Source: a virus
Taxonomy: Duplodnaviria > Heunggongvirae > Uroviricota > Caudoviricetes
Direction: 5' to 3' (one strand)
IMG/VR virus record: IMGVR_UViG_3300015214_000024
Coordinates: 391,148 to 455,147 of that record
DNA length: 64,000 nt
Shown: in pieces, positions 1-64,000 of the stretch
Position numbering within the stretch: the stretch's first letter is position 1
Layout of the letters: the number at the start of each line of letters is the position of its first letter
Made by a program: the position numbers and the translations under genes
The notes under the pieces: model-generated
The model's input: only the letters and a program-made list of their open reading frames with translations
What the model was told of the DNA's origin: nothing
Database searches by the model: none

Positions 1-312
1 ACCAGCAACTAAATTAGTAACGGTATATTCAACAGTAACTCTTTTAGATGTTATGTCACCGCCTTTGGTAAAATAATCCCAAGTGCCGGCAGTTTCATTC
101 CAAGTGTAAACGACACTCGTTTCAACCACAAAAACTGCCATACCATCATCCAATCGGTCAACAGGTATGAGTGCCAAATCGTCATAAGTAGGCACGCCGC
201 GCCAGCCGCCTTTGCCATATTTGGCGTGATGAGTAGGAAATATGTCCGCATCTGTAAATGGTACGATAGCGGATGCAACGTTAGTACCTAAAATTGGTGT
301 AGGATCTGCCAT
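1..312 (-). CDS. Virion/fibre-associated protein, partial (runs off the left edge; not in the ORF track)
   Basis: Manual translation from ATG at 312: MADPTPILGTNVASAIVPFTDADIFPTHHAKYGKGGWRGV..., open to position 1; starts 4 nt after the stop of 316..1380. Confidence 0.75.
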   Translation of the reverse strand, partial: MADPTPILGTNVASAIVPFTDADIFPTHHAKYGKGGWRGVPTYDDLALIPVDRLDDGMAVFVVETSVVYTWNETAGTWDYFTKGGDITSKRVTVEYTVTNLVAG

Positions 313-315
313 ATG

Positions 316-1380
316 TTATGCCCAATGTACCTGTATGTTTGCGCCAGTTTGAATATTGTTAATTCTAATCAAGTTATACTGTGAAGCATAACCAGAAGCA
401 TTTGTAAAATTAATCACGGTGGTGGTAAAGTCACTGAATGCAAGGCCGCCAACAGTAACAGCATTCAATGTGCCGAAAGAAGCCGGATAGGCATAATAAA
501 CATATCTACCACCAGTAGCATTATAAGTAACATCTTTGACTTTTGATGTTGAAAATTCAGAACTTAAAGCGATGATTTCCGAATCAGTCAAAGTAGTATT
601 CGGAGAGACACCCCAATATCTTTTATTTCTAAATTGCAAAGATGCCGTTGATGTTGCTGTATTTCCAGCATTTGCTGTACCATCAGAAACTGTTAATGTC
701 CAAGAACGGTCCGAGCTAAATGGACCGTTGACTGTCGCAGTAGTATCAGACGGGGTGAGCGGGGTTCCGGTATAGTTTGTCATAGCCAATGTTGCGGCTG
801 TCTTGTTCAACGACCAATTCAATGTGACAGACCCAACACTTGAACCAATTTCCACCAAATTTGGCGAGGCTGAGAATGAAGTGATCGCCATCGGCTTGTA
901 AAGCAATGCTGCCATTTGAGCCTCCAAAATATCTAAACGTGCTTTATAATTTGCCAGGCCAGCAGGAGTAACTGCTACGTCATCTCTGACAGCAGCATCA
1001 CATTCTTCCAAGGTGGCCTTAGGCACATCAATAGTCTTGTCAGCAGGTCCGTTATCAGTGACATATGCAAGACCAGTGCCAGTAATGGTAATAGATGGTG
1101 TGATCGCTGATGATAAATCATTAATGGAGGTCAAATATGTTTGACCTTGATCAGCCAACATTAACGTGGTATTACCATTTAAATTAGCTGTCGGGAATGT
1201 TGTTAAATTAAAAACATACTTACCCAATACATAATCACCAACAGATTCCGAAGTTATACTAACAGGTAGTTTTTCAGTAGCATTGTTAGCAGCTGGTAAT
1301 AATTCATCACCAAGCAGTTCGTCCAAACGAGGCATTTGGACAATGTTAGTCAATTCTAATGTTTGATCAGGTAATGCCAT
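316..1380 (-). CDS. Putative virion structural protein (Thr/Ser-rich beta domains)
   Basis: 354 aa, beta-rich; C-terminal YWG...YVYYAYP segment of a kind seen in phage fibre accessory proteins; TAATG coupling to the upstream gene. Confidence 0.6.
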   Translation of the reverse strand: MALPDQTLELTNIVQMPRLDELLGDELLPAANNATEKLPVSITSESVGDYVLGKYVFNLTTFPTANLNGNTTLMLADQGQTYLTSINDLSSAITPSITITGTGLAYVTDNGPADKTIDVPKATLEECDAAVRDDVAVTPAGLANYKARLDILEAQMAALLYKPMAITSFSASPNLVEIGSSVGSVTLNWSLNKTAATLAMTNYTGTPLTPSDTTATVNGPFSSDRSWTLTVSDGTANAGNTATSTASLQFRNKRYWGVSPNTTLTDSEIIALSSEFSTSKVKDVTYNATGGRYVYYAYPASFGTLNAVTVGGLAFSDFTTTVINFTNASGYASQYNLIRINNIQTGANIQVHWA

Positions 1381-4300
1381 TAAATTTTAATCCCGTTTCC
1401 GTCAATAAGAACAATGAACTGTTTGATTCGTAACAAATTAGCACCAACAGATAATGTGAAGCCACGGTCTTTGTAGTTTCCCCATTTATCATATGCTCTA
1501 ACTGTAAAGAATGTTGTTGATCCTTCCGGTCCAGCAACACCAGTAATAATTCCTGTACTACTATTTAGCGTAAAGCCTGGTGGCAAACTACCAAAAACTA
1601 ATTCATATGAAACAATTTGATCAACTAAATGATGCTTTGTTCTCAATTGGATTGTTACTGGTTTTTCTGTAGTAATATATCCCAATTCTCCAGGAGGAGT
1701 AATCCAAATTGGAGGATTAGCTGACCAGAATTCTTTAGTAAGCCCATTATAGAAAACTTCCTGATAATCTGGAGCCCATTTGAGTTGAAAAACTTGACCA
1801 TTAGTTAATTTGCCAATATAGCGATCAAATAATAATTCTTTACCAACAAAAGTTAAACCGTCAGCTTGAATATTTTGTTTCTCATCTAAAATTAGGCTAT
1901 AATCAAAGTGAACCAATTGTCCGTCAAAAGTAGTTTCTATATTCGATTGTGGCAAAAATCCAAGTTCTTCACAAGGGGCGCCAGTAATGTTCGATAAAGT
2001 GATGAAATTGCTTGCATAATTAAAACGCAAGGCATAGCCATAAGTTGGCGTGAATTCTGTACCAATATAGCTATATTGAACTGACTGTTCTAAATACACT
2101 CGTATTTCATTATTACCAGCAGCAGATAATGCCTGTTCAATATCGTTTTTAGCAGTGAAAACGTCACTACCAGTAAATGTTACTAAAACACCGCCAACAG
2201 ACATTTGCGATCCGACAGTAACTATTGGATCTACTTTATCAGCCAATAGCACGTGGCGATCAAAAGTAGTTTCCTGAATATTGAAACTAGTTTGGTTGAT
2301 GATTTGAGTAAAGTTTTGTACAATAGTTTGTGCTTTTCCTGGCTGGACATATGCAAGAACTATTGCTGGAACATAACCTAAAGTTTTTCCTGTGTCATCC
2401 TGTGGCAATCTCATCCAAGCTGGTAGGAATTCATCATTTTCAAGCTGCTTGACCTCTTGGCGGATATTATCAAATGAATGACTGTAATATTGAATACCAT
2501 CCTGTGTTGGAATATTATAATCGGTACCATCCTGTGGATCAAGCAATGGAATATAAATTACTTCATACTCTACGTTGCCATAATTGTCTCTACCAACAGC
2601 ATATGTTGGTATTCCCATCAAACTGCTAAATTTCTTATGATGGTTGGATAATATATTTTGTATTTGATTTTTATCATCAGTATGAATATTATTTGTGACC
2701 AATACATCATATTGTGATGCCCTGCCAAATGTTGGACTATCTGCCTTATATAAGACGCTGTCAGGAATTAAATCATCAGTATTCCAAGCTTCTAACATAT
2801 GAACAAGTTCTACACTTAGCGGAACATAAAGGTCACAAGCAACACCAGTATATGCCGGCGTAGGAACAAATTTAATTACGAAATTTCTTGGTACAACATC
2901 AGATCCATCCATAGCTTCAACAATAAAACCAAGTTCTTGTGTTGAATAAACTTCACCAACATATCCTGTTAATAAACCATCACTTGATACACTTAAACCA
3001 TATGGCAATGAACTATTGTATGATAAGCGATATGTTAATGGCAATGGCCCGTCATCAGGATCAATCGCCTGGAACTGGAAATTAACATATTGGCCCGGAT
3101 GATACTCGATTGGATTTGAACCATCAGTCAATTGCCCAGATGGCGTAATCCAAATTGGTGCTAAATTAGTAGTATTGACGACCTTAACAGTAAATTGTTG
3201 ATCAGAAAAAGCTAGATTAAAATCAGTTGCTCGAATAGTAAATTGATAGACGGTTTCACTATCAGTACCATTACTCGGTACGCCAGATAGTTGCCCAGTT
3301 GCTCCATTAAACAACATTCCCGTTGGTAAGAATCCGCTAACAAAAGAATAAGTAACCACGGATCCTTCAGGATCATTAGCAACAAAGTATAAAGTAGTTG
3401 GCTCACCAGAAACAATATTACCAAGGTTTGAACTAGTTATCCATACTGGAGGTTGATTTACTGTCGCACTGCTCACAAATATATTAAAAGATCTTTCAAC
3501 TGTAAAAACACCATCAGTAACACTTGCAGTAAAATCATACCCAGTGTCTTGTGATATTAAGCCAATAGTGCCAGTTATCGAACCATTAATTTGATCCAAC
3601 ACCAAGCCGGGTGGTAATGAACCAGATACTATTTGATAAGACAGTGAATCTCCTTCTGGATCGTGCGCAATTAATGATGTGGAATAAATTTGGCCATTGA
3701 TACCAGACGGTAACGGTCCTTCCTGAGTCAACCATATTGGTGGTGAATTTGGATTCAAAGCACCGTCAGATATTGTTAATGTAAATTCTTGTTCAGACTC
3801 TAATCCAGCACCAGGATTTGACAATATATCAGATACTGTAATGTGGAACGTTACTAAAGTGTCCTCGTCAACCGATCCAAGTGTACCACGCAAATAACTG
3901 TCTTGAATATACAAACCAGATGGCAAATCTACTGACGAGTATGTTAAAAGATCACCATCTTCATCATCAGCATTTAGTAAAATATTAACATACGATCCTT
4001 CAGGAAAGATTCCAAGATCTGCGTCATTCAGCCAAACAGGTGCAACATTAATTTTATTGGTCAAAATTGAAAAAGTAGAAGGAACAAGCTTATATCCATT
4101 ACTTGCATATACGGTAAAGACATAAAGTTTATCAATATTATCTAAAATCGTACCAGTAATAGTACCATCAGTATTCAATGTTAATCCATTTGGGAACTCG
4201 CCAGAAGCAAAAAAGTAATTTAGAGTAAGATTTATCGTATCGTGTGCCAGCAAAGTTAATGCTACATCATCATTTTGATAATAAGAGCCCAAATTCCCAG

Positions 4301-6776
4301 TTGGCGTATCCCATATAATATCTGATGTCAAGTGCTGTTTGTAAACAAGAATAGAAAACAGATTTACTACCACATTTGCACCATCTGACAAATATACAGC
4401 AAATTCATATCCATCCGATTCATCCGGTATTACTTGTATTTGTCCAGATATAATTCCAGTCGCCGGATCTAATGTGAGCCCAGGAGGAAGTTCGCCAAAT
4501 GTGTTGAAATATGTACCATCACCCGAACCTATTTCTAAATTGTACGTTAGTGGTTGCGGATCAGGTGATTGGTCAATGCCCTCGAGCTGGATAGATACTG
4601 CATCACCTTCAGCATATGATCCTAAAATACCAGTGGGCGTAATCCAATATGGTTCATTTCCATTCCCATATTCAGTATTTTGCTTAATTACAATTTTAAA
4701 AGTTTTAGACGTGTTTGTGAAACCATCATAAGCATTTATTGTAAAGCCAGTTTCAATATCACCATTTGTTGCAATTGGCGCGGTGCCAATGATTTGGTTA
4801 TTAACCAATACCCACCCATATGGTAAATTACCAACAACTGAAAAAATGATCGGATCTGACGGAGAAGCAACATTGTCAGCATTCAATACTATATTGACCA
4901 GATCTCCTTCGCGCACTGTGCCTAAATCAGATTCAGTATTCCATCGGGCCGGGATAGTACCTTCGACAATGCCAAATACAATATCAATTGTACCATTTGT
5001 ATCTGACGGACTTTCATTATATCCATTGTGAGCTTTAAACCTGACTGAATTATCGCCTATTAAGTTTGTATTTGCTACCCATCCATAGATACGACCAGTG
5101 CTTTCTTCAAGCACCAAACCATCCGGGAGTGATCCCATTTCTACAGTATATGATGATGCTGGACCAACAAAACTTACTGCACTGACGAACAATTCATAAT
5201 AAGAATACATTGCCAAATTACTAAATGGTCCAGCAGAAGTCCATATAATACCAGTATCAATTTCAGTAACATTGAGTAATTTGTTATTTGATCCCACAGG
5301 CAGGCCGCTTATTTTATTTGTGGCGGCAGCATTGACCATTAATGTTTTCAGTGTAGATGGAGACATATTACTAGTCTGCAATGCCATCGCCATCGCGCCA
5401 GCAACTAACGGTGTGGAAAAACTTGTACCGCTTGAAACTATAGTTTCATTATATAAATTTGATGAAGTATTGAAAGAGGGAATCCAAGTCGATTCCATTC
5501 CAACACCTGGAGCATATAGCGTTACCGCTGATCCGTAGCAAGATGACGAAACATTAGCATTTCCGATATTATTGAAGCCAATATTGCCTAGTGTTGACTC
5601 ACTGTCATCAACTAATGAAAAGTCAGCCAATTTATCCTGTTTGTCAGTCGCTCCAACTACCAAAATTGGACTTATTGAACTAATTCGGGCTGGTGAAACA
5701 AGCGATGCGTCTACGCCATAATTGCCTGCTGATATTGCAAAGTGCATACCATCAGCAGCCATATTAATAATAGCTTGTTCAATTAAATTAGGCAAATGAC
5801 TATGGGTGCCAGAGGATATACCCAAAGCTGCTAATGGTGAATTAGTACCATCTGCTAGTGTTATGGAACCTAATGTTTTAAGTAAGATTACCAATTTGTT
5901 ATTCTGGCTTATTGCTTCCACACCATCAATCGCTAAAGCATTAATTTTATTAACTATTTCTGATGTCGATCCATTAATTAGTGATATATTCATCGAATTG
6001 ATGGAAAATGTTGATGGTGCAGGTGCAGATGTTGCTGTTGCTGAAATTTTAACTGGTTCTACAATATTGGCGAAGCTTAAATTCACAACCGATGTAGGTT
6101 TACCCAATGCAATGTAATCTTGATATACTGCATTCAATCCAGCAATAATTCGCCCACTAGTTGATGTGGTTTGTCCAAAAACTTTAGCTGATCGAATCTT
6201 TGCACCTTTAGCTACACCATATGTTGATGAAACAGCAAGGCCAGAGATAAATGTTCCGTGGCCAAGTTCATCAGCGCCACGTTCAAATGCTTCATTGTAA
6301 CTAGCATCACTATCATAAATTCGCTGATCGATTATAGGATCAAATATTAAAGTAGGGAAATTGGGATCATATACTGGTGATACTCTATCGGACAATTCTA
6401 AATGGTTATATGATATGCCCGAGTCTACGGTATAGATATTAACTCCAAGACCATCGTTAACATATGAGAAATTGCCATTCAGTGGCAATGCTGGCTGATC
6501 AATTCTATCTAAATGCCACAGATAATCGCTAGTAATGGTTTGCACTGTTTGCAATTCATATTGAGAAACTGGCTCAATAGCCGCGATCCTAGGATCGTCT
6601 TTGATCCATTTGGATAGAAGAGTACCTAAATTAGCAGAAAAGCCAGCAAATCCCACTTTAGAGACATTTGAAACCCGAACATTCCAAGCGGCAAGTTCTT
6701 CAATTAACCCATCAACAAAGCGTGGCTCTTTTACCTTTACAATATATTCTTTAGCTTGACTCATAGAAACCCACAA
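1380..6776 (-). CDS. Subtilisin-like (S8) serine protease fused to many putative Ig/cadherin-like repeats; probable virion protein
   Basis: S8 motifs VDSG, GHGT, SAGN, SGTSFSTP; propeptide-like N-terminus (EYIVKVKE); about ten P-x-W-x-T...LP-x-GL-x-L...G-x-I-x-G repeats; start may be ATG 6764. Confidence 0.88.
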   Translation of the reverse strand: MWVSMSQAKEYIVKVKEPRFVDGLIEELAAWNVRVSNVSKVGFAGFSANLGTLLSKWIKDDPRIAAIEPVSQYELQTVQTITSDYLWHLDRIDQPALPLNGNFSYVNDGLGVNIYTVDSGISYNHLELSDRVSPVYDPNFPTLIFDPIIDQRIYDSDASYNEAFERGADELGHGTFISGLAVSSTYGVAKGAKIRSAKVFGQTTSTSGRIIAGLNAVYQDYIALGKPTSVVNLSFANIVEPVKISATATSAPAPSTFSINSMNISLINGSTSEIVNKINALAIDGVEAISQNNKLVILLKTLGSITLADGTNSPLAALGISSGTHSHLPNLIEQAIINMAADGMHFAISAGNYGVDASLVSPARISSISPILVVGATDKQDKLADFSLVDDSESTLGNIGFNNIGNANVSSSCYGSAVTLYAPGVGMESTWIPSFNTSSNLYNETIVSSGTSFSTPLVAGAMAMALQTSNMSPSTLKTLMVNAAATNKISGLPVGSNNKLLNVTEIDTGIIWTSAGPFSNLAMYSYYELFVSAVSFVGPASSYTVEMGSLPDGLVLEESTGRIYGWVANTNLIGDNSVRFKAHNGYNESPSDTNGTIDIVFGIVEGTIPARWNTESDLGTVREGDLVNIVLNADNVASPSDPIIFSVVGNLPYGWVLVNNQIIGTAPIATNGDIETGFTINAYDGFTNTSKTFKIVIKQNTEYGNGNEPYWITPTGILGSYAEGDAVSIQLEGIDQSPDPQPLTYNLEIGSGDGTYFNTFGELPPGLTLDPATGIISGQIQVIPDESDGYEFAVYLSDGANVVVNLFSILVYKQHLTSDIIWDTPTGNLGSYYQNDDVALTLLAHDTINLTLNYFFASGEFPNGLTLNTDGTITGTILDNIDKLYVFTVYASNGYKLVPSTFSILTNKINVAPVWLNDADLGIFPEGSYVNILLNADDEDGDLLTYSSVDLPSGLYIQDSYLRGTLGSVDEDTLVTFHITVSDILSNPGAGLESEQEFTLTISDGALNPNSPPIWLTQEGPLPSGINGQIYSTSLIAHDPEGDSLSYQIVSGSLPPGLVLDQINGSITGTIGLISQDTGYDFTASVTDGVFTVERSFNIFVSSATVNQPPVWITSSNLGNIVSGEPTTLYFVANDPEGSVVTYSFVSGFLPTGMLFNGATGQLSGVPSNGTDSETVYQFTIRATDFNLAFSDQQFTVKVVNTTNLAPIWITPSGQLTDGSNPIEYHPGQYVNFQFQAIDPDDGPLPLTYRLSYNSSLPYGLSVSSDGLLTGYVGEVYSTQELGFIVEAMDGSDVVPRNFVIKFVPTPAYTGVACDLYVPLSVELVHMLEAWNTDDLIPDSVLYKADSPTFGRASQYDVLVTNNIHTDDKNQIQNILSNHHKKFSSLMGIPTYAVGRDNYGNVEYEVIYIPLLDPQDGTDYNIPTQDGIQYYSHSFDNIRQEVKQLENDEFLPAWMRLPQDDTGKTLGYVPAIVLAYVQPGKAQTIVQNFTQIINQTSFNIQETTFDRHVLLADKVDPIVTVGSQMSVGGVLVTFTGSDVFTAKNDIEQALSAAGNNEIRVYLEQSVQYSYIGTEFTPTYGYALRFNYASNFITLSNITGAPCEELGFLPQSNIETTFDGQLVHFDYSLILDEKQNIQADGLTFVGKELLFDRYIGKLTNGQVFQLKWAPDYQEVFYNGLTKEFWSANPPIWITPPGELGYITTEKPVTIQLRTKHHLVDQIVSYELVFGSLPPGFTLNSSTGIITGVAGPEGSTTFFTVRAYDKWGNYKDRGFTLSVGANLLRIKQFIVLIDGNGIKI

Positions 6777-6796
6777 TAACCAAATCTAGTTCTGGT

Positions 6797-6804
6797 TATT
6801 TATT
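6797..6804 (-). promoter_or_regulatory. T4-like late promoter (AATAAATA)
   Basis: ATAAATA core just upstream of a structural gene; the same motif recurs before at least 10 other genes. Confidence 0.6.
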
Positions 6805-6825
6805 GGTTTTCAGCAGGGTTAATTA

Positions 6826-7119
6826 TTAGCGTTTTTTGCGCTTAGTTGATGACTGATCATTCTTATCATAGTAGGATGGTGGCTTATTTTTAACCCATTT
6901 GATAAATTTTTCCATAGCTGGATGTGATCTGATCAATTCAGGAGTATTGAAGAATTTTGCTAATTGGTAATTGTCAATAGTAGAATGGATCTTAGTATGA
7001 CAAAATCTATGAATTTCAATCGTGCCAGATTTTGCACCACCTTTTTGCTTTGGTATTAAGTGGTGCAAATCGCTAGTACCCGGTTCAATTTCCCTATCAC
7101 ATATAGGACATAGCTTCAT
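6826..7119 (-). CDS. Small HNH-family endonuclease
   Basis: CPIC...DLHHLIPKQKGG...HRFCHTKIH. Confidence 0.8.
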   Translation of the reverse strand: MKLCPICDREIEPGTSDLHHLIPKQKGGAKSGTIEIHRFCHTKIHSTIDNYQLAKFFNTPELIRSHPAMEKFIKWVKNKPPSYYDKNDQSSTKRKKR

Positions 7120-7451
7120 TGAATCAATCTCATATGGCTTACCGCTGGCGTGTCAAAGCAAAAATAGTTAGTTTTATCAATTCCAAAGTCATAATATTGC
7201 ACTCCGCAATCGTCCAAAATTTTCCTAACTCGAAATGGTGAGCCATCTTGAATAGTCAAATAATGACTACACTCTTTAACACCAAAAAGCCTAAAAAGAA
7301 TTCGCCGAAGTAAGTTAGGATGCTCTAACATATCTAAAATTCGAACAATTGGCGGTCTGGTAGACATTTGCACTGTAGTTGAGGAGCCATATGTGACCGA
7401 TGAGCCGCCTGGTAATGTATTGAATTTGCCAAATTTAACCATTATGCGCAA
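7116..7451 (-). CDS. Hypothetical protein (short-paralogue family B)
   Basis: 111 aa, overlaps its neighbours; C-terminus ...AVSHMRLIQ resembles the next two ORFs. Confidence 0.6.
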   Translation of the reverse strand: MRIMVKFGKFNTLPGGSSVTYGSSTTVQMSTRPPIVRILDMLEHPNLLRRILFRLFGVKECSHYLTIQDGSPFRVRKILDDCGVQYYDFGIDKTNYFCFDTPAVSHMRLIQ

Positions 7452-7738
7452 ATTCTCATAGCAGTCAATGTCGCCTCATTACTAATCAGATAATAATGCT
7501 TTTCACGAAGCTTCATAATTTTGATGTCAGAATCAGTAATTATTCCATCTTTCAAAAAAGCTTTAATCATATCGTGATCATAAGAGGATGGTTCACACGC
7601 ATCAGATATTTTATCAAACCAAGAATGAACCCTTAGGAAGATATAAAATTTCCTAAATTTGGAAATATCTTTATAATTCAGACTCAGAAACCTGCTTTCA
7701 ATTTTACCTTCATCCATATCAGCACTCCAAATTACCAT
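7442..7738 (-). CDS. Hypothetical protein (short-paralogue family B)
   Basis: 98 aa; C-terminus NEATLTAMRICA. Confidence 0.65.
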   Translation of the reverse strand: MVIWSADMDEGKIESRFLSLNYKDISKFRKFYIFLRVHSWFDKISDACEPSSYDHDMIKAFLKDGIITDSDIKIMKLREKHYYLISNEATLTAMRICA

Positions 7739-7744
7739 TTTTGA

Positions 7745-8086
7745 TTACTTCATTATTCTCATAGCAGTGAGATCAGTCTCACCGCCGGCAATAAATTTTA
7801 CAAATTTTCGCTCAAAGCTTTTATCAGCAGCTTCTCTGATTTGAAAATTTAGTCCTTGGTGTTTCATATCTTTAATTAAATCAATATGATCGTGCATATT
7901 GAACCAATATTCATTATAATATCGAGTAGTAAATTTATACTTACCACCATAACGAAAATAATAATATAGTTGCTTGAACACACCAATTGGTTGCCATTCC
8001 AAACTAGTTTCTCTAAGTTTGTTATCTTCCCAATCACCTAAGAGCGGTGCCATCGACTTGCCTCCTATAACTTCTCGAATTCCCAA
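7745..8086 (-). CDS. Hypothetical protein (short-paralogue family B)
   Basis: 113 aa; C-terminus ETDLTAMRIMK. Confidence 0.65.
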   Translation of the reverse strand: MGIREVIGGKSMAPLLGDWEDNKLRETSLEWQPIGVFKQLYYYFRYGGKYKFTTRYYNEYWFNMHDHIDLIKDMKHQGLNFQIREAADKSFERKFVKFIAGGETDLTAMRIMK

Positions 8087-8087
8087 T

Positions 8088-8777
8088 TTACCACCAGCCC
8101 ATATTAGTGAGCATATCCATCATAACCATACCTGACGTTACACCAACATTGTATGAACGAAGGACGCCGCGTTGACGGACGCTAACAATATCGCCAAACA
8201 GGCTATTAAGCAATACATCAGGTACGCCACGGTTTTCGTTTCCAAAAACCAAAATAGGCGTCATATTTGCCGCAGCAGCGTGATCGTGAAGCTTGCGCCA
8301 ATCAAAATTGGGTATTTCAGTACCGCCCTGCTCAACATACACAGGCCAATAATTGCGATCTGTGAAAATCTTACGGACCTTATCGCAATCAATGGTTACT
8401 TCATCAACCATTGCCTCAATGCGCTCAACATTGATATAGTTTTCAGCGCCAACAGTACCGCGCTTGTCAATCTTTCGACGGCCAATGACCAATACTTCAC
8501 GAGCCCCCATTAAGAGAGCATTCCGAATGATAGTACCAGTGTTTAGTTCACCAGTGACATTCAAAATAGCAACTGCATATGGTAGACGGTCTGAATCACA
8601 TACCGCCTTACGCTCAGCTACGCTGATATCCTTATACTCTGGTAAAACATTGTGATGTGATAATGATGTAGCAATATCATCATTAGCCAACTTCTGATAA
8701 TCAACCAATTGATCCTCCTTAACTTTTCGTCCTGTTTTATAAGACAAAAGTAAGGCCAAGTCAAGTAGCATAGTCAA
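8088..8777 (-). CDS. SpoU/TrmH-family SPOUT RNA methyltransferase
   Basis: N-x-G-x-I-x-R (LNTGTIIRNA), LVFGNENRGVP and RSYNVGV SPOUT motifs. Confidence 0.88.
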   Translation of the reverse strand: MTMLLDLALLLSYKTGRKVKEDQLVDYQKLANDDIATSLSHHNVLPEYKDISVAERKAVCDSDRLPYAVAILNVTGELNTGTIIRNALLMGAREVLVIGRRKIDKRGTVGAENYINVERIEAMVDEVTIDCDKVRKIFTDRNYWPVYVEQGGTEIPNFDWRKLHDHAAAANMTPILVFGNENRGVPDVLLNSLFGDIVSVRQRGVLRSYNVGVTSGMVMMDMLTNMGWW

Positions 8778-9079
8778 GCTTCTGACGAACTTTCTTCCAT
8801 TTCTATACGGAGGGGAAATTTATATTGTTTGGCAAAATCTAGACAAATATTACGCTTTTCATCAGCAATTTCATAAATGTATGTTCCAACAACTGCTGAA
8901 TCACTTTCGTGAACTTTTAGCATAATTTCAGTGGCAGATTCAATATTATGATTGAATACTGAAACTAGCAATTTAACCACAAAATCCATAGGTGTATAAT
9001 CATCATTAAAGAAAATAACATCATACATCTTTAATGGTGCAATTTTAATCTTTACCTTTTCCTCAAGGGCAGTATCCAC
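8774..9079 (-). CDS. clpS: ATP-dependent Clp protease adaptor ClpS
   Basis: YDVIFFNDDYTPMDFVVKLL...A..IMLKVH...AVVGTY.YEIA.EK...FPLRI. Confidence 0.95.
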   Translation of the reverse strand: MDTALEEKVKIKIAPLKMYDVIFFNDDYTPMDFVVKLLVSVFNHNIESATEIMLKVHESDSAVVGTYIYEIADEKRNICLDFAKQYKFPLRIEMEESSSEA

Positions 9080-9107
9080 AAAAAATCTCCTACTATTTCA
9101 AGCACAC

Positions 9108-9136
9108 GTTCTACACTAAAATGATACTTATGTCAA
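9108..9136 (-). promoter_or_regulatory. Sigma70-like promoter upstream of clpS
   Basis: TTGACA-17 nt-TAGAAC on the minus strand. Confidence 0.45.
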
Positions 9137-9139
9137 GAA

Positions 9140-9598
9140 TTACAGCGAATCATAAACGACAATCTCAACACCTGCCATATCAAATAGCATTTGAGCAAAT
9201 TCAAATGATTCTTTCCATCTTACTAATTTGTCTTCAGGAGTCTTAAGGGTAACTACTCGCGTTATGCCCTTTTGTATTATCGATAGGGCACAATCAGAAC
9301 AAGGAGCAAAGGGATATACATAAAGAGTATAGCCGTCAAGGTCTTCATTGGCTGAAAGTATAGCATTAAGTTCAGCGTGAATTGTAACTTTATATTTTAT
9401 ATCGCGGTCATTAAGCCATTCAGGATTATCAATAATCTTAGATGGAAAGCCGTTGAAGCCTTGACTAGCTATTTTGTTATTTGGTCGAACAATGACTGCG
9501 CCAACACCAGTTGATGGATCTTTACTCCACGATGCATTAAGCTTAGCAGATTCTAAAAATTTTTTATCCCATCCGGTTGGTTGGCTTATAGTAGTCAT
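9140..9598 (-). CDS. dCMP deaminase
   Basis: SKDPST.VGAVI, GFNG, HAE and PCSDC zinc motifs. Confidence 0.95.
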   Translation of the reverse strand: MTTISQPTGWDKKFLESAKLNASWSKDPSTGVGAVIVRPNNKIASQGFNGFPSKIIDNPEWLNDRDIKYKVTIHAELNAILSANEDLDGYTLYVYPFAPCSDCALSIIQKGITRVVTLKTPEDKLVRWKESFEFAQMLFDMAGVEIVVYDSL

Positions 9599-10028
9599 AT
9601 AATTCTATCAAACTTACTTGAAAAGATGAATTGTTAACTGTTCGGAAAAACGTGTCTTTCCAATAAGAAACATATTCATATGTTACAAAAATTATCAACA
9701 ATGCCAAAACACTGTTTAACACTATTGTTGATGTTATAGTCCACCAAGCTAAAAATACTAACGAAGCACTATAAAATGCAATTGCGTTTGACCTATTGCT
9801 TGGTGGACGAAAAAAGAAATCAAAAAAAGTAAATTTAACCCGATATACTTCATAAAGATCAGCCATAGCTAGAAAATAATTATAATTATTTTCCCCCAAC
9901 ATTTGTATGAAGGCATCTTTAGAGTCTGGACTATTCTTTAGCAATTTCGCCAACCTAAACTGATATGAATTTGTCAATACTCTTGACAGAACTAAACAGA
10001 AAAAGCTTAAAATCGCTAAGCTGAACAT
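9564..10028 (-). CDS. Hypothetical membrane protein
   Basis: 154 aa with 2-3 hydrophobic segments; TAATG coupling to rpsU. Confidence 0.6.
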   Translation of the reverse strand: MFSLAILSFFCLVLSRVLTNSYQFRLAKLLKNSPDSKDAFIQMLGENNYNYFLAMADLYEVYRVKFTFFDFFFRPPSNRSNAIAFYSASLVFLAWWTITSTIVLNSVLALLIIFVTYEYVSYWKDTFFRTVNNSSFQVSLIELYDYYKPTNRMG

Positions 10029-10282
10029 TATCGGACCAAACCTTCCTTCCTTAACTCACTGTGCATTTTACGCTGACGGCGGATTGCATCTAATTTTGCA
10101 AGACGCTTAATTTCACCTGGACGCTTAAATTCTTGACGCTGGCGCAATTCTTTAATCATACCATCAGTTGCTACTTTCTTTTTGAACTTTTTCAAGGCGC
10201 GTTCAAAATCATATTCATTTTTAACTTCGACTGAAAGTCCACCCTTGCCTGGGATGCAATTCCTGTGCTTATTTTGAGCCAT
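10028..10282 (-). CDS. rpsU: 30S ribosomal protein bS21
   Basis: VEVKN..FERALKKFKKKV..DG..KELR.R..F.RP...KR; AAAGGA Shine-Dalgarno; TTGACT promoter-like element near 10340. Confidence 0.92.
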   Translation of the reverse strand: MAQNKHRNCIPGKGGLSVEVKNEYDFERALKKFKKKVATDGMIKELRQRQEFKRPGEIKRLAKLDAIRRQRKMHSELRKEGLVR

Positions 10283-10348
10283 TTCAAATCCTTTTTGTAT
10301 GGTTACATTATTATAATATAACGATACTTATCAGTCAGTCAAATTTAA

Positions 10349-10723
10349 TTATCTGATGTCTGTAATAAAAAGACCAGGAGAAGGCAATGCCCATTCATCA
10401 AAAACAGGATCATATTCAACAGGAATGCCGCAATATTCGTCCAATTTCATTCGATTTTGTTGGCTTATTGGTAGCAGAAGAGGATCTAGAACAATATAAA
10501 GCTCTCCTTTGTAAGGTTGCATCATAACTGTTTTAACATCTTTTATACCATCTTCCAGCTGTTTCTTCTGACTGGTTGAAATCCGTGATGCTAAAAATAC
10601 CCCATCGTCTACAGAATGGACGGCCAAATAAGTTTGGCCGATTCCAGTCCGAGACCTTTTCATATATGCAAGTTGAATACCATCATAATATTCAATAACA
10701 TCACTCATTATGAATCTTGGCAC
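10349..10723 (-). CDS. Hypothetical protein
   Basis: 124-aa ORF tightly packed in the operon. Confidence 0.65.
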   Translation of the reverse strand: MPRFIMSDVIEYYDGIQLAYMKRSRTGIGQTYLAVHSVDDGVFLASRISTSQKKQLEDGIKDVKTVMMQPYKGELYIVLDPLLLPISQQNRMKLDEYCGIPVEYDPVFDEWALPSPGLFITDIR

Positions 10724-11347
10724 TTAAACCAGTTCCAGCATTCCATCTTGCAAGAATGAATAGCAATAGCCCTTAAGATCATCAACCCAATCTTCATCAC
10801 TCGCAATCAAGTTTTCACGAACAGTCACTTGTGCGCCGCGTTCCAAAAGCTTTCGAACTGTAGAGATGAGATTTTCTTTCGTCCAGGCGCCAGTAAAATC
10901 ATACTGATTAAAACCCATACTGACATTCTGCTTCAGAACTGTCGCAAACGATGGCTGTTCACCCATCATATGGGCTACAAAATCGCCAGCAATTCGAAAT
11001 GGACGAACTTCCTGTTTCTCATCAAGAATGTCAAAATTTGACGTCTTCATAAAATATCTTGGAATAGGTGCTTGTTTGTCAAGTTCAAGCTCAATGTCAT
11101 AACCTTCCGTCGTCTCAATACAGAATGGCTGAGAAATTGTTTTAGCCATTGGAGAACGTTCATAGTCTTCAACTTTGCGGCCATTATTTTGGATAACATA
11201 CAAAACATTAAGATATCCATTATCTTCAGTCATTGTATTTGAAATATAAAACTGAAGATCGAGCAAAAATGTATCAGATGGGTTAATACCCATAACAGCA
11301 GGATTCAAAATGTCCTTCTGAACGTACCCAATCAAAGCGAAACGCAT
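10724..11347 (-). CDS. Hypothetical protein
   Basis: Start moved to ATG 11347 (MRFALIG) after an AGGAG SD. Confidence 0.7.
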   Translation of the reverse strand: MRFALIGYVQKDILNPAVMGINPSDTFLLDLQFYISNTMTEDNGYLNVLYVIQNNGRKVEDYERSPMAKTISQPFCIETTEGYDIELELDKQAPIPRYFMKTSNFDILDEKQEVRPFRIAGDFVAHMMGEQPSFATVLKQNVSMGFNQYDFTGAWTKENLISTVRKLLERGAQVTVRENLIASDEDWVDDLKGYCYSFLQDGMLELV

Positions 11348-11348
11348 T

Positions 11349-11654
11349 TTATAACTCCTTGCTAAAAAGTTCACCATAACATAATGTAAAGGTTGCCTTA
11401 TCTTGCTCGTCCAAAAAGTAAAATACTACCTTTTCAGCCAAAACACCATTCGGTCCTTGTTCATATTCTCTGTTTGCATAATACGGTTGAATGCAAACAA
11501 TGTCAAGCCACCTAAGAATTTCGCTAATTTTTTCTCGCTCGTGTTTTTTGTGGGAGGCCGATAACCAAGTCGACTGTCTGATGAAATTTTTATTTCCACC
11601 CATTGTCATACATTTTTTGATATATTGGGTATCGGATAAGCGTTTACCCATCAC
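11349..11654 (-). CDS. Hypothetical protein (F-x-DE-x-D-x-x-x-F-x-L C-terminal motif)
   Basis: ...VVFYFLDEQDKATFTLCYG. Confidence 0.7.
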   Translation of the reverse strand: MMGKRLSDTQYIKKCMTMGGNKNFIRQSTWLSASHKKHEREKISEILRWLDIVCIQPYYANREYEQGPNGVLAEKVVFYFLDEQDKATFTLCYGELFSKEL

Positions 11655-12016
11655 ATACCACCAGACTTTGCCACATCATCTATATCAGCATCTAATAATT
11701 GGAATAGCATTGCTTCATCTGCATCAAATAATACAATTTTTTTAGATCCAACATAATATATTGATTTGCAATGATTGGCTAACCACGAAATGTGACCTGC
11801 TGGAATTTGGTCAACCACTTTCTCATTCTGCCAAGACACATCATAACTATCAAAAAATTGACTGAAAAATTTCAAACCGCAATGGCGGAGCCTGAGAGTA
11901 TCACCCCCTGGACAGAAGAAATAATCTCGACAAAAATCACCAAATTCAACAGTTGACATTTCGTGAGGATATTGGCGATTCATAAGATTGAATAGCGTTT
12001 TCCTATAGTTTTTCAT
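11651..12016 (-). CDS. Hypothetical phage protein
   Basis: Start moved to ATG 12016 (MKNYRK) to avoid overlap with the divergent gene; LRLRHCG, YYVG..KIVLFD. Confidence 0.7.
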   Translation of the reverse strand: MKNYRKTLFNLMNRQYPHEMSTVEFGDFCRDYFFCPGGDTLRLRHCGLKFFSQFFDSYDVSWQNEKVVDQIPAGHISWLANHCKSIYYVGSKKIVLFDADEAMLFQLLDADIDDVAKSGGM

Positions 12017-12048
12017 AACAATACCATTCTCGATTACCAAGTAGATAA

Positions 12049-12056
12049 TATAAATA
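12049..12056 (+). promoter_or_regulatory. T4-like late promoter TATAAATA
   Basis: Exact T4 late consensus about 35 nt upstream of ATG 12090. Confidence 0.7.
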
Positions 12057-12089
12057 TCCGGTAACAGTTTGTCAATAGGATTTTCCATT

Positions 12090-12407
12090 ATGGCTCGCCC
12101 TAAACCAGAAGTGCTTTTTGAAAGGATTGATACCAACTTTCGCTGTGAAGAAGTCTTGAGAGCTGGCTCAATCTTTGCAGTTTGCTATGATGGTGAACCT
12201 ATCCATCTAAGAACTTACCATAAGTTGATTGATCAAAAGCAGGGTAAGTATAAAAATTGCAGTTTTACGACCGCAGCGCCTGCATATAACTTAGCGCAAA
12301 GGCTAAACAAATATTTTAATACTGATAAATTTTCAGTATTTGAAATGACCCCTGTTAAAGAAATTACCAGTGAAGTTGAAGCTAAGAAATTTATTAAGAA
12401 GAGATAA
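12090..12407 (+). CDS. Hypothetical phage protein (MARPKP...)
   Basis: Likely start ATG 12090; first gene of the plus-strand late block. Confidence 0.75.
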   Translation: MARPKPEVLFERIDTNFRCEEVLRAGSIFAVCYDGEPIHLRTYHKLIDQKQGKYKNCSFTTAAPAYNLAQRLNKYFNTDKFSVFEMTPVKEITSEVEAKKFIKKR

Positions 12408-12412
12408 TATTA

Positions 12413-14359
12413 ATGGCTCAAGAAATTAGAAATAGAAGAGGTGATTTAGTAATTTCAATTCCTGATGGAGTTGTGCTGATGCCATCTGACCCAACCGTAT
12501 CATCGGACGGACCAACACTACCGAATACTAATACTAGCCTCTTCCAAGTAGGGCGCGATGTTCTTGACTATGGTTTAGAAATTTCAGAAAACCTCCACTG
12601 GATAATGGAAAATTTTGCCAATTCAGTACCGCCACAAAATCCAGTAGATGGTCAACTCTGGTGGGATATTTCAAGTGCTGCATCACCAGTGATGAAAGTG
12701 TACAATACAGGTACTGGTGGTTGGGGCGCTGTTGTGAAACTTTCAAGCGATCCTAATCCAAGCCTTTCAGCAAATTTAAATGCCGCTGGTAGAAAAATTA
12801 TCAACTTAGGAGCACCAGTTTCTGCCGCCGATGCAGCAACAAAACAATATGTCGATTCTGCAATAGGAGCAATATCTGGCGGTGTAAATTCATTTCTCTC
12901 CCTATCCGACACTCCGTCAACATATTCAGGCCAAGCTGGTAAAGTTACAAGAGTAAATGCAGCAAATACTGGTTTGGAATTTTATAAATTAAAATTTACC
13001 GACCTGGATGGTGTATCTTCAAGCTTTGCTGGACAAAATAGCAAATATTTGCGAGTCAATACTTCTGGAACTGCCATAGAATACGTTACACCAAGTATTA
13101 CTCATATTGATTGGTCAGGTGCTGTCAATGTAAATGCCCAAGGAGTTAAAATTAGCAATATTGCTACTCCTACCGCAGGACAAGATGCTGCAACCAAAAG
13201 TTATGTTGATTCTGCTCTTTCATCAGCAACTGGTGGAATCTTACCACCAGGAAATGGGATTGTAGTAAGAACTAATTCAGGCTCGGTCAACAGGAATATC
13301 ACTGCTGGAAATAACGGAATTGTAATCCAAAACGGTGATGGCGTTGCAGGAAACATTACAATATCACACGGGGCAGCCACAGGAAATGGATCAGTAAATT
13401 CTGGTGGTACAGTAATACAATCAATTACTTTAGACCCATACGGGCACATAAGCACTATCGGAACTACATCAATTACTGGTGGGTTAGGCTACATTCCAGT
13501 CAATAAAGCCGGTGATACAATGTCAGGCAATTTAAATGTGTCTGGTGGTGGACATATCACTTTGAGTACTAATGGTGACATCACTGCCCATCGTGGCAAT
13601 AATACCGGCGTAATATTCTTAGGCAATGCTGGAAACCGATACTTGTATTTCGACGGCAGTAATTATCAAATGCCATCGAGCAATTTGTACGTCAATGGCG
13701 GTCTAGCTTGGACTTCAGTCAACCAAGGATCTGGAACTGGAATGAACTCAGACTTGTTAGACGGATATGATTGGACTTCAGGCCAATTCGTTAGCTTCGG
13801 ACAGGGAAGATTCCTAACACCAAATTCGGGAACTACTGGAGGTATCCAATTAAGAGCAAATCCTTCACACGGTAATGCTATTTTACAATTTGTCAATGCG
13901 GATGTAAATCAACAATATGGCTTCTTATCAGTCAATTCTAATGGTAGATTGATTTATAATAATGGTACAGTTTGGCATTCCTTGTTGCAAGGTCCAGGCA
14001 CTGGAATGAATGCGGATTTGCTTGATGGGTATCATTATTCGGATATTATTGCCAATGCTGCGGCCGCTGGTGGTGGTATTATTGCAGGCAGTTTGGGAGC
14101 AAATGGCTGGGTTAGATTTGGATTTAGTAATTTTATGATCCAATGGGGCTATTATAATGCTACAAGTGGCGGATATAAAAACATATATTTCCCGACTTCT
14201 TTTCCAACGGCTTGCAGAAGTGTTACGTTGGGTAGTGAAATGCAAGCAAATAACGACTCTACTGACGATGTCGCGGGCGTAAGCTCAGTAACACAATCAT
14301 ACTTCCAAGCAAGAACTAGAGGAAGTTTACATTTCTATTGGATGGCTATAGGATACTAA
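12413..14359 (+). CDS. Tail fibre / receptor-binding protein
   Basis: N-terminal YG..ISENL..IMENFA...P.NPVDGQLWWD anchor shared with 14801; DAATK.YVD repeats; C-terminal IQWG...FPTSFPTAC...WMAIGY tip. Confidence 0.85.
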   Translation: MAQEIRNRRGDLVISIPDGVVLMPSDPTVSSDGPTLPNTNTSLFQVGRDVLDYGLEISENLHWIMENFANSVPPQNPVDGQLWWDISSAASPVMKVYNTGTGGWGAVVKLSSDPNPSLSANLNAAGRKIINLGAPVSAADAATKQYVDSAIGAISGGVNSFLSLSDTPSTYSGQAGKVTRVNAANTGLEFYKLKFTDLDGVSSSFAGQNSKYLRVNTSGTAIEYVTPSITHIDWSGAVNVNAQGVKISNIATPTAGQDAATKSYVDSALSSATGGILPPGNGIVVRTNSGSVNRNITAGNNGIVIQNGDGVAGNITISHGAATGNGSVNSGGTVIQSITLDPYGHISTIGTTSITGGLGYIPVNKAGDTMSGNLNVSGGGHITLSTNGDITAHRGNNTGVIFLGNAGNRYLYFDGSNYQMPSSNLYVNGGLAWTSVNQGSGTGMNSDLLDGYDWTSGQFVSFGQGRFLTPNSGTTGGIQLRANPSHGNAILQFVNADVNQQYGFLSVNSNGRLIYNNGTVWHSLLQGPGTGMNADLLDGYHYSDIIANAAAAGGGIIAGSLGANGWVRFGFSNFMIQWGYYNATSGGYKNIYFPTSFPTACRSVTLGSEMQANNDSTDDVAGVSSVTQSYFQARTRGSLHFYWMAIGY

Positions 14360-14360
14360 G

Positions 14361-14741
14361 ATGATTTATTTACATTATAGCGAAGATGATGGCAAATTTT
14401 TAGGCTGGTTTGACGATCGAATTTGTGATAAAATCCCCGAACCAAATAAAGTAATTTCAGACAAAGATCATTTAAAATATCACGAACTCATAAGCGATAA
14501 AGAACAAATGATTTTCGTAGTCAATGACAAGATCATTGTAAAAAAAGCTGAACAAATAATTGATTGGTTAGACATAAGACTTCAAAGAAACAAACTATTG
14601 AATGAAACTGATTGGTCACAGCTGGGCGATGTTCAACCCGAACTTAGAGAAAAATATGCAATATATCGCCAAACCTTGCGAGATATTCCACAAAATTTCA
14701 ATTCCCCATATGATGTAAAATGGCCAGTTCGACCAGAGTAA
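14361..14741 (+). CDS. Tail fibre assembly chaperone
   Basis: W..IR..RN.LL.ETDW.QL.DV...YRQ.LRDIPQ...V.WP; directly follows the fibre gene. Confidence 0.85.
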   Translation: MIYLHYSEDDGKFLGWFDDRICDKIPEPNKVISDKDHLKYHELISDKEQMIFVVNDKIIVKKAEQIIDWLDIRLQRNKLLNETDWSQLGDVQPELREKYAIYRQTLRDIPQNFNSPYDVKWPVRPE

Positions 14742-14760
14742 ATTTTAATAAGAAATTCAG

Positions 14761-14768
14761 TATAAATA
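14761..14768 (+). promoter_or_regulatory. T4-like late promoter TATAAATA
   Basis: Exact consensus upstream of GGAG SD and ATG 14801. Confidence 0.75.
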
Positions 14769-14800
14769 AACTACACAATTAATGCAAAACTGGAGTTACT

Positions 14801-16156
14801 ATGGCATATATCTTAAACAAATCTAACGGTAACGTAGTAACAACCATCGCGGATGGTACTGTTGATTTGACTTCTACATCAATTGGACTTATCGGTCGTC
14901 ACTATGCTGCATATGGCGAAATAATAAACGAAGACCTTATCAAATTGCTTGAAAACTTCTCCAACAATACGTCACCTGCATCACCACTAAAAGGCCAACT
15001 TTGGTTCAATGCAGTTGACAATTCAATAATGGTCAACATTAGCGACAATCCAAACAGTCCCCAATGGCTCAATGTTACAAAAGCATCAGTTAGTTCAACT
15101 GAGCCCGCATCATCCATTGAAGGTTCAATATGGTTTGATTCGTTGGCAGGAACTCTAAAAATCAAATCAGGTTCTTCCTGGGCAACTTTAAAAACTATCA
15201 AGTATGGTGAAGAAAACGGAGGAACAACCCTTCCATTCGTTTCTGACTCAGCAGATGGTGACTTATTTTTCGCAACTGATTCAAACCAACTTTATTCATT
15301 CTCATCAGCTTCCAGATTTACTGGCACACCGGGTTGGGATGCAGTTGGGATCCGTTATGATGACAGCAATGGTAATGCAGCATACAACCCTGCTGGTATT
15401 AAAAATGGCGAAGTTTGGTTTGATGACGATACTAAACAGCTCAAACTTTATTCAGAAGCTGATGGTGGCAATGCTGCCGGTTCTGAAATCATTGGACCAA
15501 TTTTTCCAAAATCAATTGCTCACCAATTAAGCGGCTTCTTTGGTATTGAGGTCAATTCAATACCAATGATCGTTGAAATGGTTAATGGTAACCCAATCAC
15601 TGTTTCAAGCCCAGCAACTGTACTAAACCCGGGCGGTCTTTTCGGTCCCGGAGATGCAATTAATATGGGTGTATTTGGTAGCACCATATACAAAGGTGTC
15701 AATCTAACTACTAACACGACAAATGGCGCGCCACGTTTTGCCGGTCCAGCATCAAGTATTGCAGCCGATATTGCAGAAAGATTTGCGAGTGACGTCGCAG
15801 TCGAGCCAGGTGATTTGATGGTAATTGGCGGTTCAAAAGACGTTACCAAATCTAAAGTAAGTTTAGATCAAAACGTATTTGGAGTAGTTTCAACCAACCC
15901 AGCATATATGATGAACGACGGCTTAGGTGATGGTGAAATGTTCCCATTCATTGCACTTGCAGGAAGAGTTCCAGTTAAAGTAGTTGGACCTGTTGAAAAA
16001 GGTCAGCGCTTAGTGAGTAGCAATATACCTGGTGTCGCTAAGGCAATCAGCAATAACCAAGTCGTATCATCTTACGTGTCTGTTTTTGGCCGCGCGATGA
16101 TGACTGATATTGGTAATGAAGTTAGATTAATTGATGCAGTAGTCGGGGTTAAATAA
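14801..16156 (+). CDS. Baseplate/fibre-like structural protein with a putative C-terminal autocleavage-chaperone-like domain
   Basis: MAYILNK.NG...DG.VD...LIGR.Y..YGE...LLENFS...GQLWF N-terminus; C-terminal ADIAERF...GVVST.PAY.MN...GRVPVKV.GPV.KG. Confidence 0.75.
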   Translation: MAYILNKSNGNVVTTIADGTVDLTSTSIGLIGRHYAAYGEIINEDLIKLLENFSNNTSPASPLKGQLWFNAVDNSIMVNISDNPNSPQWLNVTKASVSSTEPASSIEGSIWFDSLAGTLKIKSGSSWATLKTIKYGEENGGTTLPFVSDSADGDLFFATDSNQLYSFSSASRFTGTPGWDAVGIRYDDSNGNAAYNPAGIKNGEVWFDDDTKQLKLYSEADGGNAAGSEIIGPIFPKSIAHQLSGFFGIEVNSIPMIVEMVNGNPITVSSPATVLNPGGLFGPGDAINMGVFGSTIYKGVNLTTNTTNGAPRFAGPASSIAADIAERFASDVAVEPGDLMVIGGSKDVTKSKVSLDQNVFGVVSTNPAYMMNDGLGDGEMFPFIALAGRVPVKVVGPVEKGQRLVSSNIPGVAKAISNNQVVSSYVSVFGRAMMTDIGNEVRLIDAVVGVK

Positions 16157-16165
16157 GCCCCGACT
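16141..16165. terminator. GC-rich hairpin at the junction of convergent genes
   Basis: AGTCGGGG-ttaaataag-CCCCGACT overlaps both stop codons; no clear U-tract. Confidence 0.45.
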
Positions 16166-16745
16166 CTGTCCATCCTTGAACTTGTTTTTCAATTTCTTCA
16201 ACAGAATAATGTTGTCTCAAATTTAAATATTCCTGATGAGGAATAAGTTTTCCACCACACATAAAATTCCAGTCTTTCTGTTTTGGTCCCATCAAAAATA
16301 AGGTCCAAACATCAGGGACTTTTGGATCAAGTTCTAACCAATGCAAATCAGTTGCTGATCTGCTAGTATGATATCCTGGGCCTCTCCAAAAGGTACCTTC
16401 TGGTTTATGTTCCCAATATCCGCCTTTTAATATATAGGTTTGCCACGACCAAGGATGATCGTGAAATCCATCAAGGTCAGATCTGATTAAATTGTGGATA
16501 GTTATTCGAGCGAATGGTCGAAGATTCATATAGTAGAATCTATCTAGATATGGCGTAGCGCCATCACGTTCCATAATTGTAAAACGTTTTCCTTGATTTT
16601 TTAAATCTTCTACTACATTTTGTAAATTATTACCTTGCTGTAGGTAACGTCCGTGTGATACTAAGAATGATTCTTCCGTGTCAGCATTAAAAGTCAATTT
16701 TGCCTCCATTAGAAAATAGAAGCGGCCGAAGCCGCTTCTATTCAC
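16149..16745 (-). CDS. Cupin-fold protein
   Basis: HDHPW...ILKGGYWE...H.LEL...WTLF..GP; start may be ATG 16709. Confidence 0.75.
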   Translation of the reverse strand: MNRSGFGRFYFLMEAKLTFNADTEESFLVSHGRYLQQGNNLQNVVEDLKNQGKRFTIMERDGATPYLDRFYYMNLRPFARITIHNLIRSDLDGFHDHPWSWQTYILKGGYWEHKPEGTFWRGPGYHTSRSATDLHWLELDPKVPDVWTLFLMGPKQKDWNFMCGGKLIPHQEYLNLRQHYSVEEIEKQVQGWTESGLI

Positions 16746-17455
16746 TTCACCTTAGCATTTTCTCTACGAGAAATTGCAGCTTTCAAGGCAGCTTCAGTTT
16801 TGTACGACTTACCAGTAGCATCATCAGTCCAAGCTGATGTTCCTTCAGCGAGTTCTGGATTAAGTGTAGGATCGTACTTATAAGCTTCCTTAAACTTAGC
16901 ATCAGCATCAGCTTGAAGCATTTGCGCCTGAGCTAATAAGTTGCGAGCGATCGCTTTATTGTTCTCACTGGCATCAACTGCATCATTGTGATTTGAAACT
17001 GTAAAATTTGGCTCATTTGCAGCTTCCATCTGTGGCGCTTCAAATGCTTGTCCTGAATCTTTCCAAGCAGTATAAGCTTGAGCCAATTCAGGTGTATTTT
17101 CCAACATCATAGTGTAAACTTGCGATAGTGGCAATTGTGTATTTGGTTTTGGTACCATCAATACTTGACTTACAGCAGCGCGAGTAATCGCCGCTGGTGT
17201 ATTGAACAAGAATCGTATCATATTCACACCATCATATTCTAAACCGTGTAGATGTTGTGAAAACCACACTTTAGATTGTGCGATATTAGTTTCAACTTCG
17301 CGAACTACCACTTCTTCAAGAGAATGTGGTAGACGCTCAGCTTCAATAACAAATACATAATTAAGATCTGATGGATCTGGCATCAACACGATGACTTTAC
17401 GTCCAGATGAAACACCTACGTGCTTCAACATTTTGCCTGATCTATATAAATCCAT
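16742..17455 (-). CDS. Hypothetical phage protein
   Basis: 237 aa; GAGAGG SD. Confidence 0.75.
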   Translation of the reverse strand: MDLYRSGKMLKHVGVSSGRKVIVLMPDPSDLNYVFVIEAERLPHSLEEVVVREVETNIAQSKVWFSQHLHGLEYDGVNMIRFLFNTPAAITRAAVSQVLMVPKPNTQLPLSQVYTMMLENTPELAQAYTAWKDSGQAFEAPQMEAANEPNFTVSNHNDAVDASENNKAIARNLLAQAQMLQADADAKFKEAYKYDPTLNPELAEGTSAWTDDATGKSYKTEAALKAAISRRENAKVK

Positions 17456-17489
17456 ATTATTTTCCTCTCATCGAGTTAAGTTAGTTGGC

Positions 17490-17738
17490 TTATTCGGCGC
17501 CTTCTTCCGTAGCTTCAGCAGCTTCTTCAGCTGGTGCGATGGCCTTAACAACTTCCGCAATACGGTCACGAACCTGGCCAACCTTAGTGATATTTTCACC
17601 AGTAAATGCGCCGCGAGCAGCAGCAAAATCGATAATTTGGACAGCAGCAGCCAAATCAGCTACTGACAAATTAACACTCTTATCTTCAACAGCTGGTGTT
17701 TCAACAACAGTTTCAGCTTCAACTTTCTTTTTTGCCAT
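17490..17738 (-). CDS. Hypothetical phage protein
   Basis: LSVADL...IIDFAAARGAF.GE...VG; AAGGA SD. Confidence 0.8.
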   Translation of the reverse strand: MAKKKVEAETVVETPAVEDKSVNLSVADLAAAVQIIDFAAARGAFTGENITKVGQVRDRIAEVVKAIAPAEEAAEATEEGAE

Positions 17739-17820
17739 TTTATATTCCTTTCAAGAAAAAATGCAAGGTTTAATTGTTTCTAAATTTAACATAGTGGGAT
17801 TTAATAAGTCAAATTTAATT

Positions 17821-18417
17821 TTAAAATCTATCTAAAATTTTTCTTAGATCGCCTTCAATTAAATTTGACTTATTATTTGGATCAATGGTAACTGGACCAT
17901 CCCAATTCAAGTATGGAATCCACGACTCGTGTGCAACAGTGATTGGGTTCTTTCTCGCATTACTTGCAAGTTCCCAATATGACGGTCTCCACGGCTGTTT
18001 CATTGGCTTGATCTTAGTGCTATCACCCTTTGCTTGATTGCAAGGCAAACACGCGCTTGAGATGTTTTCCCAATTCGTCTTACCACCTAAGCTACGTGGA
18101 GTTACGTGCTCAAATGTCAGTTCAACTGGTCGAAACTTATTACCACAGTATTGGCAGACATAATTGTCCCTTAAGAAGATATTTTCCTTAGAAAATTCAA
18201 TCTTACCGCTATGCTGCTGGAATTCCTTCAACATAATGATTGACGGCATTCTCAATTGAACAGATGGTGATCGAATAACCCAAGTATCATAGGATTCAAC
18301 AACGACTGCGCGATCTAGGTAAATCACACGAATAGCTTCTTTCCAATGTGTTGTGCTCAACGGAATAACACTAACTGGGTTACCATCGGCATTTAGAACT
18401 AAAGTCGCATCTGACAT
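17821..18417 (-). CDS. HNH endonuclease-family protein
   Basis: LVLNADG.P.S; IFLRD...CQYCG...LTFEHV.PRS.GG...WEN....C..CN..KG. Confidence 0.9.
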   Translation of the reverse strand: MSDATLVLNADGNPVSVIPLSTTHWKEAIRVIYLDRAVVVESYDTWVIRSPSVQLRMPSIIMLKEFQQHSGKIEFSKENIFLRDNYVCQYCGNKFRPVELTFEHVTPRSLGGKTNWENISSACLPCNQAKGDSTKIKPMKQPWRPSYWELASNARKNPITVAHESWIPYLNWDGPVTIDPNNKSNLIEGDLRKILDRF

Positions 18418-18419
18418 TG

Positions 18420-18459
18420 TTAACTTTCCTTTTCAATATTTATTGATCTAGAAGGTCAA
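18420..18459 (-). promoter_or_regulatory. Late promoter (AATAAATA 18437-18444) inside an imperfect hairpin covering the HNH SD
   Basis: Minus strand: ttgaccttct-aga-tcaat-aaat-attga-aaaggaaagttaa-caATG. Confidence 0.5.
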
Positions 18460-19179
18460 CTTCATTGCGCTTAGTTGACCTCCTTTACTTGATCCAGTGT
18501 CTAAAAATATAGCCTTTCCGCCTTTTCTACCATTTTGGTAGTGAGGATATGCTTTATTTCTGATATCGTGGCCGACAATAACAGTTTTTTCTACTGGTAT
18601 ATAATCGACCCAATCATACCTACGAGTTGGATATCCATCTTCTCTTGGCGTTGCTTTCATATCAACTTGTCCAAACATTGACATTGATCGTGTCGCTTTT
18701 GCAAATTGATATTGATCCCAAAATTTAGGATCAATTGCCCCGTGAGCAAAAAAATAGTTACCACAACTCATAATAAAACAAGAATTATCATATGTATTAA
18801 TAAATTCATCTTCAAAAGAAACCAAATCATTTGGTTCCAACTTTTCCATATCCTGAATAGTAGTCAATATTCCTCCCTGACGGCGGACTCTAACATTCTG
18901 TTCTCTGGATTGGTTAATATATTTAAACAATTTAAATTCGTGATTGCCAATTAACATTCTAGCTTGCCCATTGAGAATCAATGCATTTAATTCACGAAAA
19001 CATTTAACATTGTCCAAACCATAATCCATAACATCGCCTAGACTGATCAGAAATAAATTTTCCTCTCGGGCTTGGTGTAGGACAATTTCAAATTCAGGCC
19101 AATTACCGTGGATATCACCCACAACGAGTGCTCCAGCGAACTGGGCCACCTCATTAGTAATATCCAAATAATTTATCAC
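18448..19179 (-). CDS. Calcineurin-like metallophosphoesterase
   Basis: GDIHG, LGDVMDYG, GNHE, HG, GH and DTG motifs. Confidence 0.92.
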   Translation of the reverse strand: MINYLDITNEVAQFAGALVVGDIHGNWPEFEIVLHQAREENLFLISLGDVMDYGLDNVKCFRELNALILNGQARMLIGNHEFKLFKYINQSREQNVRVRRQGGILTTIQDMEKLEPNDLVSFEDEFINTYDNSCFIMSCGNYFFAHGAIDPKFWDQYQFAKATRSMSMFGQVDMKATPREDGYPTRRYDWVDYIPVEKTVIVGHDIRNKAYPHYQNGRKGGKAIFLDTGSSKGGQLSAMKLTF

Positions 19180-19221
19180 TGTAAAAATCCTTTATAATTC
19201 GTCAGCAGTGTAACAAGTCAA

Positions 19222-20244
19222 TCAATCAGTGTCAACAGGATTCTTCAAATATGGGGATGAAAGGAATGGAATATATTGATTGTTGTTTTCTAAAACCTTA
19301 TTCAACTCGTGCCTTGAAGCAAATTTCATAAAATGAAATCCAATATTTTTCCGCTCTTTAGGTTGTGATAAAACCGTCGCAATATATAGATCCATAGCCT
19401 CTCTAATTTCCTGAGGTTGCTGAGTTAAATCAACTAACATTATGTTTCTTTCATAAAGATCTTTAACTTTATATGATTCACCGAAACCATCTACCCAGGA
19501 TTCTAAAATGAAATTATTCCATTCATATCCTCTATTAATTCTATCTTCAAAAACCTTGTCAAGCCGTGTTTGTCGAACTTTCGGCAAAACTGATGAAATA
19601 TTGTCACTCATATCACCACGGACTATTTTTAAGAACTTCGCTTTCTCAATCCAATCATTGTCAGGAATAAAGTCTGGATTAGGCTTGCCATATTTGATCT
19701 TACCATCATTTTTTAATGTAAAGTCGACCGCCTGGCCTTTATCATTTACAATCTTTAATGGTGATATAGTAAATCCATTCATAGCATCATACATTTTAAC
19801 ATTTGGCGCCAGAAGCTGCACATAGTCCATATCACTAGTGACAACAATATGCTCATCTTCTGGATGGAGCGCTATAAATCTGGCAGCCAGGTCATCAGCC
19901 TCACTGAATTTCTGATGTAGAACTGTGCAGTTCGTTCTTTCATCCAAAAATGTGACAAATTCATTCATACTTGAAAAAAAGAATTCATCAGCCTCAATTT
20001 CTTTAGCCGGCTTTAAATTTTTTGCACTGACTCGATTTTTCTTATAAGGTTCATAGACATCTTTACGCCAAGATCGTCCATCCATACAAAAAACAACGTG
20101 ATCAGCCTGATGTTGATTCCAAATCTTTTTAATAGAATTTAATATGACGTGCATTGCAAGTCCAGTTTGGGTTACTACGTCACCGCTCATTGAGAATCGA
20201 GCTCTATACAATAGGTGATTTGTATCAATTATTAAATATTTCAA
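19222..20244 (-). CDS. 5'-3' exonuclease / T4 RNase H-like flap nuclease
   Basis: IIDT, DGRSWRK..Y..YK.NR, EADD, SDMD..QL, GD.SDNI. Confidence 0.92.
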   Translation of the reverse strand: MKYLIIDTNHLLYRARFSMSGDVVTQTGLAMHVILNSIKKIWNQHQADHVVFCMDGRSWRKDVYEPYKKNRVSAKNLKPAKEIEADEFFFSSMNEFVTFLDERTNCTVLHQKFSEADDLAARFIALHPEDEHIVVTSDMDYVQLLAPNVKMYDAMNGFTISPLKIVNDKGQAVDFTLKNDGKIKYGKPNPDFIPDNDWIEKAKFLKIVRGDMSDNISSVLPKVRQTRLDKVFEDRINRGYEWNNFILESWVDGFGESYKVKDLYERNIMLVDLTQQPQEIREAMDLYIATVLSQPKERKNIGFHFMKFASRHELNKVLENNNQYIPFLSSPYLKNPVDTD

Positions 20245-20255
20245 GTTTCATTCCT

Positions 20256-20984
20256 TTAAGAAAATTTCTTAACTTCTTTACCATCTTGGGTTTTAGCAGC
20301 TTCCTTAACAATTGTAGTTTTAGGAATAGTATAATCTGCTTCAATTTCGTTAGCCATTTCTGTCTTACTTACATCATTGAACCATTCTTCAACAATCTCG
20401 TCATCAACCAAACCAGTATAGCCATTTTGTTTCAAGTATTGCACGAAAAGATGATTATAGTCAAGTTCAAAGGAAAATCCATCAATGCCATCTTCCGGTT
20501 CATACGAACTAGATACTACTTTAATCCAAGGCTGTTCTAAAACTGTGGCCACCTTCTTTTCATATTCAAAATTTGATATTTCTCCCAAAGTGACTTGCTG
20601 CTTTAACACGGCGAGTTTATATTCTGTGGAAGTTTCACCATATTCAAATTCAGCTTTTTTAAGCTCATATTGATGAATTGATATCTTGCCTTGATCGTAA
20701 TCTAACTTCAATTTTGCCAACTGATTAGCAGTTGGGTCATCAGATGTTTCTATGTCAATCATTGCCATCTGGAATTCGTGATCATCAATCATTCCAGAGG
20801 AAGCTTTCAAATTCAAAATGGTTTTCTTACGTTCTTTTGTTGGTTCTTCAAGTTCTAAAAGTTTAATCTCTCTATCTGTACCATCGTATTCATACGCAAT
20901 ACGGGCTTGATCACGAACCTTACCCTCAAGTCCCCAATGACCTGGCAGCCATCCGAACGGAATCCATCTTTTTCTTTTAGCCAT
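20256..20984 (-). CDS. Hypothetical phage protein
   Basis: 242 aa; C-terminal PW..V...FELDYN..F...L...GY.G..DEIVE.WF. Confidence 0.75.
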   Translation of the reverse strand: MAKRKRWIPFGWLPGHWGLEGKVRDQARIAYEYDGTDREIKLLELEEPTKERKKTILNLKASSGMIDDHEFQMAMIDIETSDDPTANQLAKLKLDYDQGKISIHQYELKKAEFEYGETSTEYKLAVLKQQVTLGEISNFEYEKKVATVLEQPWIKVVSSSYEPEDGIDGFSFELDYNHLFVQYLKQNGYTGLVDDEIVEEWFNDVSKTEMANEIEADYTIPKTTIVKEAAKTQDGKEVKKFS

Positions 20985-20985
20985 T

Positions 20986-21189
20986 TTAATCTGCTACCTT
21001 TTTGAAATGTTTTTTTAAATGTTCAGGAATCTTATCATACTGATCTTGGTCAGCTAAGATGCCAAACCGCAACTCGTGTTCAAAAAATGTCGAATTTTCA
21101 TCGAGGCCAACGGCTTCAATTATTGTCAACAAATCAACAGTAGATTTCACTACCTTAGTCAAGTTAGGCTTTGATTGATATGTAGCCAT
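20986..21189 (-). CDS. Hypothetical protein
   Basis: 67 aa; GGAG SD. Confidence 0.7.
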   Translation of the reverse strand: MATYQSKPNLTKVVKSTVDLLTIIEAVGLDENSTFFEHELRFGILADQDQYDKIPEHLKKHFKKVAD

Positions 21190-21203
21190 ATGTTATTTCT
21201 CCA

Positions 21204-22049
21204 TTATGCCAATCCGGCGTAGAGGTGTTGCTGAAGATTGTACGTTAGACCATTATTTACACAATAATTGGCAGTATATTCGTGATTGATCTGATTGGAC
21301 TTCATATCCAACAACCCTTCTTCCCAAAAGGAAATAACTTCATCAACATTTGATCGTTCACCAATCTTGATATTATCAGTAGAATATTCCTCATCAAATT
21401 TACGAGGAAATTTATTATAGATATTCATCGGGCTTACGAAAATCTGCCTACCAGTTTTATCTCTCCACTCAAAAGCCCATTCTGGTATTGAAGAATATGG
21501 CGAATCTTTATCAGCAGACATAACAAATTTTAAACAATTAGCTCGTTCTAATGTTTCAGCCCTTGGCGTTAAGTATCTAACTGGGGCACCACTCTTTTCA
21601 AGACATTTTGGGCTCACTACCAAGCAAGTCTCTTCTGGGATTTCTGTGAAAACCGTACCATTACTTTCAATTTGAGAATATCTAAATTCCTTATTTACAG
21701 CATCAAGTAATTGCTTAATGTTCTTCTGCAACATTGGTTCGCCGCCAGAAAGCACAAATACTGCTTCTTTCTTTTCACCAGCCATATAAGGAGGAACAAA
21801 ACCACCAAAGTGATCTACAATTGCAGAATTTACTTCTTTCATCAATTCATCAACAGTAAACCAATCACCATTATCAAAATAAGTATCACAAAAGCTACAA
21901 GCAAGATTGCACTTAGCAAGTCTGACGAAAAAAGCAGGATATCCACGATATGGCCCCTCGCCTTGTAATGTCATAAATCGACTTACCACCATCAAATCGT
22001 CTCGGCCATTGAAGAACTTCTGACCAACTATGGAATTTTTACCGAACAC
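21204..22049 (-). CDS. queE: 7-carboxy-7-deazaguanine synthase (radical SAM)
   Basis: F.TLQGEG...G.PAFFVRL..CNLACSFCDT; SGGEP.LQ; IESNG; VSPK; C-terminal Q.H. Confidence 0.93.
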   Translation of the reverse strand: MFGKNSIVGQKFFNGRDDLMVVSRFMTLQGEGPYRGYPAFFVRLAKCNLACSFCDTYFDNGDWFTVDELMKEVNSAIVDHFGGFVPPYMAGEKKEAVFVLSGGEPMLQKNIKQLLDAVNKEFRYSQIESNGTVFTEIPEETCLVVSPKCLEKSGAPVRYLTPRAETLERANCLKFVMSADKDSPYSSIPEWAFEWRDKTGRQIFVSPMNIYNKFPRKFDEEYSTDNIKIGERSNVDEVISFWEEGLLDMKSNQINHEYTANYCVNNGLTYNLQQHLYAGLA

Positions 22050-22701
22050 GTTTATAACTTCCTTTTTTAAAATATCGACCTTTACTATAGCCTAAATCTA
22101 TGTAAAAATCAATTTCTTCTTTTGTAATTTTCTTGTTAATGCCGTCTTTAGTAATCCAGCATTTTCCGTAATTTGAATTCTTTTCGCCCATTCCACCAAG
22201 AGCAATATTTGCTCGGTGTTGATCGGTAAATTTCATTCCAGTCCGGGCATTAGAAATTTTCTGTCTAGTTTCTTCTGAACGGTTCTTACCTTTATGCCAA
22301 TTTGACTTACCTTTATGGGTTGCAGATATTTTTGCTCTGGCTTCATCAGTATGAGTTTTTCCACGCATACCATTATTATCAATTATCTTTTGCCGAGTTT
22401 TTTCCGAAAGAGGTATGCCTTTTTGTTTTTGGCCAGATCCAACGGGACAAACATTATAGCACTGCGGATTTGGTATCTTTAAATCTGAAATTAGTTTCGA
22501 CTCTGCCAGCAATGCATCATTTTCAGTTTCGAATACAAACAAAATTTCTTTAGTGAAATTTTGTTTGCCATATTTTTTAATAGCACGAGTTATTCGAGTG
22601 CCAGATCCTAAATATAAATCATTAATATTTTCTGTAGAATGTTTACCAATATAAAACATACCATTTAATTGATTTATCGTTTTATAAACTATATGATACA
22701 T
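22039..22701 (-). CDS. Free-standing GIY-YIG homing endonuclease (Seg-like) with NUMOD3 repeats
   Basis: IVYKT.N..NG.FYIGKH...YLGSG...AIKKYG..NF.KEIL; repeated S/T-E-E-T-R-x-K-I-S; start moved to ATG 22701. Confidence 0.9.
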   Translation of the reverse strand: MYHIVYKTINQLNGMFYIGKHSTENINDLYLGSGTRITRAIKKYGKQNFTKEILFVFETENDALLAESKLISDLKIPNPQCYNVCPVGSGQKQKGIPLSEKTRQKIIDNNGMRGKTHTDEARAKISATHKGKSNWHKGKNRSEETRQKISNARTGMKFTDQHRANIALGGMGEKNSNYGKCWITKDGINKKITKEEIDFYIDLGYSKGRYFKKGSYKRVR

Positions 22702-22706
22702 ATATC

Positions 22707-23264
22707 TCAAATCAAACAAAATTTAAAATCAAGCAACCCACATTCTTTGCTACGAAAAATTTGACCGTCGCGTTCCATAATAACCAATGCACCAATTGTT
22801 ATATATCTTGATTGTCCAATATTAGACGATATTTCAGATACTAATAACGATTTACTTGGTGATTTTACTAATTCATTCTTAATAGACTGAATTGATCTTT
22901 CCATATCCATCTTATCAAATTTTTTGAATGGAAAATCCGTTGTAAAAATTTCTATTTTTACTGATAACGAAAATGGTCCTGATGATAATGTCTTATGATA
23001 ATTTATCCATCCATAATTATGTAGAATATTCAAGCATTTTACAACATCGGCATAATTAATTTTTAATAATTTAGCTATATCTTCATCAATTACTTGACCT
23101 AAATTTTTGCCTACAACTTCTTTACCTAGAAAATATTTAATTTTTTCCATATTTGACCAACGGCGATAATCAGTTGAAATTTGATTTCTAATCCATTCAG
23201 AAAGATTATTGAAGCCATAATCAGCAATTCTCCCTGTAATCCACCCAATAAACCATTCTAACAT
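22707..23264 (-). CDS. Hypothetical protein (possible tandem winged-helix)
   Basis: 185 aa, very AT-rich; DIAKLL...V.KCL..L...GWI and EIS..IG.S......AL..M...G.I patterns. Confidence 0.5.
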   Translation of the reverse strand: MLEWFIGWITGRIADYGFNNLSEWIRNQISTDYRRWSNMEKIKYFLGKEVVGKNLGQVIDEDIAKLLKINYADVVKCLNILHNYGWINYHKTLSSGPFSLSVKIEIFTTDFPFKKFDKMDMERSIQSIKNELVKSPSKSLLVSEISSNIGQSRYITIGALVIMERDGQIFRSKECGLLDFKFCLI

Positions 23265-23323
23265 AATTTTTCCTCGAACAAGTTTTCACTATAACAAATA
23301 GTGACATACGTTTCAATTTCTTT

Positions 23324-23635
23324 TTATGAGAGCATCATTAATGCCATCATTATTGTTTCCCAGTTTTCTTTTACGTGTGGATTTTCGCCAATCTGTTTGA
23401 TTAGCTGTCGCCGATGTTCAATAGCATCGTGGGCTAGTCCCATCATCGCTATTCTATTATTAGCCATAGCGCCAACCATATCATAAAGAACCTTTGCCTT
23501 AGCCTTAACATTTTTAAGACTATGATCAGACTCAATATAATCGTTGAAATTATATGATCGTAATTCATTCTTAATATTGTTAGCTGCTCGTTCCAACTCA
23601 TTTAGAGTTTTTATAAAATCTTCATCTGACATCAT
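23324..23635 (-). CDS. Hypothetical helical protein (paralogue of the next ORF)
   Basis: C-terminus NPHVKENWETIMMALMM. Confidence 0.7.
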   Translation of the reverse strand: MMSDEDFIKTLNELERAANNIKNELRSYNFNDYIESDHSLKNVKAKAKVLYDMVGAMANNRIAMMGLAHDAIEHRRQLIKQIGENPHVKENWETIMMALMMLS

Positions 23636-23636
23636 A

Positions 23637-23933
23637 TTATTTCACCATTGCCATAGCTGTTTCAATTGTTGCCCATAGTTCTTTTATCTGCGGATCAGTG
23701 CTTGCTTGAATAAATTTTTCAGTATGTTCGCGCAGGCCACTGAGAACGTGGGCCATACCACACGCTATCCAAAACAACTCCGTTTTTGCATCAGCAATTT
23801 GAGTCGCCTTTTCAAGCAAATAATCTTCGATTCTTTCGCCAGTATTGATATCACGTTCTAATGCAAGATTGTCATATGTAACACTATCCAATCGATCTAT
23901 TAATTTATCAAGCTCTTTCTGATATTCGTCCAC
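23637..23933 (-). CDS. Hypothetical helical protein (paralogue of the previous ORF)
   Basis: C-terminus DPQIKELWATIETAMAM; GTG start overlaps the PRTase stop. Confidence 0.7.
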   Translation of the reverse strand: MDEYQKELDKLIDRLDSVTYDNLALERDINTGERIEDYLLEKATQIADAKTELFWIACGMAHVLSGLREHTEKFIQASTDPQIKELWATIETAMAMVK

Positions 23934-24391
23934 TATTCTTTTTCCCACGGATAAACAAGCCAAATTGGATCAATTGCCTTGTTTATCTCAACTGCATAAA
24001 AATCTGGTTTGAACAATGTTTCACCACTGTTAAAATGGAGACAAACAGACGTAGCGGTTAATAAAAATCGAGCCGACTGATCAGCTAAAGCATCGTATAT
24101 TTGATGCAAAGTTTCACCACTATCACATATATCATCTACAAAAAGCACTCTCTTTTTATAAATTGCTTTTGCGACATCTATCGGAAGTTCTTCCGGAGGC
24201 TGGCCATCACGAGTTTGCCAATTTAAACAAACTAAAGGAAGTCCTAAATGATGACTGAGTTCAACAGCAGGTACTAGGCCGCCGCGGGCGATCCCGACGA
24301 CTACATCATAGTCGTCGGAATTAAGCATTGACTCCAGTTTAGTAATATCCTGGCCAAAATCTGACCAAGAGTAGTAAACTTTTGTTGTCAC
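23933..24391 (-). CDS. Type I phosphoribosyltransferase (Gpt/xanthine-guanine PRT-like)
   Basis: VGIARGGLVPA..LSH; VLFVDDICDSGETL PRPP loop; C-terminal W.VYPWE. Confidence 0.9.
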   Translation of the reverse strand: MTTKVYYSWSDFGQDITKLESMLNSDDYDVVVGIARGGLVPAVELSHHLGLPLVCLNWQTRDGQPPEELPIDVAKAIYKKRVLFVDDICDSGETLHQIYDALADQSARFLLTATSVCLHFNSGETLFKPDFYAVEINKAIDPIWLVYPWEKE

Positions 24392-25101
24392 GAGTTATAA
24401 CCTTTCATACCAGCCAAAAGCTTGTAGAATTCATCCTTAAGGGCCGCGTCGTCACGGAATTTACCACGCATAATAGCAGTAGTCATATCTGACTCGTGTT
24501 CACGGACACCACGATGTGTCATACAGTGATGTTCTGCCTTCAAAACAACAGCAACGTTTGGCGTTTCAGCAAACTTTTCCAATTCGTCAGCAATTTGAGT
24601 AGTCATTTCTTCTTGAATCTGTGGACGTTCAGCAATCCAATGAACCAATCGATTAAACTTGGATAGTCCAATAACCTTTTCTTCAGGGAAGATTCCTACC
24701 CAACAACGTCCAACAATATTCTGGAAATGGTGTGCGCAAGTGCTGCGAATACTAATTGGTCCAGCAGTATAAACATTCTCATATCCAATGTTTGGAAATG
24801 CTGTAATCTTTGGTGCTGGAACATATCTACCACCAAATGTTTCACGCAAGAACATTTTAGCAACTCTGCGAGCAGTATCTTGGGTATTGTGATCGTTTTC
24901 TGTGTCAATAACCAAAGTTTCCAAAACTTCTTGGAATTTTGCAGTTAGTTCATCTTGAAGAAGATCCATTTCACCAGTATTGATATACTCTGAAATGTTT
25001 TTATTTGAAACAAACTCGCCGCCTGCTTCAACAATACGTTGTCTAATCTGTTTGGAAATTGGGAGTGGGGTTGATCCGCAGCAATCGTTATTATTTGTCA
25101 T
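24388..25101 (-). CDS. folE: GTP cyclohydrolase I
   Basis: TARRVAKM, STCAHHF, VIGLSK..R, RPQIQE.MT, AEHHCM..RGV. Confidence 0.97.
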   Translation of the reverse strand: MTNNNDCCGSTPLPISKQIRQRIVEAGGEFVSNKNISEYINTGEMDLLQDELTAKFQEVLETLVIDTENDHNTQDTARRVAKMFLRETFGGRYVPAPKITAFPNIGYENVYTAGPISIRSTCAHHFQNIVGRCWVGIFPEEKVIGLSKFNRLVHWIAERPQIQEEMTTQIADELEKFAETPNVAVVLKAEHHCMTHRGVREHESDMTTAIMRGKFRDDAALKDEFYKLLAGMKGYNS

Positions 25102-25204
25102 TTTTATTTTGCTTTCCTATTTAAAAAGCAAGATTCTAAAAATATATCTCAATATTTCTTGTCTCTTGCCCGCTTATGCGATAAGTTTGACTTATTATTT
25201 TTTA

Positions 25205-25251
25205 ATTTTACATTTAGTTGGATGAAAAATCAATTTATTTCATCCAACTAA
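25205..25251 (-). promoter_or_regulatory. 14-bp inverted repeat at the glycosyltransferase stop, overlapping a TTGATT-17-TAAAAT promoter for folE
   Basis: TTAGTTGGATGAAA ... TTTCATCCAACTAA (25214-25251). Confidence 0.55.
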
Positions 25252-26313
25252 TCTGTTATACATATCAACTGGATTGATTGCGTTTTTTATAATTTCAAAT
25301 CTTTGATCATAATCTTCCATATGAACATCATAATTTCTGACGTAATCAACTATAATATCAACCAATTTATCTCTATGTGGCAAGTATGCATCAAAGCTTG
25401 TAGTCCATTCGCTTGGATATACATTTTGTGGCAAATGGAATTCTGGATAACAGGCGCGGTTTGGTACAAGTGGTATAGCACCACACAAAACGCTTTCCAT
25501 CATTCCAATGCCAAAATTCTCGTGAAGAGAACAGCTAAATGTTACCTTTGACCTACTAAGCAAATCGTAATACTCATCTTTATTTAGATTTTCTTCCTGG
25601 GTCATTACGCCACGAATATCTGATGGTAAATGATCTCTTAAATCTCTAAAAATCTCTGGTATTTTGTCTTCATTCAATCGATGAGTGAATAAAACAACAT
25701 TTTCCTTTGGAAGGCTTTTGCGATATGCTAAATTCTCCAAATAATTCATTGGCAATCCAACTGTGACTACTCTATGATGATGCTCTTCAGGTATATTTAG
25801 ATTTTTCAAAAATAAATTACGATTAAAGTCTGATGCAACATAAACTGCATCACAAGCATAAAACCAAGCACGTTCTTGATTATGTGACCAATCTTTGCCC
25901 ATTTTCATACCAAGTATGTCTGACGGGTCATACGCACCGGCGTGGCAGATTGAGTAAATTTCAATCTTGATCCCTGACAGCTCTGCCATATAGCGCAGAG
26001 CCGTGATACCAAAATGCCACAAATCTGTTACGAGGAATCGATCACCGGATTTAATATATCCTTCCTGGAACAATTTAGCAATCCGTTCAATCTGTGATGA
26101 TTTATAAGCATTTGTGTGAAAGAAATCCAAAAAAGCACCAGTTGAGACTTTATCATTTCCTTGAATACCATTCGTGCCAACAGTAGCAATATTAAAATTA
26201 CTACCAATCAGATCTTTATAGTATTCTAATTGGTTTGGTATTTCAGTGTACCATTGTTTAGTATATCGAGCATCTATTGGCTCGAGCTCAACAATCCAGC
26301 AAGTATTTGCCAT
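25240..26313 (-). CDS. GT-B fold (GT4-like) glycosyltransferase
   Basis: Start moved to ATG 26313 (AAGGA SD); HAG.YD, F.HR...DK.PE, S.HENFGI...E....GA.P..P. Confidence 0.85.
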   Translation of the reverse strand: MANTCWIVELEPIDARYTKQWYTEIPNQLEYYKDLIGSNFNIATVGTNGIQGNDKVSTGAFLDFFHTNAYKSSQIERIAKLFQEGYIKSGDRFLVTDLWHFGITALRYMAELSGIKIEIYSICHAGAYDPSDILGMKMGKDWSHNQERAWFYACDAVYVASDFNRNLFLKNLNIPEEHHHRVVTVGLPMNYLENLAYRKSLPKENVVLFTHRLNEDKIPEIFRDLRDHLPSDIRGVMTQEENLNKDEYYDLLSRSKVTFSCSLHENFGIGMMESVLCGAIPLVPNRACYPEFHLPQNVYPSEWTTSFDAYLPHRDKLVDIIVDYVRNYDVHMEDYDQRFEIIKNAINPVDMYNRLVG

Positions 26314-26314
26314 T

Positions 26315-26725
26315 TTATTTTCCTTGTATGACTGGTTGGAAGAAAAGGGTTGCGCCGTTTTCTCCGTCTTCCGAAACCGTAATGTTAAATGCCCGGTTTG
26401 GGTATTTTTGTGAAATTTCACCCGCAAGGTCCTCTGCAATCATTTCGCAGCTTTTATAATCAAGCTGCAAAGTTTCCATTGAATACAAACGCTCCAACCA
26501 GCGCTTGAATTGTATAAATTCAATATCCCGGTCGTTATGCACGACATCAATTTCCACCCTAAAGTGGAAAATATGACGATGAGGAACTCCTAAAAAGCTT
26601 ACATCGTCCCAATCACCAGTTGCCAATTTTGGGTCAGTATCTGCACCTGGATACTTGTGAATACCTTCCTTCTGGAAGGTAACAAATATTGTTCTTTTTG
26701 TAACTATCACGCTATTATCCTTCAT
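26315..26725 (-). CDS. QueD-like T-fold protein with LxxxHRHxF (DpdL-like)
   Basis: EGIH.YP...FLGVPHRHIFHF.V...H.DRDIEF...SCEMIA...VSEDGENGA; lacks the canonical QueD CxxxHGH; start ATG 26725. Confidence 0.75.
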   Translation of the reverse strand: MKDNSVIVTKRTIFVTFQKEGIHKYPGADTDPKLATGDWDDVSFLGVPHRHIFHFRVEIDVVHNDRDIEFIQFKRWLERLYSMETLQLDYKSCEMIAEDLAGEISQKYPNRAFNITVSEDGENGATLFFQPVIQGK

Positions 26726-28763
26726 CAAATAAATCATCAAAGCTGATTTCCTGAATCACTGATGGTTCAGTGTCTTGATTTTCATCTTCAACTTCATTAT
26801 CTTCAACTACATTATATAACTCATCTTCATCTTCATCAATATATTGTGACGATTCAACTGAATTGACTTCTGCAGGCGTCATACCAAGAACATTGTTAAG
26901 AGCTTCCATATTGTCAGCCATTACTTTTGGATCAAACTTGCTGCGAATAATTTCTTCAATAGCAGCTTTACCTTCAATCATTTTCATTGGCAAATTAGTC
27001 TTAGCAACTTCAGGATTTGGATCAGTGTAATACTTTAATCCGGTTTGAATTCCTTTAATGTGCTGTTCAACATTCATATTCATAATTGCTGAATAGCCCA
27101 TTTCATCCCAAAGTGACTGCTCTTTGTAATTTCCTGCATCAAGGCGAGCTTTAAACTGTTCTTCAGTTTCTTCTTTTTTCTTTTTAGTAGGTTTACCGTC
27201 ACGATAGCAAACATCACCTACTGTGATCATTTTACCCAATGTGGTATCATCGTGGGTTGAATAGGTTTGTTTGTCACCAATATATTGGAAAGTGAAATTT
27301 TCCCACAACTCACCACTTCTGTTTTCTGACAAATGTGAAAACATCCTACTAAGTTCCTTAGCATTCTTGTCTGGCATCACATCCATTCTAAATGCCATTT
27401 TTTGATTGTTAACTATGAAGTTACTATATCCTTTACCTTTAGCAGTGCAAAGAAATGGTGAAGCAGCATCATAAGTAACAATAAAATTAGGATTGATTTC
27501 TTTTCGTATCTCTTGTTGAATAGTAGTGTAAAGCAATCCAGCATTAATTCTACTAATACCAAGAAAATGCATTAACAATGGAACATCATCGCGAAGCTTG
27601 CCACCTTGGGATTGAGTCGTCAAAAATCCTTCATCATACATTATTTTTAAACGCTTCATTAACATCTGAAAGTCAAACTTCAAGTTGCCTGGGATAGCCC
27701 ATCCTTCAAATGCTCGATCTCCAATAGGATTCCCTTCAAAATCGAGGGCGTTTGGATCATTGAATTTCTTGACAGCTTCCCACCAAATATCGCCTTCGCC
27801 TTGCTTTAGGCGCTTTGTTTCATTACCCTGGTCATCAGTATAGTATTCATAATCAAGTTGCATCTGATTATCAAATACCATTATGTTTCGACCTTGTAGA
27901 ACATTAAGGAATTTAGTTTCACCAACAGTTCGGTGCTTGATGAAATATTCACAATTCCATTTAGTATGTTCCAAACAGTCATCAAACATTACACCACTAT
28001 TTGGCAATTTAAAATTCGCAGTAATGTATTGACCATAAGTTTGTTTTAATATTGGGTTGTCTTTCTTACCCATATCATCATAAAAACAAACACCTGGATT
28101 GGATTCAATCAGTTTTTTAACATCATTTATCTTTGATGTTTTTTGCTTATCATCCAATGACGAATCATTGTTAATATTGGCAATAAGTGAGTTCAAAGCA
28201 ACGGTATTTTCAGGAAGAGCATTAAAGTTTTTCTTGAAAATGATGGATTTTGTATTAGTGATTGAGGTCGTTGGAATATCCAAGATCATACTATAATCAG
28301 CACTATGCTCCAACCACTTCATAATCTTATGACGAAGACCTTTCGTATCAATGGTTAAATCATCAATAGCACCAGTTGATAGCTTGCCTTTCAAAACACC
28401 AGTACTCAACTGGTATCCACCAGAGTCGCCAACAATCAATGTAGCTGTTCGATCTCTAGAGTGGAATACACGTTCTTTATCCTGGCCTTTTTTAATATCC
28501 AACTCAGCGTGTCCTGCTGAATACAATGCCCAAGGATACCAAAAAACATTAGTATTAGCATTTAGGAAGTCAAAGTCGTCAAATGAATTCAAACCCACAG
28601 GGATATTACCATCCCTGAGGTTTTTCTTACTCAAACTTTTTGTATAAAAGCTGCTAATGCTTGGCAGGAAGATAGCCGCATCTTGGTTACCCGTCAAATA
28701 CTCTGTAGCATTAGGGCCTTTTTTATTTTTTAATAAATCAGAAATGTCCAGTCTATCGGCCAC
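26715..28763 (-). CDS. tRNA-guanine-transglycosylase-like protein; probable DNA deazaguanine transglycosylase (DpdA-like)
   Basis: TGT barrel motifs GDSGGYQ, MILDIP, LNVLQG, EGWA, HFLG, YDAASP; clustered with folE/queE. Confidence 0.82.
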   Translation of the reverse strand: MADRLDISDLLKNKKGPNATEYLTGNQDAAIFLPSISSFYTKSLSKKNLRDGNIPVGLNSFDDFDFLNANTNVFWYPWALYSAGHAELDIKKGQDKERVFHSRDRTATLIVGDSGGYQLSTGVLKGKLSTGAIDDLTIDTKGLRHKIMKWLEHSADYSMILDIPTTSITNTKSIIFKKNFNALPENTVALNSLIANINNDSSLDDKQKTSKINDVKKLIESNPGVCFYDDMGKKDNPILKQTYGQYITANFKLPNSGVMFDDCLEHTKWNCEYFIKHRTVGETKFLNVLQGRNIMVFDNQMQLDYEYYTDDQGNETKRLKQGEGDIWWEAVKKFNDPNALDFEGNPIGDRAFEGWAIPGNLKFDFQMLMKRLKIMYDEGFLTTQSQGGKLRDDVPLLMHFLGISRINAGLLYTTIQQEIRKEINPNFIVTYDAASPFLCTAKGKGYSNFIVNNQKMAFRMDVMPDKNAKELSRMFSHLSENRSGELWENFTFQYIGDKQTYSTHDDTTLGKMITVGDVCYRDGKPTKKKKEETEEQFKARLDAGNYKEQSLWDEMGYSAIMNMNVEQHIKGIQTGLKYYTDPNPEVAKTNLPMKMIEGKAAIEEIIRSKFDPKVMADNMEALNNVLGMTPAEVNSVESSQYIDEDEDELYNVVEDNEVEDENQDTEPSVIQEISFDDLFDEG

Positions 28764-28780
28764 GTGTCTTTATCCTTTTA

Positions 28781-29590
28781 TTATTGTTGGCGTGGTGGGA
28801 TAGTAAATTCGTACTGTGCAATACCAGTTTCAATGGTAATTTTTAACATACCACGATCACTAAATCCAATGCTTAGTGTAGCATTTGATGCCAATTTAAG
28901 CAATTTATTAACCTGATTAATGTCCCAGGACCAAGTATTTTTTAATACACCTTGAACGTCTTGGTGGAATTCGATAGTTGATTCGTTTCCAACTTCACCC
29001 AAGTTAATGAACAAACTGTCATTACCATTTGATCCTTCTTGAATCTTGACTTAGAACACATCACCATTTGATACAGATACCATCTTGTCCAAATATTCAA
29101 TCGCAGCCGCAGTTGGCGTGAATTCCACTGCATAATCAACTGCTTTTGGTGAAAACTGTTGTGGGATCAAATTACGAGCAATAACTCGGAAATTGTTTTC
29201 CATCTTAAATGGCTTAGCTTTACTGAATACAAATTTCTCAATTGCATCTTCTTCAGTTTCTTCAAACTCAGGAGTTCCAGCAGAATCCAAAATTGGATTA
29301 CCATCAGCATCTTTCTTTTCAATACGTACCTTACGTGCTTTACGAGCAACAGTCACAACGTCTGCTGGATCTTGATACAAGTTCAATATTGACGCAAGAC
29401 GGTCCAAATTACCAATGCCGCTTACACCATCAAAGCTTTCATCTTCTGCCAACACGTTGCCCTTAAGGATAATGGTTCGACCATCATCAACGCCTTGGAA
29501 AGTAACCTTACCTTCCTCACCAGTAATCTTTACGGTACCGATGTCAGCAGCCCTAACAATCTTTACCAAATCTCTTAAAATATCACGCAT
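28781..29590 (-). CDS. Probable DNA sliding clamp (gp45/PCNA-like), interrupted by one in-frame TAA at 29051-29053
   Basis: ORFs 29051..29590 and 28781..29014 share a frame, joined by VKIQEGSNGNDS; about 269 codons in total; lies directly after polB; clamp-like C-terminus SDRGMLKITIETGIAQYEFTIP. Confidence 0.7.
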
Positions 29591-29654
29591 TAATTTTCTC
29601 CATTAATTCTTATCTATTATTAACACACTTAGACCAATTAAATCAATATTATTA

Positions 29655-32354
29655 TCAGTCAAACGAAAATAAATCTTCAAACGTTTCTTTAGATGCTTTA
29701 GTAGCACTAAAGTTATACCCAAGAACACCAAAAATATTGGATAACTTCTTGTCCAAGAGAGCCTCTTCCATTGCTTTATGGTCAAACGGAAGATCTTGGA
29801 ACCAGTCAGGAAGATGAGTTTGATCCACAGGATATGCAATACTCGTTAATCCTAATGGGTTGTCCATTAGTTTACAAACCATAACTTTCATACCATCAGT
29901 GATTTCATTACTATAATGATCGTCAAACCGCTTCTTCATATTATTCCAATTCATCGCAGCTCGAACGTGGCCAGGCATATTAACTTTGCCAGTTTGTTCT
30001 TCTCTTGCCACATATCCAGTAATACCATTTGCACCTTTTGGTGATCCCTTCTTCCAACCTGGCCATTCTCTAAATTCCATTCGGAAATTGTCAACGAATT
30101 CATAAATTTCTTCATCATCCGTACCATCCAGGACCTTCATCAAAACCTCAGTTAAGAAATTTTGAATGACCTTTGGGGTATCTGATCTCTTGATTTCAAT
30201 ACCAAGTGCCTTCAACTTACCAGGCTTACCATCAATATCAACACGCTTACCGTCAATATCATAGCATAGAGCTGCATATCTCTTCTTCTTAAGATACATA
30301 CCACGTTCAGCCAAAATTTCCCGGCCAGCAGCAATAATTGCTCCTCTTTCTAAGCTGGTATTAAACCTGAACCTCATAAATTCTGGGAAACTTTCGTTCA
30401 CCAAATCTGCAATATTGTCATAAAGCTCAGCAACAGTTTCCTTATTCCATTCATAATGATCTTTAAGCACAGGATATGCGCTAAAATAACAAGAGTCAGT
30501 ATCACCATAAACAATTGCCGGACCGTTGTGGTTATAATCACCAGCAATATATTCATTAATTTTACTCATCATATGGCGAGTAATATTACGCCCAGTCAAC
30601 GTTGTACTTTGACCCATTCTCTGATCATAATATCGGCAATATTGATTCAAAAGAGCACCATATAGTGAATTTAGAAGAATCTTCTTAATCAACTGACGCT
30701 TGTCATAGAATGCAATCTTTTCCTGGATTTCAGCTAACTCTTCCTTTGAAGCTTTACGATCGCGAGCCTTATCCATCTCTTTGATCCATTTCTTCATTTC
30801 AGCTTGAAGTTGCTTACGCTCAGCATACCATCGAGCTAATAGCCCCGGTATGATACCATCACTATCAGTTCTAAACAATGTACCGTTAGCTGATATACAC
30901 ATTCCTGAATCAGGAGCAAATATTGTTTCATACCATTCACGGGCAGACTGTGTTATCGTTTGACCGTTTTCCAATTCAACTGTCAAAATTGTTGTAGTGC
31001 ATTCCATCACTTCTTCAAATTCAATCACATTGAATAATTCACCCCAAGCATCAGACAATGTCGCATTTTTATTTGATGCAATATAATTCCTAATGAACTG
31101 TTCAGTAAGGGGAAGTTGGAATTGACCAATAATGGTTTCAGGACTGATATTTAGGGCTCGAATCGCTGACGGATACAGTGAGTTAATATCAACTGACCCA
31201 ATCCATTGGTGCATACCTACTCTTGGATCTGCAACATAAGCACCAGCAACTGATTCACCAGATTCGCCTTCTTTTCGGCCCTTCTTTCTTGGAGCGACCA
31301 AGCCCTTACTATGAACTTCAATATTAATTGCTTGCTCAATAAGCGCCACAGAACCTGACGTTTTTGTGATCAAAACAGTGTTTTCGTGAGCCAATTGATT
31401 TGAAAGATCAATATATTGGTTCTTGGCGTCAATTTTTACAATAAGCATAACGTCCTGTCTGTTATATTCAACAAACGTTTTGAAATCTTTTTTGTAAAGT
31501 TGATCTAACGAACCTTCATAAGCCGTTTTACGTTCTTTAACCTCAACTTCGCCCACGTTATCCAAGGAATAACTGTGAAGCTCATTATAGGTGTATTTTT
31601 TATACAGATCCAAATAATCTAAATGTATTCGACCGACTAATTCATATGTTAGTTGAGTCTTACCATACATTTCAAATCGACGTTCGCTTGGATATTGGTT
31701 CCAAAGACAAAAACGTTTAGTTTTTTCTTTCTTAGAAACAAATTCAATTCGCTTAATAATGTATGGAATATCGAATGTAGTTGAGTTCCACCCAGTTAAA
31801 ACGTCAGCATCTTCAATCGCAGTAAAAAAGTGATCAAAAAGTTCATCTTCTGTTTTACAAAGAATAGTATCCTCAAATTGATCAGTGATCTTTTTTGCTT
31901 CCATAAAAGTCAATGTCGGTGGACCAATGACGTATGTTAATAGTTTACCAGTCCAATTCTGGTAAACAGTTATTGCAGTAATTTTGCCGTGAGGATCTTC
32001 TGGTGAACTAAAACCACGCTTTGGATCAAAGTCCACCTCAATATCGAGGAATCCAATGTTTAGATTTGGTGCTTCACAACCTAAGTAATTTTCTTCTAAA
32101 TGTCGTGTAATCGCGTCATAGTCATCTTCAAATAAGTTATATTCAGATACTGATTGGCGCTCTTTTTGGAATTCTTTATAATTATTTGATTCGTATTTGA
32201 TTAATTTATCACCATACATTGAATCAAAAGAACCCTTTTTACTCTTTGCGTAAAAGCGATATAATGCTGGTGTTTTTTTGAAAATTCGTTGACCATTAAT
32301 TCTTTCAACGACGTGTAGGGTATCTGCGATTTTAATCGCATCGACATAAGTCAT
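29655..32354 (-). CDS. Family B DNA polymerase (T4 gp43-like)
   Basis: Exo motifs DIEVD, GWN...FDIPY, YN..DV; polymerase motifs D.NSLYPS, K...NSLYG, YGDTDS, KKRY. Confidence 0.97.
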   Translation of the reverse strand: MTYVDAIKIADTLHVVERINGQRIFKKTPALYRFYAKSKKGSFDSMYGDKLIKYESNNYKEFQKERQSVSEYNLFEDDYDAITRHLEENYLGCEAPNLNIGFLDIEVDFDPKRGFSSPEDPHGKITAITVYQNWTGKLLTYVIGPPTLTFMEAKKITDQFEDTILCKTEDELFDHFFTAIEDADVLTGWNSTTFDIPYIIKRIEFVSKKEKTKRFCLWNQYPSERRFEMYGKTQLTYELVGRIHLDYLDLYKKYTYNELHSYSLDNVGEVEVKERKTAYEGSLDQLYKKDFKTFVEYNRQDVMLIVKIDAKNQYIDLSNQLAHENTVLITKTSGSVALIEQAINIEVHSKGLVAPRKKGRKEGESGESVAGAYVADPRVGMHQWIGSVDINSLYPSAIRALNISPETIIGQFQLPLTEQFIRNYIASNKNATLSDAWGELFNVIEFEEVMECTTTILTVELENGQTITQSAREWYETIFAPDSGMCISANGTLFRTDSDGIIPGLLARWYAERKQLQAEMKKWIKEMDKARDRKASKEELAEIQEKIAFYDKRQLIKKILLNSLYGALLNQYCRYYDQRMGQSTTLTGRNITRHMMSKINEYIAGDYNHNGPAIVYGDTDSCYFSAYPVLKDHYEWNKETVAELYDNIADLVNESFPEFMRFRFNTSLERGAIIAAGREILAERGMYLKKKRYAALCYDIDGKRVDIDGKPGKLKALGIEIKRSDTPKVIQNFLTEVLMKVLDGTDDEEIYEFVDNFRMEFREWPGWKKGSPKGANGITGYVAREEQTGKVNMPGHVRAAMNWNNMKKRFDDHYSNEITDGMKVMVCKLMDNPLGLTSIAYPVDQTHLPDWFQDLPFDHKAMEEALLDKKLSNIFGVLGYNFSATKASKETFEDLFSFD

Positions 32355-32375
32355 ATTATTATTATCTCCACTTTT

Positions 32376-32390
32376 GCCTGGATATTAGGC
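32376..32390 (-). promoter_or_regulatory. Putative autogenous translational operator hairpin of the polymerase mRNA
   Basis: GCCT-AATATCC-AGGC just 5' of the GGAG SD. Confidence 0.55.
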
Positions 32391-32460
32391 TTTCTTTGTC
32401 ACGGTTATTTTAAGCGCATAACCAACGCAATGTATTTACATTAGTTTCTTGTAGACATTT

Positions 32461-32479
32461 AATGGGGAATTACCCCATT
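32461..32479. terminator. Hairpin after the DsbA-like gene
   Basis: AATGGGG-aatta-CCCCATT. Confidence 0.45.
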
Positions 32480-32744
32480 AAATAATGCCAGCAGCGTGAA
32501 GCAATTGATCAACAGTTGATTGCTTCTCTTCACGAGCCTGAATAGCATCTTCTTTTTGTTGCTTATAACCAAGCTTGATGGCTTCATTGATTTCGGCTGG
32601 TTTAACTTGAAGTTCTTCAGCCAAATTCTTCACAGCATCCTTCAAGGAACCCTTTAAGGTTTCAATTTCTTCCAAAGTGTCAATGCCGGCGTTAATGATA
32701 CTCTTGACCTTAGTCTTTTGAGTGTCAGAAATATTTAGAGTCAT
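32478..32744 (-). CDS. T4 DsbA-like double-stranded DNA-binding protein
   Basis: EIETLK..LKD.VK.LAEEL.VKP..IN.AIK; upstream of polB; GGAG SD. Confidence 0.6.
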   Translation of the reverse strand: MTLNISDTQKTKVKSIINAGIDTLEEIETLKGSLKDAVKNLAEELQVKPAEINEAIKLGYKQQKEDAIQAREEKQSTVDQLLHAAGII

Positions 32745-32784
32745 TATTATCTCCATTTATGTTATAGACAAAATATACAGTATT

Positions 32785-32952
32785 TTATTCAAAAATGTCA
32801 AAATCTATTCTTGTGTTTCCTAATTTTTTAGTCAGATTTTCAAACATCGCTATAGTGTCTCTTGCCAAATTCAAGAGCTCGATTTCTTTTCGAATTTTAT
32901 CAAACGTTGCATCAAGGTGATCCAAATCTACGTGATAAAATTTTGAAAGCAT
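32785..32952 (-). CDS. Small hypothetical protein (55 aa; not in the ORF track)
   Basis: TAATG coupling to the ligase stop; MLSKFYHVDLDHLDATFDKIRKEIELL... Confidence 0.55.
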   Translation of the reverse strand: MLSKFYHVDLDHLDATFDKIRKEIELLNLARDTIAMFENLTKKLGNTRIDFDIFE

Positions 32953-34310
32953 TAGATTTTACCCTGCCCTAAAGAACGGAATCGTTTAAATCGAGGAAAA
33001 CGGAGTGACCAAGTATCACCATCCTTATTCTTAGTAATCATATCAAATTCAATTTCAACAATCTCACCAATAAGCTCGCCACGCCGATCCCAAAAATCCT
33101 TCAGCATCTCATCAGTAAAACCAGTACCAACGTTTGATTTGATAGGCTTACCATCAAATTCGCCCGAAACTACCAAGTTGCCCATAACGCCGTCACGTTT
33201 CTTACCTTCTTTACCAGGTTCAATGTCGATAATTTGAAGATCGGCTGATTCACTTGGCTTCCATTTTAGCCAAGACTGTGACCGCTTACATTCATAAACA
33301 GCATCAACGTCCTTGACCATAATTCCTTCATAACCAAGAGCAACCATTTCATTATAAAATTCAGTCATTTTCTCAACACCTTCATCAGTGTCAAGATCCA
33401 CATATAATTTGCTGACTACTGAAAGTGCTCCGTTACTAATTTGAGTGAAAGTTGGTTCAAGATCAGCTAATATTTCGTGCCGATCTCTAAGTCCCATAAT
33501 AGACTTGCCGTTAAAAAATTCTCCCATAGGAACAATATCAAACATAGCATAATACGCAGCGCTTGTATCTACGTCATATTTTCTATTAGCTTGGGTCATC
33601 AATTCCTGAAAAGTTGCAGAAACCATTTCCCCATCAATCATAAGTGATAGTGGTGATTGTGATAGAAATTCTTTTAGATATTTTTCAATATGAGGAAAAT
33701 TTTCATTCCTGATACCATTACGAGTATAAAGTTCAACAGTATCGTTATCCTTATCCAAAATGGCGGTAATACGAATCCCATCAAGTTTTGGATCAATTGC
33801 CTTCTTGCCCTTCATCTTCTTTGGATGCTTTTTAGAGTCATCAGCTAATTGAACTGACCAAACAGGAATTAGATACTTTAAACAATCACCACCGACTTCA
33901 ATTAGCACTTTATTTACGGTAGTTTCAGTGACCCCGCAACGCATATCTTTAGCCAAGATATTACGATAAAATGAGTTCCAATCAACAATACAAGACTTTT
34001 CAGCAGCTTCCATAACTGCATCTCTAGCAGCGTTTCCAGTCAATTCTCGACTAGCTAATTTTTCAGCCAATTGGCAGAAATCGATCCAAGAAAACTTGCC
34101 GTCCTCTTGAAGTTCTTGATCAGTAAATCCAGCTTCATCAATCAAAGGGAGTTTTTTAATACCAAAAACTCGACGTGAATCATATGCTAACTTAAAAGCT
34201 TCAAACAGTTCAAAGCATCCTTCAACAGCCGCTTTGCGTAGAATGACTTTCTTTTCATTACTACCTGAGGTTTGTTTTAATTTTTGAATATATTTTGTTG
34301 CTCGAAGCAT
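32952..34310 (-). CDS. ATP-dependent DNA ligase
   Basis: KLDG.R, DGE, FDI, EGIMVK, WLKWK, VGTGF, LRFPRF. Confidence 0.96.
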   Translation of the reverse strand: MLRATKYIQKLKQTSGSNEKKVILRKAAVEGCFELFEAFKLAYDSRRVFGIKKLPLIDEAGFTDQELQEDGKFSWIDFCQLAEKLASRELTGNAARDAVMEAAEKSCIVDWNSFYRNILAKDMRCGVTETTVNKVLIEVGGDCLKYLIPVWSVQLADDSKKHPKKMKGKKAIDPKLDGIRITAILDKDNDTVELYTRNGIRNENFPHIEKYLKEFLSQSPLSLMIDGEMVSATFQELMTQANRKYDVDTSAAYYAMFDIVPMGEFFNGKSIMGLRDRHEILADLEPTFTQISNGALSVVSKLYVDLDTDEGVEKMTEFYNEMVALGYEGIMVKDVDAVYECKRSQSWLKWKPSESADLQIIDIEPGKEGKKRDGVMGNLVVSGEFDGKPIKSNVGTGFTDEMLKDFWDRRGELIGEIVEIEFDMITKNKDGDTWSLRFPRFKRFRSLGQGKI

Positions 34311-34522
34311 TATACTTTTCTTCCCATTACGGCTAAATCATTTTTGATAGTATCATCAGACATATATTGATATCCGCCCTTATTATAAGCAACTGTCACA
34401 CGCTTAGCTTTTCTCCGGGCTTCCTGAATTGCTTCTTTTCGACCACATTCCAAACAAGTATCGTATCCAAGAGCTAATCTCTTGTCCGAATACTCATCAT
34501 CACACTCAATACAAAATGCCAT
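34310..34522 (-). CDS. Small C4 zinc-finger protein (DksA/TraR finger-like)
   Basis: CIEC...KRL....TCLEC. Confidence 0.6.
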   Translation of the reverse strand: MAFCIECDDEYSDKRLALGYDTCLECGRKEAIQEARRKAKRVTVAYNKGGYQYMSDDTIKNDLAVMGRKV

Positions 34523-34543
34523 ATTCCTACCTTTCTTAGGCTC

Positions 34544-34572
34544 AGAATAACACCATTGCGATTTTTAGTCAA
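34544..34572 (-). promoter_or_regulatory. Sigma70-like promoter for the Zn-finger/ligase genes
   Basis: TTGACT-17 nt-TATTCT with extended -10 TG. Confidence 0.55.
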
Positions 34573-34578
34573 TGAAAT

Positions 34579-35145
34579 TTATTTTTTAGTGATTTTAAAT
34601 CCGTTATCTTGGAGTACCTTAATCAGGTCTTTAATAACTTTAGGTTTGATGTCTCTTTCAGATTCATCTAATTGTGACCATTCTTTGATCAATGGGTGAG
34701 TTTTGTCTTCATCATTTCTCATTTCACCATAGCGCCATCCATTTTGGCGGCGTTCGTTCAGCCAATCTTCGTGAAGAACTTTAGCAAATTGCTCAGCTAA
34801 CGAGGAATAATCATCATTTGAGACGTAATTGTCAAATAAATCTTTGTTTTCAATTAAGCTTGATTCAAGGATAAAATTACCCATATGTAATGTTTTAGAT
34901 AGTTTATTAGCCAGGTCATCCATTTGGTGTTCTGTAGGACATTCCTTTAAAGGAATGATATACCAATGTTCGCCATCTAACACTTTATGAAACATTTTAG
35001 TTTTTGTTGGCTCACCGTCATCATTAGTAGTTTTAATTACTGCAATAATATCTGGTAACATATCAGCCACGACTGAATAGAATAAAGCTCTGGATTCTTT
35101 ATTCATTTCTTTAGTGTTAATCTTTACAAAATGTTTCAGTTTCAT
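34579..35145 (-). CDS. RyR-domain protein
   Basis: A...HE.W...R...GW.YG..R.D..KTHP.I..W..L.E.E. Confidence 0.85.
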   Translation of the reverse strand: MKLKHFVKINTKEMNKESRALFYSVVADMLPDIIAVIKTTNDDGEPTKTKMFHKVLDGEHWYIIPLKECPTEHQMDDLANKLSKTLHMGNFILESSLIENKDLFDNYVSNDDYSSLAEQFAKVLHEDWLNERRQNGWRYGEMRNDEDKTHPLIKEWSQLDESERDIKPKVIKDLIKVLQDNGFKITKK

Positions 35146-35537
35146 TCGCTTATCCCATAATCACTAAGTTTAGGCCAAACAACATCTTCTGGGTTTTCAT
35201 ACGTTTGTGGCATATCACGCAATGCTTTACGATAATTTGCATACTTGACTTTCAAATCATCTGGAACGTCAGACAACTGCGTCCAATCAGTGCCATTCAA
35301 TAGGCCATTTCTTGCAATTCTGATTGAGAACCAATCTTGGTATATTTCAGCAGGCTTGAACGTAACCTTACCTTCATTCACATATGGAATAAGGTCTTTA
35401 GTATGGATCATTTCGTTATAAGAAAGATACTCTGCTTTGGTCACTTCTACTGTTGGCGATGGAATATCATTATGAAACTCATCATCATACCACCCCATAA
35501 ACTTTCCAGTTTCTTCGTTGTAATGTAAATATATCAT
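35142..35537 (-). CDS. Tail fibre assembly chaperone (paralogue of 14361..14741)
   Basis: MIYLHY.E..GKF.GW.DD...W..IR..RN.LL..TDWTQL.DV; start ATG 35537. Confidence 0.85.
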   Translation of the reverse strand: MIYLHYNEETGKFMGWYDDEFHNDIPSPTVEVTKAEYLSYNEMIHTKDLIPYVNEGKVTFKPAEIYQDWFSIRIARNGLLNGTDWTQLSDVPDDLKVKYANYRKALRDMPQTYENPEDVVWPKLSDYGISE

Positions 35538-35539
35538 TT

Positions 35540-37162
35540 TTAAAATCCAACTGCTATCCAATAAATCCCAAGATTTCCTCGGGTTCTAAGCTGCCAATAT
35601 GAAGAAGCTACATAATAAACACCAGCAACGTCATCAACAGAGTCATTGTTTGGGTTCATTGTACTACCAATAGCCACGCTTAAGACTGCATTTGGCCAAG
35701 AGGTGTTCCAATATACTGTTTTGATGCCGCCGCTTCCAGACTGATATCTTCCCCATTGTATCATTAAATCACCATTGAATCGGGCGTATCCGTTACCAGA
35801 AAATGTTGGTGCAGACTGGAAAGCACCTGATGAATTAATGTAAAGAGTATGTCCACTCATTTCAGTAGTCACACCACTACCTGGTTTACCAATAACTTGT
35901 AAGGTATCCGGAGTAAAGCCAGCATCAACATAACCACTGTTGGCTGTAACTCTACCAAAAGCGCCCGGTGGCGTAAATGGTGATATACCAGTAATAATAC
36001 CGTGCTGATTTACTGAATATGTGGCATATTGATTCGTGCCGCCACCGTGCCTTACTGGCAAATCATAATTAATGTTTGTTGCCGATGTACCATTAATAGC
36101 AATAGTGCCACCCGAGCTGGTCATACTAATGCTTGACTTGTTAGATATATCTGTACCACTCGGTACGTTTATTGATAAGCCAGCTGACCCATTTGAAGCT
36201 GAAGTGATTCGACCGGTAGCATCAACAGTAATATTTGCACTAGAATATGATCCAGGAGCAACGCCAGAATTTCTGATTGAAAAAGTTATACCAGCACCGG
36301 GGCCTGAATCTGGATCATATCCACTCAAATCTAGACCTTGACCAGCAGTAAGTATCAAATAATCATTCCAAACAACAGGAACCGCTGTTGTATTATTAGA
36401 TGAACCACCAGAAGTAGCATTAACTCTAAATGTTTGGAACATACTATTATCGCTAATATTTGTAATAATTCCTTTGGAGTTAACTGTTACAATTGAATTT
36501 CGATAAGTTCCAGCAGTTATCGACTGTGTTGGCAAATCTAAAGATATAGTACCTGATGTAGTAATTGGCGATCCGGAAACTGAAATCGATGATCCTGGAG
36601 AGTTAACTGCTATACTAGTAACACCAGTCGAGGTTGAGTTACGCCATTTTCCACTAACATATTTTAGTATCTGGCCTTCAGATGGGCTACTAATGACAAC
36701 GTCGCCTAAAGAGCCAGCTAATGTTAATGATCCAGCAGTTCCTGCTATAGCATTATCAACATATGTTTTATTTGTCAAATCATCACCAGCCGTCGGAACA
36801 AAGCTAGTTTTGACTCGCATTGGCGTTCCGTCTGACCAAGTAGCAGTCCAGGCTTGTGTTGCTTCCACATATCTTAAAGTAGCATAATTGCCAGCTCGAG
36901 CAACTTCAATACCAGACTGGTCTGGATTAGTTTGACCATTGGCCATTTTATTTAATGTAATGACTTTATCTTCAACTTGTACTTCGTGAACAGCCAGCTG
37001 GGTTAAATTACCATAAACGTTCAAGTTGGCATTAATATTAAGAACGTCATTAAGTTTATCATATTCAATAGTGGCATAGTTTGTATGGGCCACACCTTGT
37101 TCACCAATGGCTAATTTATCAACCAAAGCACCATTTTTAAATACTCTATTATAATCTGCCAT
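35540..37162 (-). CDS. Tail fibre / receptor-binding protein (C-terminus paralogous to 12413..14359)
   Basis: VEDK.ITLN, GSY....ITVD..GRIT repeats; C-terminal MIQWG...NNDS.DDVAGV...RTRG....YW.A.G. Confidence 0.85.
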   Translation of the reverse strand: MADYNRVFKNGALVDKLAIGEQGVAHTNYATIEYDKLNDVLNINANLNVYGNLTQLAVHEVQVEDKVITLNKMANGQTNPDQSGIEVARAGNYATLRYVEATQAWTATWSDGTPMRVKTSFVPTAGDDLTNKTYVDNAIAGTAGSLTLAGSLGDVVISSPSEGQILKYVSGKWRNSTSTGVTSIAVNSPGSSISVSGSPITTSGTISLDLPTQSITAGTYRNSIVTVNSKGIITNISDNSMFQTFRVNATSGGSSNNTTAVPVVWNDYLILTAGQGLDLSGYDPDSGPGAGITFSIRNSGVAPGSYSSANITVDATGRITSASNGSAGLSINVPSGTDISNKSSISMTSSGGTIAINGTSATNINYDLPVRHGGGTNQYATYSVNQHGIITGISPFTPPGAFGRVTANSGYVDAGFTPDTLQVIGKPGSGVTTEMSGHTLYINSSGAFQSAPTFSGNGYARFNGDLMIQWGRYQSGSGGIKTVYWNTSWPNAVLSVAIGSTMNPNNDSVDDVAGVYYVASSYWQLRTRGNLGIYWIAVGF

Positions 37163-37968
37163 CAGAAGCTATCCCATTTCCTAATACTAAATTTACCAGT
37201 TATATTTACACCAGTATTGGTAGTTGTGTATGTTACAATAACATTACCACTTGACACATTTACACCAAATGTGACTCCTATGTCTACAGTTTGAGCAGTA
37301 GCTCTTTCTGCAATGTTAGCAGTTGTGGTGCTATTCGCAACAGTTAGAGTACCAACTCTGAAATTAGTGCCGCGTTTTAATATATAATCAACCAACATAC
37401 CGCTGGTTGCAGAAGCCGAATAAGTTAAGCCGCCTCCGACGGCAACATTAGTCGCTGCATTATTCAAAGTTAATGTTTGTGTTGGCTGGGCTGCTAAGGC
37501 AGCATTCGCACCAACAAATGATATCGATGCTGCTGAAATTGATCCAGTAACAGTCAAGTTGCCAGTTACAGTTTCACCAGTAGTGGTCCAAAGATGGCGC
37601 TGGGCATTTGAAATTACTAATGCTAATTGATTTGGATTTGGTCTATAAAAACCTGTAGTCTTTTCATTACTAAATGAAATACCTGGTGCGCTTAGGGTGC
37701 CATCAAGTGCCAATTGGCCAACGCCCTTCCATTCTAACGTAGCTTCTGAATAAACTTCAAGCCCTTTAGTGTCAGTATTAAAGCGTAAATAACCATTCTG
37801 GCCAGCAGTATTCCGTTGAGCTGTAGTTCCTGCTGGCAATTTCAATGATCCAGTGGAGTTTGATGACCAAGTATGGTCTCCATTATTTTTAGACAGAATT
37901 ACTGACCCTTCCGTTGCGGCGAGGCCAGTAATATCCGTTATACTAATTTGATTTGGATTAATTCCCAT
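37162..37968 (-). CDS. Virion structural protein
   Basis: LKLPAGTTAQR...G.LRFNT...LEVY...W; GT.SAPGISF. Confidence 0.7.
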   Translation of the reverse strand: MGINPNQISITDITGLAATEGSVILSKNNGDHTWSSNSTGSLKLPAGTTAQRNTAGQNGYLRFNTDTKGLEVYSEATLEWKGVGQLALDGTLSAPGISFSNEKTTGFYRPNPNQLALVISNAQRHLWTTTGETVTGNLTVTGSISAASISFVGANAALAAQPTQTLTLNNAATNVAVGGGLTYSASATSGMLVDYILKRGTNFRVGTLTVANSTTTANIAERATAQTVDIGVTFGVNVSSGNVIVTYTTTNTGVNITGKFSIRKWDSF

Positions 37969-37973
37969 AATTC

Positions 37974-38016
37974 AAGGTCCCTGATTTCAATAATATTTAT
38001 TAGAACCAGGGACCTT
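37974..38016 (-). promoter_or_regulatory. Late promoter (AATAAATA 37994-38001) inside a 10-bp inverted repeat whose 3' arm holds the SD
   Basis: AAGGTCCCTG ... CAGGGACCTT-gaatt-ATG. Confidence 0.7.
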
Positions 38017-38029
38017 TAAATTAAAGTTA

Positions 38030-40072
38030 TTAAGCTACAGGATTGATATATTCTACGAATACTGTACCAGCACCAGTGCCGGTTGCGCCGGAAATGTTAA
38101 TTTCCATATCACCAGCACCTGAGGTATCACCGTAAAAATCTACAATGTAAGTACCAACAGTTTCAAGATCAACGTCAGCGTCGACTACATAATTGTCACT
38201 ATTTTGTGTCACTGAGAATACTGGTGTACCACCAAATACGGTAGTAACCTTAACAACCAAGCGAGTAACTGTTGCACCAGATACCATACCAGAAACCAAT
38301 GTTACTGGTGATGAACTATTGTATGCAAATGCAGCCTTTGCAGTAATTGTCGATCCAGCGGAAATTGTAGCAACTTGAGTGTCAACATATGCCTTGGTGG
38401 CGGCGTCTTGGGCCGAGGTAGGATCTGTAACATTGATAATCTTATGACTATCTGCATCAAGATCGGCAGCGAGAGATGGTGTGTTATCATCAGAAACCGC
38501 AGTAAGGTAAGTTGATGCGTCAATCCCCCAAGTACCAGAAGTCTTTCTCAACAAACCATCAGCACTCAAGGCGGCAATTGCTGTAAGATCACCATCAAGT
38601 GGTTGATATGTCGAGGCCGCATCACCAGTGGTCAAATATGTATTCGTATCAAGTGACCAAGTATCTGCAGCAGTTTTAATAAGGATACCACTTGTTCCCA
38701 CCAATCCAGCAATTGCAGTAAGATCTGCATCAAGTGGTTGCGCATCCGCAATACCATAACCAGATAATGTGGTTGGTGTCCCTGAAGTGATTGCTGACCA
38801 ATCAATAGCAATTGCGGTTGTAGACGCACCGGTTAGTCGACCCTTCGCATCAACTGTGAAAGTAGCAACAGAACTTGCAGATCCATATGAACCAGCATTA
38901 ACAGAAGTGTCGATCAACGAAAGTGAATAAGATGGATTCGATCCAACACTAATGTCAGAACTGCCAGTGAGCGAAACAGTACCAGTTGACGAATACTGAG
39001 TCCAAGTCATATCATTCGTACCAACCGTAATTGGATTGTCCGTAGTAATTACCCATCCAGTATCAGCATATGTGGCACCTTCTTCAACGAATACGAAAGT
39101 ACCAGCGACGCCAGTTGCGCCGGTGGCCAAATCGTCCGCACGAATCATATCATCTGTAGCTTGGACTACGTAGATACCGTTTTGAGAAGGAACATTTTGA
39201 GATTTAACCAACACGCGATCACCAGTAGCAACCGTAACGCCATCAATAGTTGATCCATCTTGTATAACATTGAATGCAATTGCAGTGGTAGTAGCAACTC
39301 GTACTGATTGTTTGAAACTCAAACCAGCAGCAATACCATCAACATATCCCTTGTTGGCAGCGTCGGTAGCATTATTTGGTGTTGGCACAGTAACAGCACC
39401 GGTGAATGTTGGGTTGTCCTTCGGAGCATAAGTTGAAGCAGCAGCATCTTGACTCAAATATGTCGAGGCTGCATCACCAGTGGTCAAATATGTATTCGTA
39501 TCAAGTGACCAAGTGTTAGCTGCGGTCTTTGTCAAAATACCACTTGTACCAGCCAATGCAGCAATAGCATCAAGATCAGCATCGTAAGCTTGTACTGTCG
39601 AATTAATATCAGTTGTTTGGAGGTAGCCTGACAAATCTGCAGATTTCAAATAACCCAATGCATCGACGTCAGTATCAAGTGAGCCGCCGTCAGTGATACC
39701 ATATGTAGTTAATTCAGCAGTTGTAGTATAGGCTGCCAAAGCAGTAGTCAATGCTGATTCGACAATAAACGGATCACCAAGACCGGTCAAATAGCCTGAC
39801 AAACCAGAAGTTGTAGTATAGTCTGCCAAAGTAGTTGTAAGTTCTGATGAATCAATGTAGTTGAGAGAATCAATATCGCTTTGCTTCAAATAGCCTGCGG
39901 ATGCCGCAGTTGCATCTGTCAAAAAGCCTTGTGTAGTAACATATGTTTCTGTAGCAAGCGCTGCGGTATCAACCGTGAGCTTGCCGCCGGATTGGGCAAG
40001 TACGATACCGCCTTTGCCAAGTTTAACGCTTGAGCCGATACCGACCAAGCTAAAGTTATTAATTGCTGCCAT
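38030..40072 (-). CDS. Fibre-like virion protein
   Basis: DAA.K.YVD, DADL.AIA.L, KQSVRVATT...DRVLVK.Q...NGIY modules. Confidence 0.8.
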   Translation of the reverse strand: MAAINNFSLVGIGSSVKLGKGGIVLAQSGGKLTVDTAALATETYVTTQGFLTDATAASAGYLKQSDIDSLNYIDSSELTTTLADYTTTSGLSGYLTGLGDPFIVESALTTALAAYTTTAELTTYGITDGGSLDTDVDALGYLKSADLSGYLQTTDINSTVQAYDADLDAIAALAGTSGILTKTAANTWSLDTNTYLTTGDAASTYLSQDAAASTYAPKDNPTFTGAVTVPTPNNATDAANKGYVDGIAAGLSFKQSVRVATTTAIAFNVIQDGSTIDGVTVATGDRVLVKSQNVPSQNGIYVVQATDDMIRADDLATGATGVAGTFVFVEEGATYADTGWVITTDNPITVGTNDMTWTQYSSTGTVSLTGSSDISVGSNPSYSLSLIDTSVNAGSYGSASSVATFTVDAKGRLTGASTTAIAIDWSAITSGTPTTLSGYGIADAQPLDADLTAIAGLVGTSGILIKTAADTWSLDTNTYLTTGDAASTYQPLDGDLTAIAALSADGLLRKTSGTWGIDASTYLTAVSDDNTPSLAADLDADSHKIINVTDPTSAQDAATKAYVDTQVATISAGSTITAKAAFAYNSSSPVTLVSGMVSGATVTRLVVKVTTVFGGTPVFSVTQNSDNYVVDADVDLETVGTYIVDFYGDTSGAGDMEINISGATGTGAGTVFVEYINPVA
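38606..39514. repeat. 57-bp intragenic direct repeat (38606-38662 and 39458-39514, 1 mismatch)
   Basis: ATATGTCGAGGCYGCATCACCAGTGGTCAAATATGTATTCGTATCAAGTGACCAAGT, encoding TWSLDTNTYLTTGDAASTY twice. Confidence 0.9.
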
Positions 40073-40085
40073 TTATATAATCTCC

Positions 40086-40583
40086 TTACTGGATATACGA
40101 CAAAGTTATCTTAAACGAGCCGGAGGTCGAACTTCCGGCATTAATATTTAGGACTACTTTAGTTTCAGTATCATATACATATGATGGCTGTACACTGAAA
40201 ACTTGTCCTGCGCTGGCAGCTAGATCCGTTTCATCAGCCGTCAACAATACATCACTATTTACTGAATCACCCACGATCAGCGTAGCAGATGAGTCATCGA
40301 AAGGTGTTACTACTTCAACAGTAACATCTGCAATCATCACCCCAGCCGGTGCTGTAAAAATAGTAACCGGAGTTACTGATTGGTAAGTATAAGTCAATGG
40401 ACCAACAATACCATCGTTGTCAGTACCAGTATCTGACCAAGCTAAAACGCCACCAACAACCTTCAACACCTGACCCTCTGTGCCAAGACTCGTTGGCAAT
40501 GTATAGGCCGAGTTTTGAACGTTGCTTGATACCACTTCGTTTGTGATTTTCATCGAACCTTTAATGATAAGTTGGTTAGCCAT
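40086..40583 (-). CDS. Virion structural protein
   Basis: YTLP...G..GQVL; C-terminal beta domain similar to that of 38030..40072. Confidence 0.7.
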   Translation of the reverse strand: MANQLIIKGSMKITNEVVSSNVQNSAYTLPTSLGTEGQVLKVVGGVLAWSDTGTDNDGIVGPLTYTYQSVTPVTIFTAPAGVMIADVTVEVVTPFDDSSATLIVGDSVNSDVLLTADETDLAASAGQVFSVQPSYVYDTETKVVLNINAGSSTSGSFKITLSYIQ

Positions 40584-40593
40584 TATATAATCC

Positions 40594-41481
40594 TTAACTC
40601 ATTTGTCTCAATGTGACGATTAAATCTTGCGGGGCTGTGGAAGCTAGATTAGTACCAACAATATCCACATTACCACCATTAAGTGTAGCAGTAAAATCTA
40701 TACTTGGTGTGTCAAGCTCAGTACCCATATCTGTTATTGATGTTGCTGTGCCGTTATTTAATACGAAAAGGGTGCCCATTTTCCATCCATCATCCGATTT
40801 AAAAATATAATCAATGTATGTTGATGTAAAAATATCCAAATATGAAAATGTAAATGAATATTCTGTTGCTGGGGTCACTTCAACAGCAGTAACAGTAAAT
40901 GATGGGACTATGTTATAGTCACCAAATAAAATTGACTTGCCAGCGTCCAAATTAAATTGGATATTATCGCCAGTTGCTGCGTCAATTGAGTGTCCATTTA
41001 GATCTAAGTCGCCACCTAATTGTGGGGTCAGGTCTTCACTAACAGTGCCAATTTTTGTCAATACTTGAGTATCAACATAATTTTTAGTCGCAGCATCTTG
41101 AGCATTTGACGGATCAGCAACCGAAGCAATAACTTTACCAGCGGCGTTTAATGCAACTCCACCATAGTAGAATACTAAATTCCCACTTGAATCATATAAT
41201 GCACTAACGTAACCCCAAGAAGCGTCATTGCCAGTTGATCCAACAAGTAACTGGTTATCTAATCCGCCAGAAACTGCCAATTGTGTACCTGTTCCGCCAG
41301 TCGCTGTAATGGTAGTTTCGTCCGCCTCAACGGCAGCCGAATTGTCAATGAATACTAAATTACCAACACTATCAACAGACAGTATTTGATTTTCCAACCC
41401 AGCCGATGAAGGAAATTCATAATTACCAATTTCCAAACCTGGCGCTTTAATCGGACTTTTTACAATAAATTTATTTGCCAT
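40594..41481 (-). CDS. Fibre-like virion protein
   Basis: DAATKNYVD, PQLGGDLDLNG; C-terminal GTL.VLN.GTATSI.D.GTEL shared with 41498..45337. Confidence 0.75.
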   Translation of the reverse strand: MANKFIVKSPIKAPGLEIGNYEFPSSAGLENQILSVDSVGNLVFIDNSAAVEADETTITATGGTGTQLAVSGGLDNQLLVGSTGNDASWGYVSALYDSSGNLVFYYGGVALNAAGKVIASVADPSNAQDAATKNYVDTQVLTKIGTVSEDLTPQLGGDLDLNGHSIDAATGDNIQFNLDAGKSILFGDYNIVPSFTVTAVEVTPATEYSFTFSYLDIFTSTYIDYIFKSDDGWKMGTLFVLNNGTATSITDMGTELDTPSIDFTATLNGGNVDIVGTNLASTAPQDLIVTLRQMS

Positions 41482-41497
41482 TGCTTATTACCTTACC

Positions 41498-44400
41498 TTA
41501 TACGCTCATTTTTCTTGTAGTAAATTTGACGTATGAATTAACTGGTGAACTGATAGTAATTTCAACATCCGTACCATTCATTGCCGCAGTAAATGTTACA
41601 TCAGGCGCGCCTAATTCTGTACCCGTATCAGATATTGATGTCGCCGTACCGTCATTCAATACCAACAATGTACCAATTCTAATGTTCGATGAAAGAGTTA
41701 CAGTTGACCATACTATATTATCAACACCAATATCAACAGACCCTGACGGTGATGTAATCATCCAATTAGTTCCTGCATTCAATGTTCCAATATTAACAGT
41801 GACCGCCATACCATTTGTTAATTCACCAGCATCATTGGCATCGTCTGATCTGGTCCAAGAACCGGAAGTTGAAACTACATAGATACCATTTTCAGTAGTA
41901 TCCGTCTGATCCTTAACCAACACTCTCATACCGTCAGTTAAAGTAATATCATCCAACGTGGTAGTAGTATTGTCAAGTGTTATATCGCTTCCTGTTGTGG
42001 ATACATCAACAGGGTCTTTGTATATTATAGCCTGTGAATAATAGTAATCAATTGCCATATATTTGTATGATGTGTCATACGACAACATTACATATGGTAA
42101 CTCCGCTAATGATTTTGTAAATTCAACAGCTTGACCAATAATAACAGCCGACAATTCAATCTCACCAGATCCATATGGTTCAAGAACGATATTTTCATCC
42201 GGGTTTGATATGATATTATTACCATTCGTATTTAAATCAGCACCCAAAATTGGGTTAGGATCACTTATTAAAGCAAAACTTGATGCAGAAGTTGTCGACC
42301 ATCCAAGACCATCCCAATAAAGAGTATCACCAGTGGATGGTGATGTAGCAGTAACATCTGTTAAATCTGACAATGCCAAACTAGCATTAATAGTAAGAGT
42401 GCCACTAGTACCAACAGTTGTAACACCAACACCACCGACAATTGATATTGTTGATTGGTATGTATCAATGGCCACTGAACCAGTATTACCGTTAATCGTA
42501 CCAACAGTATTGATTATGGAATTAACCCATTCACTTCCTGAATATCGAAGGAAGTTATCCGCAGCTACCGAGGTTAAATTAACATCAGACAGACCAGCTA
42601 AACTATTAGCATTGACGGTACTTGGCGCCCATTGGGTTCCGTCCCAAGCTAAAACTGCACCAGTTGATGGAGTGGACAGCACTTCAACATCTGACAAATC
42701 ATTGATGGCCATATTTTGACCAACATACAAAATACTATTTGTATTATCAATTTCAGTATAAATTCCAGAACCAGATACACCCAAAATACTAATTGATGAT
42801 GATGGCGTACTTGGTACTAATGGACCGTCACCTGAATCGGCGGCTATAGAAGCAAATATATTTTGATCTATCGCAGATGGTGCAACAGAAACCCAATTAC
42901 TCGAACCACTGTCATAAACTAAAATAAATCCATCAGCAATTGATGACACATTAACGTCAGTTAAATTATTCAATGCGCCAGTTACATTTCCGGATACCCA
43001 AGTGGAAAGTGAGTCACTGTAAACCAACACATTACCATCAATTGCTGACCCAACATCGACATTAGACAGGTCACCAAGAGCCTTTTCAACCGAAATGGTC
43101 AAAGTAGAACCAGAAGCGGAAGTGGATACGCCATTAATTCCCGTAATAGCAATACTTTGTGCGTTTGATGCAGCAGTAATAGTATTAGTATCATCAGCAA
43201 CAATTTCAGTTATAGACAATAAAGCATAATCCGGAATAGTATATTGTGACCATTCCATTCCAGTCCAAGCCAGTACATCGTTGACGCTTGGTGCTCCGTT
43301 TAATACAACGTTTGTCAACGATTCTAATGTATTATATTCATTAGTAATAGTAATTTGATCCAGTGTGGCGACAGTTGAAATACCAGGGCCGCCGAGAACC
43401 TTGAATACGCCTGAAACTGATGTTGCTGTATTAGTATCATCATCACTAATAGTTACTTCGGTTAAAAATGCAGGAGCACCACTAACCCACTGTGAAGATC
43501 CAGCATTCCAAGTTAATATATCACCATCGTTAGTTGTCGTAGTATCAACATCAGCTAAATCATCAAGGCTTAACGTGCCAATAACAAGGTCTGCTGGTTC
43601 CCAAATAGTACCATTATATTGAAGGTATTTTCCAGTACCAATATTTGTTAAATCAACGTCAGTTAAATCACCCAACGATGCAACACCAGTTGAATTTTCC
43701 CATTGACTAGTGACGTCATTATAAACAAGCGTTTGCCCATTAGTTGGTGTTGAAATAGTGACATCAGTTAAACCATCTAAGGTCGCTGTGCCGCCAATAA
43801 TTGCAGCATCAACATATGCTTTTGTAGCAGCGTCACTACCAACAGTTGGTGACGCTAGATTTATTATTTTAGCATTTGCTACACTAACTGATCCAGTTCC
43901 ATTTGGACGTAATACAATATTACCATTAACAACGCTTGTGTTAATTTCATATGCGCCAATGTTTAAATTTCCACCTAATGCTGGATTAAGATCATTCGAT
44001 ACCGTTTGAAGTACAGATTTACTTGAGGCTGAGGTTATTCTACCATATGAATCAACTGTAATTTGGGCCGCAGTACCAGTTGCTGCGCCGTATGATCCAG
44101 CAGTAACACCAGAGGTTGCAAGACTAATTTTAACACTGCCAGTCACTACTGAAGTAGTGATGCCATTTATACCGTTAAGAGTTAGTGCTGCTGATGATGA
44201 CCCAGAAGTTGCTGTACCTGAGTCAGTCACAACAGATCCGTATGTGCTTGGCAATGTGCCATTTGATGCTAATGTAATTCTACCCTTAGCATCTACAGTA
44301 ATGGAAGCATTTGTGTAGGATCCTGGAGTTAGGCCACTCACGTTGCCTAAAGCAAAGGTCATTGTTGTTCCAGAAATTGATGTTACAACATCAGTACCAC

Positions 44401-45337
44401 TAAAAGTGAAAATTCCACTATCAGTGGTAGCGGTAGCAGTTCCAGTATTACCATTAAAGGTATTAAATTTGTTATAATTTATTGCTGCACCTGCGGTTAC
44501 CGCAGTAATACGACCATAAGCATCGACAATCAAGTCTGTCGGTCGAGCATAAGTGCCAGCAACACCAGATATTGAGGCTAAGTCAACATTTAATGTTCCG
44601 TTAGCAATAAGAGGTGAATTTGCAATAGTTAACGTTGAATTTGGTGATGCTAGGCCAACACTAGTTAAACCACCGCCGCCGCCAGCACTACCTGGGTCAG
44701 TATTGGTTATAGTAAGCTCATTACCAGTTTGGGTAATACTAATACCACTACCAGCTTTTAAGGTATTAAATTGTAATGTTTGTCCAGATTTGCCAGCATA
44801 GACACCAAGACCAGTGCCTAAATTAGCACCGTCATTAGCTTCACCAGTACCGCCAGCTTGAACTGTTGCTGGTGCCCAAGAAGTACCATTCCAAGTTAAA
44901 ACTTGATCTATTGTTGGCGTTCCAGTAACATCATCAAGATCTGTTATTCCTAATGATACTGCACCCGTTTGTGTATTGACACTTGTAACAGGAGCATCTG
45001 CAACTGCAATTGTTATGTCATTTAAATTTTCAGTAACGGTAACATTAGAGCTACCAGAACTAATCCTTCTGAATTGAAGAACCGTTCCAGATTTCGCTGA
45101 AAATACTGCGGCTCCAGAGCCGATTAAACTCTCACCATTAGTGACATCACCAGTTCCAGAAGCAGTCGGAGTTTGCCACTGAACATAATCAGCTTCAGCA
45201 GAATTTGGATTATCTACTATTGTTAATACTTGACCTGGTGAGCCAATAGGCAACTCATCAACGATATTACCTACGCCAACCAACAAACTTCCGCTTGATA
45301 ACGGTAAGCCAGTAATGCCTCTGCCCAATACTACCAT
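41498..45337 (-). CDS. Long fibre-like virion protein (1279 aa)
   Basis: Many L.DL.DV...GQ.L.W/Y.G..W repeats, VD.YGRIT repeats, DGMRVLVKDQT..ENGIY. Confidence 0.85.
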   Translation of the reverse strand: MVVLGRGITGLPLSSGSLLVGVGNIVDELPIGSPGQVLTIVDNPNSAEADYVQWQTPTASGTGDVTNGESLIGSGAAVFSAKSGTVLQFRRISSGSSNVTVTENLNDITIAVADAPVTSVNTQTGAVSLGITDLDDVTGTPTIDQVLTWNGTSWAPATVQAGGTGEANDGANLGTGLGVYAGKSGQTLQFNTLKAGSGISITQTGNELTITNTDPGSAGGGGGLTSVGLASPNSTLTIANSPLIANGTLNVDLASISGVAGTYARPTDLIVDAYGRITAVTAGAAINYNKFNTFNGNTGTATATTDSGIFTFSGTDVVTSISGTTMTFALGNVSGLTPGSYTNASITVDAKGRITLASNGTLPSTYGSVVTDSGTATSGSSSAALTLNGINGITTSVVTGSVKISLATSGVTAGSYGAATGTAAQITVDSYGRITSASSKSVLQTVSNDLNPALGGNLNIGAYEINTSVVNGNIVLRPNGTGSVSVANAKIINLASPTVGSDAATKAYVDAAIIGGTATLDGLTDVTISTPTNGQTLVYNDVTSQWENSTGVASLGDLTDVDLTNIGTGKYLQYNGTIWEPADLVIGTLSLDDLADVDTTTTNDGDILTWNAGSSQWVSGAPAFLTEVTISDDDTNTATSVSGVFKVLGGPGISTVATLDQITITNEYNTLESLTNVVLNGAPSVNDVLAWTGMEWSQYTIPDYALLSITEIVADDTNTITAASNAQSIAITGINGVSTSASGSTLTISVEKALGDLSNVDVGSAIDGNVLVYSDSLSTWVSGNVTGALNNLTDVNVSSIADGFILVYDSGSSNWVSVAPSAIDQNIFASIAADSGDGPLVPSTPSSSISILGVSGSGIYTEIDNTNSILYVGQNMAINDLSDVEVLSTPSTGAVLAWDGTQWAPSTVNANSLAGLSDVNLTSVAADNFLRYSGSEWVNSIINTVGTINGNTGSVAIDTYQSTISIVGGVGVTTVGTSGTLTINASLALSDLTDVTATSPSTGDTLYWDGLGWSTTSASSFALISDPNPILGADLNTNGNNIISNPDENIVLEPYGSGEIELSAVIIGQAVEFTKSLAELPYVMLSYDTSYKYMAIDYYYSQAIIYKDPVDVSTTGSDITLDNTTTTLDDITLTDGMRVLVKDQTDTTENGIYVVSTSGSWTRSDDANDAGELTNGMAVTVNIGTLNAGTNWMITSPSGSVDIGVDNIVWSTVTLSSNIRIGTLLVLNDGTATSISDTGTELGAPDVTFTAAMNGTDVEITISSPVNSYVKFTTRKMSV

Positions 45338-45371
45338 ATTGATTTTACCCTAAAGAAATATATTTCATTGA

Positions 45372-45445
45372 TATTTATTTTTTCTTTTAGATAAGTCAGG
45401 CTGCTTTGAAAACTTTGTCACCAGTAAATTTTATCAAAATAAATA
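45372..45445. promoter_or_regulatory. Divergent pair of late promoters (45372-45379 minus; 45438-45445 plus)
   Basis: AATAAATA on each strand, facing 45337 and 45476. Confidence 0.6.
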
Positions 45446-45475
45446 GCTTGATTATTCAAAAAGGAAATATAATTA

Positions 45476-46219
45476 ATGCCATTATTGCCTGGTTTAGTTG
45501 GTTCCACCGCTTCAGCACAAGTCGGATCAGGCGGTGATCCATATTGGAACAGTGTAATCTTATTGGCTAATTTTGATAGTGGATCAGTATTGAATGCAGA
45601 TATCGATGCTTCAGGAAATACTGCATCAGTCGCCCGATCAAATTCGGCAATTACAGTTCAAAATACGTCACCAGCAGATACTCCATATTCATATTATTTG
45701 AACAAAACCTCTGGCAATTATTATTATAGAATATTTCCATCAGATCAATCAGTATGGTCATTTTCTGGGCCATTTACCTTTGAGTTTTGGATCAATGCTG
45801 TTTCTATAAGCAATAATGGTTATATGATCAGTAACCGATCAGATAACACATCAAATTTTGGTTATGAACTACAATGCAATTCATCTGGAATTCTTACGTT
45901 CAATTTAGGGTTTGGTACTGGTGGTAGTTCACTTAACACTGGAATTAATAAAAGCAGCTTAACTGGTACTTGGGCCCACGTCGCACTCACGCGAGATGGC
46001 AGTGACGTAGTTCGATCTTACTTAAATGGGTCGGTAGTTAATAGTGCTACCATATCTGGTACTACGTATCAATCAACTCAACCGATGTGGATTTATGCAT
46101 CAGGTCGTGGTTTAACCGGTTGGTATGGAGCATTAGATGAAATTAGAGTTACTAAAAGTGTCGCTAGATATACTGGATCAAGCTTCACAGTACCTTCTGC
46201 ACCATTCCCAACTTCATAA
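45476..46219 (+). CDS. LamG/concanavalin-A-like lectin-domain protein
   Basis: FTFEFW, W.HVALTR...YLNG, G.LDEIRVTK.VARY; paralogue of 56484..57257. Confidence 0.85.
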   Translation: MPLLPGLVGSTASAQVGSGGDPYWNSVILLANFDSGSVLNADIDASGNTASVARSNSAITVQNTSPADTPYSYYLNKTSGNYYYRIFPSDQSVWSFSGPFTFEFWINAVSISNNGYMISNRSDNTSNFGYELQCNSSGILTFNLGFGTGGSSLNTGINKSSLTGTWAHVALTRDGSDVVRSYLNGSVVNSATISGTTYQSTQPMWIYASGRGLTGWYGALDEIRVTKSVARYTGSSFTVPSAPFPTS

Positions 46220-46224
46220 GCCTG

Positions 46225-48165
46225 TTAGGCTAAAGTAGTATCACCAATCAAATCCCATTCATTAGTGCCAACTTTGGTTAAAGTAACCGCACCAAATTGC
46301 TTTCTTATAGCTAATGACTCTGGATAGTTAACTGTAACACCGCTTCCTGGCGATATAGATACTTGACCGGCGCCTACTTGAATTACTGAAATCTGATAAC
46401 CTACCGGGAAAGCTACCGTTGCATTAGGCGGAATAGTTACTGTTTGCGGTGATGCATTTGATGCTCGAATATAAACATCAGATATGACCAAATCATATGT
46501 TGTAGCTGTGACTGTAGTTATTGGCGTAACATATGGCGTAAACTGTGCTGTACTAATAGCATCAGTAATACCATAACCTGCCAATGTGGTCGGGTTCGTA
46601 CCAGCAGTCACTCGGCCTTTGACATCAACTGTTACTGACTTATATGTTCCAGCTGATACTCCACTATTAGCCAATGTAGTAGTAATTGAAGTGGTGCCCG
46701 TACCAGTAATATCGCCAGTTAATGATACGCTTTGGTTGGCGGTCAAATATGTATTAGTGTCGAGGGTCCAAGTGTTTGCGGCAGTTTTCTTTAAAATACC
46801 ACTCGTTCCAGTCAGTGCAGCGATCGCATCTAAATCAGCATCCCAAGCTTGGATGTCGGTGCCGATCACAGGAGTACCAGACAAATCACTATAAGCACCA
46901 GTTGTAGAAACCGTAGCAATAGTTAACCACGAAGCATCGGTGCTAGTGCCATTACTTTTAAGCACTTGGCCTGATGATCCTCCACGCACTGCCAATTGAG
47001 CACCAGTACCGCCCACATTTGTAATAGTGCTTGAGTCAACATCTATACTAATAGTGTAGGCAGGTCCAGTGGTTACTGTTAAACCATCACCGACATCAAT
47101 AGTAACTACACCTGGTGATGAAAATTGTGTCCACAAAATATCATCAGTTCCAATGATCGCAGGACCATCTGGGGAAACTATAACAAAACCACAATCGCCA
47201 TATTCAGTACCTTGACTTACAAATACTGATGTACCGCCAGCCAGTTCTGCATCTTGGTCAGCATCAGCTGATCGTGCCCAAGAACCGGAAGTTGAAGCTA
47301 CATAGATACCATTTTCAGACGAATCCGTTTGATCTTTAACCAATACTCTCATACCATCAGTGATCGCAACACCATCTAAAGTGGTAGTAGTATTATCAAG
47401 TGTTATATTACTTCCGGTTGTAGTTACTTGAACTGTTTCCTTGAAACTCAAACCAGCTGCAACACCATCAACATATCCCTTAGTTGCAGCATCATTAGTT
47501 CCTGATGGTGCGCCAGCTAATGTCAATGTACCAGTCATTGTACCACCGGATTTTAACAAATAAGCAGTAAGATCTGGAGTTCCAGCTAAATCACTATACA
47601 AACCTGAAGTAGCGACTGTAGATAGTGATGGTGTACCAGAGACTTCCGAATATGCAATTGTTGCGTTAACCCATCCGCTACCATTATATTTTAAATATTC
47701 GTGATTTGCTGGTGAAGTAACATCGACATCAACAAGATCAACCAGTCCAAGAGATCCAGAACTGCCTGGTACTGAGTTAATCCAAATGCTATTTGTAGCA
47801 TCATAAACCAAAATATCACCATCAGCTGGCGTAGTTAAAGTGACATTATCAAGATCACCAATACTACTTGGTACTGATGGCTTATTTGTTAGGTCATTAT
47901 AGTCACCAGAGAAAGCTGATGAGCTGTCTTGTTTCAATGCTAAAGCAGTAGCAAATTGATCGTATTCAACCGCGTCACCGGTAGTAGACCCCGATGTTAA
48001 ATTTATTACTTTGTTTGAATTTAAATCTAAATCGGACGATAGTGACACTAAACCGCCCGGTGTTTGAAGTTCTAAATCAGATCCATTTTTAACAAGTTTA
48101 GGACCACTTTTGCCAACCTGAAACTCAGTCTGACTTGTGCCCTTGATATTATAGACTACCGCCAT
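46225..48165 (-). CDS. Fibre-like virion protein
   Basis: DAATKGYVD, DGMRVLVKDQT, DADLDAIAAL, VTVD.KGRVT; C-terminal VTIP.NA.VAFPVG..I...Q.GAGQV. Confidence 0.8.
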   Translation of the reverse strand: MAVVYNIKGTSQTEFQVGKSGPKLVKNGSDLELQTPGGLVSLSSDLDLNSNKVINLTSGSTTGDAVEYDQFATALALKQDSSSAFSGDYNDLTNKPSVPSSIGDLDNVTLTTPADGDILVYDATNSIWINSVPGSSGSLGLVDLVDVDVTSPANHEYLKYNGSGWVNATIAYSEVSGTPSLSTVATSGLYSDLAGTPDLTAYLLKSGGTMTGTLTLAGAPSGTNDAATKGYVDGVAAGLSFKETVQVTTTGSNITLDNTTTTLDGVAITDGMRVLVKDQTDSSENGIYVASTSGSWARSADADQDAELAGGTSVFVSQGTEYGDCGFVIVSPDGPAIIGTDDILWTQFSSPGVVTIDVGDGLTVTTGPAYTISIDVDSSTITNVGGTGAQLAVRGGSSGQVLKSNGTSTDASWLTIATVSTTGAYSDLSGTPVIGTDIQAWDADLDAIAALTGTSGILKKTAANTWTLDTNTYLTANQSVSLTGDITGTGTTSITTTLANSGVSAGTYKSVTVDVKGRVTAGTNPTTLAGYGITDAISTAQFTPYVTPITTVTATTYDLVISDVYIRASNASPQTVTIPPNATVAFPVGYQISVIQVGAGQVSISPGSGVTVNYPESLAIRKQFGAVTLTKVGTNEWDLIGDTTLA

Positions 48166-48237
48166 TTTTACATCCTTCCAATATCAGTGATAAAATCACT
48201 GTCACTATACTATCTATAGTGTTACTGAATATGTGTA

Positions 48238-48245
48238 TATTTATT
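48238..48245 (-). promoter_or_regulatory. Late promoter AATAAATA
   Basis: Upstream of 46225..48165; the leader has two short hairpins. Confidence 0.55.
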
Positions 48246-48249
48246 GTTC

Positions 48250-50097
48250 TTACTGAGCAATAAGAGTAGAGAACAATCTGATACTTCCAGTATAAGTATC
48301 CAAAGAATCAGTTGACAGTCTTGAGAATCTAACGGTGACGGTATCAAGCGGCTCAAACACATTTGCTGGAATGGTCCACGTAATAGTATGTATCAAATCA
48401 TCAGCATTTGACACTGATGCCAATGAATCTGCCGTAAAATCCCAATTTGGTGCTGGACCGCGGGATGGATAATTAGCAGGTGCGATGCCTGGGCGCTGGT
48501 ATTGATAAGCTAACGCAAGCCTTGCAGTACCTACAGCACTGTCTTCTTTAGCAACATTTGCATAGAAGGTAATTGGAAATGATGTATCATAGTTCGATGG
48601 GATGACAAAATCTGCATAAATTGCTGAATCACCCGATGGGTCAAACACCGCAACCTTACTATCTCTAACAATATCATTATTGACGTTTGGAACACCAACA
48701 TCATAATTCCATATTGCAGTAAGATCTAAACTAAACTTAGGCAATGAGTTGGCAAAATAAGAATTTATGAATGCCAAAGCTTCTTCGACAGTAGTAGCAT
48801 TTCCTAAACTTGCTTTTAGACTTGTACCAACTAAATCAGCACCTTCAGTAGTTGAGGTTGAACTGCCAATTTCAGTCTTAGTGAAATATAAGTTATCAGT
48901 AAATGCAGTATTAAGCTGAATAGAATCAGAATTAACTGTGATGCTTGAATCTGCGGCAATTATATCAATAGTATTACTAGTTTTAGTTAAACCTGCGCCA
49001 GCTGTTACACCATTTGCTAATTGAGCATCCACATATGCTTTTGAGGCTGCATCACCATTGTCAGTTGGCATTAGAAGATTAGTTATTGTATAACCATCCA
49101 TATCAATATCGCCAGCCATTGTTCCACCAACTTTGGCCAAATAATCTGCCGAATTTTCATTCGCCATAGTACCAAAACCAAGGGCCGTACTTACTTCAGA
49201 TGGTGTGCTTGACACCCATTGAGTACCATCACCGATTAAGAAATTGCCAACTGTCGGAGTGACCACACTTAATGAATTTAGTGCTGGTGATAGACCGATT
49301 AATATATCATCAGCATCAGTACCAATGACAATTCCTGGCGAATCACTTAAGATACCTCGATATTGCGCAATACCATTTTGGGCCAAAACAAAGATGTCAG
49401 CACCTGAACCTAAATTCGTACCATCAGTAATAGCACCGCCAGCTAACAAAATTTCAGTAATCGTTGCTTTATTCTGTGTACTGGCTGAAACGTCATTAAT
49501 CAATAATTCATCAAGTGGGCTGATTGCAGTGTTCTGTGCCAAGTTGGATAAGTCCATACCAAATTGAATTGGACTATTAGCAGCATCGCCATTAACTACT
49601 TTCAATCCACCACCGCCGATGGCAGTCATTTGAACTTTTTGTAACGTTAAGCCATTGAACGACAGAAACCCAGGTGTCCCAGTTATATTAGCAATAAAAT
49701 CTAAATTATCATTCTGTTCTTGTAATACTGATCCAATATCATTTTGGGTTAAGATGTTATTATCAGCAGCCGTCCCGTTTGTCCATTGTGAACCATCATA
49801 ATATAATATATGGCCTGCTTGTGGGGTGCTAGTAGACACATCAGATAAAGAATTAACATCAAAATCTGCCGATACCCAAATTGATCCATTAAATGTTAAT
49901 ACCTGACCAGTGAGCGCCGTGGATACGTTAACATCAACCAAATCATCAAGAGAGCCGCTTGAGCCGCCACTACCATTGTCACCGTCAGATGCTGCTACAA
50001 TCTGGCCTTTTGAGTTGACTGATATGTTAGCATTAGTATAAGTACCTGGTACAACACCAGTATCATCTAAGGTAACTGAATTAGAATATCTTGCCAT
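48250..50097 (-). CDS. Fibre-like virion protein
   Basis: GTY....I.VN.KG.I, LDDL.DV, DAASKAYVD, AGAGLTK. Confidence 0.8.
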   Translation of the reverse strand: MARYSNSVTLDDTGVVPGTYTNANISVNSKGQIVAASDGDNGSGGSSGSLDDLVDVNVSTALTGQVLTFNGSIWVSADFDVNSLSDVSTSTPQAGHILYYDGSQWTNGTAADNNILTQNDIGSVLQEQNDNLDFIANITGTPGFLSFNGLTLQKVQMTAIGGGGLKVVNGDAANSPIQFGMDLSNLAQNTAISPLDELLINDVSASTQNKATITEILLAGGAITDGTNLGSGADIFVLAQNGIAQYRGILSDSPGIVIGTDADDILIGLSPALNSLSVVTPTVGNFLIGDGTQWVSSTPSEVSTALGFGTMANENSADYLAKVGGTMAGDIDMDGYTITNLLMPTDNGDAASKAYVDAQLANGVTAGAGLTKTSNTIDIIAADSSITVNSDSIQLNTAFTDNLYFTKTEIGSSTSTTEGADLVGTSLKASLGNATTVEEALAFINSYFANSLPKFSLDLTAIWNYDVGVPNVNNDIVRDSKVAVFDPSGDSAIYADFVIPSNYDTSFPITFYANVAKEDSAVGTARLALAYQYQRPGIAPANYPSRGPAPNWDFTADSLASVSNADDLIHTITWTIPANVFEPLDTVTVRFSRLSTDSLDTYTGSIRLFSTLIAQ

Positions 50098-50114
50098 TGT
50101 CCGTTGTTATCCTA

Positions 50115-50450
50115 TTACACAGATTGAGTAAAACCATATATTACTGCATTAACATTATTACTAGTTGCTTGAACCAGTACCACGTGAGATGGCGGAATTA
50201 CAATACCAGTATTTTCCAATATATCATTAGGTGCGATTGGTGCTTGATACTCAATATAATCAGCAGGTGATAAATTCGCCAAAGCAGTTGATTCATCAGG
50301 TGCAGCAACAATAGCTACCGAAACTGTGACCGTTGCAGTATTTCTATTAACAATTCTAATGTTTCCAGTGGTATCAACATCAGAACCAGAAGAATATAAG
50401 GCAGTGTTTATACCTGAAGCTAAATCAACATTTTGTAAAAAGCTTGCCAT
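50115..50450 (-). CDS. Small virion structural protein
   Basis: 111 aa, beta-rich; late promoter at 50478-50485. Confidence 0.7.
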   Translation of the reverse strand: MASFLQNVDLASGINTALYSSGSDVDTTGNIRIVNRNTATVTVSVAIVAAPDESTALANLSPADYIEYQAPIAPNDILENTGIVIPPSHVVLVQATSNNVNAVIYGFTQSV

Positions 50451-50497
50451 TTACCTATCCTTCATTACATTTTAATATATTTATTACTAAATTAATT

Positions 50498-53086
50498 TTA
50501 GAACTGCGCCATAAAATATTCTTTAGCTGGTCTGCTAAACGCCTTTTCGATGGTAGTTTTCTTCGTAGTATTTTCCGAAATATCGTGGAAAATAACCTCA
50601 TCTTCCAATTTCGGTGTTTCGACGGAAGTTGTAAAGTCAAATACACTGAAAGAAAATGTTGGATTGCCATCAACACCATCTGGATATGTTATAGAAATAC
50701 CATTGTCAGAAGTAGCTTGTAATGTTCTATTAACCATTCCCGTAGGAGTAGAAACCTTAATACCACTTCCGGAATTTATTTCATCAACTAAGTCAAAATA
50801 ATCTGACACATTGTAGCCATTTATTTGATCAACATTGGTTAAGTCATTACCTGACATATTAATAGCACCAGTCATCGTGCCGCCCTGTAATGAAAGACTT
50901 GGATCTTGAACACCAGAGTGGAATTGGTACCAGGCGCCGTTCACATATGCCTCAATTACTGTTTCATCGGTATTAATTCTCAACATACCAACGTGCGGTA
51001 CCGACGGTCTAAAATTAGTTGGGCCATATGGAATAGTGATCGATTCATATCCGCCAATAATTGGATTATCCGGAATTGAAATTTGAATTGATGGACCAGT
51101 ATCATTAACTGTTATTTGATCAGTAGTTCCAATTATAGTCTTAGTAGTATAATCTGTAGCATCCCAATACATCAATCCCTCGTTGAATGATGGGTTTGAA
51201 AGCTCATCAAGCAATGAATTGCTGGCTTGGAAATCGTAAACTACATTCGTACCAGATACTACACGACCTTTAGTATCGACAGTAACTTGATTGAAAGTGC
51301 CAACTGGAATAATATCTGGCAAACTTAAATTAAGTGATGCGTCGTGTAGGCCTGAAATTGTAACAAAACCAGTAACATCACCATTAAATGTAATACTAAA
51401 ATCATCCAAGCTGAAAACAGGTGGGCCAGCCACACCATCAGCATTGGCAATATTAATACCATTTGAAGCTAACATTGTTTGATTTTCAACAGCAGTTACC
51501 CAGCCCATTGAGTTTAATTGCACTCTATTAAACCATTGGCTTGTAGGCATATTAGCATTAGGCAAGTTCAAGGTAGTTCCAATTGTAACATTACCTAAAT
51601 CAGTAACAGTTGCTTGACCTTGAACATCACCAGCCAATGTGATAGTAAAGTCATTAGGATGAATTACTGGATCGCCAATTGACATATCACCATTCACGAT
51701 AGTCATACCAGGACCGGCAGTAAGCACTCGTTTAGTTCCTGAAACTACACGACCTTTGTTATCAACTGTCACTAAATTATATTGACCAGGGGATCCTACT
51801 AAATCTAAGTCAATTGAAATAGTAGTATTAGCTAAGCCGGATATAACCGCATAACCATTAACGTCACCATCAAAATTTAAATAAAAGTCATTAACTGAAA
51901 TTTTAGTATTCGCATCATAGCCGTCTGGATCGGTGATAGTAAGACCTGAGCCAACTTCAATTTCTCGGGTTATCACACCATCATCAGTACCAACTAAATA
52001 TCCGCCAGATGGTAAATCAGTGTTCAAATCCTCTATGTAGGATTCTAAACTCTGACCATTAACTGTGATATCATCAGCTACCAATTCTTGTGTATGGATT
52101 GTCTGGAACGTACCCATATTTGCTACAATGTTACCAGTATCGTCAAAGCTCATTCCTGTTGGAATATCTTCTTCAACAGTAACTATAGATATATTACCAA
52201 ATTCATAATCAAACGGGCTTAAGAATATTTCATTAATTTCAACTTGATTACCATTGATTGATTGAACTGTATAAGTTCCATCATTTGCACTAGTTCCAGA
52301 TAAAATAATAGTGTCGCCAACTGTTAACTCAGTCTGGCTTAAGTCAATACCATAAAGTGCAAACGTCAAGCTATTAATAAACTGAAATCTAGACCCTTTA
52401 ATAGTTACTGGTGGCTGCAAGCCTGCATCAAGATTGGAATTAAATGCAGTCGTTAAGGTAATGGTATGTGATGTAACATTAGCAATCGTGTATTGGCCAT
52501 CTTGCTCATCGGTACCATCAATATCAATTTTCTGACCAGCAAAGAAACCTAAAGCTTCAAAATTTTGTGAAGCTGAAATAATCTGCCCTGGATTGTTTGC
52601 AACGATAGTGATATCACCACTGGTGGAAATAAATGACACAGTTGGCTCAAAGGAAAATTTGTTTCCTCGACGATAAAAATTTAAATTACCATCGTTATCA
52701 AATACAATGTCAATACCGTCATTCTGCCAACGCCCAGTTTCATAAACAGTATTAGCAATGCGAATGTCAGTACCCATATTATTGAGTGTAATTCCGCCAC
52801 CAGCAACCAGGCCTTTAAATTCTAGCAGTTGATTATTTTTTTGTTTGAAAATTTGGAAATTAGATGAAAGATTATAACCATTCGTGACATAATTGGCAAG
52901 GTCTGGGTCTGGGCTTCCATTTCCACCATTACCACCTGAATTTGAGCCACTTTCTACTGGTTTATTAACAAAGGCTCCAATCTGAGGATCATACACAAAT
53001 GCATCGCCTTCAACTGGATTAGATATCAGTCGAAAGTCTGGTAGGTATGAATTTGTTTTTCTTGTGCGCGATGCGTAAATTGCCAT
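50498..53086 (-). CDS. Fibre/baseplate-like virion protein
   Basis: NDGTYTV, GDV.G, VTVD.KGRV, IP.G.T..RP...GM.R.N motifs. Confidence 0.8.
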   Translation of the reverse strand: MAIYASRTRKTNSYLPDFRLISNPVEGDAFVYDPQIGAFVNKPVESGSNSGGNGGNGSPDPDLANYVTNGYNLSSNFQIFKQKNNQLLEFKGLVAGGGITLNNMGTDIRIANTVYETGRWQNDGIDIVFDNDGNLNFYRRGNKFSFEPTVSFISTSGDITIVANNPGQIISASQNFEALGFFAGQKIDIDGTDEQDGQYTIANVTSHTITLTTAFNSNLDAGLQPPVTIKGSRFQFINSLTFALYGIDLSQTELTVGDTIILSGTSANDGTYTVQSINGNQVEINEIFLSPFDYEFGNISIVTVEEDIPTGMSFDDTGNIVANMGTFQTIHTQELVADDITVNGQSLESYIEDLNTDLPSGGYLVGTDDGVITREIEVGSGLTITDPDGYDANTKISVNDFYLNFDGDVNGYAVISGLANTTISIDLDLVGSPGQYNLVTVDNKGRVVSGTKRVLTAGPGMTIVNGDMSIGDPVIHPNDFTITLAGDVQGQATVTDLGNVTIGTTLNLPNANMPTSQWFNRVQLNSMGWVTAVENQTMLASNGINIANADGVAGPPVFSLDDFSITFNGDVTGFVTISGLHDASLNLSLPDIIPVGTFNQVTVDTKGRVVSGTNVVYDFQASNSLLDELSNPSFNEGLMYWDATDYTTKTIIGTTDQITVNDTGPSIQISIPDNPIIGGYESITIPYGPTNFRPSVPHVGMLRINTDETVIEAYVNGAWYQFHSGVQDPSLSLQGGTMTGAINMSGNDLTNVDQINGYNVSDYFDLVDEINSGSGIKVSTPTGMVNRTLQATSDNGISITYPDGVDGNPTFSFSVFDFTTSVETPKLEDEVIFHDISENTTKKTTIEKAFSRPAKEYFMAQF

Positions 53087-53096
53087 TTAGCTATCC

Positions 53097-53513
53097 TCAA
53101 AAGTTCATTAAAATTCGACTTACAGAACCAAGCTGAGCTAAATCTTCTGAAGTTATTGGAGTTGGTACTACATAGTCCCTATTAATTCTTGCCCTAACAA
53201 ATACAAAATTTCCCTGGATTATGAAAGAATCAACACCAGTGTCACCATCAATACCAGATGGCATCATTGGATTTACAGGATATTCAATGTAAGGATTCAT
53301 ACTGGTAAGCATAATTGGAAACCAATCATCTTCAGTTGGATGTAGTTCTAAGGTTGCTTCAATGTAAAGGCGGCCAGTAAAATTATCCAATTTAGCACTG
53401 ATGGTATGTATTCCGTCAGAAAATCCATAAAATCCATCTGCTTTGACCGCCGGGCCAGTGACATTTAGACTGCCACTCGAATCGCCCATTAATTCATAAC
53501 TTTGTATAGACAC
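53097..53513 (-). CDS. Hypothetical protein (probably structural)
   Basis: 138 aa; heads the late operon. Confidence 0.7.
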   Translation of the reverse strand: MSIQSYELMGDSSGSLNVTGPAVKADGFYGFSDGIHTISAKLDNFTGRLYIEATLELHPTEDDWFPIMLTSMNPYIEYPVNPMMPSGIDGDTGVDSFIIQGNFVFVRARINRDYVVPTPITSEDLAQLGSVSRILMNF

Positions 53514-53516
53514 AAA

Positions 53517-53567
53517 AATCCCAGCCTAAATAAACGTTTATCAAACTTATTTATTTAGACCGGGATT
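53517..53567 (-). promoter_or_regulatory. Late promoter (53548-53555) inside a long imperfect inverted repeat covering the SD
   Basis: aatcccggtctaaataaa ... tttatttaggctgggatt-ttt-GTG. Confidence 0.65.
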
Positions 53568-53586
53568 GTATGGTGAGTTAATTTTT

Positions 53587-53931
53587 TTATGCTATTTGGA
53601 GGACTTTTGGTTTTCTGCCTCGCTTTTTGCCTGCTTCTTTTGGACTTCCATCTTTTTTAAGGCCATACACTGAAGCTAGTTTTAGCGGATCCATTCCATC
53701 TATTGTAATAATTTGATTGGGCACTACGTGAAGTTGACGACCGTCAACAGTGCTAATGCAGAAAAAATCTATTTTGGTATCATTTCGCCTTATATACGTT
53801 AGGCTAACGGTTTCTTTAGTTCGTCCTTGCGTTACGCCGCCGAGACCAAGGAGTGGACGTTCTATCATCATTTCTGCTCCTGGTTTGAGAACGTTTTTGC
53901 TGACAAAACCTTCAATAAGTCCTAAATCCAT
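53587..53931 (-). CDS. Hypothetical protein with a basic C-terminus
   Basis: I.TIDGM.P.KLA..YGL..DG...GKKRGRKPK. Confidence 0.75.
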   Translation of the reverse strand: MDLGLIEGFVSKNVLKPGAEMMIERPLLGLGGVTQGRTKETVSLTYIRRNDTKIDFFCISTVDGRQLHVVPNQIITIDGMDPLKLASVYGLKKDGSPKEAGKKRGRKPKVLQIA

Positions 53932-54053
53932 ATTTTTAACCTTTATTATTATAGGGTGGTAAACAATCCCATAGTATTAACATATTTCAACAAGTCAGTC
54001 AAGCAAACATTTCAGTCAGTTACCCATAAATAACAGTGAAAGGAGAAAACATT

Positions 54054-54221
54054 ATGGCTAAAATAGTAGAAACTAACACTATCTTGACTATTAGCAAATT
54101 AGTTAAGACTAGTGATAATACAGAAACATTAGAATTGCCAGAAGATTTTACTGACACGGTACTTGAGCTTGTAGCACAATTACTTGGCAGTGACTATGTT
54201 GTTGAACTAACTGTCGCCTAA
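54054..54221 (+). CDS. Small hypothetical protein
   Basis: CATAAATA at 54025, AAGGAG SD, ATG 54054 (MAKIVE). Confidence 0.75.
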   Translation: MAKIVETNTILTISKLVKTSDNTETLELPEDFTDTVLELVAQLLGSDYVVELTVA

Positions 54222-54277
54222 TAATCTTCTGATAAATATTAACGTGGGACGAATGTCCAACTAAAGGAGTTATCAAA

Positions 54278-54628
54278 ATGGACCACGACAATTTTCTTTC
54301 CGAACTTGAACGCTGCATTTTAGCAAACTCAAGTTCACCACCAGATCTGCTTCCAAAATCATACAGTTCAGACGATCTTGCCTCTATGTATCTCAATGGA
54401 GACTTTGATCCAGAAGAAGATGAAGTTTATTACAGTGAAGAAGATCTCGAAGAAGAAGATGAAGATATCATCCAGGTAATTTACATCGACGACAGTAACT
54501 TTTCAAAGCTTGATCCTGAAGAAATTAAAGCATTTATCAACAACTTATCAACCATATTAGGTGTTGATGCTTATTCTGAAGAAGAAATTGCTCGATTTAT
54601 TGAACAATGTAAAAAGCCTAAAGACTGA
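54278..54628 (+). CDS. Acidic hypothetical protein
   Basis: GATAAATA at 54231, AAGGAG SD; D/E-rich. Confidence 0.7.
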   Translation: MDHDNFLSELERCILANSSSPPDLLPKSYSSDDLASMYLNGDFDPEEDEVYYSEEDLEEEDEDIIQVIYIDDSNFSKLDPEEIKAFINNLSTILGVDAYSEEEIARFIEQCKKPKD

Positions 54629-54634
54629 GGTAAA

Positions 54635-54817
54635 ATGGAACACTGGCTAGCGGTAACACTCCTTTGGGGTGGTGGAACACTTATTGTACTTTGCTTACTC
54701 AAACTATTGTTTAGTTTGATGTCAAATCCTTTTGACGACCTTGATGATGAAGACTTGAAGGAAATCGATGAGGCAGGTAAAAATCTAACTGACCTAGGCG
54801 GTAAAATTAACTTTTAA
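54635..54817 (+). CDS. Small single-TM protein
   Basis: Hydrophobic N-terminus, acidic tail; GAGG SD. Confidence 0.6.
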   Translation: MEHWLAVTLLWGGGTLIVLCLLKLLFSLMSNPFDDLDDEDLKEIDEAGKNLTDLGGKINF

Positions 54818-55149
54818 AATAAAATAAGTCGGTCAATGAAATCAGCCAACCGTTCAATTGTTGACGAATGTTGATCATACGCATAATATTCAATAACAAA
54901 CTGTTTCCTATTATCTCCCGGATAGGTAAATTTCTCACCCACAATTTGTTGTCCTAAATTTGGTTCACCCACTGCATAGATAATATCTTCCATTCGATAA
55001 TAACTATATCCTTCATCCACTATCTGAATGTTTTCAAAAGCATATTCAGGCGGCCACAATGCCTCAATAATTAAAGGCATTGCAACCTTAAGTGCATCTA
55101 TGTGGCTAGGGACGAATTTTCCCTGATAGATAATTTTTAATATAATCAT
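54814..55149 (-). CDS. Hypothetical protein
   Basis: 111 aa; ATGA overlap with the upstream gene. Confidence 0.6.
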   Translation of the reverse strand: MIILKIIYQGKFVPSHIDALKVAMPLIIEALWPPEYAFENIQIVDEGYSYYRMEDIIYAVGEPNLGQQIVGEKFTYPGDNRKQFVIEYYAYDQHSSTIERLADFIDRLILF

Positions 55150-55427
55150 TTGACAAGGCTGTAATAAGTTTCAAAAGCTTCCGGAATTTGAATATTATTC
55201 AGTTCAAGACGGTGCTTGAGTTCATCCATGCCAACCATATTGACCACATTCAGCCAATTGGAATAAGTTTCCTCTTCCGTGGCACATTCAAGATTCCACA
55301 GCTTTACCAACATCTCATTAAAAACTTCTTCGCCTTTCAGGGTTACTTGGCGAGCGACATAAAATGCCTGCAGGATTTCAGGATGTCGTTTGTTTATGTC
55401 GTCCCAATTTAAATCAATAGAGGCCAT
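55146..55427 (-). CDS. Hypothetical protein
   Basis: 93 aa; GGAG SD. Confidence 0.65.
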   Translation of the reverse strand: MASIDLNWDDINKRHPEILQAFYVARQVTLKGEEVFNEMLVKLWNLECATEEETYSNWLNVVNMVGMDELKHRLELNNIQIPEAFETYYSLVK

Positions 55428-55533
55428 TCATTTTTCTCCGAAATTGCAGCGCCCATCTTCTTTAATATAAGCGCGAAGCGCGAAAAATTTACCTTTCGGC
55501 GAAAATTTTCCACCAGTTCAATAAACTACATAC

Positions 55534-55878
55534 TTATTTGCAAAACAGCGCGAAATCAATTTCCCAAGGTTCCATAATAGGATCAAGTGCTTCTCGCAAT
55601 TTTTCATTATAGACATAAAAATTAATACGATCGTGATTTGTCCAAGTCGAAACAATCTTACGTAACTCTACATTAAACCATTCCAACTGTGCCCAAGCGG
55701 CGGCTTCGCGTTCAGCTTTAGGAAGTTCAGTCATTGACTCAAACATCATATCACTATGTTGTCTCCTGAGATCGTGAAGTCGGCCCGAAAGATCATTCAT
55801 CATATGTGCCCATTCTTCACTATGGGTGGAAACCACATATGGAATCACTGTAGTAGCTTGAAAGCTGTTATCTGACAT
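55534..55878 (-). CDS. Hypothetical protein (divergent member of paralogue family A)
   Basis: STWTNHDRINFY...IMEPWE. Confidence 0.6.
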   Translation of the reverse strand: MSDNSFQATTVIPYVVSTHSEEWAHMMNDLSGRLHDLRRQHSDMMFESMTELPKAEREAAAWAQLEWFNVELRKIVSTWTNHDRINFYVYNEKLREALDPIMEPWEIDFALFCK

Positions 55879-56168
55879 TCGTCCATCCATTCCAGTACAA
55901 TGCTCTGTTGATAAAAATACTTACAAAATATAATTTGTTCTTCCCAGGAAAGTTTATCCCATCGGATTTTCAACCATCGGCAAAAATCCAAATAATATCG
56001 TTCCCTAATCCTAAAAGTCCCATTAGTAAACACTACATCATTAGGTGCTTTCTTTTCCCAATCAAGTATTTCCGTATCCTGCTTGGCCAAGAGGTCTTGC
56101 GTATATGGTTCTACTTCTTCTGAAATCAGCGTAATGATTTGTTTTTCCATCTGGGTCAATTCTATCAT
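55845..56168 (-). CDS. Paralogue family A protein
   Basis: WDKLSWEEQI...MDECQITAFKLL. Confidence 0.75.
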   Translation of the reverse strand: MIELTQMEKQIITLISEEVEPYTQDLLAKQDTEILDWEKKAPNDVVFTNGTFRIRERYYLDFCRWLKIRWDKLSWEEQIIFCKYFYQQSIVLEWMDECQITAFKLLQ

Positions 56169-56440
56169 AATAGTATCTTATATGCGGTAAATTGAACACT
56201 GTCAAGGAATGATTGGAAATAACCATTATGGCGCCACCGCAAAGCAAGTTGAATTTGTTCTTCCCAGGTGCATTCTTCCCATATTAGTTTAAAGAGTCTA
56301 CCATAGTGGTAATCGTGATCCATTATACTCGCCTCCAGCTCGTCATCAGTTAGGCGGCCATTTTTATGATAATGCGTAATCACAGACCTGTCGTGCCTTT
56401 CCTTGGCGGTAATTTCTTTGGCGGCGTGAGGAATATTCAT
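56165..56440 (-). CDS. Paralogue family A protein
   Basis: WEECTWEEQI...LDSVQFTAYKIL. Confidence 0.75.
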   Translation of the reverse strand: MNIPHAAKEITAKERHDRSVITHYHKNGRLTDDELEASIMDHDYHYGRLFKLIWEECTWEEQIQLALRWRHNGYFQSFLDSVQFTAYKILL

Positions 56441-57438
56441 TAGTTTTTCATTATCCTATAACCTAATATTTTAGTATAATGTTTCAAGATCCAGTTGGGA
56501 ATGGAGCAGAAGGTACACCAAACAGACCATCAGTAGTGTATCTTGCTATTCCTTTGGTCACTCTGAATTCGTCAATACGACCAGTAAACCCTCCAGATGT
56601 TGAATTTCTACAGAACAATCTAAACGGTTGGGCTGAGGACGACATCGTACCAGGAACGGCCGCTGATGATTTGCCAACCATTTCACCGTTTAAATAAATT
56701 CTAATGAAATCCGCCGAATCACGGGTAATGGCCCAGAATTGCCAAGTGTCATATCCCGCAGATGCTCGATTCTTATTGGTTAAAACAGTAGTCCTGGATG
56801 GTGCACCTGTCATATAGCAATTAAATTTAAAATAAGTATCTAAACCAAATCCAAATCCCTCAGAGCCAGTCCAACTCGTTAATTTATTAAAAAACCCGCC
56901 AGTGGACGCGAAACCGCTATTCACATAATACGCCCAAAATTCGAAAGTAAACTCGCCGTCAAATAACCAATCTGAACTAGATGCAGTAGTTATACTCACA
57001 TATTGAGTGGTGGAAGTGGTATTGATATATCCACCGAATGGTGAACTTACCGGTCCGCTGACCTGAATAGTGGGTGATGTAGAAGAAGCAGTAATAGAAG
57101 AAACGTTACCCTTCACATCAGCAGCAGTGTCAGTAACTGAGGATGCATCATCCCATCTTAGCAACATAATAACATTATCCCAGTAAGGATCACCTGACGA
57201 TAAATTTGCAACCTGTGCAGTAAGGGTAGATCCAGCAAATCCCACTTGAATGGCCATACATATAATTCTCCTTTCATTCTTCAAATTTTACTCAATACTA
57301 AAGAATATTTATAGTCTGGCCAGGTGTTATTTTATCAATCCGGCTTTCTCACACAGGCACTTCATCTGTTGTTTTTGTCATTAGAACCTGGGTGTGATAT
57401 TTTTCTCTAACTTCTATTAATTTTTCATTATCCTATAA
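56439..57438. mobile_element. About 1-kb inserted cassette bounded by a 23-bp direct repeat (56439-56461 and 57416-57438)
   Basis: ATTARTTTTTCATTATCCTATAA at both ends; contains the LamG gene and its own TATAAATA (57306-57313). Confidence 0.7.
56484..57257 (-). CDS. LamG/concanavalin-A-like lectin-domain protein
   Basis: GDPYW.NV..L..D, FTFEFW, YLNG, G.IDEFRVTKGIARY, VPSAPFPT; start ATG 57257 after AGGAG. Confidence 0.85.
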   Translation of the reverse strand: MAIQVGFAGSTLTAQVANLSSGDPYWDNVIMLLRWDDASSVTDTAADVKGNVSSITASSTSPTIQVSGPVSSPFGGYINTTSTTQYVSITTASSSDWLFDGEFTFEFWAYYVNSGFASTGGFFNKLTSWTGSEGFGFGLDTYFKFNCYMTGAPSRTTVLTNKNRASAGYDTWQFWAITRDSADFIRIYLNGEMVGKSSAAVPGTMSSSAQPFRLFCRNSTSGGFTGRIDEFRVTKGIARYTTDGLFGVPSAPFPTGS

Positions 57439-57713
57439 GCTGCCAACTGATTATTGTCAAGCCTTTTTACAAAATCCTCGTTGTCAGTATGGACGGCAAT
57501 TTGGATTTGATCATCATAGGACAAAAGGCCAAACCACACTGCATTGGAGAACTTGTGCTTGTGTTTTAAATATTCTTCACGTTGGTCACATTCATCAGTC
57601 CAGGACCAATTTCCCTGATCAGCTTTCTGATATAATTGCCACAACTGTTGCCGCTGCTTCTCAAGTCTAGCTTGATATTTTTCCCTGACGTCCATTAGTC
57701 TTTCACAATCCAA
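57417..57713 (-). CDS. Paralogue family A protein
   Basis: WFGLLSYDDQI...LDNNQLAAYRIM. Confidence 0.75.
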   Translation of the reverse strand: MDCERLMDVREKYQARLEKQRQQLWQLYQKADQGNWSWTDECDQREEYLKHKHKFSNAVWFGLLSYDDQIQIAVHTDNEDFVKRLDNNQLAAYRIMKN

Positions 57714-57979
57714 TATGTGGTTAATTGACTTTCATCCAGTCTATTGATTAGTTTTGGGTGGCGGCTAATTATACAAAGGGTAATTTGATCTTCCCAGGAC
57801 AATTTGTCAAACCACATATGCAATTTAAGTAACAGTTTGGAATCAAGAGCTTTTTCCATTCGATCCAATTCATCTAGTGTAATTTTATCATAGTCAGCCT
57901 GACGCCATACTTTATGGAGAGCAGCCAGATGACTAGTGTACAGTAGATGATAACGTTCCGCGACAGGTCCTGTCCTCAT
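57695..57979 (-). CDS. Paralogue family A protein
   Basis: WFDKLSWEDQI...LDESQLTTYWIV. Confidence 0.75.
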   Translation of the reverse strand: MRTGPVAERYHLLYTSHLAALHKVWRQADYDKITLDELDRMEKALDSKLLLKLHMWFDKLSWEDQITLCIISRHPKLINRLDESQLTTYWIVKD

Positions 57980-58341
57980 ACCAGTATCCTTGCGGCTGTT
58001 AGACTGAGTTCATCGTAGAAGAAAAATATATTATTTTCATTGAAATAATTAAAAATACGCTGTTCTTTCAGTGCTTTAATGAATTCATCCAGATCCTGAA
58101 CCATAATTGTACCTACACTGCGTTGCTTACGCTTATAAAAATTTTCAATTATTTCCTCAAATTCTTTCCTCGTCAGTCCTTCCCGGACGCCCTGAACCTT
58201 TGATGAATAATCCTTGAAAGTCAAAGTTCGGGGTTCTTCCTTGTTGGCTGGATAGAGGTTCATTGCACCAGACCTCTTTCCATCAACAATCACTACCCAT
58301 CGGTTCTTGGCTCGTGTCTGAAATTCAATTTTCATCCACAT
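57976..58341 (-). CDS. Hypothetical protein (family B-like C-terminus)
   Basis: FFFYDELSLTAARILV. Confidence 0.7.
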   Translation of the reverse strand: MWMKIEFQTRAKNRWVVIVDGKRSGAMNLYPANKEEPRTLTFKDYSSKVQGVREGLTRKEFEEIIENFYKRKQRSVGTIMVQDLDEFIKALKEQRIFNYFNENNIFFFYDELSLTAARILV

Positions 58342-58730
58342 ATCACCATAGCGTCTCTGACCAGTGGTATAAAATCCCGTATTGTGAGATAATACTTATA
58401 AACTCGCTTATTGTGAGCCGTTTGTTCATAGTGGGATTCTGGACCGCTATTTTCCAAAACCACATAGGTGTTTTTTATAAACTTTGGATCCATCATAGCC
58501 ACGTAAAGGTGAACTTCCAAAAATGGCCAATGGTACAAAATATGACTTATATCGTGCTCATACGGTTTCCAGGCATTATAACCAAAGCTACTATTTTTTT
58601 CACGATCATAATTCTTTTTCACAATGTCAATCATAGGAAAGATATCCTGTGGTTGGGATAATTTACAATTTCCCATACGGCGAATATATCGCAACTGTTC
58701 CCGGGTCAAGTATGAAGTTAGCTCAGTCAT
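58332..58730 (-). CDS. Hypothetical protein
   Basis: 132 aa in an overlapping operon. Confidence 0.65.
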   Translation of the reverse strand: MTELTSYLTREQLRYIRRMGNCKLSQPQDIFPMIDIVKKNYDREKNSSFGYNAWKPYEHDISHILYHWPFLEVHLYVAMMDPKFIKNTYVVLENSGPESHYEQTAHNKRVYKYYLTIRDFIPLVRDAMVICG

Positions 58731-59028
58731 ATACCACCAACTGATCTTGAATTATAATAATTGCAGTTTTTTGTTCATCACTGAGTTCGCGGGACAAGCA
58801 GGATTGATGGTTACACTTGAGGTAATAGGTTATTTGATCCTCAGGAGACAATTTATTCCAACCATCAATTATATGATATTCAAGTATTTGATTTGCTTCC
58901 ACGAGTCTAAGATGGTACTCGTCTCCCGTTATGTTCTTGCAAGTAAAATTATCATAAGCCAGATCAACAGTTTCCTGTGATTCATTGAAATAAACTTCAA
59001 CTATCATACAAAGTTCAGTTATTGTCAC
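58723..59028 (-). CDS. Paralogue family A protein
   Basis: WNKLSPEDQITYY.KC...IIIIQDQLVVY. Confidence 0.75.
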   Translation of the reverse strand: MTITELCMIVEVYFNESQETVDLAYDNFTCKNITGDEYHLRLVEANQILEYHIIDGWNKLSPEDQITYYLKCNHQSCLSRELSDEQKTAIIIIQDQLVVYD

Positions 59029-59351
59029 GATAACAGGACCACAACAGAGCGTTGAACATCATCCAGACAATAAAGCAAATATGGCTGATCTTTCATATGT
59101 TGCATCACAAATGTAACTTGGTCCTCCCAGGTCAATTGACTACAGATACTCTTACACCGGGCGACCATCATATTATTAATTGAAGCTTCGGCTTCCCGGA
59201 CTGTTTGACTCCGGCCACCATAATGCACGATGTCAGTATCTGAATGATTCTCTTTGAGAAGCTGATCTAAATCAAAAAAATCCTGTTGAGCTCGAAGCAA
59301 ACATTCCTTATAGTTAATATGAGCTTCTTTTAAATTCCATTTCCAAGTCAC
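59025..59351 (-). CDS. Paralogue family A protein
   Basis: SQLTWEDQVTF...LDDVQRSVVVL. Confidence 0.75.
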   Translation of the reverse strand: MTWKWNLKEAHINYKECLLRAQQDFFDLDQLLKENHSDTDIVHYGGRSQTVREAEASINNMMVARCKSICSQLTWEDQVTFVMQHMKDQPYLLYCLDDVQRSVVVLLS

Positions 59352-59629
59352 GACACTATCCTACAAGCATTCCGCTGCCACTCAGGCATAAAGGTGATCC
59401 AAAATAGCATCTCTTCCGCATACTTGGGAGTATCGTGACTCATAAGAATATAGGTTGAAATTTGATCCTCTTCGGACAATTTATTATAAAGTCCACGAAG
59501 CGAATCTTCATAATTGGCATTCAGGACTTCATATACACGAATCCATTCAGTAACTTCCTTCCGACCCGTAACCATTTTCTTACGGATTTCCAATCGTTCC
59601 TTCAGTGTATCAATTATGTCAAGATTCAA
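59348..59629 (-). CDS. Paralogue family A protein
   Basis: YNKLSEEDQI...MPEWQRNACRIV; TTG start after GGAG; TTGACA-17-TATAAA upstream. Confidence 0.75.
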   Translation of the reverse strand: MNLDIIDTLKERLEIRKKMVTGRKEVTEWIRVYEVLNANYEDSLRGLYNKLSEEDQISTYILMSHDTPKYAEEMLFWITFMPEWQRNACRIVS

Positions 59630-59693
59630 TGTTAGACTCCAGGTGCAAATTTATTGGGATTTATAAATTATACCAAGGGAAATGTCAAGGGCC

Positions 59694-60005
59694 TTATTCA
59701 CTATAAAGCACCAATTGGTCCTGAATTATGATTATGGCAGCAGCTTGATCTGTGGTCAAATATGGCAATAAGACTTCCTGAGCTGAACACTTAGTATAGA
59801 ATGTAATTTGATCTTCTGGTGAAAGGTTTTCCCATATATGGACGATTCTACTCTGACGTTCCCATATAAGGTGTTTGACTTTATCATCATATTTCTTTTT
59901 TGTAATAACACCATTATGATATTCCTTATAGGCGCGATCGCACTTTTCATAATGATCTTCATATATGTACTTTACCGTGGTGGCAAATAATCGTTCTATG
60001 TCCAT
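59694..60005 (-). CDS. Paralogue family A protein
   Basis: WENLSPEDQITFY.KC...IIIIQDQLVLY. Confidence 0.75.
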   Translation of the reverse strand: MDIERLFATTVKYIYEDHYEKCDRAYKEYHNGVITKKKYDDKVKHLIWERQSRIVHIWENLSPEDQITFYTKCSAQEVLLPYLTTDQAAAIIIIQDQLVLYSE

Positions 60006-60261
60006 TATATACTTTTCCCGAAATCAATAGGGCATAAAAGAAATTTTTCGGTCTGATCGAAAAGCCCCGTGAAGTTAAGCATAATGGAGGGTTTTTTGTC
60101 GAGTAAGAAAGATACCGAAATCAATGGGTCTGAAAAGAAAACTGGTAGCCAGATGTCGGCCCCCCTTTATACTTTAGTCAACCCTGAAATTCACTACACG
60201 CACCACTTTTTTTTCGAAAAATATTTTTTTTCTTTTCGGTTGACTTATCTTTTTCAATCAG

Positions 60262-60339
60262 TTAGGAGAAAAGATTCAGGACGCCGACGAAGAACATCAC
60301 GGCGTGTTCGGGATAGAGAAAACTGAGCTTGATCTGCAC
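60262..60339 (-). CDS. Putative 25-aa peptide (not in the ORF track)
   Basis: TTGACT-16-TATAAC promoter, GAGGAG SD, GTG start; MQIKLSFLYPEHAVMFFVGVLNLFS. Confidence 0.45.
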   Translation of the reverse strand: MQIKLSFLYPEHAVMFFVGVLNLFS

Positions 60340-60412
60340 GTCTGTAACTCCTCTGTATGTGTCTGTTATATAGGATCCTGTCCTATAGTCAAGAGCTTTT
60401 ATTGTATTGACT

Positions 60413-60583
60413 CTATGCAGGAAAGGCCACTAGAGTCTCTACTCCCTGATAGCCCCTCTGCCAAAAGACTTGACGGGCCTTGGCTCGGGCTTCATCACCA
60501 TCACGGGCCTTGACTTTGGTCGTATTGGTGACCGTCTTATTGCGCTTGGTGAGCATACGGCAGGTAACAGTGAAGAGGATCAT
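60413..60583 (-). CDS. Small basic early-type protein (56 aa; not in the ORF track)
   Basis: TTGACT-16-TATGAT promoter, AAGGAG SD; MILFTVTCRMLTKRNKTV... Confidence 0.7.
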   Translation of the reverse strand: MILFTVTCRMLTKRNKTVTNTTKVKARDGDEARAKARQVFWQRGYQGVETLVAFPA

Positions 60584-60794
60584 TGTCTGTCTCCTTATGT
60601 GACCATCATATAGGAGAAAGATTATTAGTCAAGAGCCTTTTTGCTATAGACATTTGTTTGGGTCTACCATATAAGGAGTTATCAAGAGGAGATAGTCCAA
60701 TGCATTAGGCGATAGGCTCAGCATAGACAGGAACCATATAGTAAGAGAAAACATTAGGCTGTTGACATATAGGAGGCTACAGTGTAACAGTTAG

Positions 60795-61040
60795 GGCGTC
60801 GGGTCAGGAAGCCAGGACCCACATATTAGAGAGATGTATAGTTAGAGAAGACTATCAATACTGAGTTCAGGTTGGTGTTTGTAGTCGGGATTGGAAGGGT
60901 GGAGTCCGAAAGGATGTTGAAGCCCTCCTTTCTTTTATTCAGGCCTGTTAACTATCTTTGTTTACACTAATGAGTAATGTTAATGCCAATAGTTAACCAT
61001 TTCAGTCATAGGAATAGGCCGGGTTGACTACCGACCTTTT
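60795..61040 (+). ncRNA. Candidate structured ncRNA 1 with a kink-turn-like element
   Basis: No ORF; TTGACA at 60762; stems GGGTC/GACCC, ATAGT/ACTAT, GTAGTC/GACTAC, GGCCTGTT/AATAGGCC; GTGGAG-tcc-GAAA-gga-TGTTGAAGC at 60899-60923. Confidence 0.5.
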
Positions 61041-61045
61041 CTCCA

Positions 61046-61192
61046 TTATCCAATAATGATTTCGCCTTGGCTGTAATAGACTTCCTGAATGTCGTCAGTG
61101 TCGCCATATTCCGGGTCAACTATAGCCACATCCTGGTCGCCGTGTTGGTCGATCATTTGTTCCAGACGTGCGATCAGTTCGCTTGCCTTCAC
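61046..61192 (-). CDS. Small hypothetical protein (48 aa)
   Basis: GTG 61192 after AAGGAGG; MKASELIARLEQMIDQHGD. Confidence 0.7.
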   Translation of the reverse strand: MKASELIARLEQMIDQHGDQDVAIVDPEYGDTDDIQEVYYSQGEIIIG

Positions 61193-61202
61193 GTTTGCCT
61201 CC

Positions 61203-61439
61203 TTAGTATTCGAATCGAACACCGGCATTGACACCACGCCATTTGTCGTGGACTGGCCGGACATTCATCGCGCCCAGTGCTGCCAGTTCCTGCTGGAGTC
61301 GACCGAGATCGTAAGGCTTGTATTGCCCGTAAATCTTGTATGTGCGGCCGTGGACGATGCGCTGGGTGTAAAGCTTGTAGCAGTTGAGCCCCAGGTTATT
61401 GAGGGCTTGACGAGCGAGGATCGAACCGGGAAGTGCCAT
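61203..61439 (-). CDS. Small hypothetical early-type protein
   Basis: AGGAG SD; own promoter. Confidence 0.7.
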   Translation of the reverse strand: MALPGSILARQALNNLGLNCYKLYTQRIVHGRTYKIYGQYKPYDLGRLQQELAALGAMNVRPVHDKWRGVNAGVRFEY

Positions 61440-61456
61440 TACCTATCTCCTGTGTA

Positions 61457-61492
61457 TGTCAGTCGTATAGTGTATATTGGCCGACAATGCAA
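61457..61492 (-). promoter_or_regulatory. Early promoter (TTGCAT-17-TATACG) with an imperfect inverted repeat and 14-nt loop
   Basis: Plus strand: TGTCAGTC-14 nt-GGCCGACA. Confidence 0.55.
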
Positions 61493-61501
61493 GAGGTTTT
61501 T

Positions 61502-62167
61502 TCAGTAAGTTATCAGTTGACTCCTGAACTTCAGGCCATCATTGGTATATGTCCTGGGCAGTAGAGGATTTGGTGTGTTCAGTATATCGTCGATTTCGAT
61601 CGGCACGAATGATATCCGGACGAATGTCCTCTGAGTTCCTGTCGTGCTCGACGGGCGGCGATGTAGGATATAGGGGTCCATACAGTAGACAGTTTCGTCA
61701 TCTGCCTTCTGGACTTCTTCGACGAACTGTTCCAGATAATGGTTAATGTTGTGGACCCTGGGGTCGAAATCGTCTGGGAATGTCACATTCAGGTCGGCGA
61801 ATTCGGTCGCATCCGTGTTGGCCCAAATGTAATTCTGTTCGGGGTTGTGAGGTGTCTTGGTAGAGAAACCATCAACGTGCCATTCGTCGTCTCTCTTGCT
61901 CTTCACAATGCCGTGGCGAACGGTCACGTAACAGTAGGGATGATTGGCATTGATCGCCTTCTGATGCTCTTGGGCGAGCTTTATCAACGGCATTACCCAG
62001 TCGAGTTCGTCTGGGATTTGATAATCACCTGCTGACCGGATGACCATCCTGAGAATATATTGTTCATCAGTTGGTGGCGTGAGGTCAAGTCGACCAAGAC
62101 TCAAAGGACCGCCAGCTGTCTGGAAATCCTTCAAGTTAACCAATCTATGTGCCCGCTGGTCGAGCAT
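61502..62167 (-). CDS. Putative 2-oxoglutarate/Fe(II) oxygenase-fold protein
   Basis: WHVDG (HxD) ... ILHR ... RTFVRISF. Confidence 0.65.
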   Translation of the reverse strand: MLDQRAHRLVNLKDFQTAGGPLSLGRLDLTPPTDEQYILRMVIRSAGDYQIPDELDWVMPLIKLAQEHQKAINANHPYCYVTVRHGIVKSKRDDEWHVDGFSTKTPHNPEQNYIWANTDATEFADLNVTFPDDFDPRVHNINHYLEQFVEEVQKADDETVYCMDPYILHRRPSSTTGTQRTFVRISFVPIEIDDILNTPNPLLPRTYTNDGLKFRSQLITY

Positions 62168-62496
62168 TAGATCTCCTCAAACCCTAAGGGCATAACGAGC
62201 ATCTTTTTCGTGCCATTGACGACCACAATGTCGCCGACGCTCGTGCTGGTGTGTGCCGTATTGGGGATGGCCAAGCATTCGATACCAGCAGGCGGATAAC
62301 CGTTGCCACAATCGAAGGCAACGTCGAGATCGTCGCTCTGGATAACGTAGGCGGGCTGATAGTAGCCATCCAGCATTAGCCGGTTGAACATTTCCTGGCG
62401 CTCGGGCTGGCTGATGCGATTGGGCATCATTACGTTGATGGCGTCCTCGCCCTGAAGTTCCCGGCTGGTGTAGTGGAAGATGACCATCGAACCCAT
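62167..62496 (-). CDS. Hypothetical early-type protein
   Basis: DLD.AF...N...S.SVGDIVVV.G....V...GF; AAGGAG SD. Confidence 0.75.
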   Translation of the reverse strand: MGSMVIFHYTSRELQGEDAINVMMPNRISQPERQEMFNRLMLDGYYQPAYVIQSDDLDVAFDCGNGYPPAGIECLAIPNTAHTSTSVGDIVVVNGTKKMLVMPLGFEEI

Positions 62497-62516
62497 CGTG
62501 TGTCTCCTTGTGTTGT

Positions 62517-62551
62517 GCCACCCTTATATGGAAAATGGTGGCCACTGTCAA
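62517..62551 (-). promoter_or_regulatory. Early promoter (TTGACA-17-TATAAG) with inverted repeat and 14-nt loop
   Basis: GCCACC-14 nt-GGTGGC. Confidence 0.7.
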
Positions 62552-62560
62552 TGGAAAAAA

Positions 62561-62734
62561 TCAGTCTGGGTTGTATTCCCACCCGTATTTGATACGGTGT
62601 TCATCCAATTTCCGGGCGGCAGCTTTCCATTCTGGAGTGCGAACTGAACCAGTTTCCATATAGGCTTGGCCGCAAGCATCGTGAAGGGCGTCGCGTTCGT
62701 CTTGGATGTGCTGAGGCTGATCTTCGAAGCGCAT
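62561..62734 (-). CDS. Small hypothetical early-type protein (57 aa; not in the ORF track)
   Basis: AAGGAG SD; MRFEDQPQHIQDERDALHDACGQAY... Confidence 0.7.
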   Translation of the reverse strand: MRFEDQPQHIQDERDALHDACGQAYMETGSVRTPEWKAAARKLDEHRIKYGWEYNPD

Positions 62735-62747
62735 TAACCGTCTCCTT

Positions 62748-62786
62748 GTTACCAGACCCTCTTAGCAGAATCTGGTAACTGGTCAA
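62748..62786 (-). promoter_or_regulatory. Early promoter (TTGACC-16-TAAGAG) with 9-bp inverted repeat and 14-nt loop
   Basis: GTTACCAGA-14 nt-TCTGGTAAC. Confidence 0.7.
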
Positions 62787-62808
62787 GGATTATTTTCGGT
62801 TGACGGAG

Positions 62809-63111
62809 TTATTCTTCTCCGCCAAATCCTTCTTCACCTTCCGGCCATTCCAGCTGGGGCCAGTAGTAGATGCGAGCGCGCATCCCCATATCGTCTTCCC
62901 GGGGAGCATCCAGATCGAAGAGATCCATATTGCCGTTGTTCCGGTCAGCCAGGGCCAGGGCAAGTGTCCAGGCGGTGGTGTATTCCAGCACGACGCCAAT
63001 GCAGCTCTTGCCATACATACCACGGCCGCTGTAGCTGCGGACTTCCAGCTGGATGTTGCCATCTTCGTAGACTTCGCGGAGCAGGTTGAGAAACGATTCG
63101 GAAGTGACCAT
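62809..63111 (-). CDS. Hypothetical early-type protein
   Basis: RSYSGRGMYG.SC.G...DDMG....YYWP; AAGGAG SD. Confidence 0.8.
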   Translation of the reverse strand: MVTSESFLNLLREVYEDGNIQLEVRSYSGRGMYGKSCIGVVLEYTTAWTLALALADRNNGNMDLFDLDAPREDDMGMRARIYYWPQLEWPEGEEGFGGEE

Positions 63112-63124
63112 CTTGTGTCTCCTT

Positions 63125-63163
63125 GTTACCTGACTCTTGTAGCAGAATCAGGTAACTGGTCAA
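63125..63163 (-). promoter_or_regulatory. Early promoter (TTGACC-16-TACAAG) with 9-bp inverted repeat and 14-nt loop
   Basis: GTTACCTGA-14 nt-TCAGGTAAC; compensatory change relative to 62748-62779. Confidence 0.7.
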
Positions 63164-63172
63164 GAGAAATGT

Positions 63173-63559
63173 TTAGTTGACAATCACTTCCAAAGACGCC
63201 GCACTAGTTGCGTCAATGACGCCCTGTTCGATGGCTGCCTCGAGGATGATCTTGTCCATTATCGGATCGACTTTTGCAGCGATGCGATCGAAATGAGTGC
63301 GCTGGTGACGGCCGGAGCCGCTGCGATAGTGAGACATACGAACGCCGAAATGGTATCCAATCTCTGCCGCGCGGTTCATTCCGCCATTGTTGAAGATATC
63401 GTAGTAGGCATTGCCAGCCGTGCGAAGCTTTTCGAGCTTCTTGTTCTTGCTGCGCGAGTGTTGGCACTTGCCTTCGATTGGGATCAAGCCGTTCAGAGCA
63501 TCATAGAGCATCTGGTATTTGCCAGTGCCATCCCAGTAGCTGTTTCCTGATACGAGCAT
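63173..63559 (-). CDS. Hypothetical early-type protein
   Basis: YW...GKYQ...L..LIP..G...YYD.FNNG; AAGGAG SD; TTGACT promoter at 63607-63612. Confidence 0.8.
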   Translation of the reverse strand: MLVSGNSYWDGTGKYQMLYDALNGLIPIEGKCQHSRSKNKKLEKLRTAGNAYYDIFNNGGMNRAAEIGYHFGVRMSHYRSGSGRHQRTHFDRIAAKVDPIMDKIILEAAIEQGVIDATSAASLEVIVN

Positions 63560-63626
63560 CTTGCATCTCCTTCGTTACTCCATCTTTTTAGCAGATCTGG
63601 TCACAGAGTCAATGAGAAAAAAGCAG

Positions 63627-63655
63627 TTGACAGAACATTTTGTTGGGCGTATAAC
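63627..63655 (+). promoter_or_regulatory. Near-consensus sigma70 promoter
   Basis: TTGACA-17 nt-TATAAC with no downstream SD-led ORF. Confidence 0.75.
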
Positions 63656-63661
63656 GGCAGA

Positions 63662-63848
63662 GTTCAAGCAACACCGGGTCAGACGCTTAGCCGAAGCCGG
63701 TGCCAAGTTGGGCATTTTAGTAAGAACTGACTGAGTAGTGGAGCCAGAAATGGTCGATGAAGCGAAAGGCAGTATGGTTTGAGAGCGCCAGGAAGTGAAG
63801 GTTTCGCCCTGCGGATGGTTGCTTGGAAGGGGGCCTTGTGTCCCCTTC
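63662..63848 (+). ncRNA. Candidate structured ncRNA 2 with a kink-turn-like element
   Basis: Closing helix TTCAAGCAAC/GTTGCTTGGA; CACCGG/CCGGTG; GTGGAG-cca-GAAA-tgg-TCGATGAAGC (63738-63763); 3' hairpin GAAGGGG/CCCCTTC. Confidence 0.6.
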
Positions 63849-63974
63849 ACCCATCTTAGCCAACCACTGTTAACTTTACTAATTAACGTTAACACGACTC
63901 TGACCAGACTAATCTTTTTTTGTTGACTCATATCAAAGATATGTTATCAGGAGACAACAGAAGGAGATGTTGAG

Positions 63975-64000
63975 ATGGCCCGCAAGATCGAAACCGCCGC
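63975..64000 (+). CDS. Start of an early-type gene, partial (MARKIETA...)
   Basis: TTGACT promoter at 63923, AAGGAG SD, ATG 63975. Confidence 0.6.

Follow-up and report, generated by a model that had tools for sequence, protein, structure and literature searches.

The tetranucleotide CATG has been purged almost entirely from the 455-kb genome of an uncultured T4-like phage, which has lost about 98% of these sites, or approximately 1,500 of them. The window analysed here, 64,000 nt in length, represents the final 64 kb (bases 391148-455147) of the single 455,147-bp contig of this phage genome, hereafter G000, and carries a lone CATG, at position 55227-55230, against 223 expected from base composition, 348 from an order-1 Markov model and 220 from an order-2 model. 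In the whole genome, 30 CATG were found where the order-2 model predicts approximately 1,550 (observed/expected ratio, O/E, 0.019). Near-total avoidance of this word, together with the one surviving site, had been reported in a preliminary description of the window based on partial scanning by eye; exact counting agrees with both and extends the former to the entire genome, while the GC content of the window, estimated there at 37%, was computed to be 38.7%. The Markov comparison that the same description had put forward as a check places CATG by far the lowest of all 4-mers, the next being CTAG at O/E 0.62, and the idea that CATG might simply behave like other palindromic 4-mers clearly fails, as these range from 0.62 to 1.09 in the genome and, for the other 15 in the window, from 0.57 to 1.15. 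Counts in the window are in fact unremarkable for GATC (290 observed, 278 expected), GGCC (120 and 139), GTAC (141 and 180), AGCT (234 and 246) and GANTC (173 and 229). Because the words that share three letters with CATG are present in normal numbers, both those of the CATN type (CATA 472, CATC 494, CATT 575) and those of the NATG type (AATG 416, GATG 260, TATG 241), it is only the complete word that is missing.

The loss was achieved through silent changes. When synonymous codons were shuffled within the genes of G000, the coding DNA was found to contain 890±23 CATG, against the 22 that are observed (z = -37; O/E 0.025), and all three codon phases are depleted, with 9 sites out of 243 expected, 2 out of 229 and 11 out of 418. 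Intergenic DNA has 6 CATG where 118 would be expected, and a C precedes only 11 of 2,977 internal ATG triplets and 2 of 414 start codons. The preference for CAC in histidine codons that precede a G, which the preliminary description had pointed out from a few protein motifs, holds genome-wide, with 609 CAC versus 9 CAT, while CAT is the preferred codon ahead of A, C and T. Since every codon phase, the intergenic DNA and the context of start codons are all affected, selection must be acting on the DNA word itself. The depletion is also being maintained. A closer relative, L280, which comes from run SRR10342220 and is an independent assembly with the same CATG loss, has flanking proteins 88-98% identical to those of G000 and can be aligned over 19,365 columns (19.4 kb) at 77.6% nucleotide identity; this stretch of L280 has 0 CATG versus 72 expected. 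Random placement of its 4,330 substitutions would have created 44±6 CATG (minimum 29 in 300 trials), and as none is present, selection is still at work. Other words, GATC, AGCT and TGCA among them, turn over freely between the two genomes, and GATC sites, for instance, are shared in 33 cases, found in L280 only in 47 and in G000 only in 48.

The purge in G000 extends beyond CATG, to a total of at least eight words. Seven 6-mers have been 80-100% removed, namely GTATAC (0 observed, 87 expected), GGAGCT (5 and 117), ACGCGT (2 and 41), GCTAGC (3 and 55), GTGCAC (4 and 43), CGTACG (3 and 31) and AGTACT (15 and 85), and the loss behaves like an on/off switch for each individual word. The same purge is visible in the window, where no copy was found of GTATAC, GGAGCT, ACGCGT, CGTACG or CTGCAGT (16, 13, 5, 4 and 8 expected, respectively), and AGTACT occurs twice, at 13565-13570 and at 28401, versus 18 expected. 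Distant giant relatives purge different but overlapping sets of words: G004 (453 kb) has lost GTATAC and GTGCAC and has a CATG O/E of 1.08; G005 (519 kb) has lost ACGCGT, AGCGCT, ACGCGC and GGAGCT, with CATG at 0.83; and the Sinorhizobium phage Phosso has lost AGCGCT, TGTACA, GCATGC and ACGCGT, with CATG at 0.86. The removal of CATG is thus specific to certain lineages. Among 133 informative loci from capsid relatives, the median CATG O/E was approximately 0.75 and only three fell below 0.2; they occupy at least three distinct positions in the capsid tree, and two of them have an unpurged neighbour with 91-92% capsid identity. No nuclease-like gene was seen among those common to G000 and the partly purged relative G002 alone.

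We interpret these findings as restriction-site avoidance, and we consider an orthodox Type II system similar to NlaIII or FatI, encoded by the host, to be the likeliest agent, with a probability of about 0.5. We infer, rather than show, that a nuclease is responsible, that it belongs to the host and that the phage is only partially protected against it. An endonuclease specific for CATG would be able to cut the phage DNA, so that each CATG would carry a fitness cost, and selection would have swapped approximately 1,500 sites for silent alternatives (CAC for CAT ahead of a G, NNT for NNC ahead of ATG, among others) and would still be removing new ones as they arise. Under partial protection, each site would cost a little without being lethal. 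On this view, the differing and overlapping sets of words purged by related giants are to be expected, as each phage would bear the imprint of the restriction enzymes of its own host population. The 30 CATG that remain in G000 are tightly clustered, and are probably recent imports, tolerated because protection through methylation or base modification may be partial; that an efficient Type II enzyme would still cut these leftover sites counts, on the other hand, against a host restriction system as the agent. Co-clustering of residual CATG with other purged words was not significant (P = 0.18-0.43) in what is a low-power test. The only site of the window lies within a 93-aa ORF (55146-55427, minus strand), one of a series of small uncharacterised ORFs, and two of the rare purged words are found near it, GCTAGC at 54646 and GTGCAC at 56801.

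Some genes with a possible role in base modification are present. The window encodes a QueE-like radical-SAM protein (21204-22049, minus strand; PHROG 2076), which would belong to a partial pathway for a 7-deazaguanine precursor, a FolE-like GTP cyclohydrolase (24388-25101, minus strand; PHROG 2197) and, adjoining the latter, a phosphoribosyltransferase (23933-24391). The guanine modification assumed in the preliminary description is only half supported, by the FolE-like and QueE-like genes but not by the 682-aa protein at 26715-28763 (minus strand), earlier called TGT-like, for which searches of Pfam, of PHROGs and of PDB sequences gave no TGT or DpdA signal; nor did a search of G000 for PF01702 return anything at E<=0.01. 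A gene of the 5-hmdU DNA kinase family is located at genome position 107717-108580 (PF18723 HMUDK_hel, E 7e-36), and NlaIII and FatI have been reported to partly digest phage DNA carrying thymidine modifications derived from 5-hmdU (PMC6449724).

Avoidance of this type is a known phenomenon, the footprint of DNA-cutting restriction enzymes, of which G000 is an unusually extreme case. Staphylococcus phage K, which lacks GATC, is a classic example. As in other phages, a short palindrome is nearly gone while words of equal composition are normal, the changes are silent and specific to a lineage, and several words of the orthodox Type II sort are hit together. The scale is nonetheless larger in G000, which has lost 98% of a 4-bp word from 455 kb in addition to at least seven 6-bp words, and one of the latter, GGAGCT, is asymmetric. 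In the survey by Rusinov et al. (2018, PMC6286503), roughly one phage genome in ten had lost orthodox Type II sites almost completely, phages with protective modification avoided far fewer sites, and avoidance of asymmetric words was rare. Clues on the host itself are weak: the best matches of the G000 IleRS are in Alphaproteobacteria (36-38% identical), and the closest cultured phage, Phosso, infects Sinorhizobium. In the bacterial class nearest to this IleRS, pairs of a PF05315 nuclease and a PF01555 methylase are present in 4 of 401 genomes. The cyanophage marker psbA was absent, neither ARAGORN nor Rfam detected a tmRNA in the region searched, and near-identical DNA was not found in cultured phages. 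The giant T4-like phages with gp23/gp20 heads (Phosso, 469 kb; GAP32, BF and CBB, approximately 350 kb) have capsid proteins 64-70% identical to that of G000, and Phosso also resembles it in having many tRNAs, a small HisRS and many purged 6-bp palindromes; it differs in its retention of CATG, and of the 632 proteins predicted for G000 only about 143 match one of Phosso, with an identity of approximately 37%.

The agent could alternatively be encoded by the phage itself. The systems that recognise exactly the word missing from G000 are NlaIII and IceA1-HpyI, which pair a PF05315 nuclease with a methylase, but G000 lacks the former: an HMM search for an NlaIII/IceA-type gene gave no candidate even at E<=1, phmmer with two true family members against the six-frame translation gave none at E<1, and the family is likewise absent from six related virus records and Phosso, from all methylase-bearing loci and from the capsid-relative loci. 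The preliminary description had put forward the two HNH proteins of the window for a test of CATG cleavage. The larger (198 aa; 17821-18417, minus strand) belongs to Pfam HNH/HNH_5 and PHROG 16726, and the smaller (97 aa; 6826-7119, minus strand) is an HNH-like ORF below the Pfam cut-off; neither has an ICEA signal or an NlaIII/IceA match, and both look like ordinary phage HNH proteins. The ten HNH matches in the whole of G000 were all small ordinary phage proteins as well, and were rejected as candidate CATG cutters. Of the CATG-directed activity proposed earlier, then, strong selection on the DNA word is supported, while the genes first thought of as its source are not.

A different candidate lies outside the window, in a putative cassette made of a DNA methylase (genome 102409-103341; PF01555, E 2.7e-41; DPPY at residues 28-31) and a 404-aa protein, here called X, whose gene (103338-104552, minus strand) overlaps that of the methylase by 4 bp. 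This methylase is the sole DNA methylase of G000, which has none of the D12 class, and among PDB entries it is closest to M1.HpyAVI and CcrM. If the pair were a restriction-modification-like module in which X cuts the DNA of hosts or competitors at unmethylated CATG, the fast-replicating phage DNA might never be fully methylated, and the genome would shed the word; we regard this reading as possible, and less probable than restriction by the host. Several observations speak for it. Among G000, G002, G004, G005 and Phosso, both the X-methylase pair and the 98% purge are confined to G000. In 27 other viral loci where X adjoins the methylase, the median CATG O/E was approximately 0.3, compared to 0.64 in seven loci with the methylase only (p = 0.017) and 0.76 in 140 capsid relatives (p = 4e-7; both by Mann-Whitney, which ignores kinship), CATG ranked lowest among the palindromic 4-mers in 15 of the 27 versus 24 of 155 others, and depleted lineages occupy at least eight separate clades of the methylase tree. 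The methylase homologues in viral contigs were found through an alignment query, while a query with the single protein gave none, and a single-protein scan of the same kind with the 489-aa head gene had no match. In about 30 of 37 loci X lies directly beside the methylase, and since, L280 excepted, these loci have nothing in common with G000 beyond X and the methylase, the pair appears to move as a cassette. X also diverges rapidly: the versions in G000 and L280 are 39% identical, against 88-98% for the neighbouring proteins, and the nucleases of restriction-modification pairs typically diverge in the same way. Three residues of X (E167, D194 and K205) are invariant, and S203-x-K205 is predicted to lie on a beta-hairpin, an arrangement that resembles the PD-(D/E)XK motif. 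When the model of X was compared with known structures, a PD-(D/E)XK homing endonuclease, I-Ssp6803I, came up as a weak match (Z 4.9, rmsd 3.4, 79 aligned residues). The cassette of G000 comes after gp47 and gp46, in the same orientation, and in T4 these two proteins finish the breakdown of host DNA after endonuclease cuts.

On the opposite side, a nuclease role for X is a guess, as none of its 56 members falls in a Pfam family, a profile search found no PDB sequence match, and Foldseek and VIA-align gave no match above chance with either the whole model or the core domain. Three distant homologues of X have no methylase adjoining, and the G000 methylase is only 26% identical to those that partner real NlaIII-type nucleases. 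Four loci (L283, L317, L290 and L306) keep an intact X and methylase and yet have normal CATG counts; inactivation of X in such lineages was considered and was not seen, as the invariant residues are intact in depleted and normal loci alike. Hosts in common might also explain the association, as might the acquisition of a protective methylase under CATG pressure from the host, and G000 is in any case shaped by host restriction, as its seven other purged words show. A point against the host reading is that carriers of this methylase family are more depleted in CATG than non-carriers, the opposite of what a purely protective methylase would lead one to expect; a nuclease borne by the phage would account for this greater depletion at least equally well. 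Chloroviruses offer a parallel, as their restriction-modification systems cut host DNA, CviAII at CATG included. If the cassette were of that nature, its carrier would avoid the target and the nuclease would be aimed at other DNA; chloroviruses, however, retain and methylate their own sites, whereas G000 loses them, and X is an orphan family and a candidate nuclease only. Avoidance by genomes of the target of their own restriction-modification system has been described by Rusinov et al. (2015, PMC4687349). The broader proposal, that X (family-less, hypervariable, 400-550 aa) and its beta-class adenine methylase form a mobile phage-borne CATG module with a new kind of nuclease, which would be spreading among uncultured aquatic T4-like phages, aimed at host or rival DNA and driving the CATG loss of its carriers, with G000 as the most extreme case, is in our opinion unlikely.

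Two further explanations were weighed against host restriction. The cutter could be encoded by rival mobile elements (co-infecting phages or prophages with orphan NlaIII-type nucleases, for instance), in which case the purge would be a defence of phage against phage and not one against systems of the host chromosome. CATG loss is indeed sporadic across several unrelated aquatic phage lineages, but no such element is linked to G000 and the other purged six-letter words resemble ordinary host targets, which makes this explanation rather improbable. Even less credible, and close to negligible in our judgement, is the absence of any cutter, with the loss due to mutational bias (for instance, deamination of methylated C), DNA structure, translation signals or an assembly or library artefact. 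Nothing specific favours it beyond the presence of ATG within CATG and the alternation of pyrimidines and purines in this word, and a blanket avoidance of alternating purine-pyrimidine words was rejected, because 6-mers of this class are not depleted (median O/E 0.93 versus 1.00). In codon phase 0, moreover, the sole silent escape is the T to C change from CAT to CAC, which is precisely the one used, while deamination of C would alter the amino acid; an O/E of 0.02 is far below any mutational depletion known to us; the remaining NATG and CATN words occur at normal frequency, and the purge extends to intergenic DNA. An artefact, lastly, could not produce matched codon choice, and the same loss is seen in L280, an independently assembled relative.

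In spite of the phenomenon being a known one, this genome represents an exceptionally clean and large example of it, with approximately 1,500 4-bp sites gone from 455 kb and comparative evidence of continuing selection. The set of words purged by each giant phage amounts to a sort of barcode that, once matched to the restriction-modification repertoires and methylomes of bacteria, could point to the hosts of uncultured giants. The link between CATG loss and the methylase-X cassette, in turn, could reveal either a phage counter-defence against CATG restriction or a new family of nucleases used by these phages as a weapon.

In the window a single CATG is present (55227-55230), against 220 expected under an order-2 Markov model, 348 under an order-1 model and 223 from base composition, at a GC content of 38.7%. 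The near-total avoidance of this word claimed in the preliminary description therefore stands, and under the Markov model CATG lies far below the remaining palindromic 4-mers, whose observed/expected ratios (O/E) range between 0.57 and 1.15, while CATA, CATC, CATT, AATG, GATG and TATG are all frequent. Over the 455,147-bp contig, of which the window forms the final 64 kb, 30 CATG are found vs 1,550 expected (O/E 0.019), the second-lowest 4-mer being CTAG at 0.62. With 632 predicted ORFs, which span 89% of the genome, we obtained the coding expectation by shuffling synonymous codons within each gene; coding DNA contains 22 CATG, compared to 890±23 in the shuffles (z = -37), the loss affects every codon phase (9/243, 2/229 and 11/418 observed/expected), and intergenic DNA has 6 vs 118 expected. 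Histidine codons preceding a G are CAC in 609 cases and CAT in 9, while CAT is favoured in other contexts; C stands before only 11 of 2,977 internal ATG and 2 of 414 start ATG. Selection targets the CATG word itself, in double-stranded DNA. A C-deamination bias cannot account for the loss, because the silent escape in phase 0 is from T to C only, which speaks against a non-enzymatic cause; we consider such a cause, or an artefact, highly improbable.

The genome, a single IMG/VR virus contig rated complete, is on the basis of its gene content that of a giant T4-like phage, with Portal_T4 (gp20), Gp23 capsid, gp25 and gp46/47-like genes and 69 tRNAs; psbA was not found in it. Among cultured phages, Sinorhizobium phage Phosso has the most similar capsid (69.5% identity; genome 469 kb), followed by the GAP32/BF/CBB group (roughly 350 kb). 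Uncultured relatives of 453-543 kb reach capsid identities of up to 72-74%, and have in common with this phage only about 145 of the 632 proteins, at about 39% identity. The nearest sequences to the phage IleRS are from Alphaproteobacteria (36-38% identity). As the contig begins within a gene, its record is either circularly permuted or was opened at an arbitrary position. Across the contig ends, from window positions ~60000-64000 on to genome positions 1-70000, runs a segment of about 74 kb whose GC content is 0.45-0.52 (0.36-0.39 elsewhere); it carries numerous small genes of unknown function along with genes for two RNA ligases, for a DUF932 protein and for an AAA_5 ATPase and, with 8 CATG sites, is as poor in CATG as the remaining genome.

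Among 133 informative loci of 5-21 kb surrounding capsid homologues, the median CATG O/E was about 0.75, and a strong purge was seen in only three, L048 (0/35), L136 (0/46) and L068 (7/41). These require at least three origins on the capsid tree, and the neighbours of L048 and L136, at 91-92% capsid identity, have ratios of 0.67 and 0.40; the purge is thus sporadic and able to evolve fast. A much closer relative, L280, taken from a 120,934-bp Logan contig (run SRR10342220), was found via methylase homology; it is syntenic with our genome, with flanking proteins 88-98% identical, and has no CATG vs 72 expected. The alignment of the two holds 4,330 substitutions in 19,365 columns, which at random positions would create 44±6 new CATG (300 trials, minimum 29), whereas GATC, AGCT, TGCA, ACGT and TCGA were gained and lost freely. 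Selection against CATG has therefore been continuous in both lineages.

The 30 residual sites are clustered, as 9 of the 29 gaps are of 200 bp or less (random mean 0.4, maximum 4, in 20,000 trials), and several are paired 12-15 bp apart. Five lie in an end-of-contig gene and hairpin-rich spacer (genome 414-764), two in a 119-aa ORF at 18.4 kb (18442-18697), five in the head module (124642-130818), four in a tRNA and homing-endonuclease region (190685-199507), and six in two genes without Pfam match at 364-368 kb (365174-367993). The simplest reading is that these clusters are recent recombination imports; co-clustering of other purged words with them was not significant in what is a low-power test. 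Survival of 30 sites suggests that one CATG is not lethal, which fits a partially protected DNA. A gene of the 5-hmdU DNA kinase family (PF18723, E 7e-36; genome 107717-108580, minus strand, outside the window) suggests thymidine hypermodification, and phage DNA with 5-hmdU-derived modifications is reportedly cut only in part by NlaIII and FatI (PMC6449724). At the kinase position, L280 has instead three small ORFs with weak Gp23-like matches, and is equally CATG-free. The guanine modification previously proposed has partial support only, as FolE- and QueE-like genes were found but no TGT/DpdA signal; the 682-aa protein described as TGT-like (window 26715-28763, minus strand) showed none when compared with Pfam, PHROGs and PDB sequences, its top PDB match being a weak sialyltransferase stretch (E 0.0012).

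CATG is not the only word purged. Genome-wide observed/expected counts are 0/87 for GTATAC, 5/117 for GGAGCT/AGCTCC, 2/41 for ACGCGT, 3/55 for GCTAGC, 4/43 for GTGCAC, 3/31 for CGTACG, 15/85 for AGTACT and 1/41 for CTGCAGT (whole CTGCAG only 30/73), a pattern repeated within the window. A class-wide depletion of alternating purine-pyrimidine words was rejected (median 0.93 vs 1.00), and CATATG, TACGTA, ATGCAT and GCGCGC occur at normal counts in spite of being alternating; the pattern is on or off word by word, as expected from sequence-specific enzymes. The giant relatives have different but overlapping sets: G004 (453 kb) lacks most GTATAC (1/72) and GTGCAC (17/104), with a CATG O/E of 1.08; G005 (519 kb) is purged of ACGCGT (0/57), AGCGCT (0/65), ACGCGC (0/87) and GGAGCT (2/63), with CATG at 0.83; the uncultured relative G002 has CATG at 0.17 and no ACGCGT, AGCGCT or CGTACG; and Phosso, with CATG at 0.86, is poor in AGCGCT (1/111), TGTACA (4/98), GCATGC (7/111) and ACGCGT (11/100). 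TAAATA/TATTTA is also below expectation in our phage (312/560), as is TAAATA in G005 (204/488) and G002 (93/222), where it ranks with the most strongly depleted words. This shortage probably reflects avoidance of stray TATAAATA words that resemble T4-type late promoters. Rusinov et al. (2018) reported near-complete site elimination in about one in ten phage genomes, mainly of orthodox Type II sites (PMC6286503); our phage shares with those surveyed there the avoidance of multiple restriction sites, although GGAGCT, purged here and in G005, belongs to the asymmetric words, which are reportedly seldom avoided.

The known CATG nuclease family, PF05315, had no match in the phage genome by HMM, nor by phmmer in its six-frame translation with two true members from bacterial genomes as queries; none of the ten HNH proteins resembles this family, and no D12 methylase was found. 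Two bacterial genomes of the class of G007 (L276 and L277) each carry an NlaIII/IceA-type nuclease paired with a PF01555 methylase, the two methylases being 49% identical, and are a useful reference for CATG systems. The sole DNA methylase of the phage (PF01555, beta class; genome 102409-103341) has no close homologue among cultured phages and thousands in metagenomes, at about 70% identity. Directly upstream, with a 4-bp overlap, lies the gene for a 404-aa protein, here called X (genome 103338-104552, minus strand, outside the window; L006:3338-4552), of an orphan family of 122 representative clusters; in about 30 of 37 loci a member of this family adjoins the methylase. Because these loci, L280 excepted, have no further gene in common with our genome within ±10 kb, the pair appears to be mobile as a cassette; among the giant relatives compared, only our phage has it. 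On contig L281/L282 (ENA k141_997067, 129 kb), with a methylase of this family at 69% identity, X is replaced by a convergent 426-aa gene of unknown function; this contig also has Rpb6-like, Cpn60/Cpn10 and Hc1-like genes and is CATG-depleted (8/60).

That some enzyme acts on every CATG is, in our judgement, close to certain. The preliminary description had invoked a CATG-directed defence or a phage nuclease; selection on the DNA word agrees with it, and the PF05315 and HNH candidates found no support. We put the probability that the enzyme is the host's at about 0.5. A host restriction enzyme cutting CATG would select for site loss in phage DNA, a host system is the default reading when a palindrome is purged, the loss of seven further words marks this genome as one shaped by restriction, and the differing word sets of the relatives also count for a host system. 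A CATG cutter from rival mobile elements seems unlikely.

That the phage's own cassette drives the loss is a more tentative proposal, for which there is nonetheless a positive link between cassette and CATG loss. CATG O/E was below 0.2 in 9 and below 0.5 in 19 of 35 viral contigs with a methylase homologue at 60% identity or more, compared to 3 and 14 of the 133 capsid-relative loci; CATG was the lowest palindromic 4-mer in 15/27 cassette loci vs 24/155 capsid-relative loci, and depleted lineages fall in at least eight clades of the methylase tree. X contributes on top of the methylase alone, as median ratios were about 0.3 with both (n=27), 0.64 with the methylase alone (n=7) and 0.76 in capsid-relative loci (n=140). 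Moreover, a purely protective methylase should lessen the need for avoidance, and the reported share of host sites avoided is 2.4% in phages whose DNA carries protective modification vs 55.8% in relatives without (PMC6286503). X is only 39% identical between our phage and L280, compared to 88-98% for neighbouring proteins, and E167, D194 and K205 are invariant in 56 members, with S203-x-K205 and D194 on a hairpin in the predicted structure; this divergence and the invariant E/D/SxK residues would be consistent with a nuclease. However, X has no Pfam family, PDB sequence match or significant fold match (top nuclease fold, I-Ssp6803I, Z 4.9, not significant), three distant homologues have no adjoining methylase, cassette-bearing lineages with normal CATG keep X intact, and identity of the methylase to the partners of true NlaIII-type nucleases is just 26%. 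A further possible reading would reconcile the two: in hosts with CATG systems, selection would favour phages that capture a CATG methylase cassette, with the loss of sites following as a second step.

The CATG purge is a feature of a known kind, of which this phage is an extreme case; what our analysis adds is evidence that selection is ongoing, the word barcodes across a giant phage family and the link to the cassette, whose association with CATG loss offers a cheap experimental target.

Follow-up and report, generated by a model that had tools for sequence, protein, structure and literature searches.

Stem-loops across the -10 element of a repeated phage promoter cassette point to an RNA hairpin of read-through transcripts

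Why should a phage promoter carry its -10 element between the arms of an inverted repeat? The question is raised by an array of small genes in a 64,000-nt window (the whole stretch of DNA analysed, positions 391,148 to 455,147 of a metagenome-derived 455-kb phage record). An earlier note on this sequence described four minus-strand promoters, here P1 to P4, in which all or nearly all of the -10 lies in a loop of exactly 14 nt between complementary arms, and its sequences and coordinates for all four proved correct. The array is composed as follows.

61203..63559, minus strand: small-gene array, tightly packed and served by the cassettes
63173-63559, minus strand: array gene of 128 aa
62809-63111, minus strand: array gene of 100 aa
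62561-62734, minus strand: array gene of 57 aa
62167-62496, minus strand: array gene of 109 aa
61502-62167, minus strand: array gene of 221 aa
61203-61439, minus strand: array gene of 78 aa

Spacing is narrow throughout, with the next -35 starting 9-22 nt past each stop codon, and a terminator scan found no terminator between array genes on the minus strand. The genes themselves are obscure: none has a Pfam domain match, two match PHROG families of unknown function, and the 221-aa gene has distant relatives only (identity <=56%). Proteins homologous to the P1 product, 75-97% identical, are present in Logan, ENA and JGI. In the high-GC block that contains the array, genes were taken as SD-led ORFs; a greedy longest-ORF map gave spurious antisense ORFs. 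No Rfam family matched positions 60000-64000 of the window. The putative promoters and their repeats are laid out as follows.

63557..63612, minus strand: P0, a copy of cassette family A heading the minus-strand array, opposite a divergent promoter
63109..63163, minus strand: P1 cassette; -35 TTGACC at 63163-63158, TGn plus "-10" TACAAG at 63141-63136, SD AGGAG at 63123-63119, ATG at 63111-63109
63156-63125, minus strand: P1 RNA hairpin, 13 bp including G.U, loop GCUACA; Watson-Crick arms 63156-63148 and 63133-63125; predicted own start at about 63129-63130, within the 3' arm
62732..62786, minus strand: P2 cassette; -35 at 62786-62781, "-10" TAAGAG at 62764-62759, SD at 62746-62742, ATG at 62734-62732
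62779-62748, minus strand: P2 hairpin; Watson-Crick arms 62779-62771 and 62756-62748; predicted own start at about 62752-62753
62494..62551, minus strand: P3 cassette, a family-A copy that has diverged; -35 TTGACA at 62551-62546, "-10" TATAAG at 62528-62523, SD at 62508-62504, ATG at 62496-62494
62545-62515, minus strand: P3 hairpin, GUGgCCACC paired with GGUGGCAC, one bulge; Watson-Crick arms 62542-62537 and 62522-62517; predicted own start near 62516
61437..61492, minus strand: P4; -35 TTGCAT at 61492-61487, "-10" TATACG at 61469-61464, SD at 61451-61447, ATG at 61439-61437
61486-61457, minus strand: P4 imperfect repeat; arms 61486-61479 and 61464-61457; predicted own start near 61457
60581..60632, minus strand: additional promoter of the window, beyond the positions treated in the earlier note; TTGACT at 60632-60627, ATG at 60583-60581

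That P1 to P4 act as promoters is suggested by TTGACC or TTGACA at a 16-17-nt spacing, by the combination of TGn with TA, and by their position and recurrence. All four "-10" hexamers end in G, and a standard sigma70 scan, which requires T as the last -10 base, did not call them.

Are these four instances of one design, or copies of one sequence? P1, P2 and P3 belong to a cassette of ~60 nt (-35, extended -10, hairpin, SD) that occurs in 12 copies before unrelated small genes, every copy being confined to a 75-kb high-GC accessory block. The copies align with 59% mean column identity over ~75 columns, a covariance model of the cassette recovers exactly these 12, and the proteins encoded downstream show no mutual similarity. 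P0 to P3 form consecutive direct repeats. Stems of 9-13 bp close loops of 6-14 nt, with TTGACC/TTGACA and TGnTA present; in P1, P2, P3 and four others AACAAGGAG follows a stem-loop that contains the -10. The layouts of P1-P3 are not independent of one another: because these are copies of one cassette, their shared geometry is largely a matter of common descent.

The geometry is also less uniform than it appeared. The 14-nt loop is found in all four promoters when Watson-Crick pairs alone are counted, whereas with G.U pairs the helix of P1 and P2 extends inward to 13 bp, takes in the last two "-10" bases and leaves a loop of 6 nt. Nor is the -10 held at a fixed place in the Watson-Crick loop: 6 nt precede and 2 follow it in P1 and P2, the corresponding values being 8 and 0 in P3 and 9 and -1 in P4. 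One explanation is that the repeat has no selected function, and is either an inherited ancestral palindrome or one renewed by intrastrand template switching, decaying in some copies. The paralogy of P1-P3 is in its favour, and so is the looseness of the family as a whole, in which pairing in a fixed register amounts to 68% and the outer stem is absent in about half of the copies.

How far, then, do the repeats exceed chance? For the sense RNAs of P1 (-21.2 kcal/mol, z -6.25) and P2 (-20.2 kcal/mol, z -5.63) none of 200 dinucleotide shuffles folded as well. P3 is marginal (z -1.94, 10/200 shuffles as good; z -2.77 in the context comparison), and P4 is at chance (z -1.18, 24/200; z -1.33 as read-through form), so that two of the four repeats are strong. 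The behaviour of P4 would suit a repeat without function, as would the mildly negative z (~-0.6 to -0.9) seen in promoter regions of the low-GC part of this genome and of a distant relative, Serratia phage BF. The 3' arm of P4, CUGACAU, is similar to the strong hairpin C2 of a related contig, L210. P0 is the same cassette without a hairpin (z -0.02; -3.4 kcal/mol). In the high-GC block as a whole, inverted repeats around the -10 are commoner than expected, p<0.05 being reached by 10 of 36 promoter candidates against an expectation of 1.8, and in this wider form the earlier claim survives.

The arms differ between promoters and yet remain complementary, as the earlier note had observed. P1 and P2 are related by one compensatory A.T to T.A change, and the copy at genome 32917 carries two more compensatory changes. 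When 5' and 3' halves are exchanged among the 12 copies, mean stability weakens from -12.1 kcal/mol for native to -8.7 kcal/mol for swapped pairs (permutation p=2e-4), and the covariation score is matched by 2 of 500 shuffles. Together with the unrelated arms of different promoters, these results support the proposal that selection acts on structure and not on an operator sequence. Arms that co-vary in different registers also argue against a repeat without function.

Does the structure act as DNA or as RNA? At the DNA level, a cruciform or single-strand hairpin might display the -10 in its loop, as in phage N4, or the repeat might be the operator of a dimeric regulator. The repeat covers the -10 and the start site, which is the usual operator position, a -10 that ends, unusually, in G could mean non-standard recognition, and folds of P1 and P2 with DNA parameters are still beyond chance (z -4.6). 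These DNA folds, however, amount to about -10 and -9 kcal/mol, and weak hairpins with large loops, here 6-14 nt, form poor cruciforms. A conserved operator half-site is absent across sites; arms that differ between promoters and change symmetrically, in compensating pairs, are incompatible with a single operator. The pairing is moreover polarised. Inner-stem G.U pairs form on the sense strand only (the P1 antisense folds at -16.3 versus -21.2 kcal/mol for the sense), G.U cells outnumber A.C cells by 32 to 11 in the cassette pairing, and over 35 promoters of the high-GC block the mean z is -1.70 for sense and -0.93 for antisense (paired p=0.01). This G.U bias likewise speaks against a functionless palindrome. 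The early hairpins of N4 are DNA structures with 5-7-bp stems and 3-nt loops, used by a virion single-subunit polymerase and lacking sigma70 hexamers; our sites resemble them in having an inverted repeat at a phage early promoter, but differ in stem (9-13 bp), loop (6-14 nt) and the presence of sigma70-type hexamers. The genome yielded neither a single-subunit RNA polymerase nor a sigma factor, although PF00940 was unmatched in the control genomes as well as in the 455-kb record. Finally, copies that lack the hairpin retain every promoter element. We therefore regard the DNA-level action that the earlier note had put forward, loosely after N4, as very improbable.

The genomic setting of the copies provides the deciding evidence. 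In seven family-A copies the distance to a co-oriented gene upstream is <=22 nt and no terminator intervenes; these fold with -11.3 to -19.3 kcal/mol and z of -2.8 to -6.9. Another seven, two of them from contig L210, are first in their unit or follow a terminator or gap, and reach -3.4 to -9.5 kcal/mol and z of +0.2 to -2.4; their promoter elements are all retained, and the hairpin is lost. The separation of tight from insulated copies is perfect within the family (exact Mann-Whitney p=0.0006, or 0.013 with an ambiguous copy reassigned), although the copies are paralogous and the two classes partly track subfamilies; the contrast persists within the largest subfamily (6 tight versus 2 insulated copies). 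The same trend is seen among 72 promoter candidates genome-wide, with a mean z of -2.04 for tight sites versus -0.49 for the others (p=0.002). In the read-through form P1-P3 fold with -19 to -26 kcal/mol, whereas transcripts from the cassettes' own predicted starts would be unstructured (-1.4 to -4.5 kcal/mol, z -0.4 to +1.0); for P1 the two values are -25.6 and -2.8 kcal/mol. A promoter further upstream, from which the transcript would begin with the hairpin, was considered and rejected, as there are no plausible hexamers. Dependence on context and the better folding of the sense strand thus point to an RNA hairpin that only read-through transcripts would contain, the second mechanism offered in the earlier note, and away from an operator or a DNA hairpin of the N4 kind.

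Contig L210 behaves alike. Neither its first-in-unit copy (z +0.3) nor the one that follows a terminator (z -0.2) has a significant hairpin. Its copy tight behind a gene has a hairpin of 16 bp (z -4.9), the arms of which are unrelated to those before the homologous gene at genome 9797. An unrelated pair of arms before a homologous gene is not what a repeat without function would lead one to expect, nor is a decay that follows read-through context, and we consider that explanation improbable. Searches yielded the 12 copies of this genome and the relative L210; the covariance model of the cassette had no match in five related phage records (357-395 kb), nor in 100 loci where the P1 gene has distant homologues. 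With an exact 15-mer from the cassette, IMG/VR returned chance matches only, and a degenerate 25-mer had no match in metagenome contigs and one useful match in genome contigs. The kinase-like gene of L210 has no relatives in IMG/VR.

What might a hairpin do in read-through RNA? Termination, one of the roles suggested earlier, is unlikely. No U-tract follows the hairpin, the sequence there being AACAAGGAGAC, and the terminator scan was negative at the cassette hairpins; lacking a U-tract, the hairpin was rejected as an intrinsic terminator on either strand. T-runs ahead of the -35 in tight copies were also considered as terminator tails and dismissed, as no G+C-rich stem precedes them. We envision instead that the hairpin makes read-through transcripts ineffective, chiefly by reducing translation of the downstream gene, so that each small gene is run from its own promoter, a scenario to which we would give somewhat less than an even chance. 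The 5' arm lies between the -35 and the -10, and the start, predicted 7 nt past the hexamer, would fall within the 3' arm. With a start there, RNA from the cassette's own promoter would lack the 5' arm, and its leader would be short and open (GGUAACAAGGAGAC...). Transcripts entering from the upstream gene, if read-through occurs as the packing suggests, would carry both arms and form a hairpin of 10-13 bp that ends 2-3 nt before the SD, and in some copies a lower helix might run on to the SD or AUG. The hairpin would thereby substitute for the upstream terminator found at other cassette copies.

Is the ribosome-binding site actually occluded? The main helix of P1 and P2 stops 2-3 nt short of the SD. 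In the predicted read-through folds, the lower helix of P1 extends as far as the AUG, and that of P3 takes in the SD, which pairs with the -35 flank; among 13 cassettes so folded, the SD is <=17% unpaired in 8, and its pairing exceeds the shuffled-flank mean in 10. Across the family, occlusion of SD or AUG by the lower helix is non-significant (Fisher p=0.09). A long single-stranded stretch upstream of a hairpin could still permit ribosome loading according to the standby-site model (PMC3936740), which counts against translational damping. In this genome and in L210, the spacer of many further promoters has an anti-SD (CUCC) that pairs with the SD of the promoter's own gene; at window 60632, UCUCCU (60617-60612) pairs with the SD AGGAGA (60595-60590), with z -3.68. 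SD occlusion was discarded as a general property of all promoters (accessibility 0.40 versus 0.43 with shuffled upstream sequence).

A related idea is that the same read-through hairpin acts on RNA ends, either as an RNase III-type processing site or as a protective 3' hairpin after cleavage in the AACAAGGAG linker. The T7 early-gene RNase III sites, of ~20 bp with an internal loop and not overlaid on promoters, provide a precedent, in that hairpins lie between adjacent genes of an early transcript made by host polymerase, directly before the next ribosome-binding site. The hairpins described here are shorter and overlaid on promoters, and their cleavage is hypothetical. They do, however, lie between tightly packed genes of a probably polycistronic early RNA, with the SD outside the main helix; P1 and P2 combine 13 bp with an internal loop and a short lower helix; and the hairpin occurs exactly where the upstream message has no terminator hairpin, which would fit a role at the 3' end as well as it does insulation. 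Processing, as the earlier note had suggested, is a possible role of a read-through hairpin. Yet 10-13 bp are short for RNase III, and the many other promoters that place the SD itself in the 3' arm speak for an effect on translation. Action on RNA ends seems to us rather unlikely.

Damping of translation in read-through RNA has close parallels. The promoters of T4 gene e, soc, gene 49 and I-TevI are embedded in a hairpin that sequesters the ribosome-binding site (reviewed in PMC3014915); they belong to the late or middle class, and the arrangement postpones the expression of a few genes (PMC3014915). As in gene e, the promoter of our cassette lies in DNA that encodes the 5' strand, and upstream-initiated RNA would fold while local RNA, from the starts predicted here, could not. 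The SD is in the 3' strand, as in T4, at window 60632, at genome 16935, 10762, 5107 and 313618, and at C4 on L210. By contrast with T4, the present promoters are sigma70-like and used serially in an early-looking array, and the helix of the P1-P3 family ends 2-3 nt before the SD, leaving it outside. In IS10/Tn10, incoming transcripts reportedly carry an upstream segment that folds onto the translation start, own-promoter transcripts do not contain this segment, and occlusion of the ribosome-binding site is said to have been shown experimentally. The likeness lies in a self-insulating design for a mobile module; IS10, however, is a single-gene transposon in which such occlusion has experimental backing, and there is no sequence relation. 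PMC13181058 cites Davis, Simons and Kleckner (1985; PMID 2416461) for the protection of IS10/Tn10 from external promoters.

The cassette as a whole recalls the PeSLs of T4-like phages, in which a stem-loop just upstream of the promoter is a working terminator (Arbiol et al., 2010, PMC2839356; Comeau et al., 2014, PMC4122927). Both are conserved composite motifs with a stem-loop, found repeatedly ahead of small, unrelated ORFans of a hyperplastic accessory region, often as direct repeats that flank single genes, and our cassette contains the PeSL-like series of an A/T-rich upstream stretch, a sigma70-like -35/-10 (the -10 ending in G), an SD and a start codon. A terminator precedes the cassette only at genome 9205 and 11445 and at C3 on L210, and these three have the true terminator-then-promoter layout. 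Unlike PeSLs, seven copies have the stem-loop inside the promoter, around the -10 and the start site, and no U-tract. Conceivably, then, the cassette is a compact self-insulating module in which ~60 nt combine promoter, ribosome-binding site and an embedded RNA insulator that replaces the intergenic terminator wherever one gene abuts the next. Its arms would be free to diverge, dozens of accessory ORFans could be shuffled PeSL-style without taking on the expression of their neighbours, and the G-ending -10 would be the cost of keeping the stem. We offer this broader proposal tentatively and consider it doubtful. What is new is an arrangement of known phage tricks; a new promoter type or mode of recognition is not supported.

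If the proposal were true, it would join two ideas that have so far been separate, namely promoters concealed within inhibitory RNA hairpins, as in T4 e/soc and IS10, and mobile promoter cassettes of the PeSL kind. It would supply a rule for annotating phage early regions, by which a strong sense-strand hairpin lies across the -10 exactly where read-through is possible, and a natural template for compact genetic insulators. It would also mean that a very large phage controls its packed accessory genes individually without spending space on terminators.

The inverted-repeat promoter feature is real, and it is wider than the earlier note reported. The sequences of the four minus-strand sites, P1 to P4, are as written there, and the sites are probably promoters, judging from TTGACC/TTGACA at 16-17 nt, TGn plus TA, position and recurrence; their '-10' hexamers, whose final base is G, were not called in a standard sigma70 scan. 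The strength of the sense-RNA hairpin differs sharply among them.

Sense-RNA folding of the promoter sites (window coordinates, minus strand; dG, z, shuffles folding as well).
63109..63163, minus: P1, -21.2 kcal/mol, z -6.25, 0/200
62732..62786, minus: P2, -20.2 kcal/mol, z -5.63, 0/200
62494..62551, minus: P3, -11.6 kcal/mol, z -1.94, 10/200
61437..61492, minus: P4, -4.9 kcal/mol, z -1.18, 24/200
63557..63612, minus: P0, head of the small-gene array, -5.1 kcal/mol, z -0.02, 90/200

The 14 nt proposed to separate the arms are present at all four sites if only Watson-Crick pairs are counted, and at P1 and P2 they are lost once G.U pairs are admitted. The P1/P2 helix then extends inward (AUUCU / AGAGU) to 13 bp, takes in the last two '-10' bases and leaves a loop of 6 nt, so the '14-nt loop' is a DNA-style reading. 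The register of this loop relative to the -10 varies as well, with differences of 2-3 nt between P1/P2, P3 and P4.

All four sites fall within a block of unusual composition. The record (455,147 bp in IMG/VR; the window is its last 64 kb) has about 37% G+C over most of its length and 45-51% in a block of about 75 kb that spans the record ends (from window position ~60300 onward, together with the first ~70,500 nt of the genome). With its many small ORFans, two RNA ligases, MoxR-type ATPase plus VWA partner and phosphoesterase (metallophosphatase), the block looks like an accessory, 'hyperplastic' region; candidate origins are an acquired module, a different selective regime or an assembly chimera. 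In window 63923-64000, a kinase-like gene begins at 63975 and continues past the record end; from its residue 24 onward, the homologue on L210, a related contig, matches genome 25-564. The two ends are thus contiguous and the genome is circular or permuted, despite the IMG/VR label 'linear'. Within the high-GC block, P1-P4 (window 61464-63141) included, about half of the candidate -10s have G as their last base (TAnnAG, in many cases TAAAAGG or TATAAGG) and are commonly combined with TGn and a spacer of 16 nt, whereas those of the low-GC part are closer to TATAAT. The G-ending hexamers may form a distinct promoter class or be the cost of keeping the stem.

P1, P2 and P3 are copies of a recurring cassette of about 60 nt and are therefore not independent. 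Its consensus runs TTGACy, spacer, CCAGAUUCU, GCUAAA, AGGAUCUGG, UAACAAGGAGAC and start codon, and all 12 copies lie in the high-GC block; a covariance model built from them recovered exactly those 12 plus one weak hit. The downstream proteins are mutually unrelated. Homologues 75-97% identical to the P1 protein exist.

Does selection act on the pairing of the arms, as the earlier note proposed? Within this family, a single fixed register gives pairing in only 68% of cells, with a covariation score of 0.265 vs 0.185 in shuffles (reached by 2/500). Because the copies use different registers, 5' and 3' halves were swapped between them: native combinations averaged -12.1 vs -8.7 kcal/mol for swapped ones (permutation p=2e-4), and the own partner was the best one for P1, P3 and the genome 32917 copy. 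From P2 to P1 an A.U pair becomes U.A, the 32917 copy carries two further double changes (AUGCC / GGCAU replacing GUUACC / GGUAAC), and the P3 stem is wholly re-written. The half-swap result and these compensatory changes support selection on structure; that the repeat has no selected function seems to us improbable.

The structure might act in DNA or in RNA. The earlier note had offered a DNA hairpin or cruciform loosely resembling N4 promoters, and this reading fails. Sense folding exceeds antisense folding at P1 (-21.2 vs -16.3 kcal/mol) and P2 (-20.2 vs -14.3), and across 35 candidate promoters from the high-GC block (mean z -1.70 vs -0.93; paired p=0.01), while z is about -0.6 on both strands for promoters of the low-GC part and about -0.9 on both for those of Serratia phage BF, a distant relative. 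G.U cells outnumber A.C cells in the family (32 vs 11). With DNA parameters the P1 and P2 hairpins reach only about -10 and -9 kcal/mol, which is poor for cruciform extrusion, and a single operator does not fit arms whose sequence varies from site to site and changes symmetrically. Searches of the genome detected neither a single-subunit polymerase nor a sigma factor; the control of the polymerase search was uninformative. A DNA-level role is thus very improbable, the more so as a promoter-intrinsic function would not depend on upstream context.

Such dependence is what the family displays. Copies were classed by the sequence upstream: 'tight' if an SD-led gene of the same orientation ends no more than 22 nt before the -35 and no terminator intervenes, 'insulated' if the copy opens a divergent unit or is preceded by a terminator-like hairpin with a T-run or by a 30-87-nt gap.

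Hairpin strength by upstream context (numbers are genome positions; C1 and C3 are L210 cassettes).
Tight: P1, P2, P3, 9797, 14136, 19770, 32917; dG -11.3 to -19.3 kcal/mol, z -2.8 to -6.9
Insulated: P0, 2394, 9205, 11445, 12110, C1, C3; dG -3.4 to -9.5 kcal/mol, z +0.2 to -2.4

Among these paralogous copies, assigned by the stated rule but after the folds had been seen, separation was perfect (exact Mann-Whitney p 0.0006; p 0.013 once the ambiguous copy 12110 is counted as tight). The classes partly track subfamilies, and the contrast is kept in the largest one (six tight vs two insulated). Genome-wide, over 72 candidate promoters in total, mean z was -2.04 for tight and -0.49 for other promoters (p=0.002), with z below -2 in 53% vs 12%. 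Since hairpin strength varies with upstream context, a role in read-through RNA, the other reading of the earlier note, fits better than a promoter-intrinsic one. In the minus-strand array at 61203-63559, stop codon and next -35 are 9-22 nt apart at each junction and no terminators were found between genes; its six genes gave no Pfam domains.

A degenerate cassette motif matched one 2.2-kb contig, L210:1-2219 (JAKVCM010000223.1), which belongs to the bin of a Puniceicoccaceae MAG from Station ALOHA. It is clearly related to the high-GC block, with which it shares cassettes, a palindrome and homologues of two genes. It may be a phage fragment that was mis-binned; alternatively, it hints weakly at a marine verrucomicrobial host.

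The four L210 cassettes.
C1: first after a divergent gene; no hairpin, z +0.3
C2: follows a co-oriented gene at 9 nt; 16-bp G.U-rich hairpin, sense -22.1, antisense -12.9, z -4.9
C3: behind a terminator; hairpin not significant, z -0.2
C4: preceded by about 140 nt of intergenic sequence; spacer anti-SD CCUCCUUCU pairs with the SD, z -3.4

The C2 gene is homologous to that behind the genome 9797 copy, and the arms are unrelated in sequence. As the P4 3' arm (CUGACAU) resembles that of C2, P4 may descend from a copy of this type and have decayed. The palindrome, TGTTAACTTTACTAATTAACGTTAACA (27 nt, imperfect; window 63868-63894), sits between the divergent promoters P0 and a plus-strand promoter at 63923, with an identical copy at genome 61246, variants near genome 669, 4124 and 72130 (the block edge) and three copies on L210. 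Its candidate roles are regulator site or bidirectional boundary element.

How might the hairpin act in read-through RNA? The start site, predicted 7 nt after the hexamer, falls in the 3' arm, so that transcripts from the cassette's own promoter would lack the 5' arm; fold predictions leave these transcripts unstructured (-1.4 to -4.5 kcal/mol), against -19 to -26 kcal/mol for the read-through forms of P1-P3. We envision that the hairpin would insulate the downstream gene from read-through, mainly at translation, a reading that we favour only tentatively; that the same hairpin is a processing or 3'-protection element is rather unlikely. The main helix of the cassette family ends 2-3 nt before the SD, and lower helices extend to the AUG (P1) or to the SD (P3). 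In 8/13 read-through folds the unpaired share of the SD does not exceed 17%, and occlusion was not significant family-wide (p=0.09) or among promoters genome-wide. A hairpin abutting the SD can reduce translation because it restricts the standby site (PMC3936740), an effect that a long single-stranded stretch upstream could offset. At a separate minus-strand promoter-like site, window 60392 (genome 451539; TTGACT-ATAGGACAGGATCC-TATATA), the 3' arm of a 7-bp repeat (TATAGGA / TCCTATA) overlaps the -10, which would place the entire hairpin ahead of the start.

In T4, the genes e, soc, gene 49 and I-TevI have their promoter within a hairpin that pairs the RBS (PMC3014915). The same design recurs here in many other promoters whose spacer holds an anti-SD against their own SD (window 60632; genome 16935, 10762, 5107, 313618, 189088, 258663 and 21776). 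Protection of IS10 against external promoters is said to follow it in principle.

P0-P3 are consecutive direct repeats flanking single genes, as are the PeSL cassettes of T4-like phages, in which, unlike here, the stem-loop is a transcription terminator just upstream of the promoter (PMC2839356, PMC4122927). A strong terminator (GGGGTCAGGTAACTGGCCCC plus T-run) precedes cassette copy 9205 (L067:9165-9204, that is, genome 9165-9204) and holds a 10-mer, GTCAGGTAAC, identical to the P1 3' arm, which recombination between cassettes may have left behind. We would class the promoter hairpin as a new variant, one that joins a PeSL-like cassette to the T4/IS10-style logic of a promoter in a hairpin.
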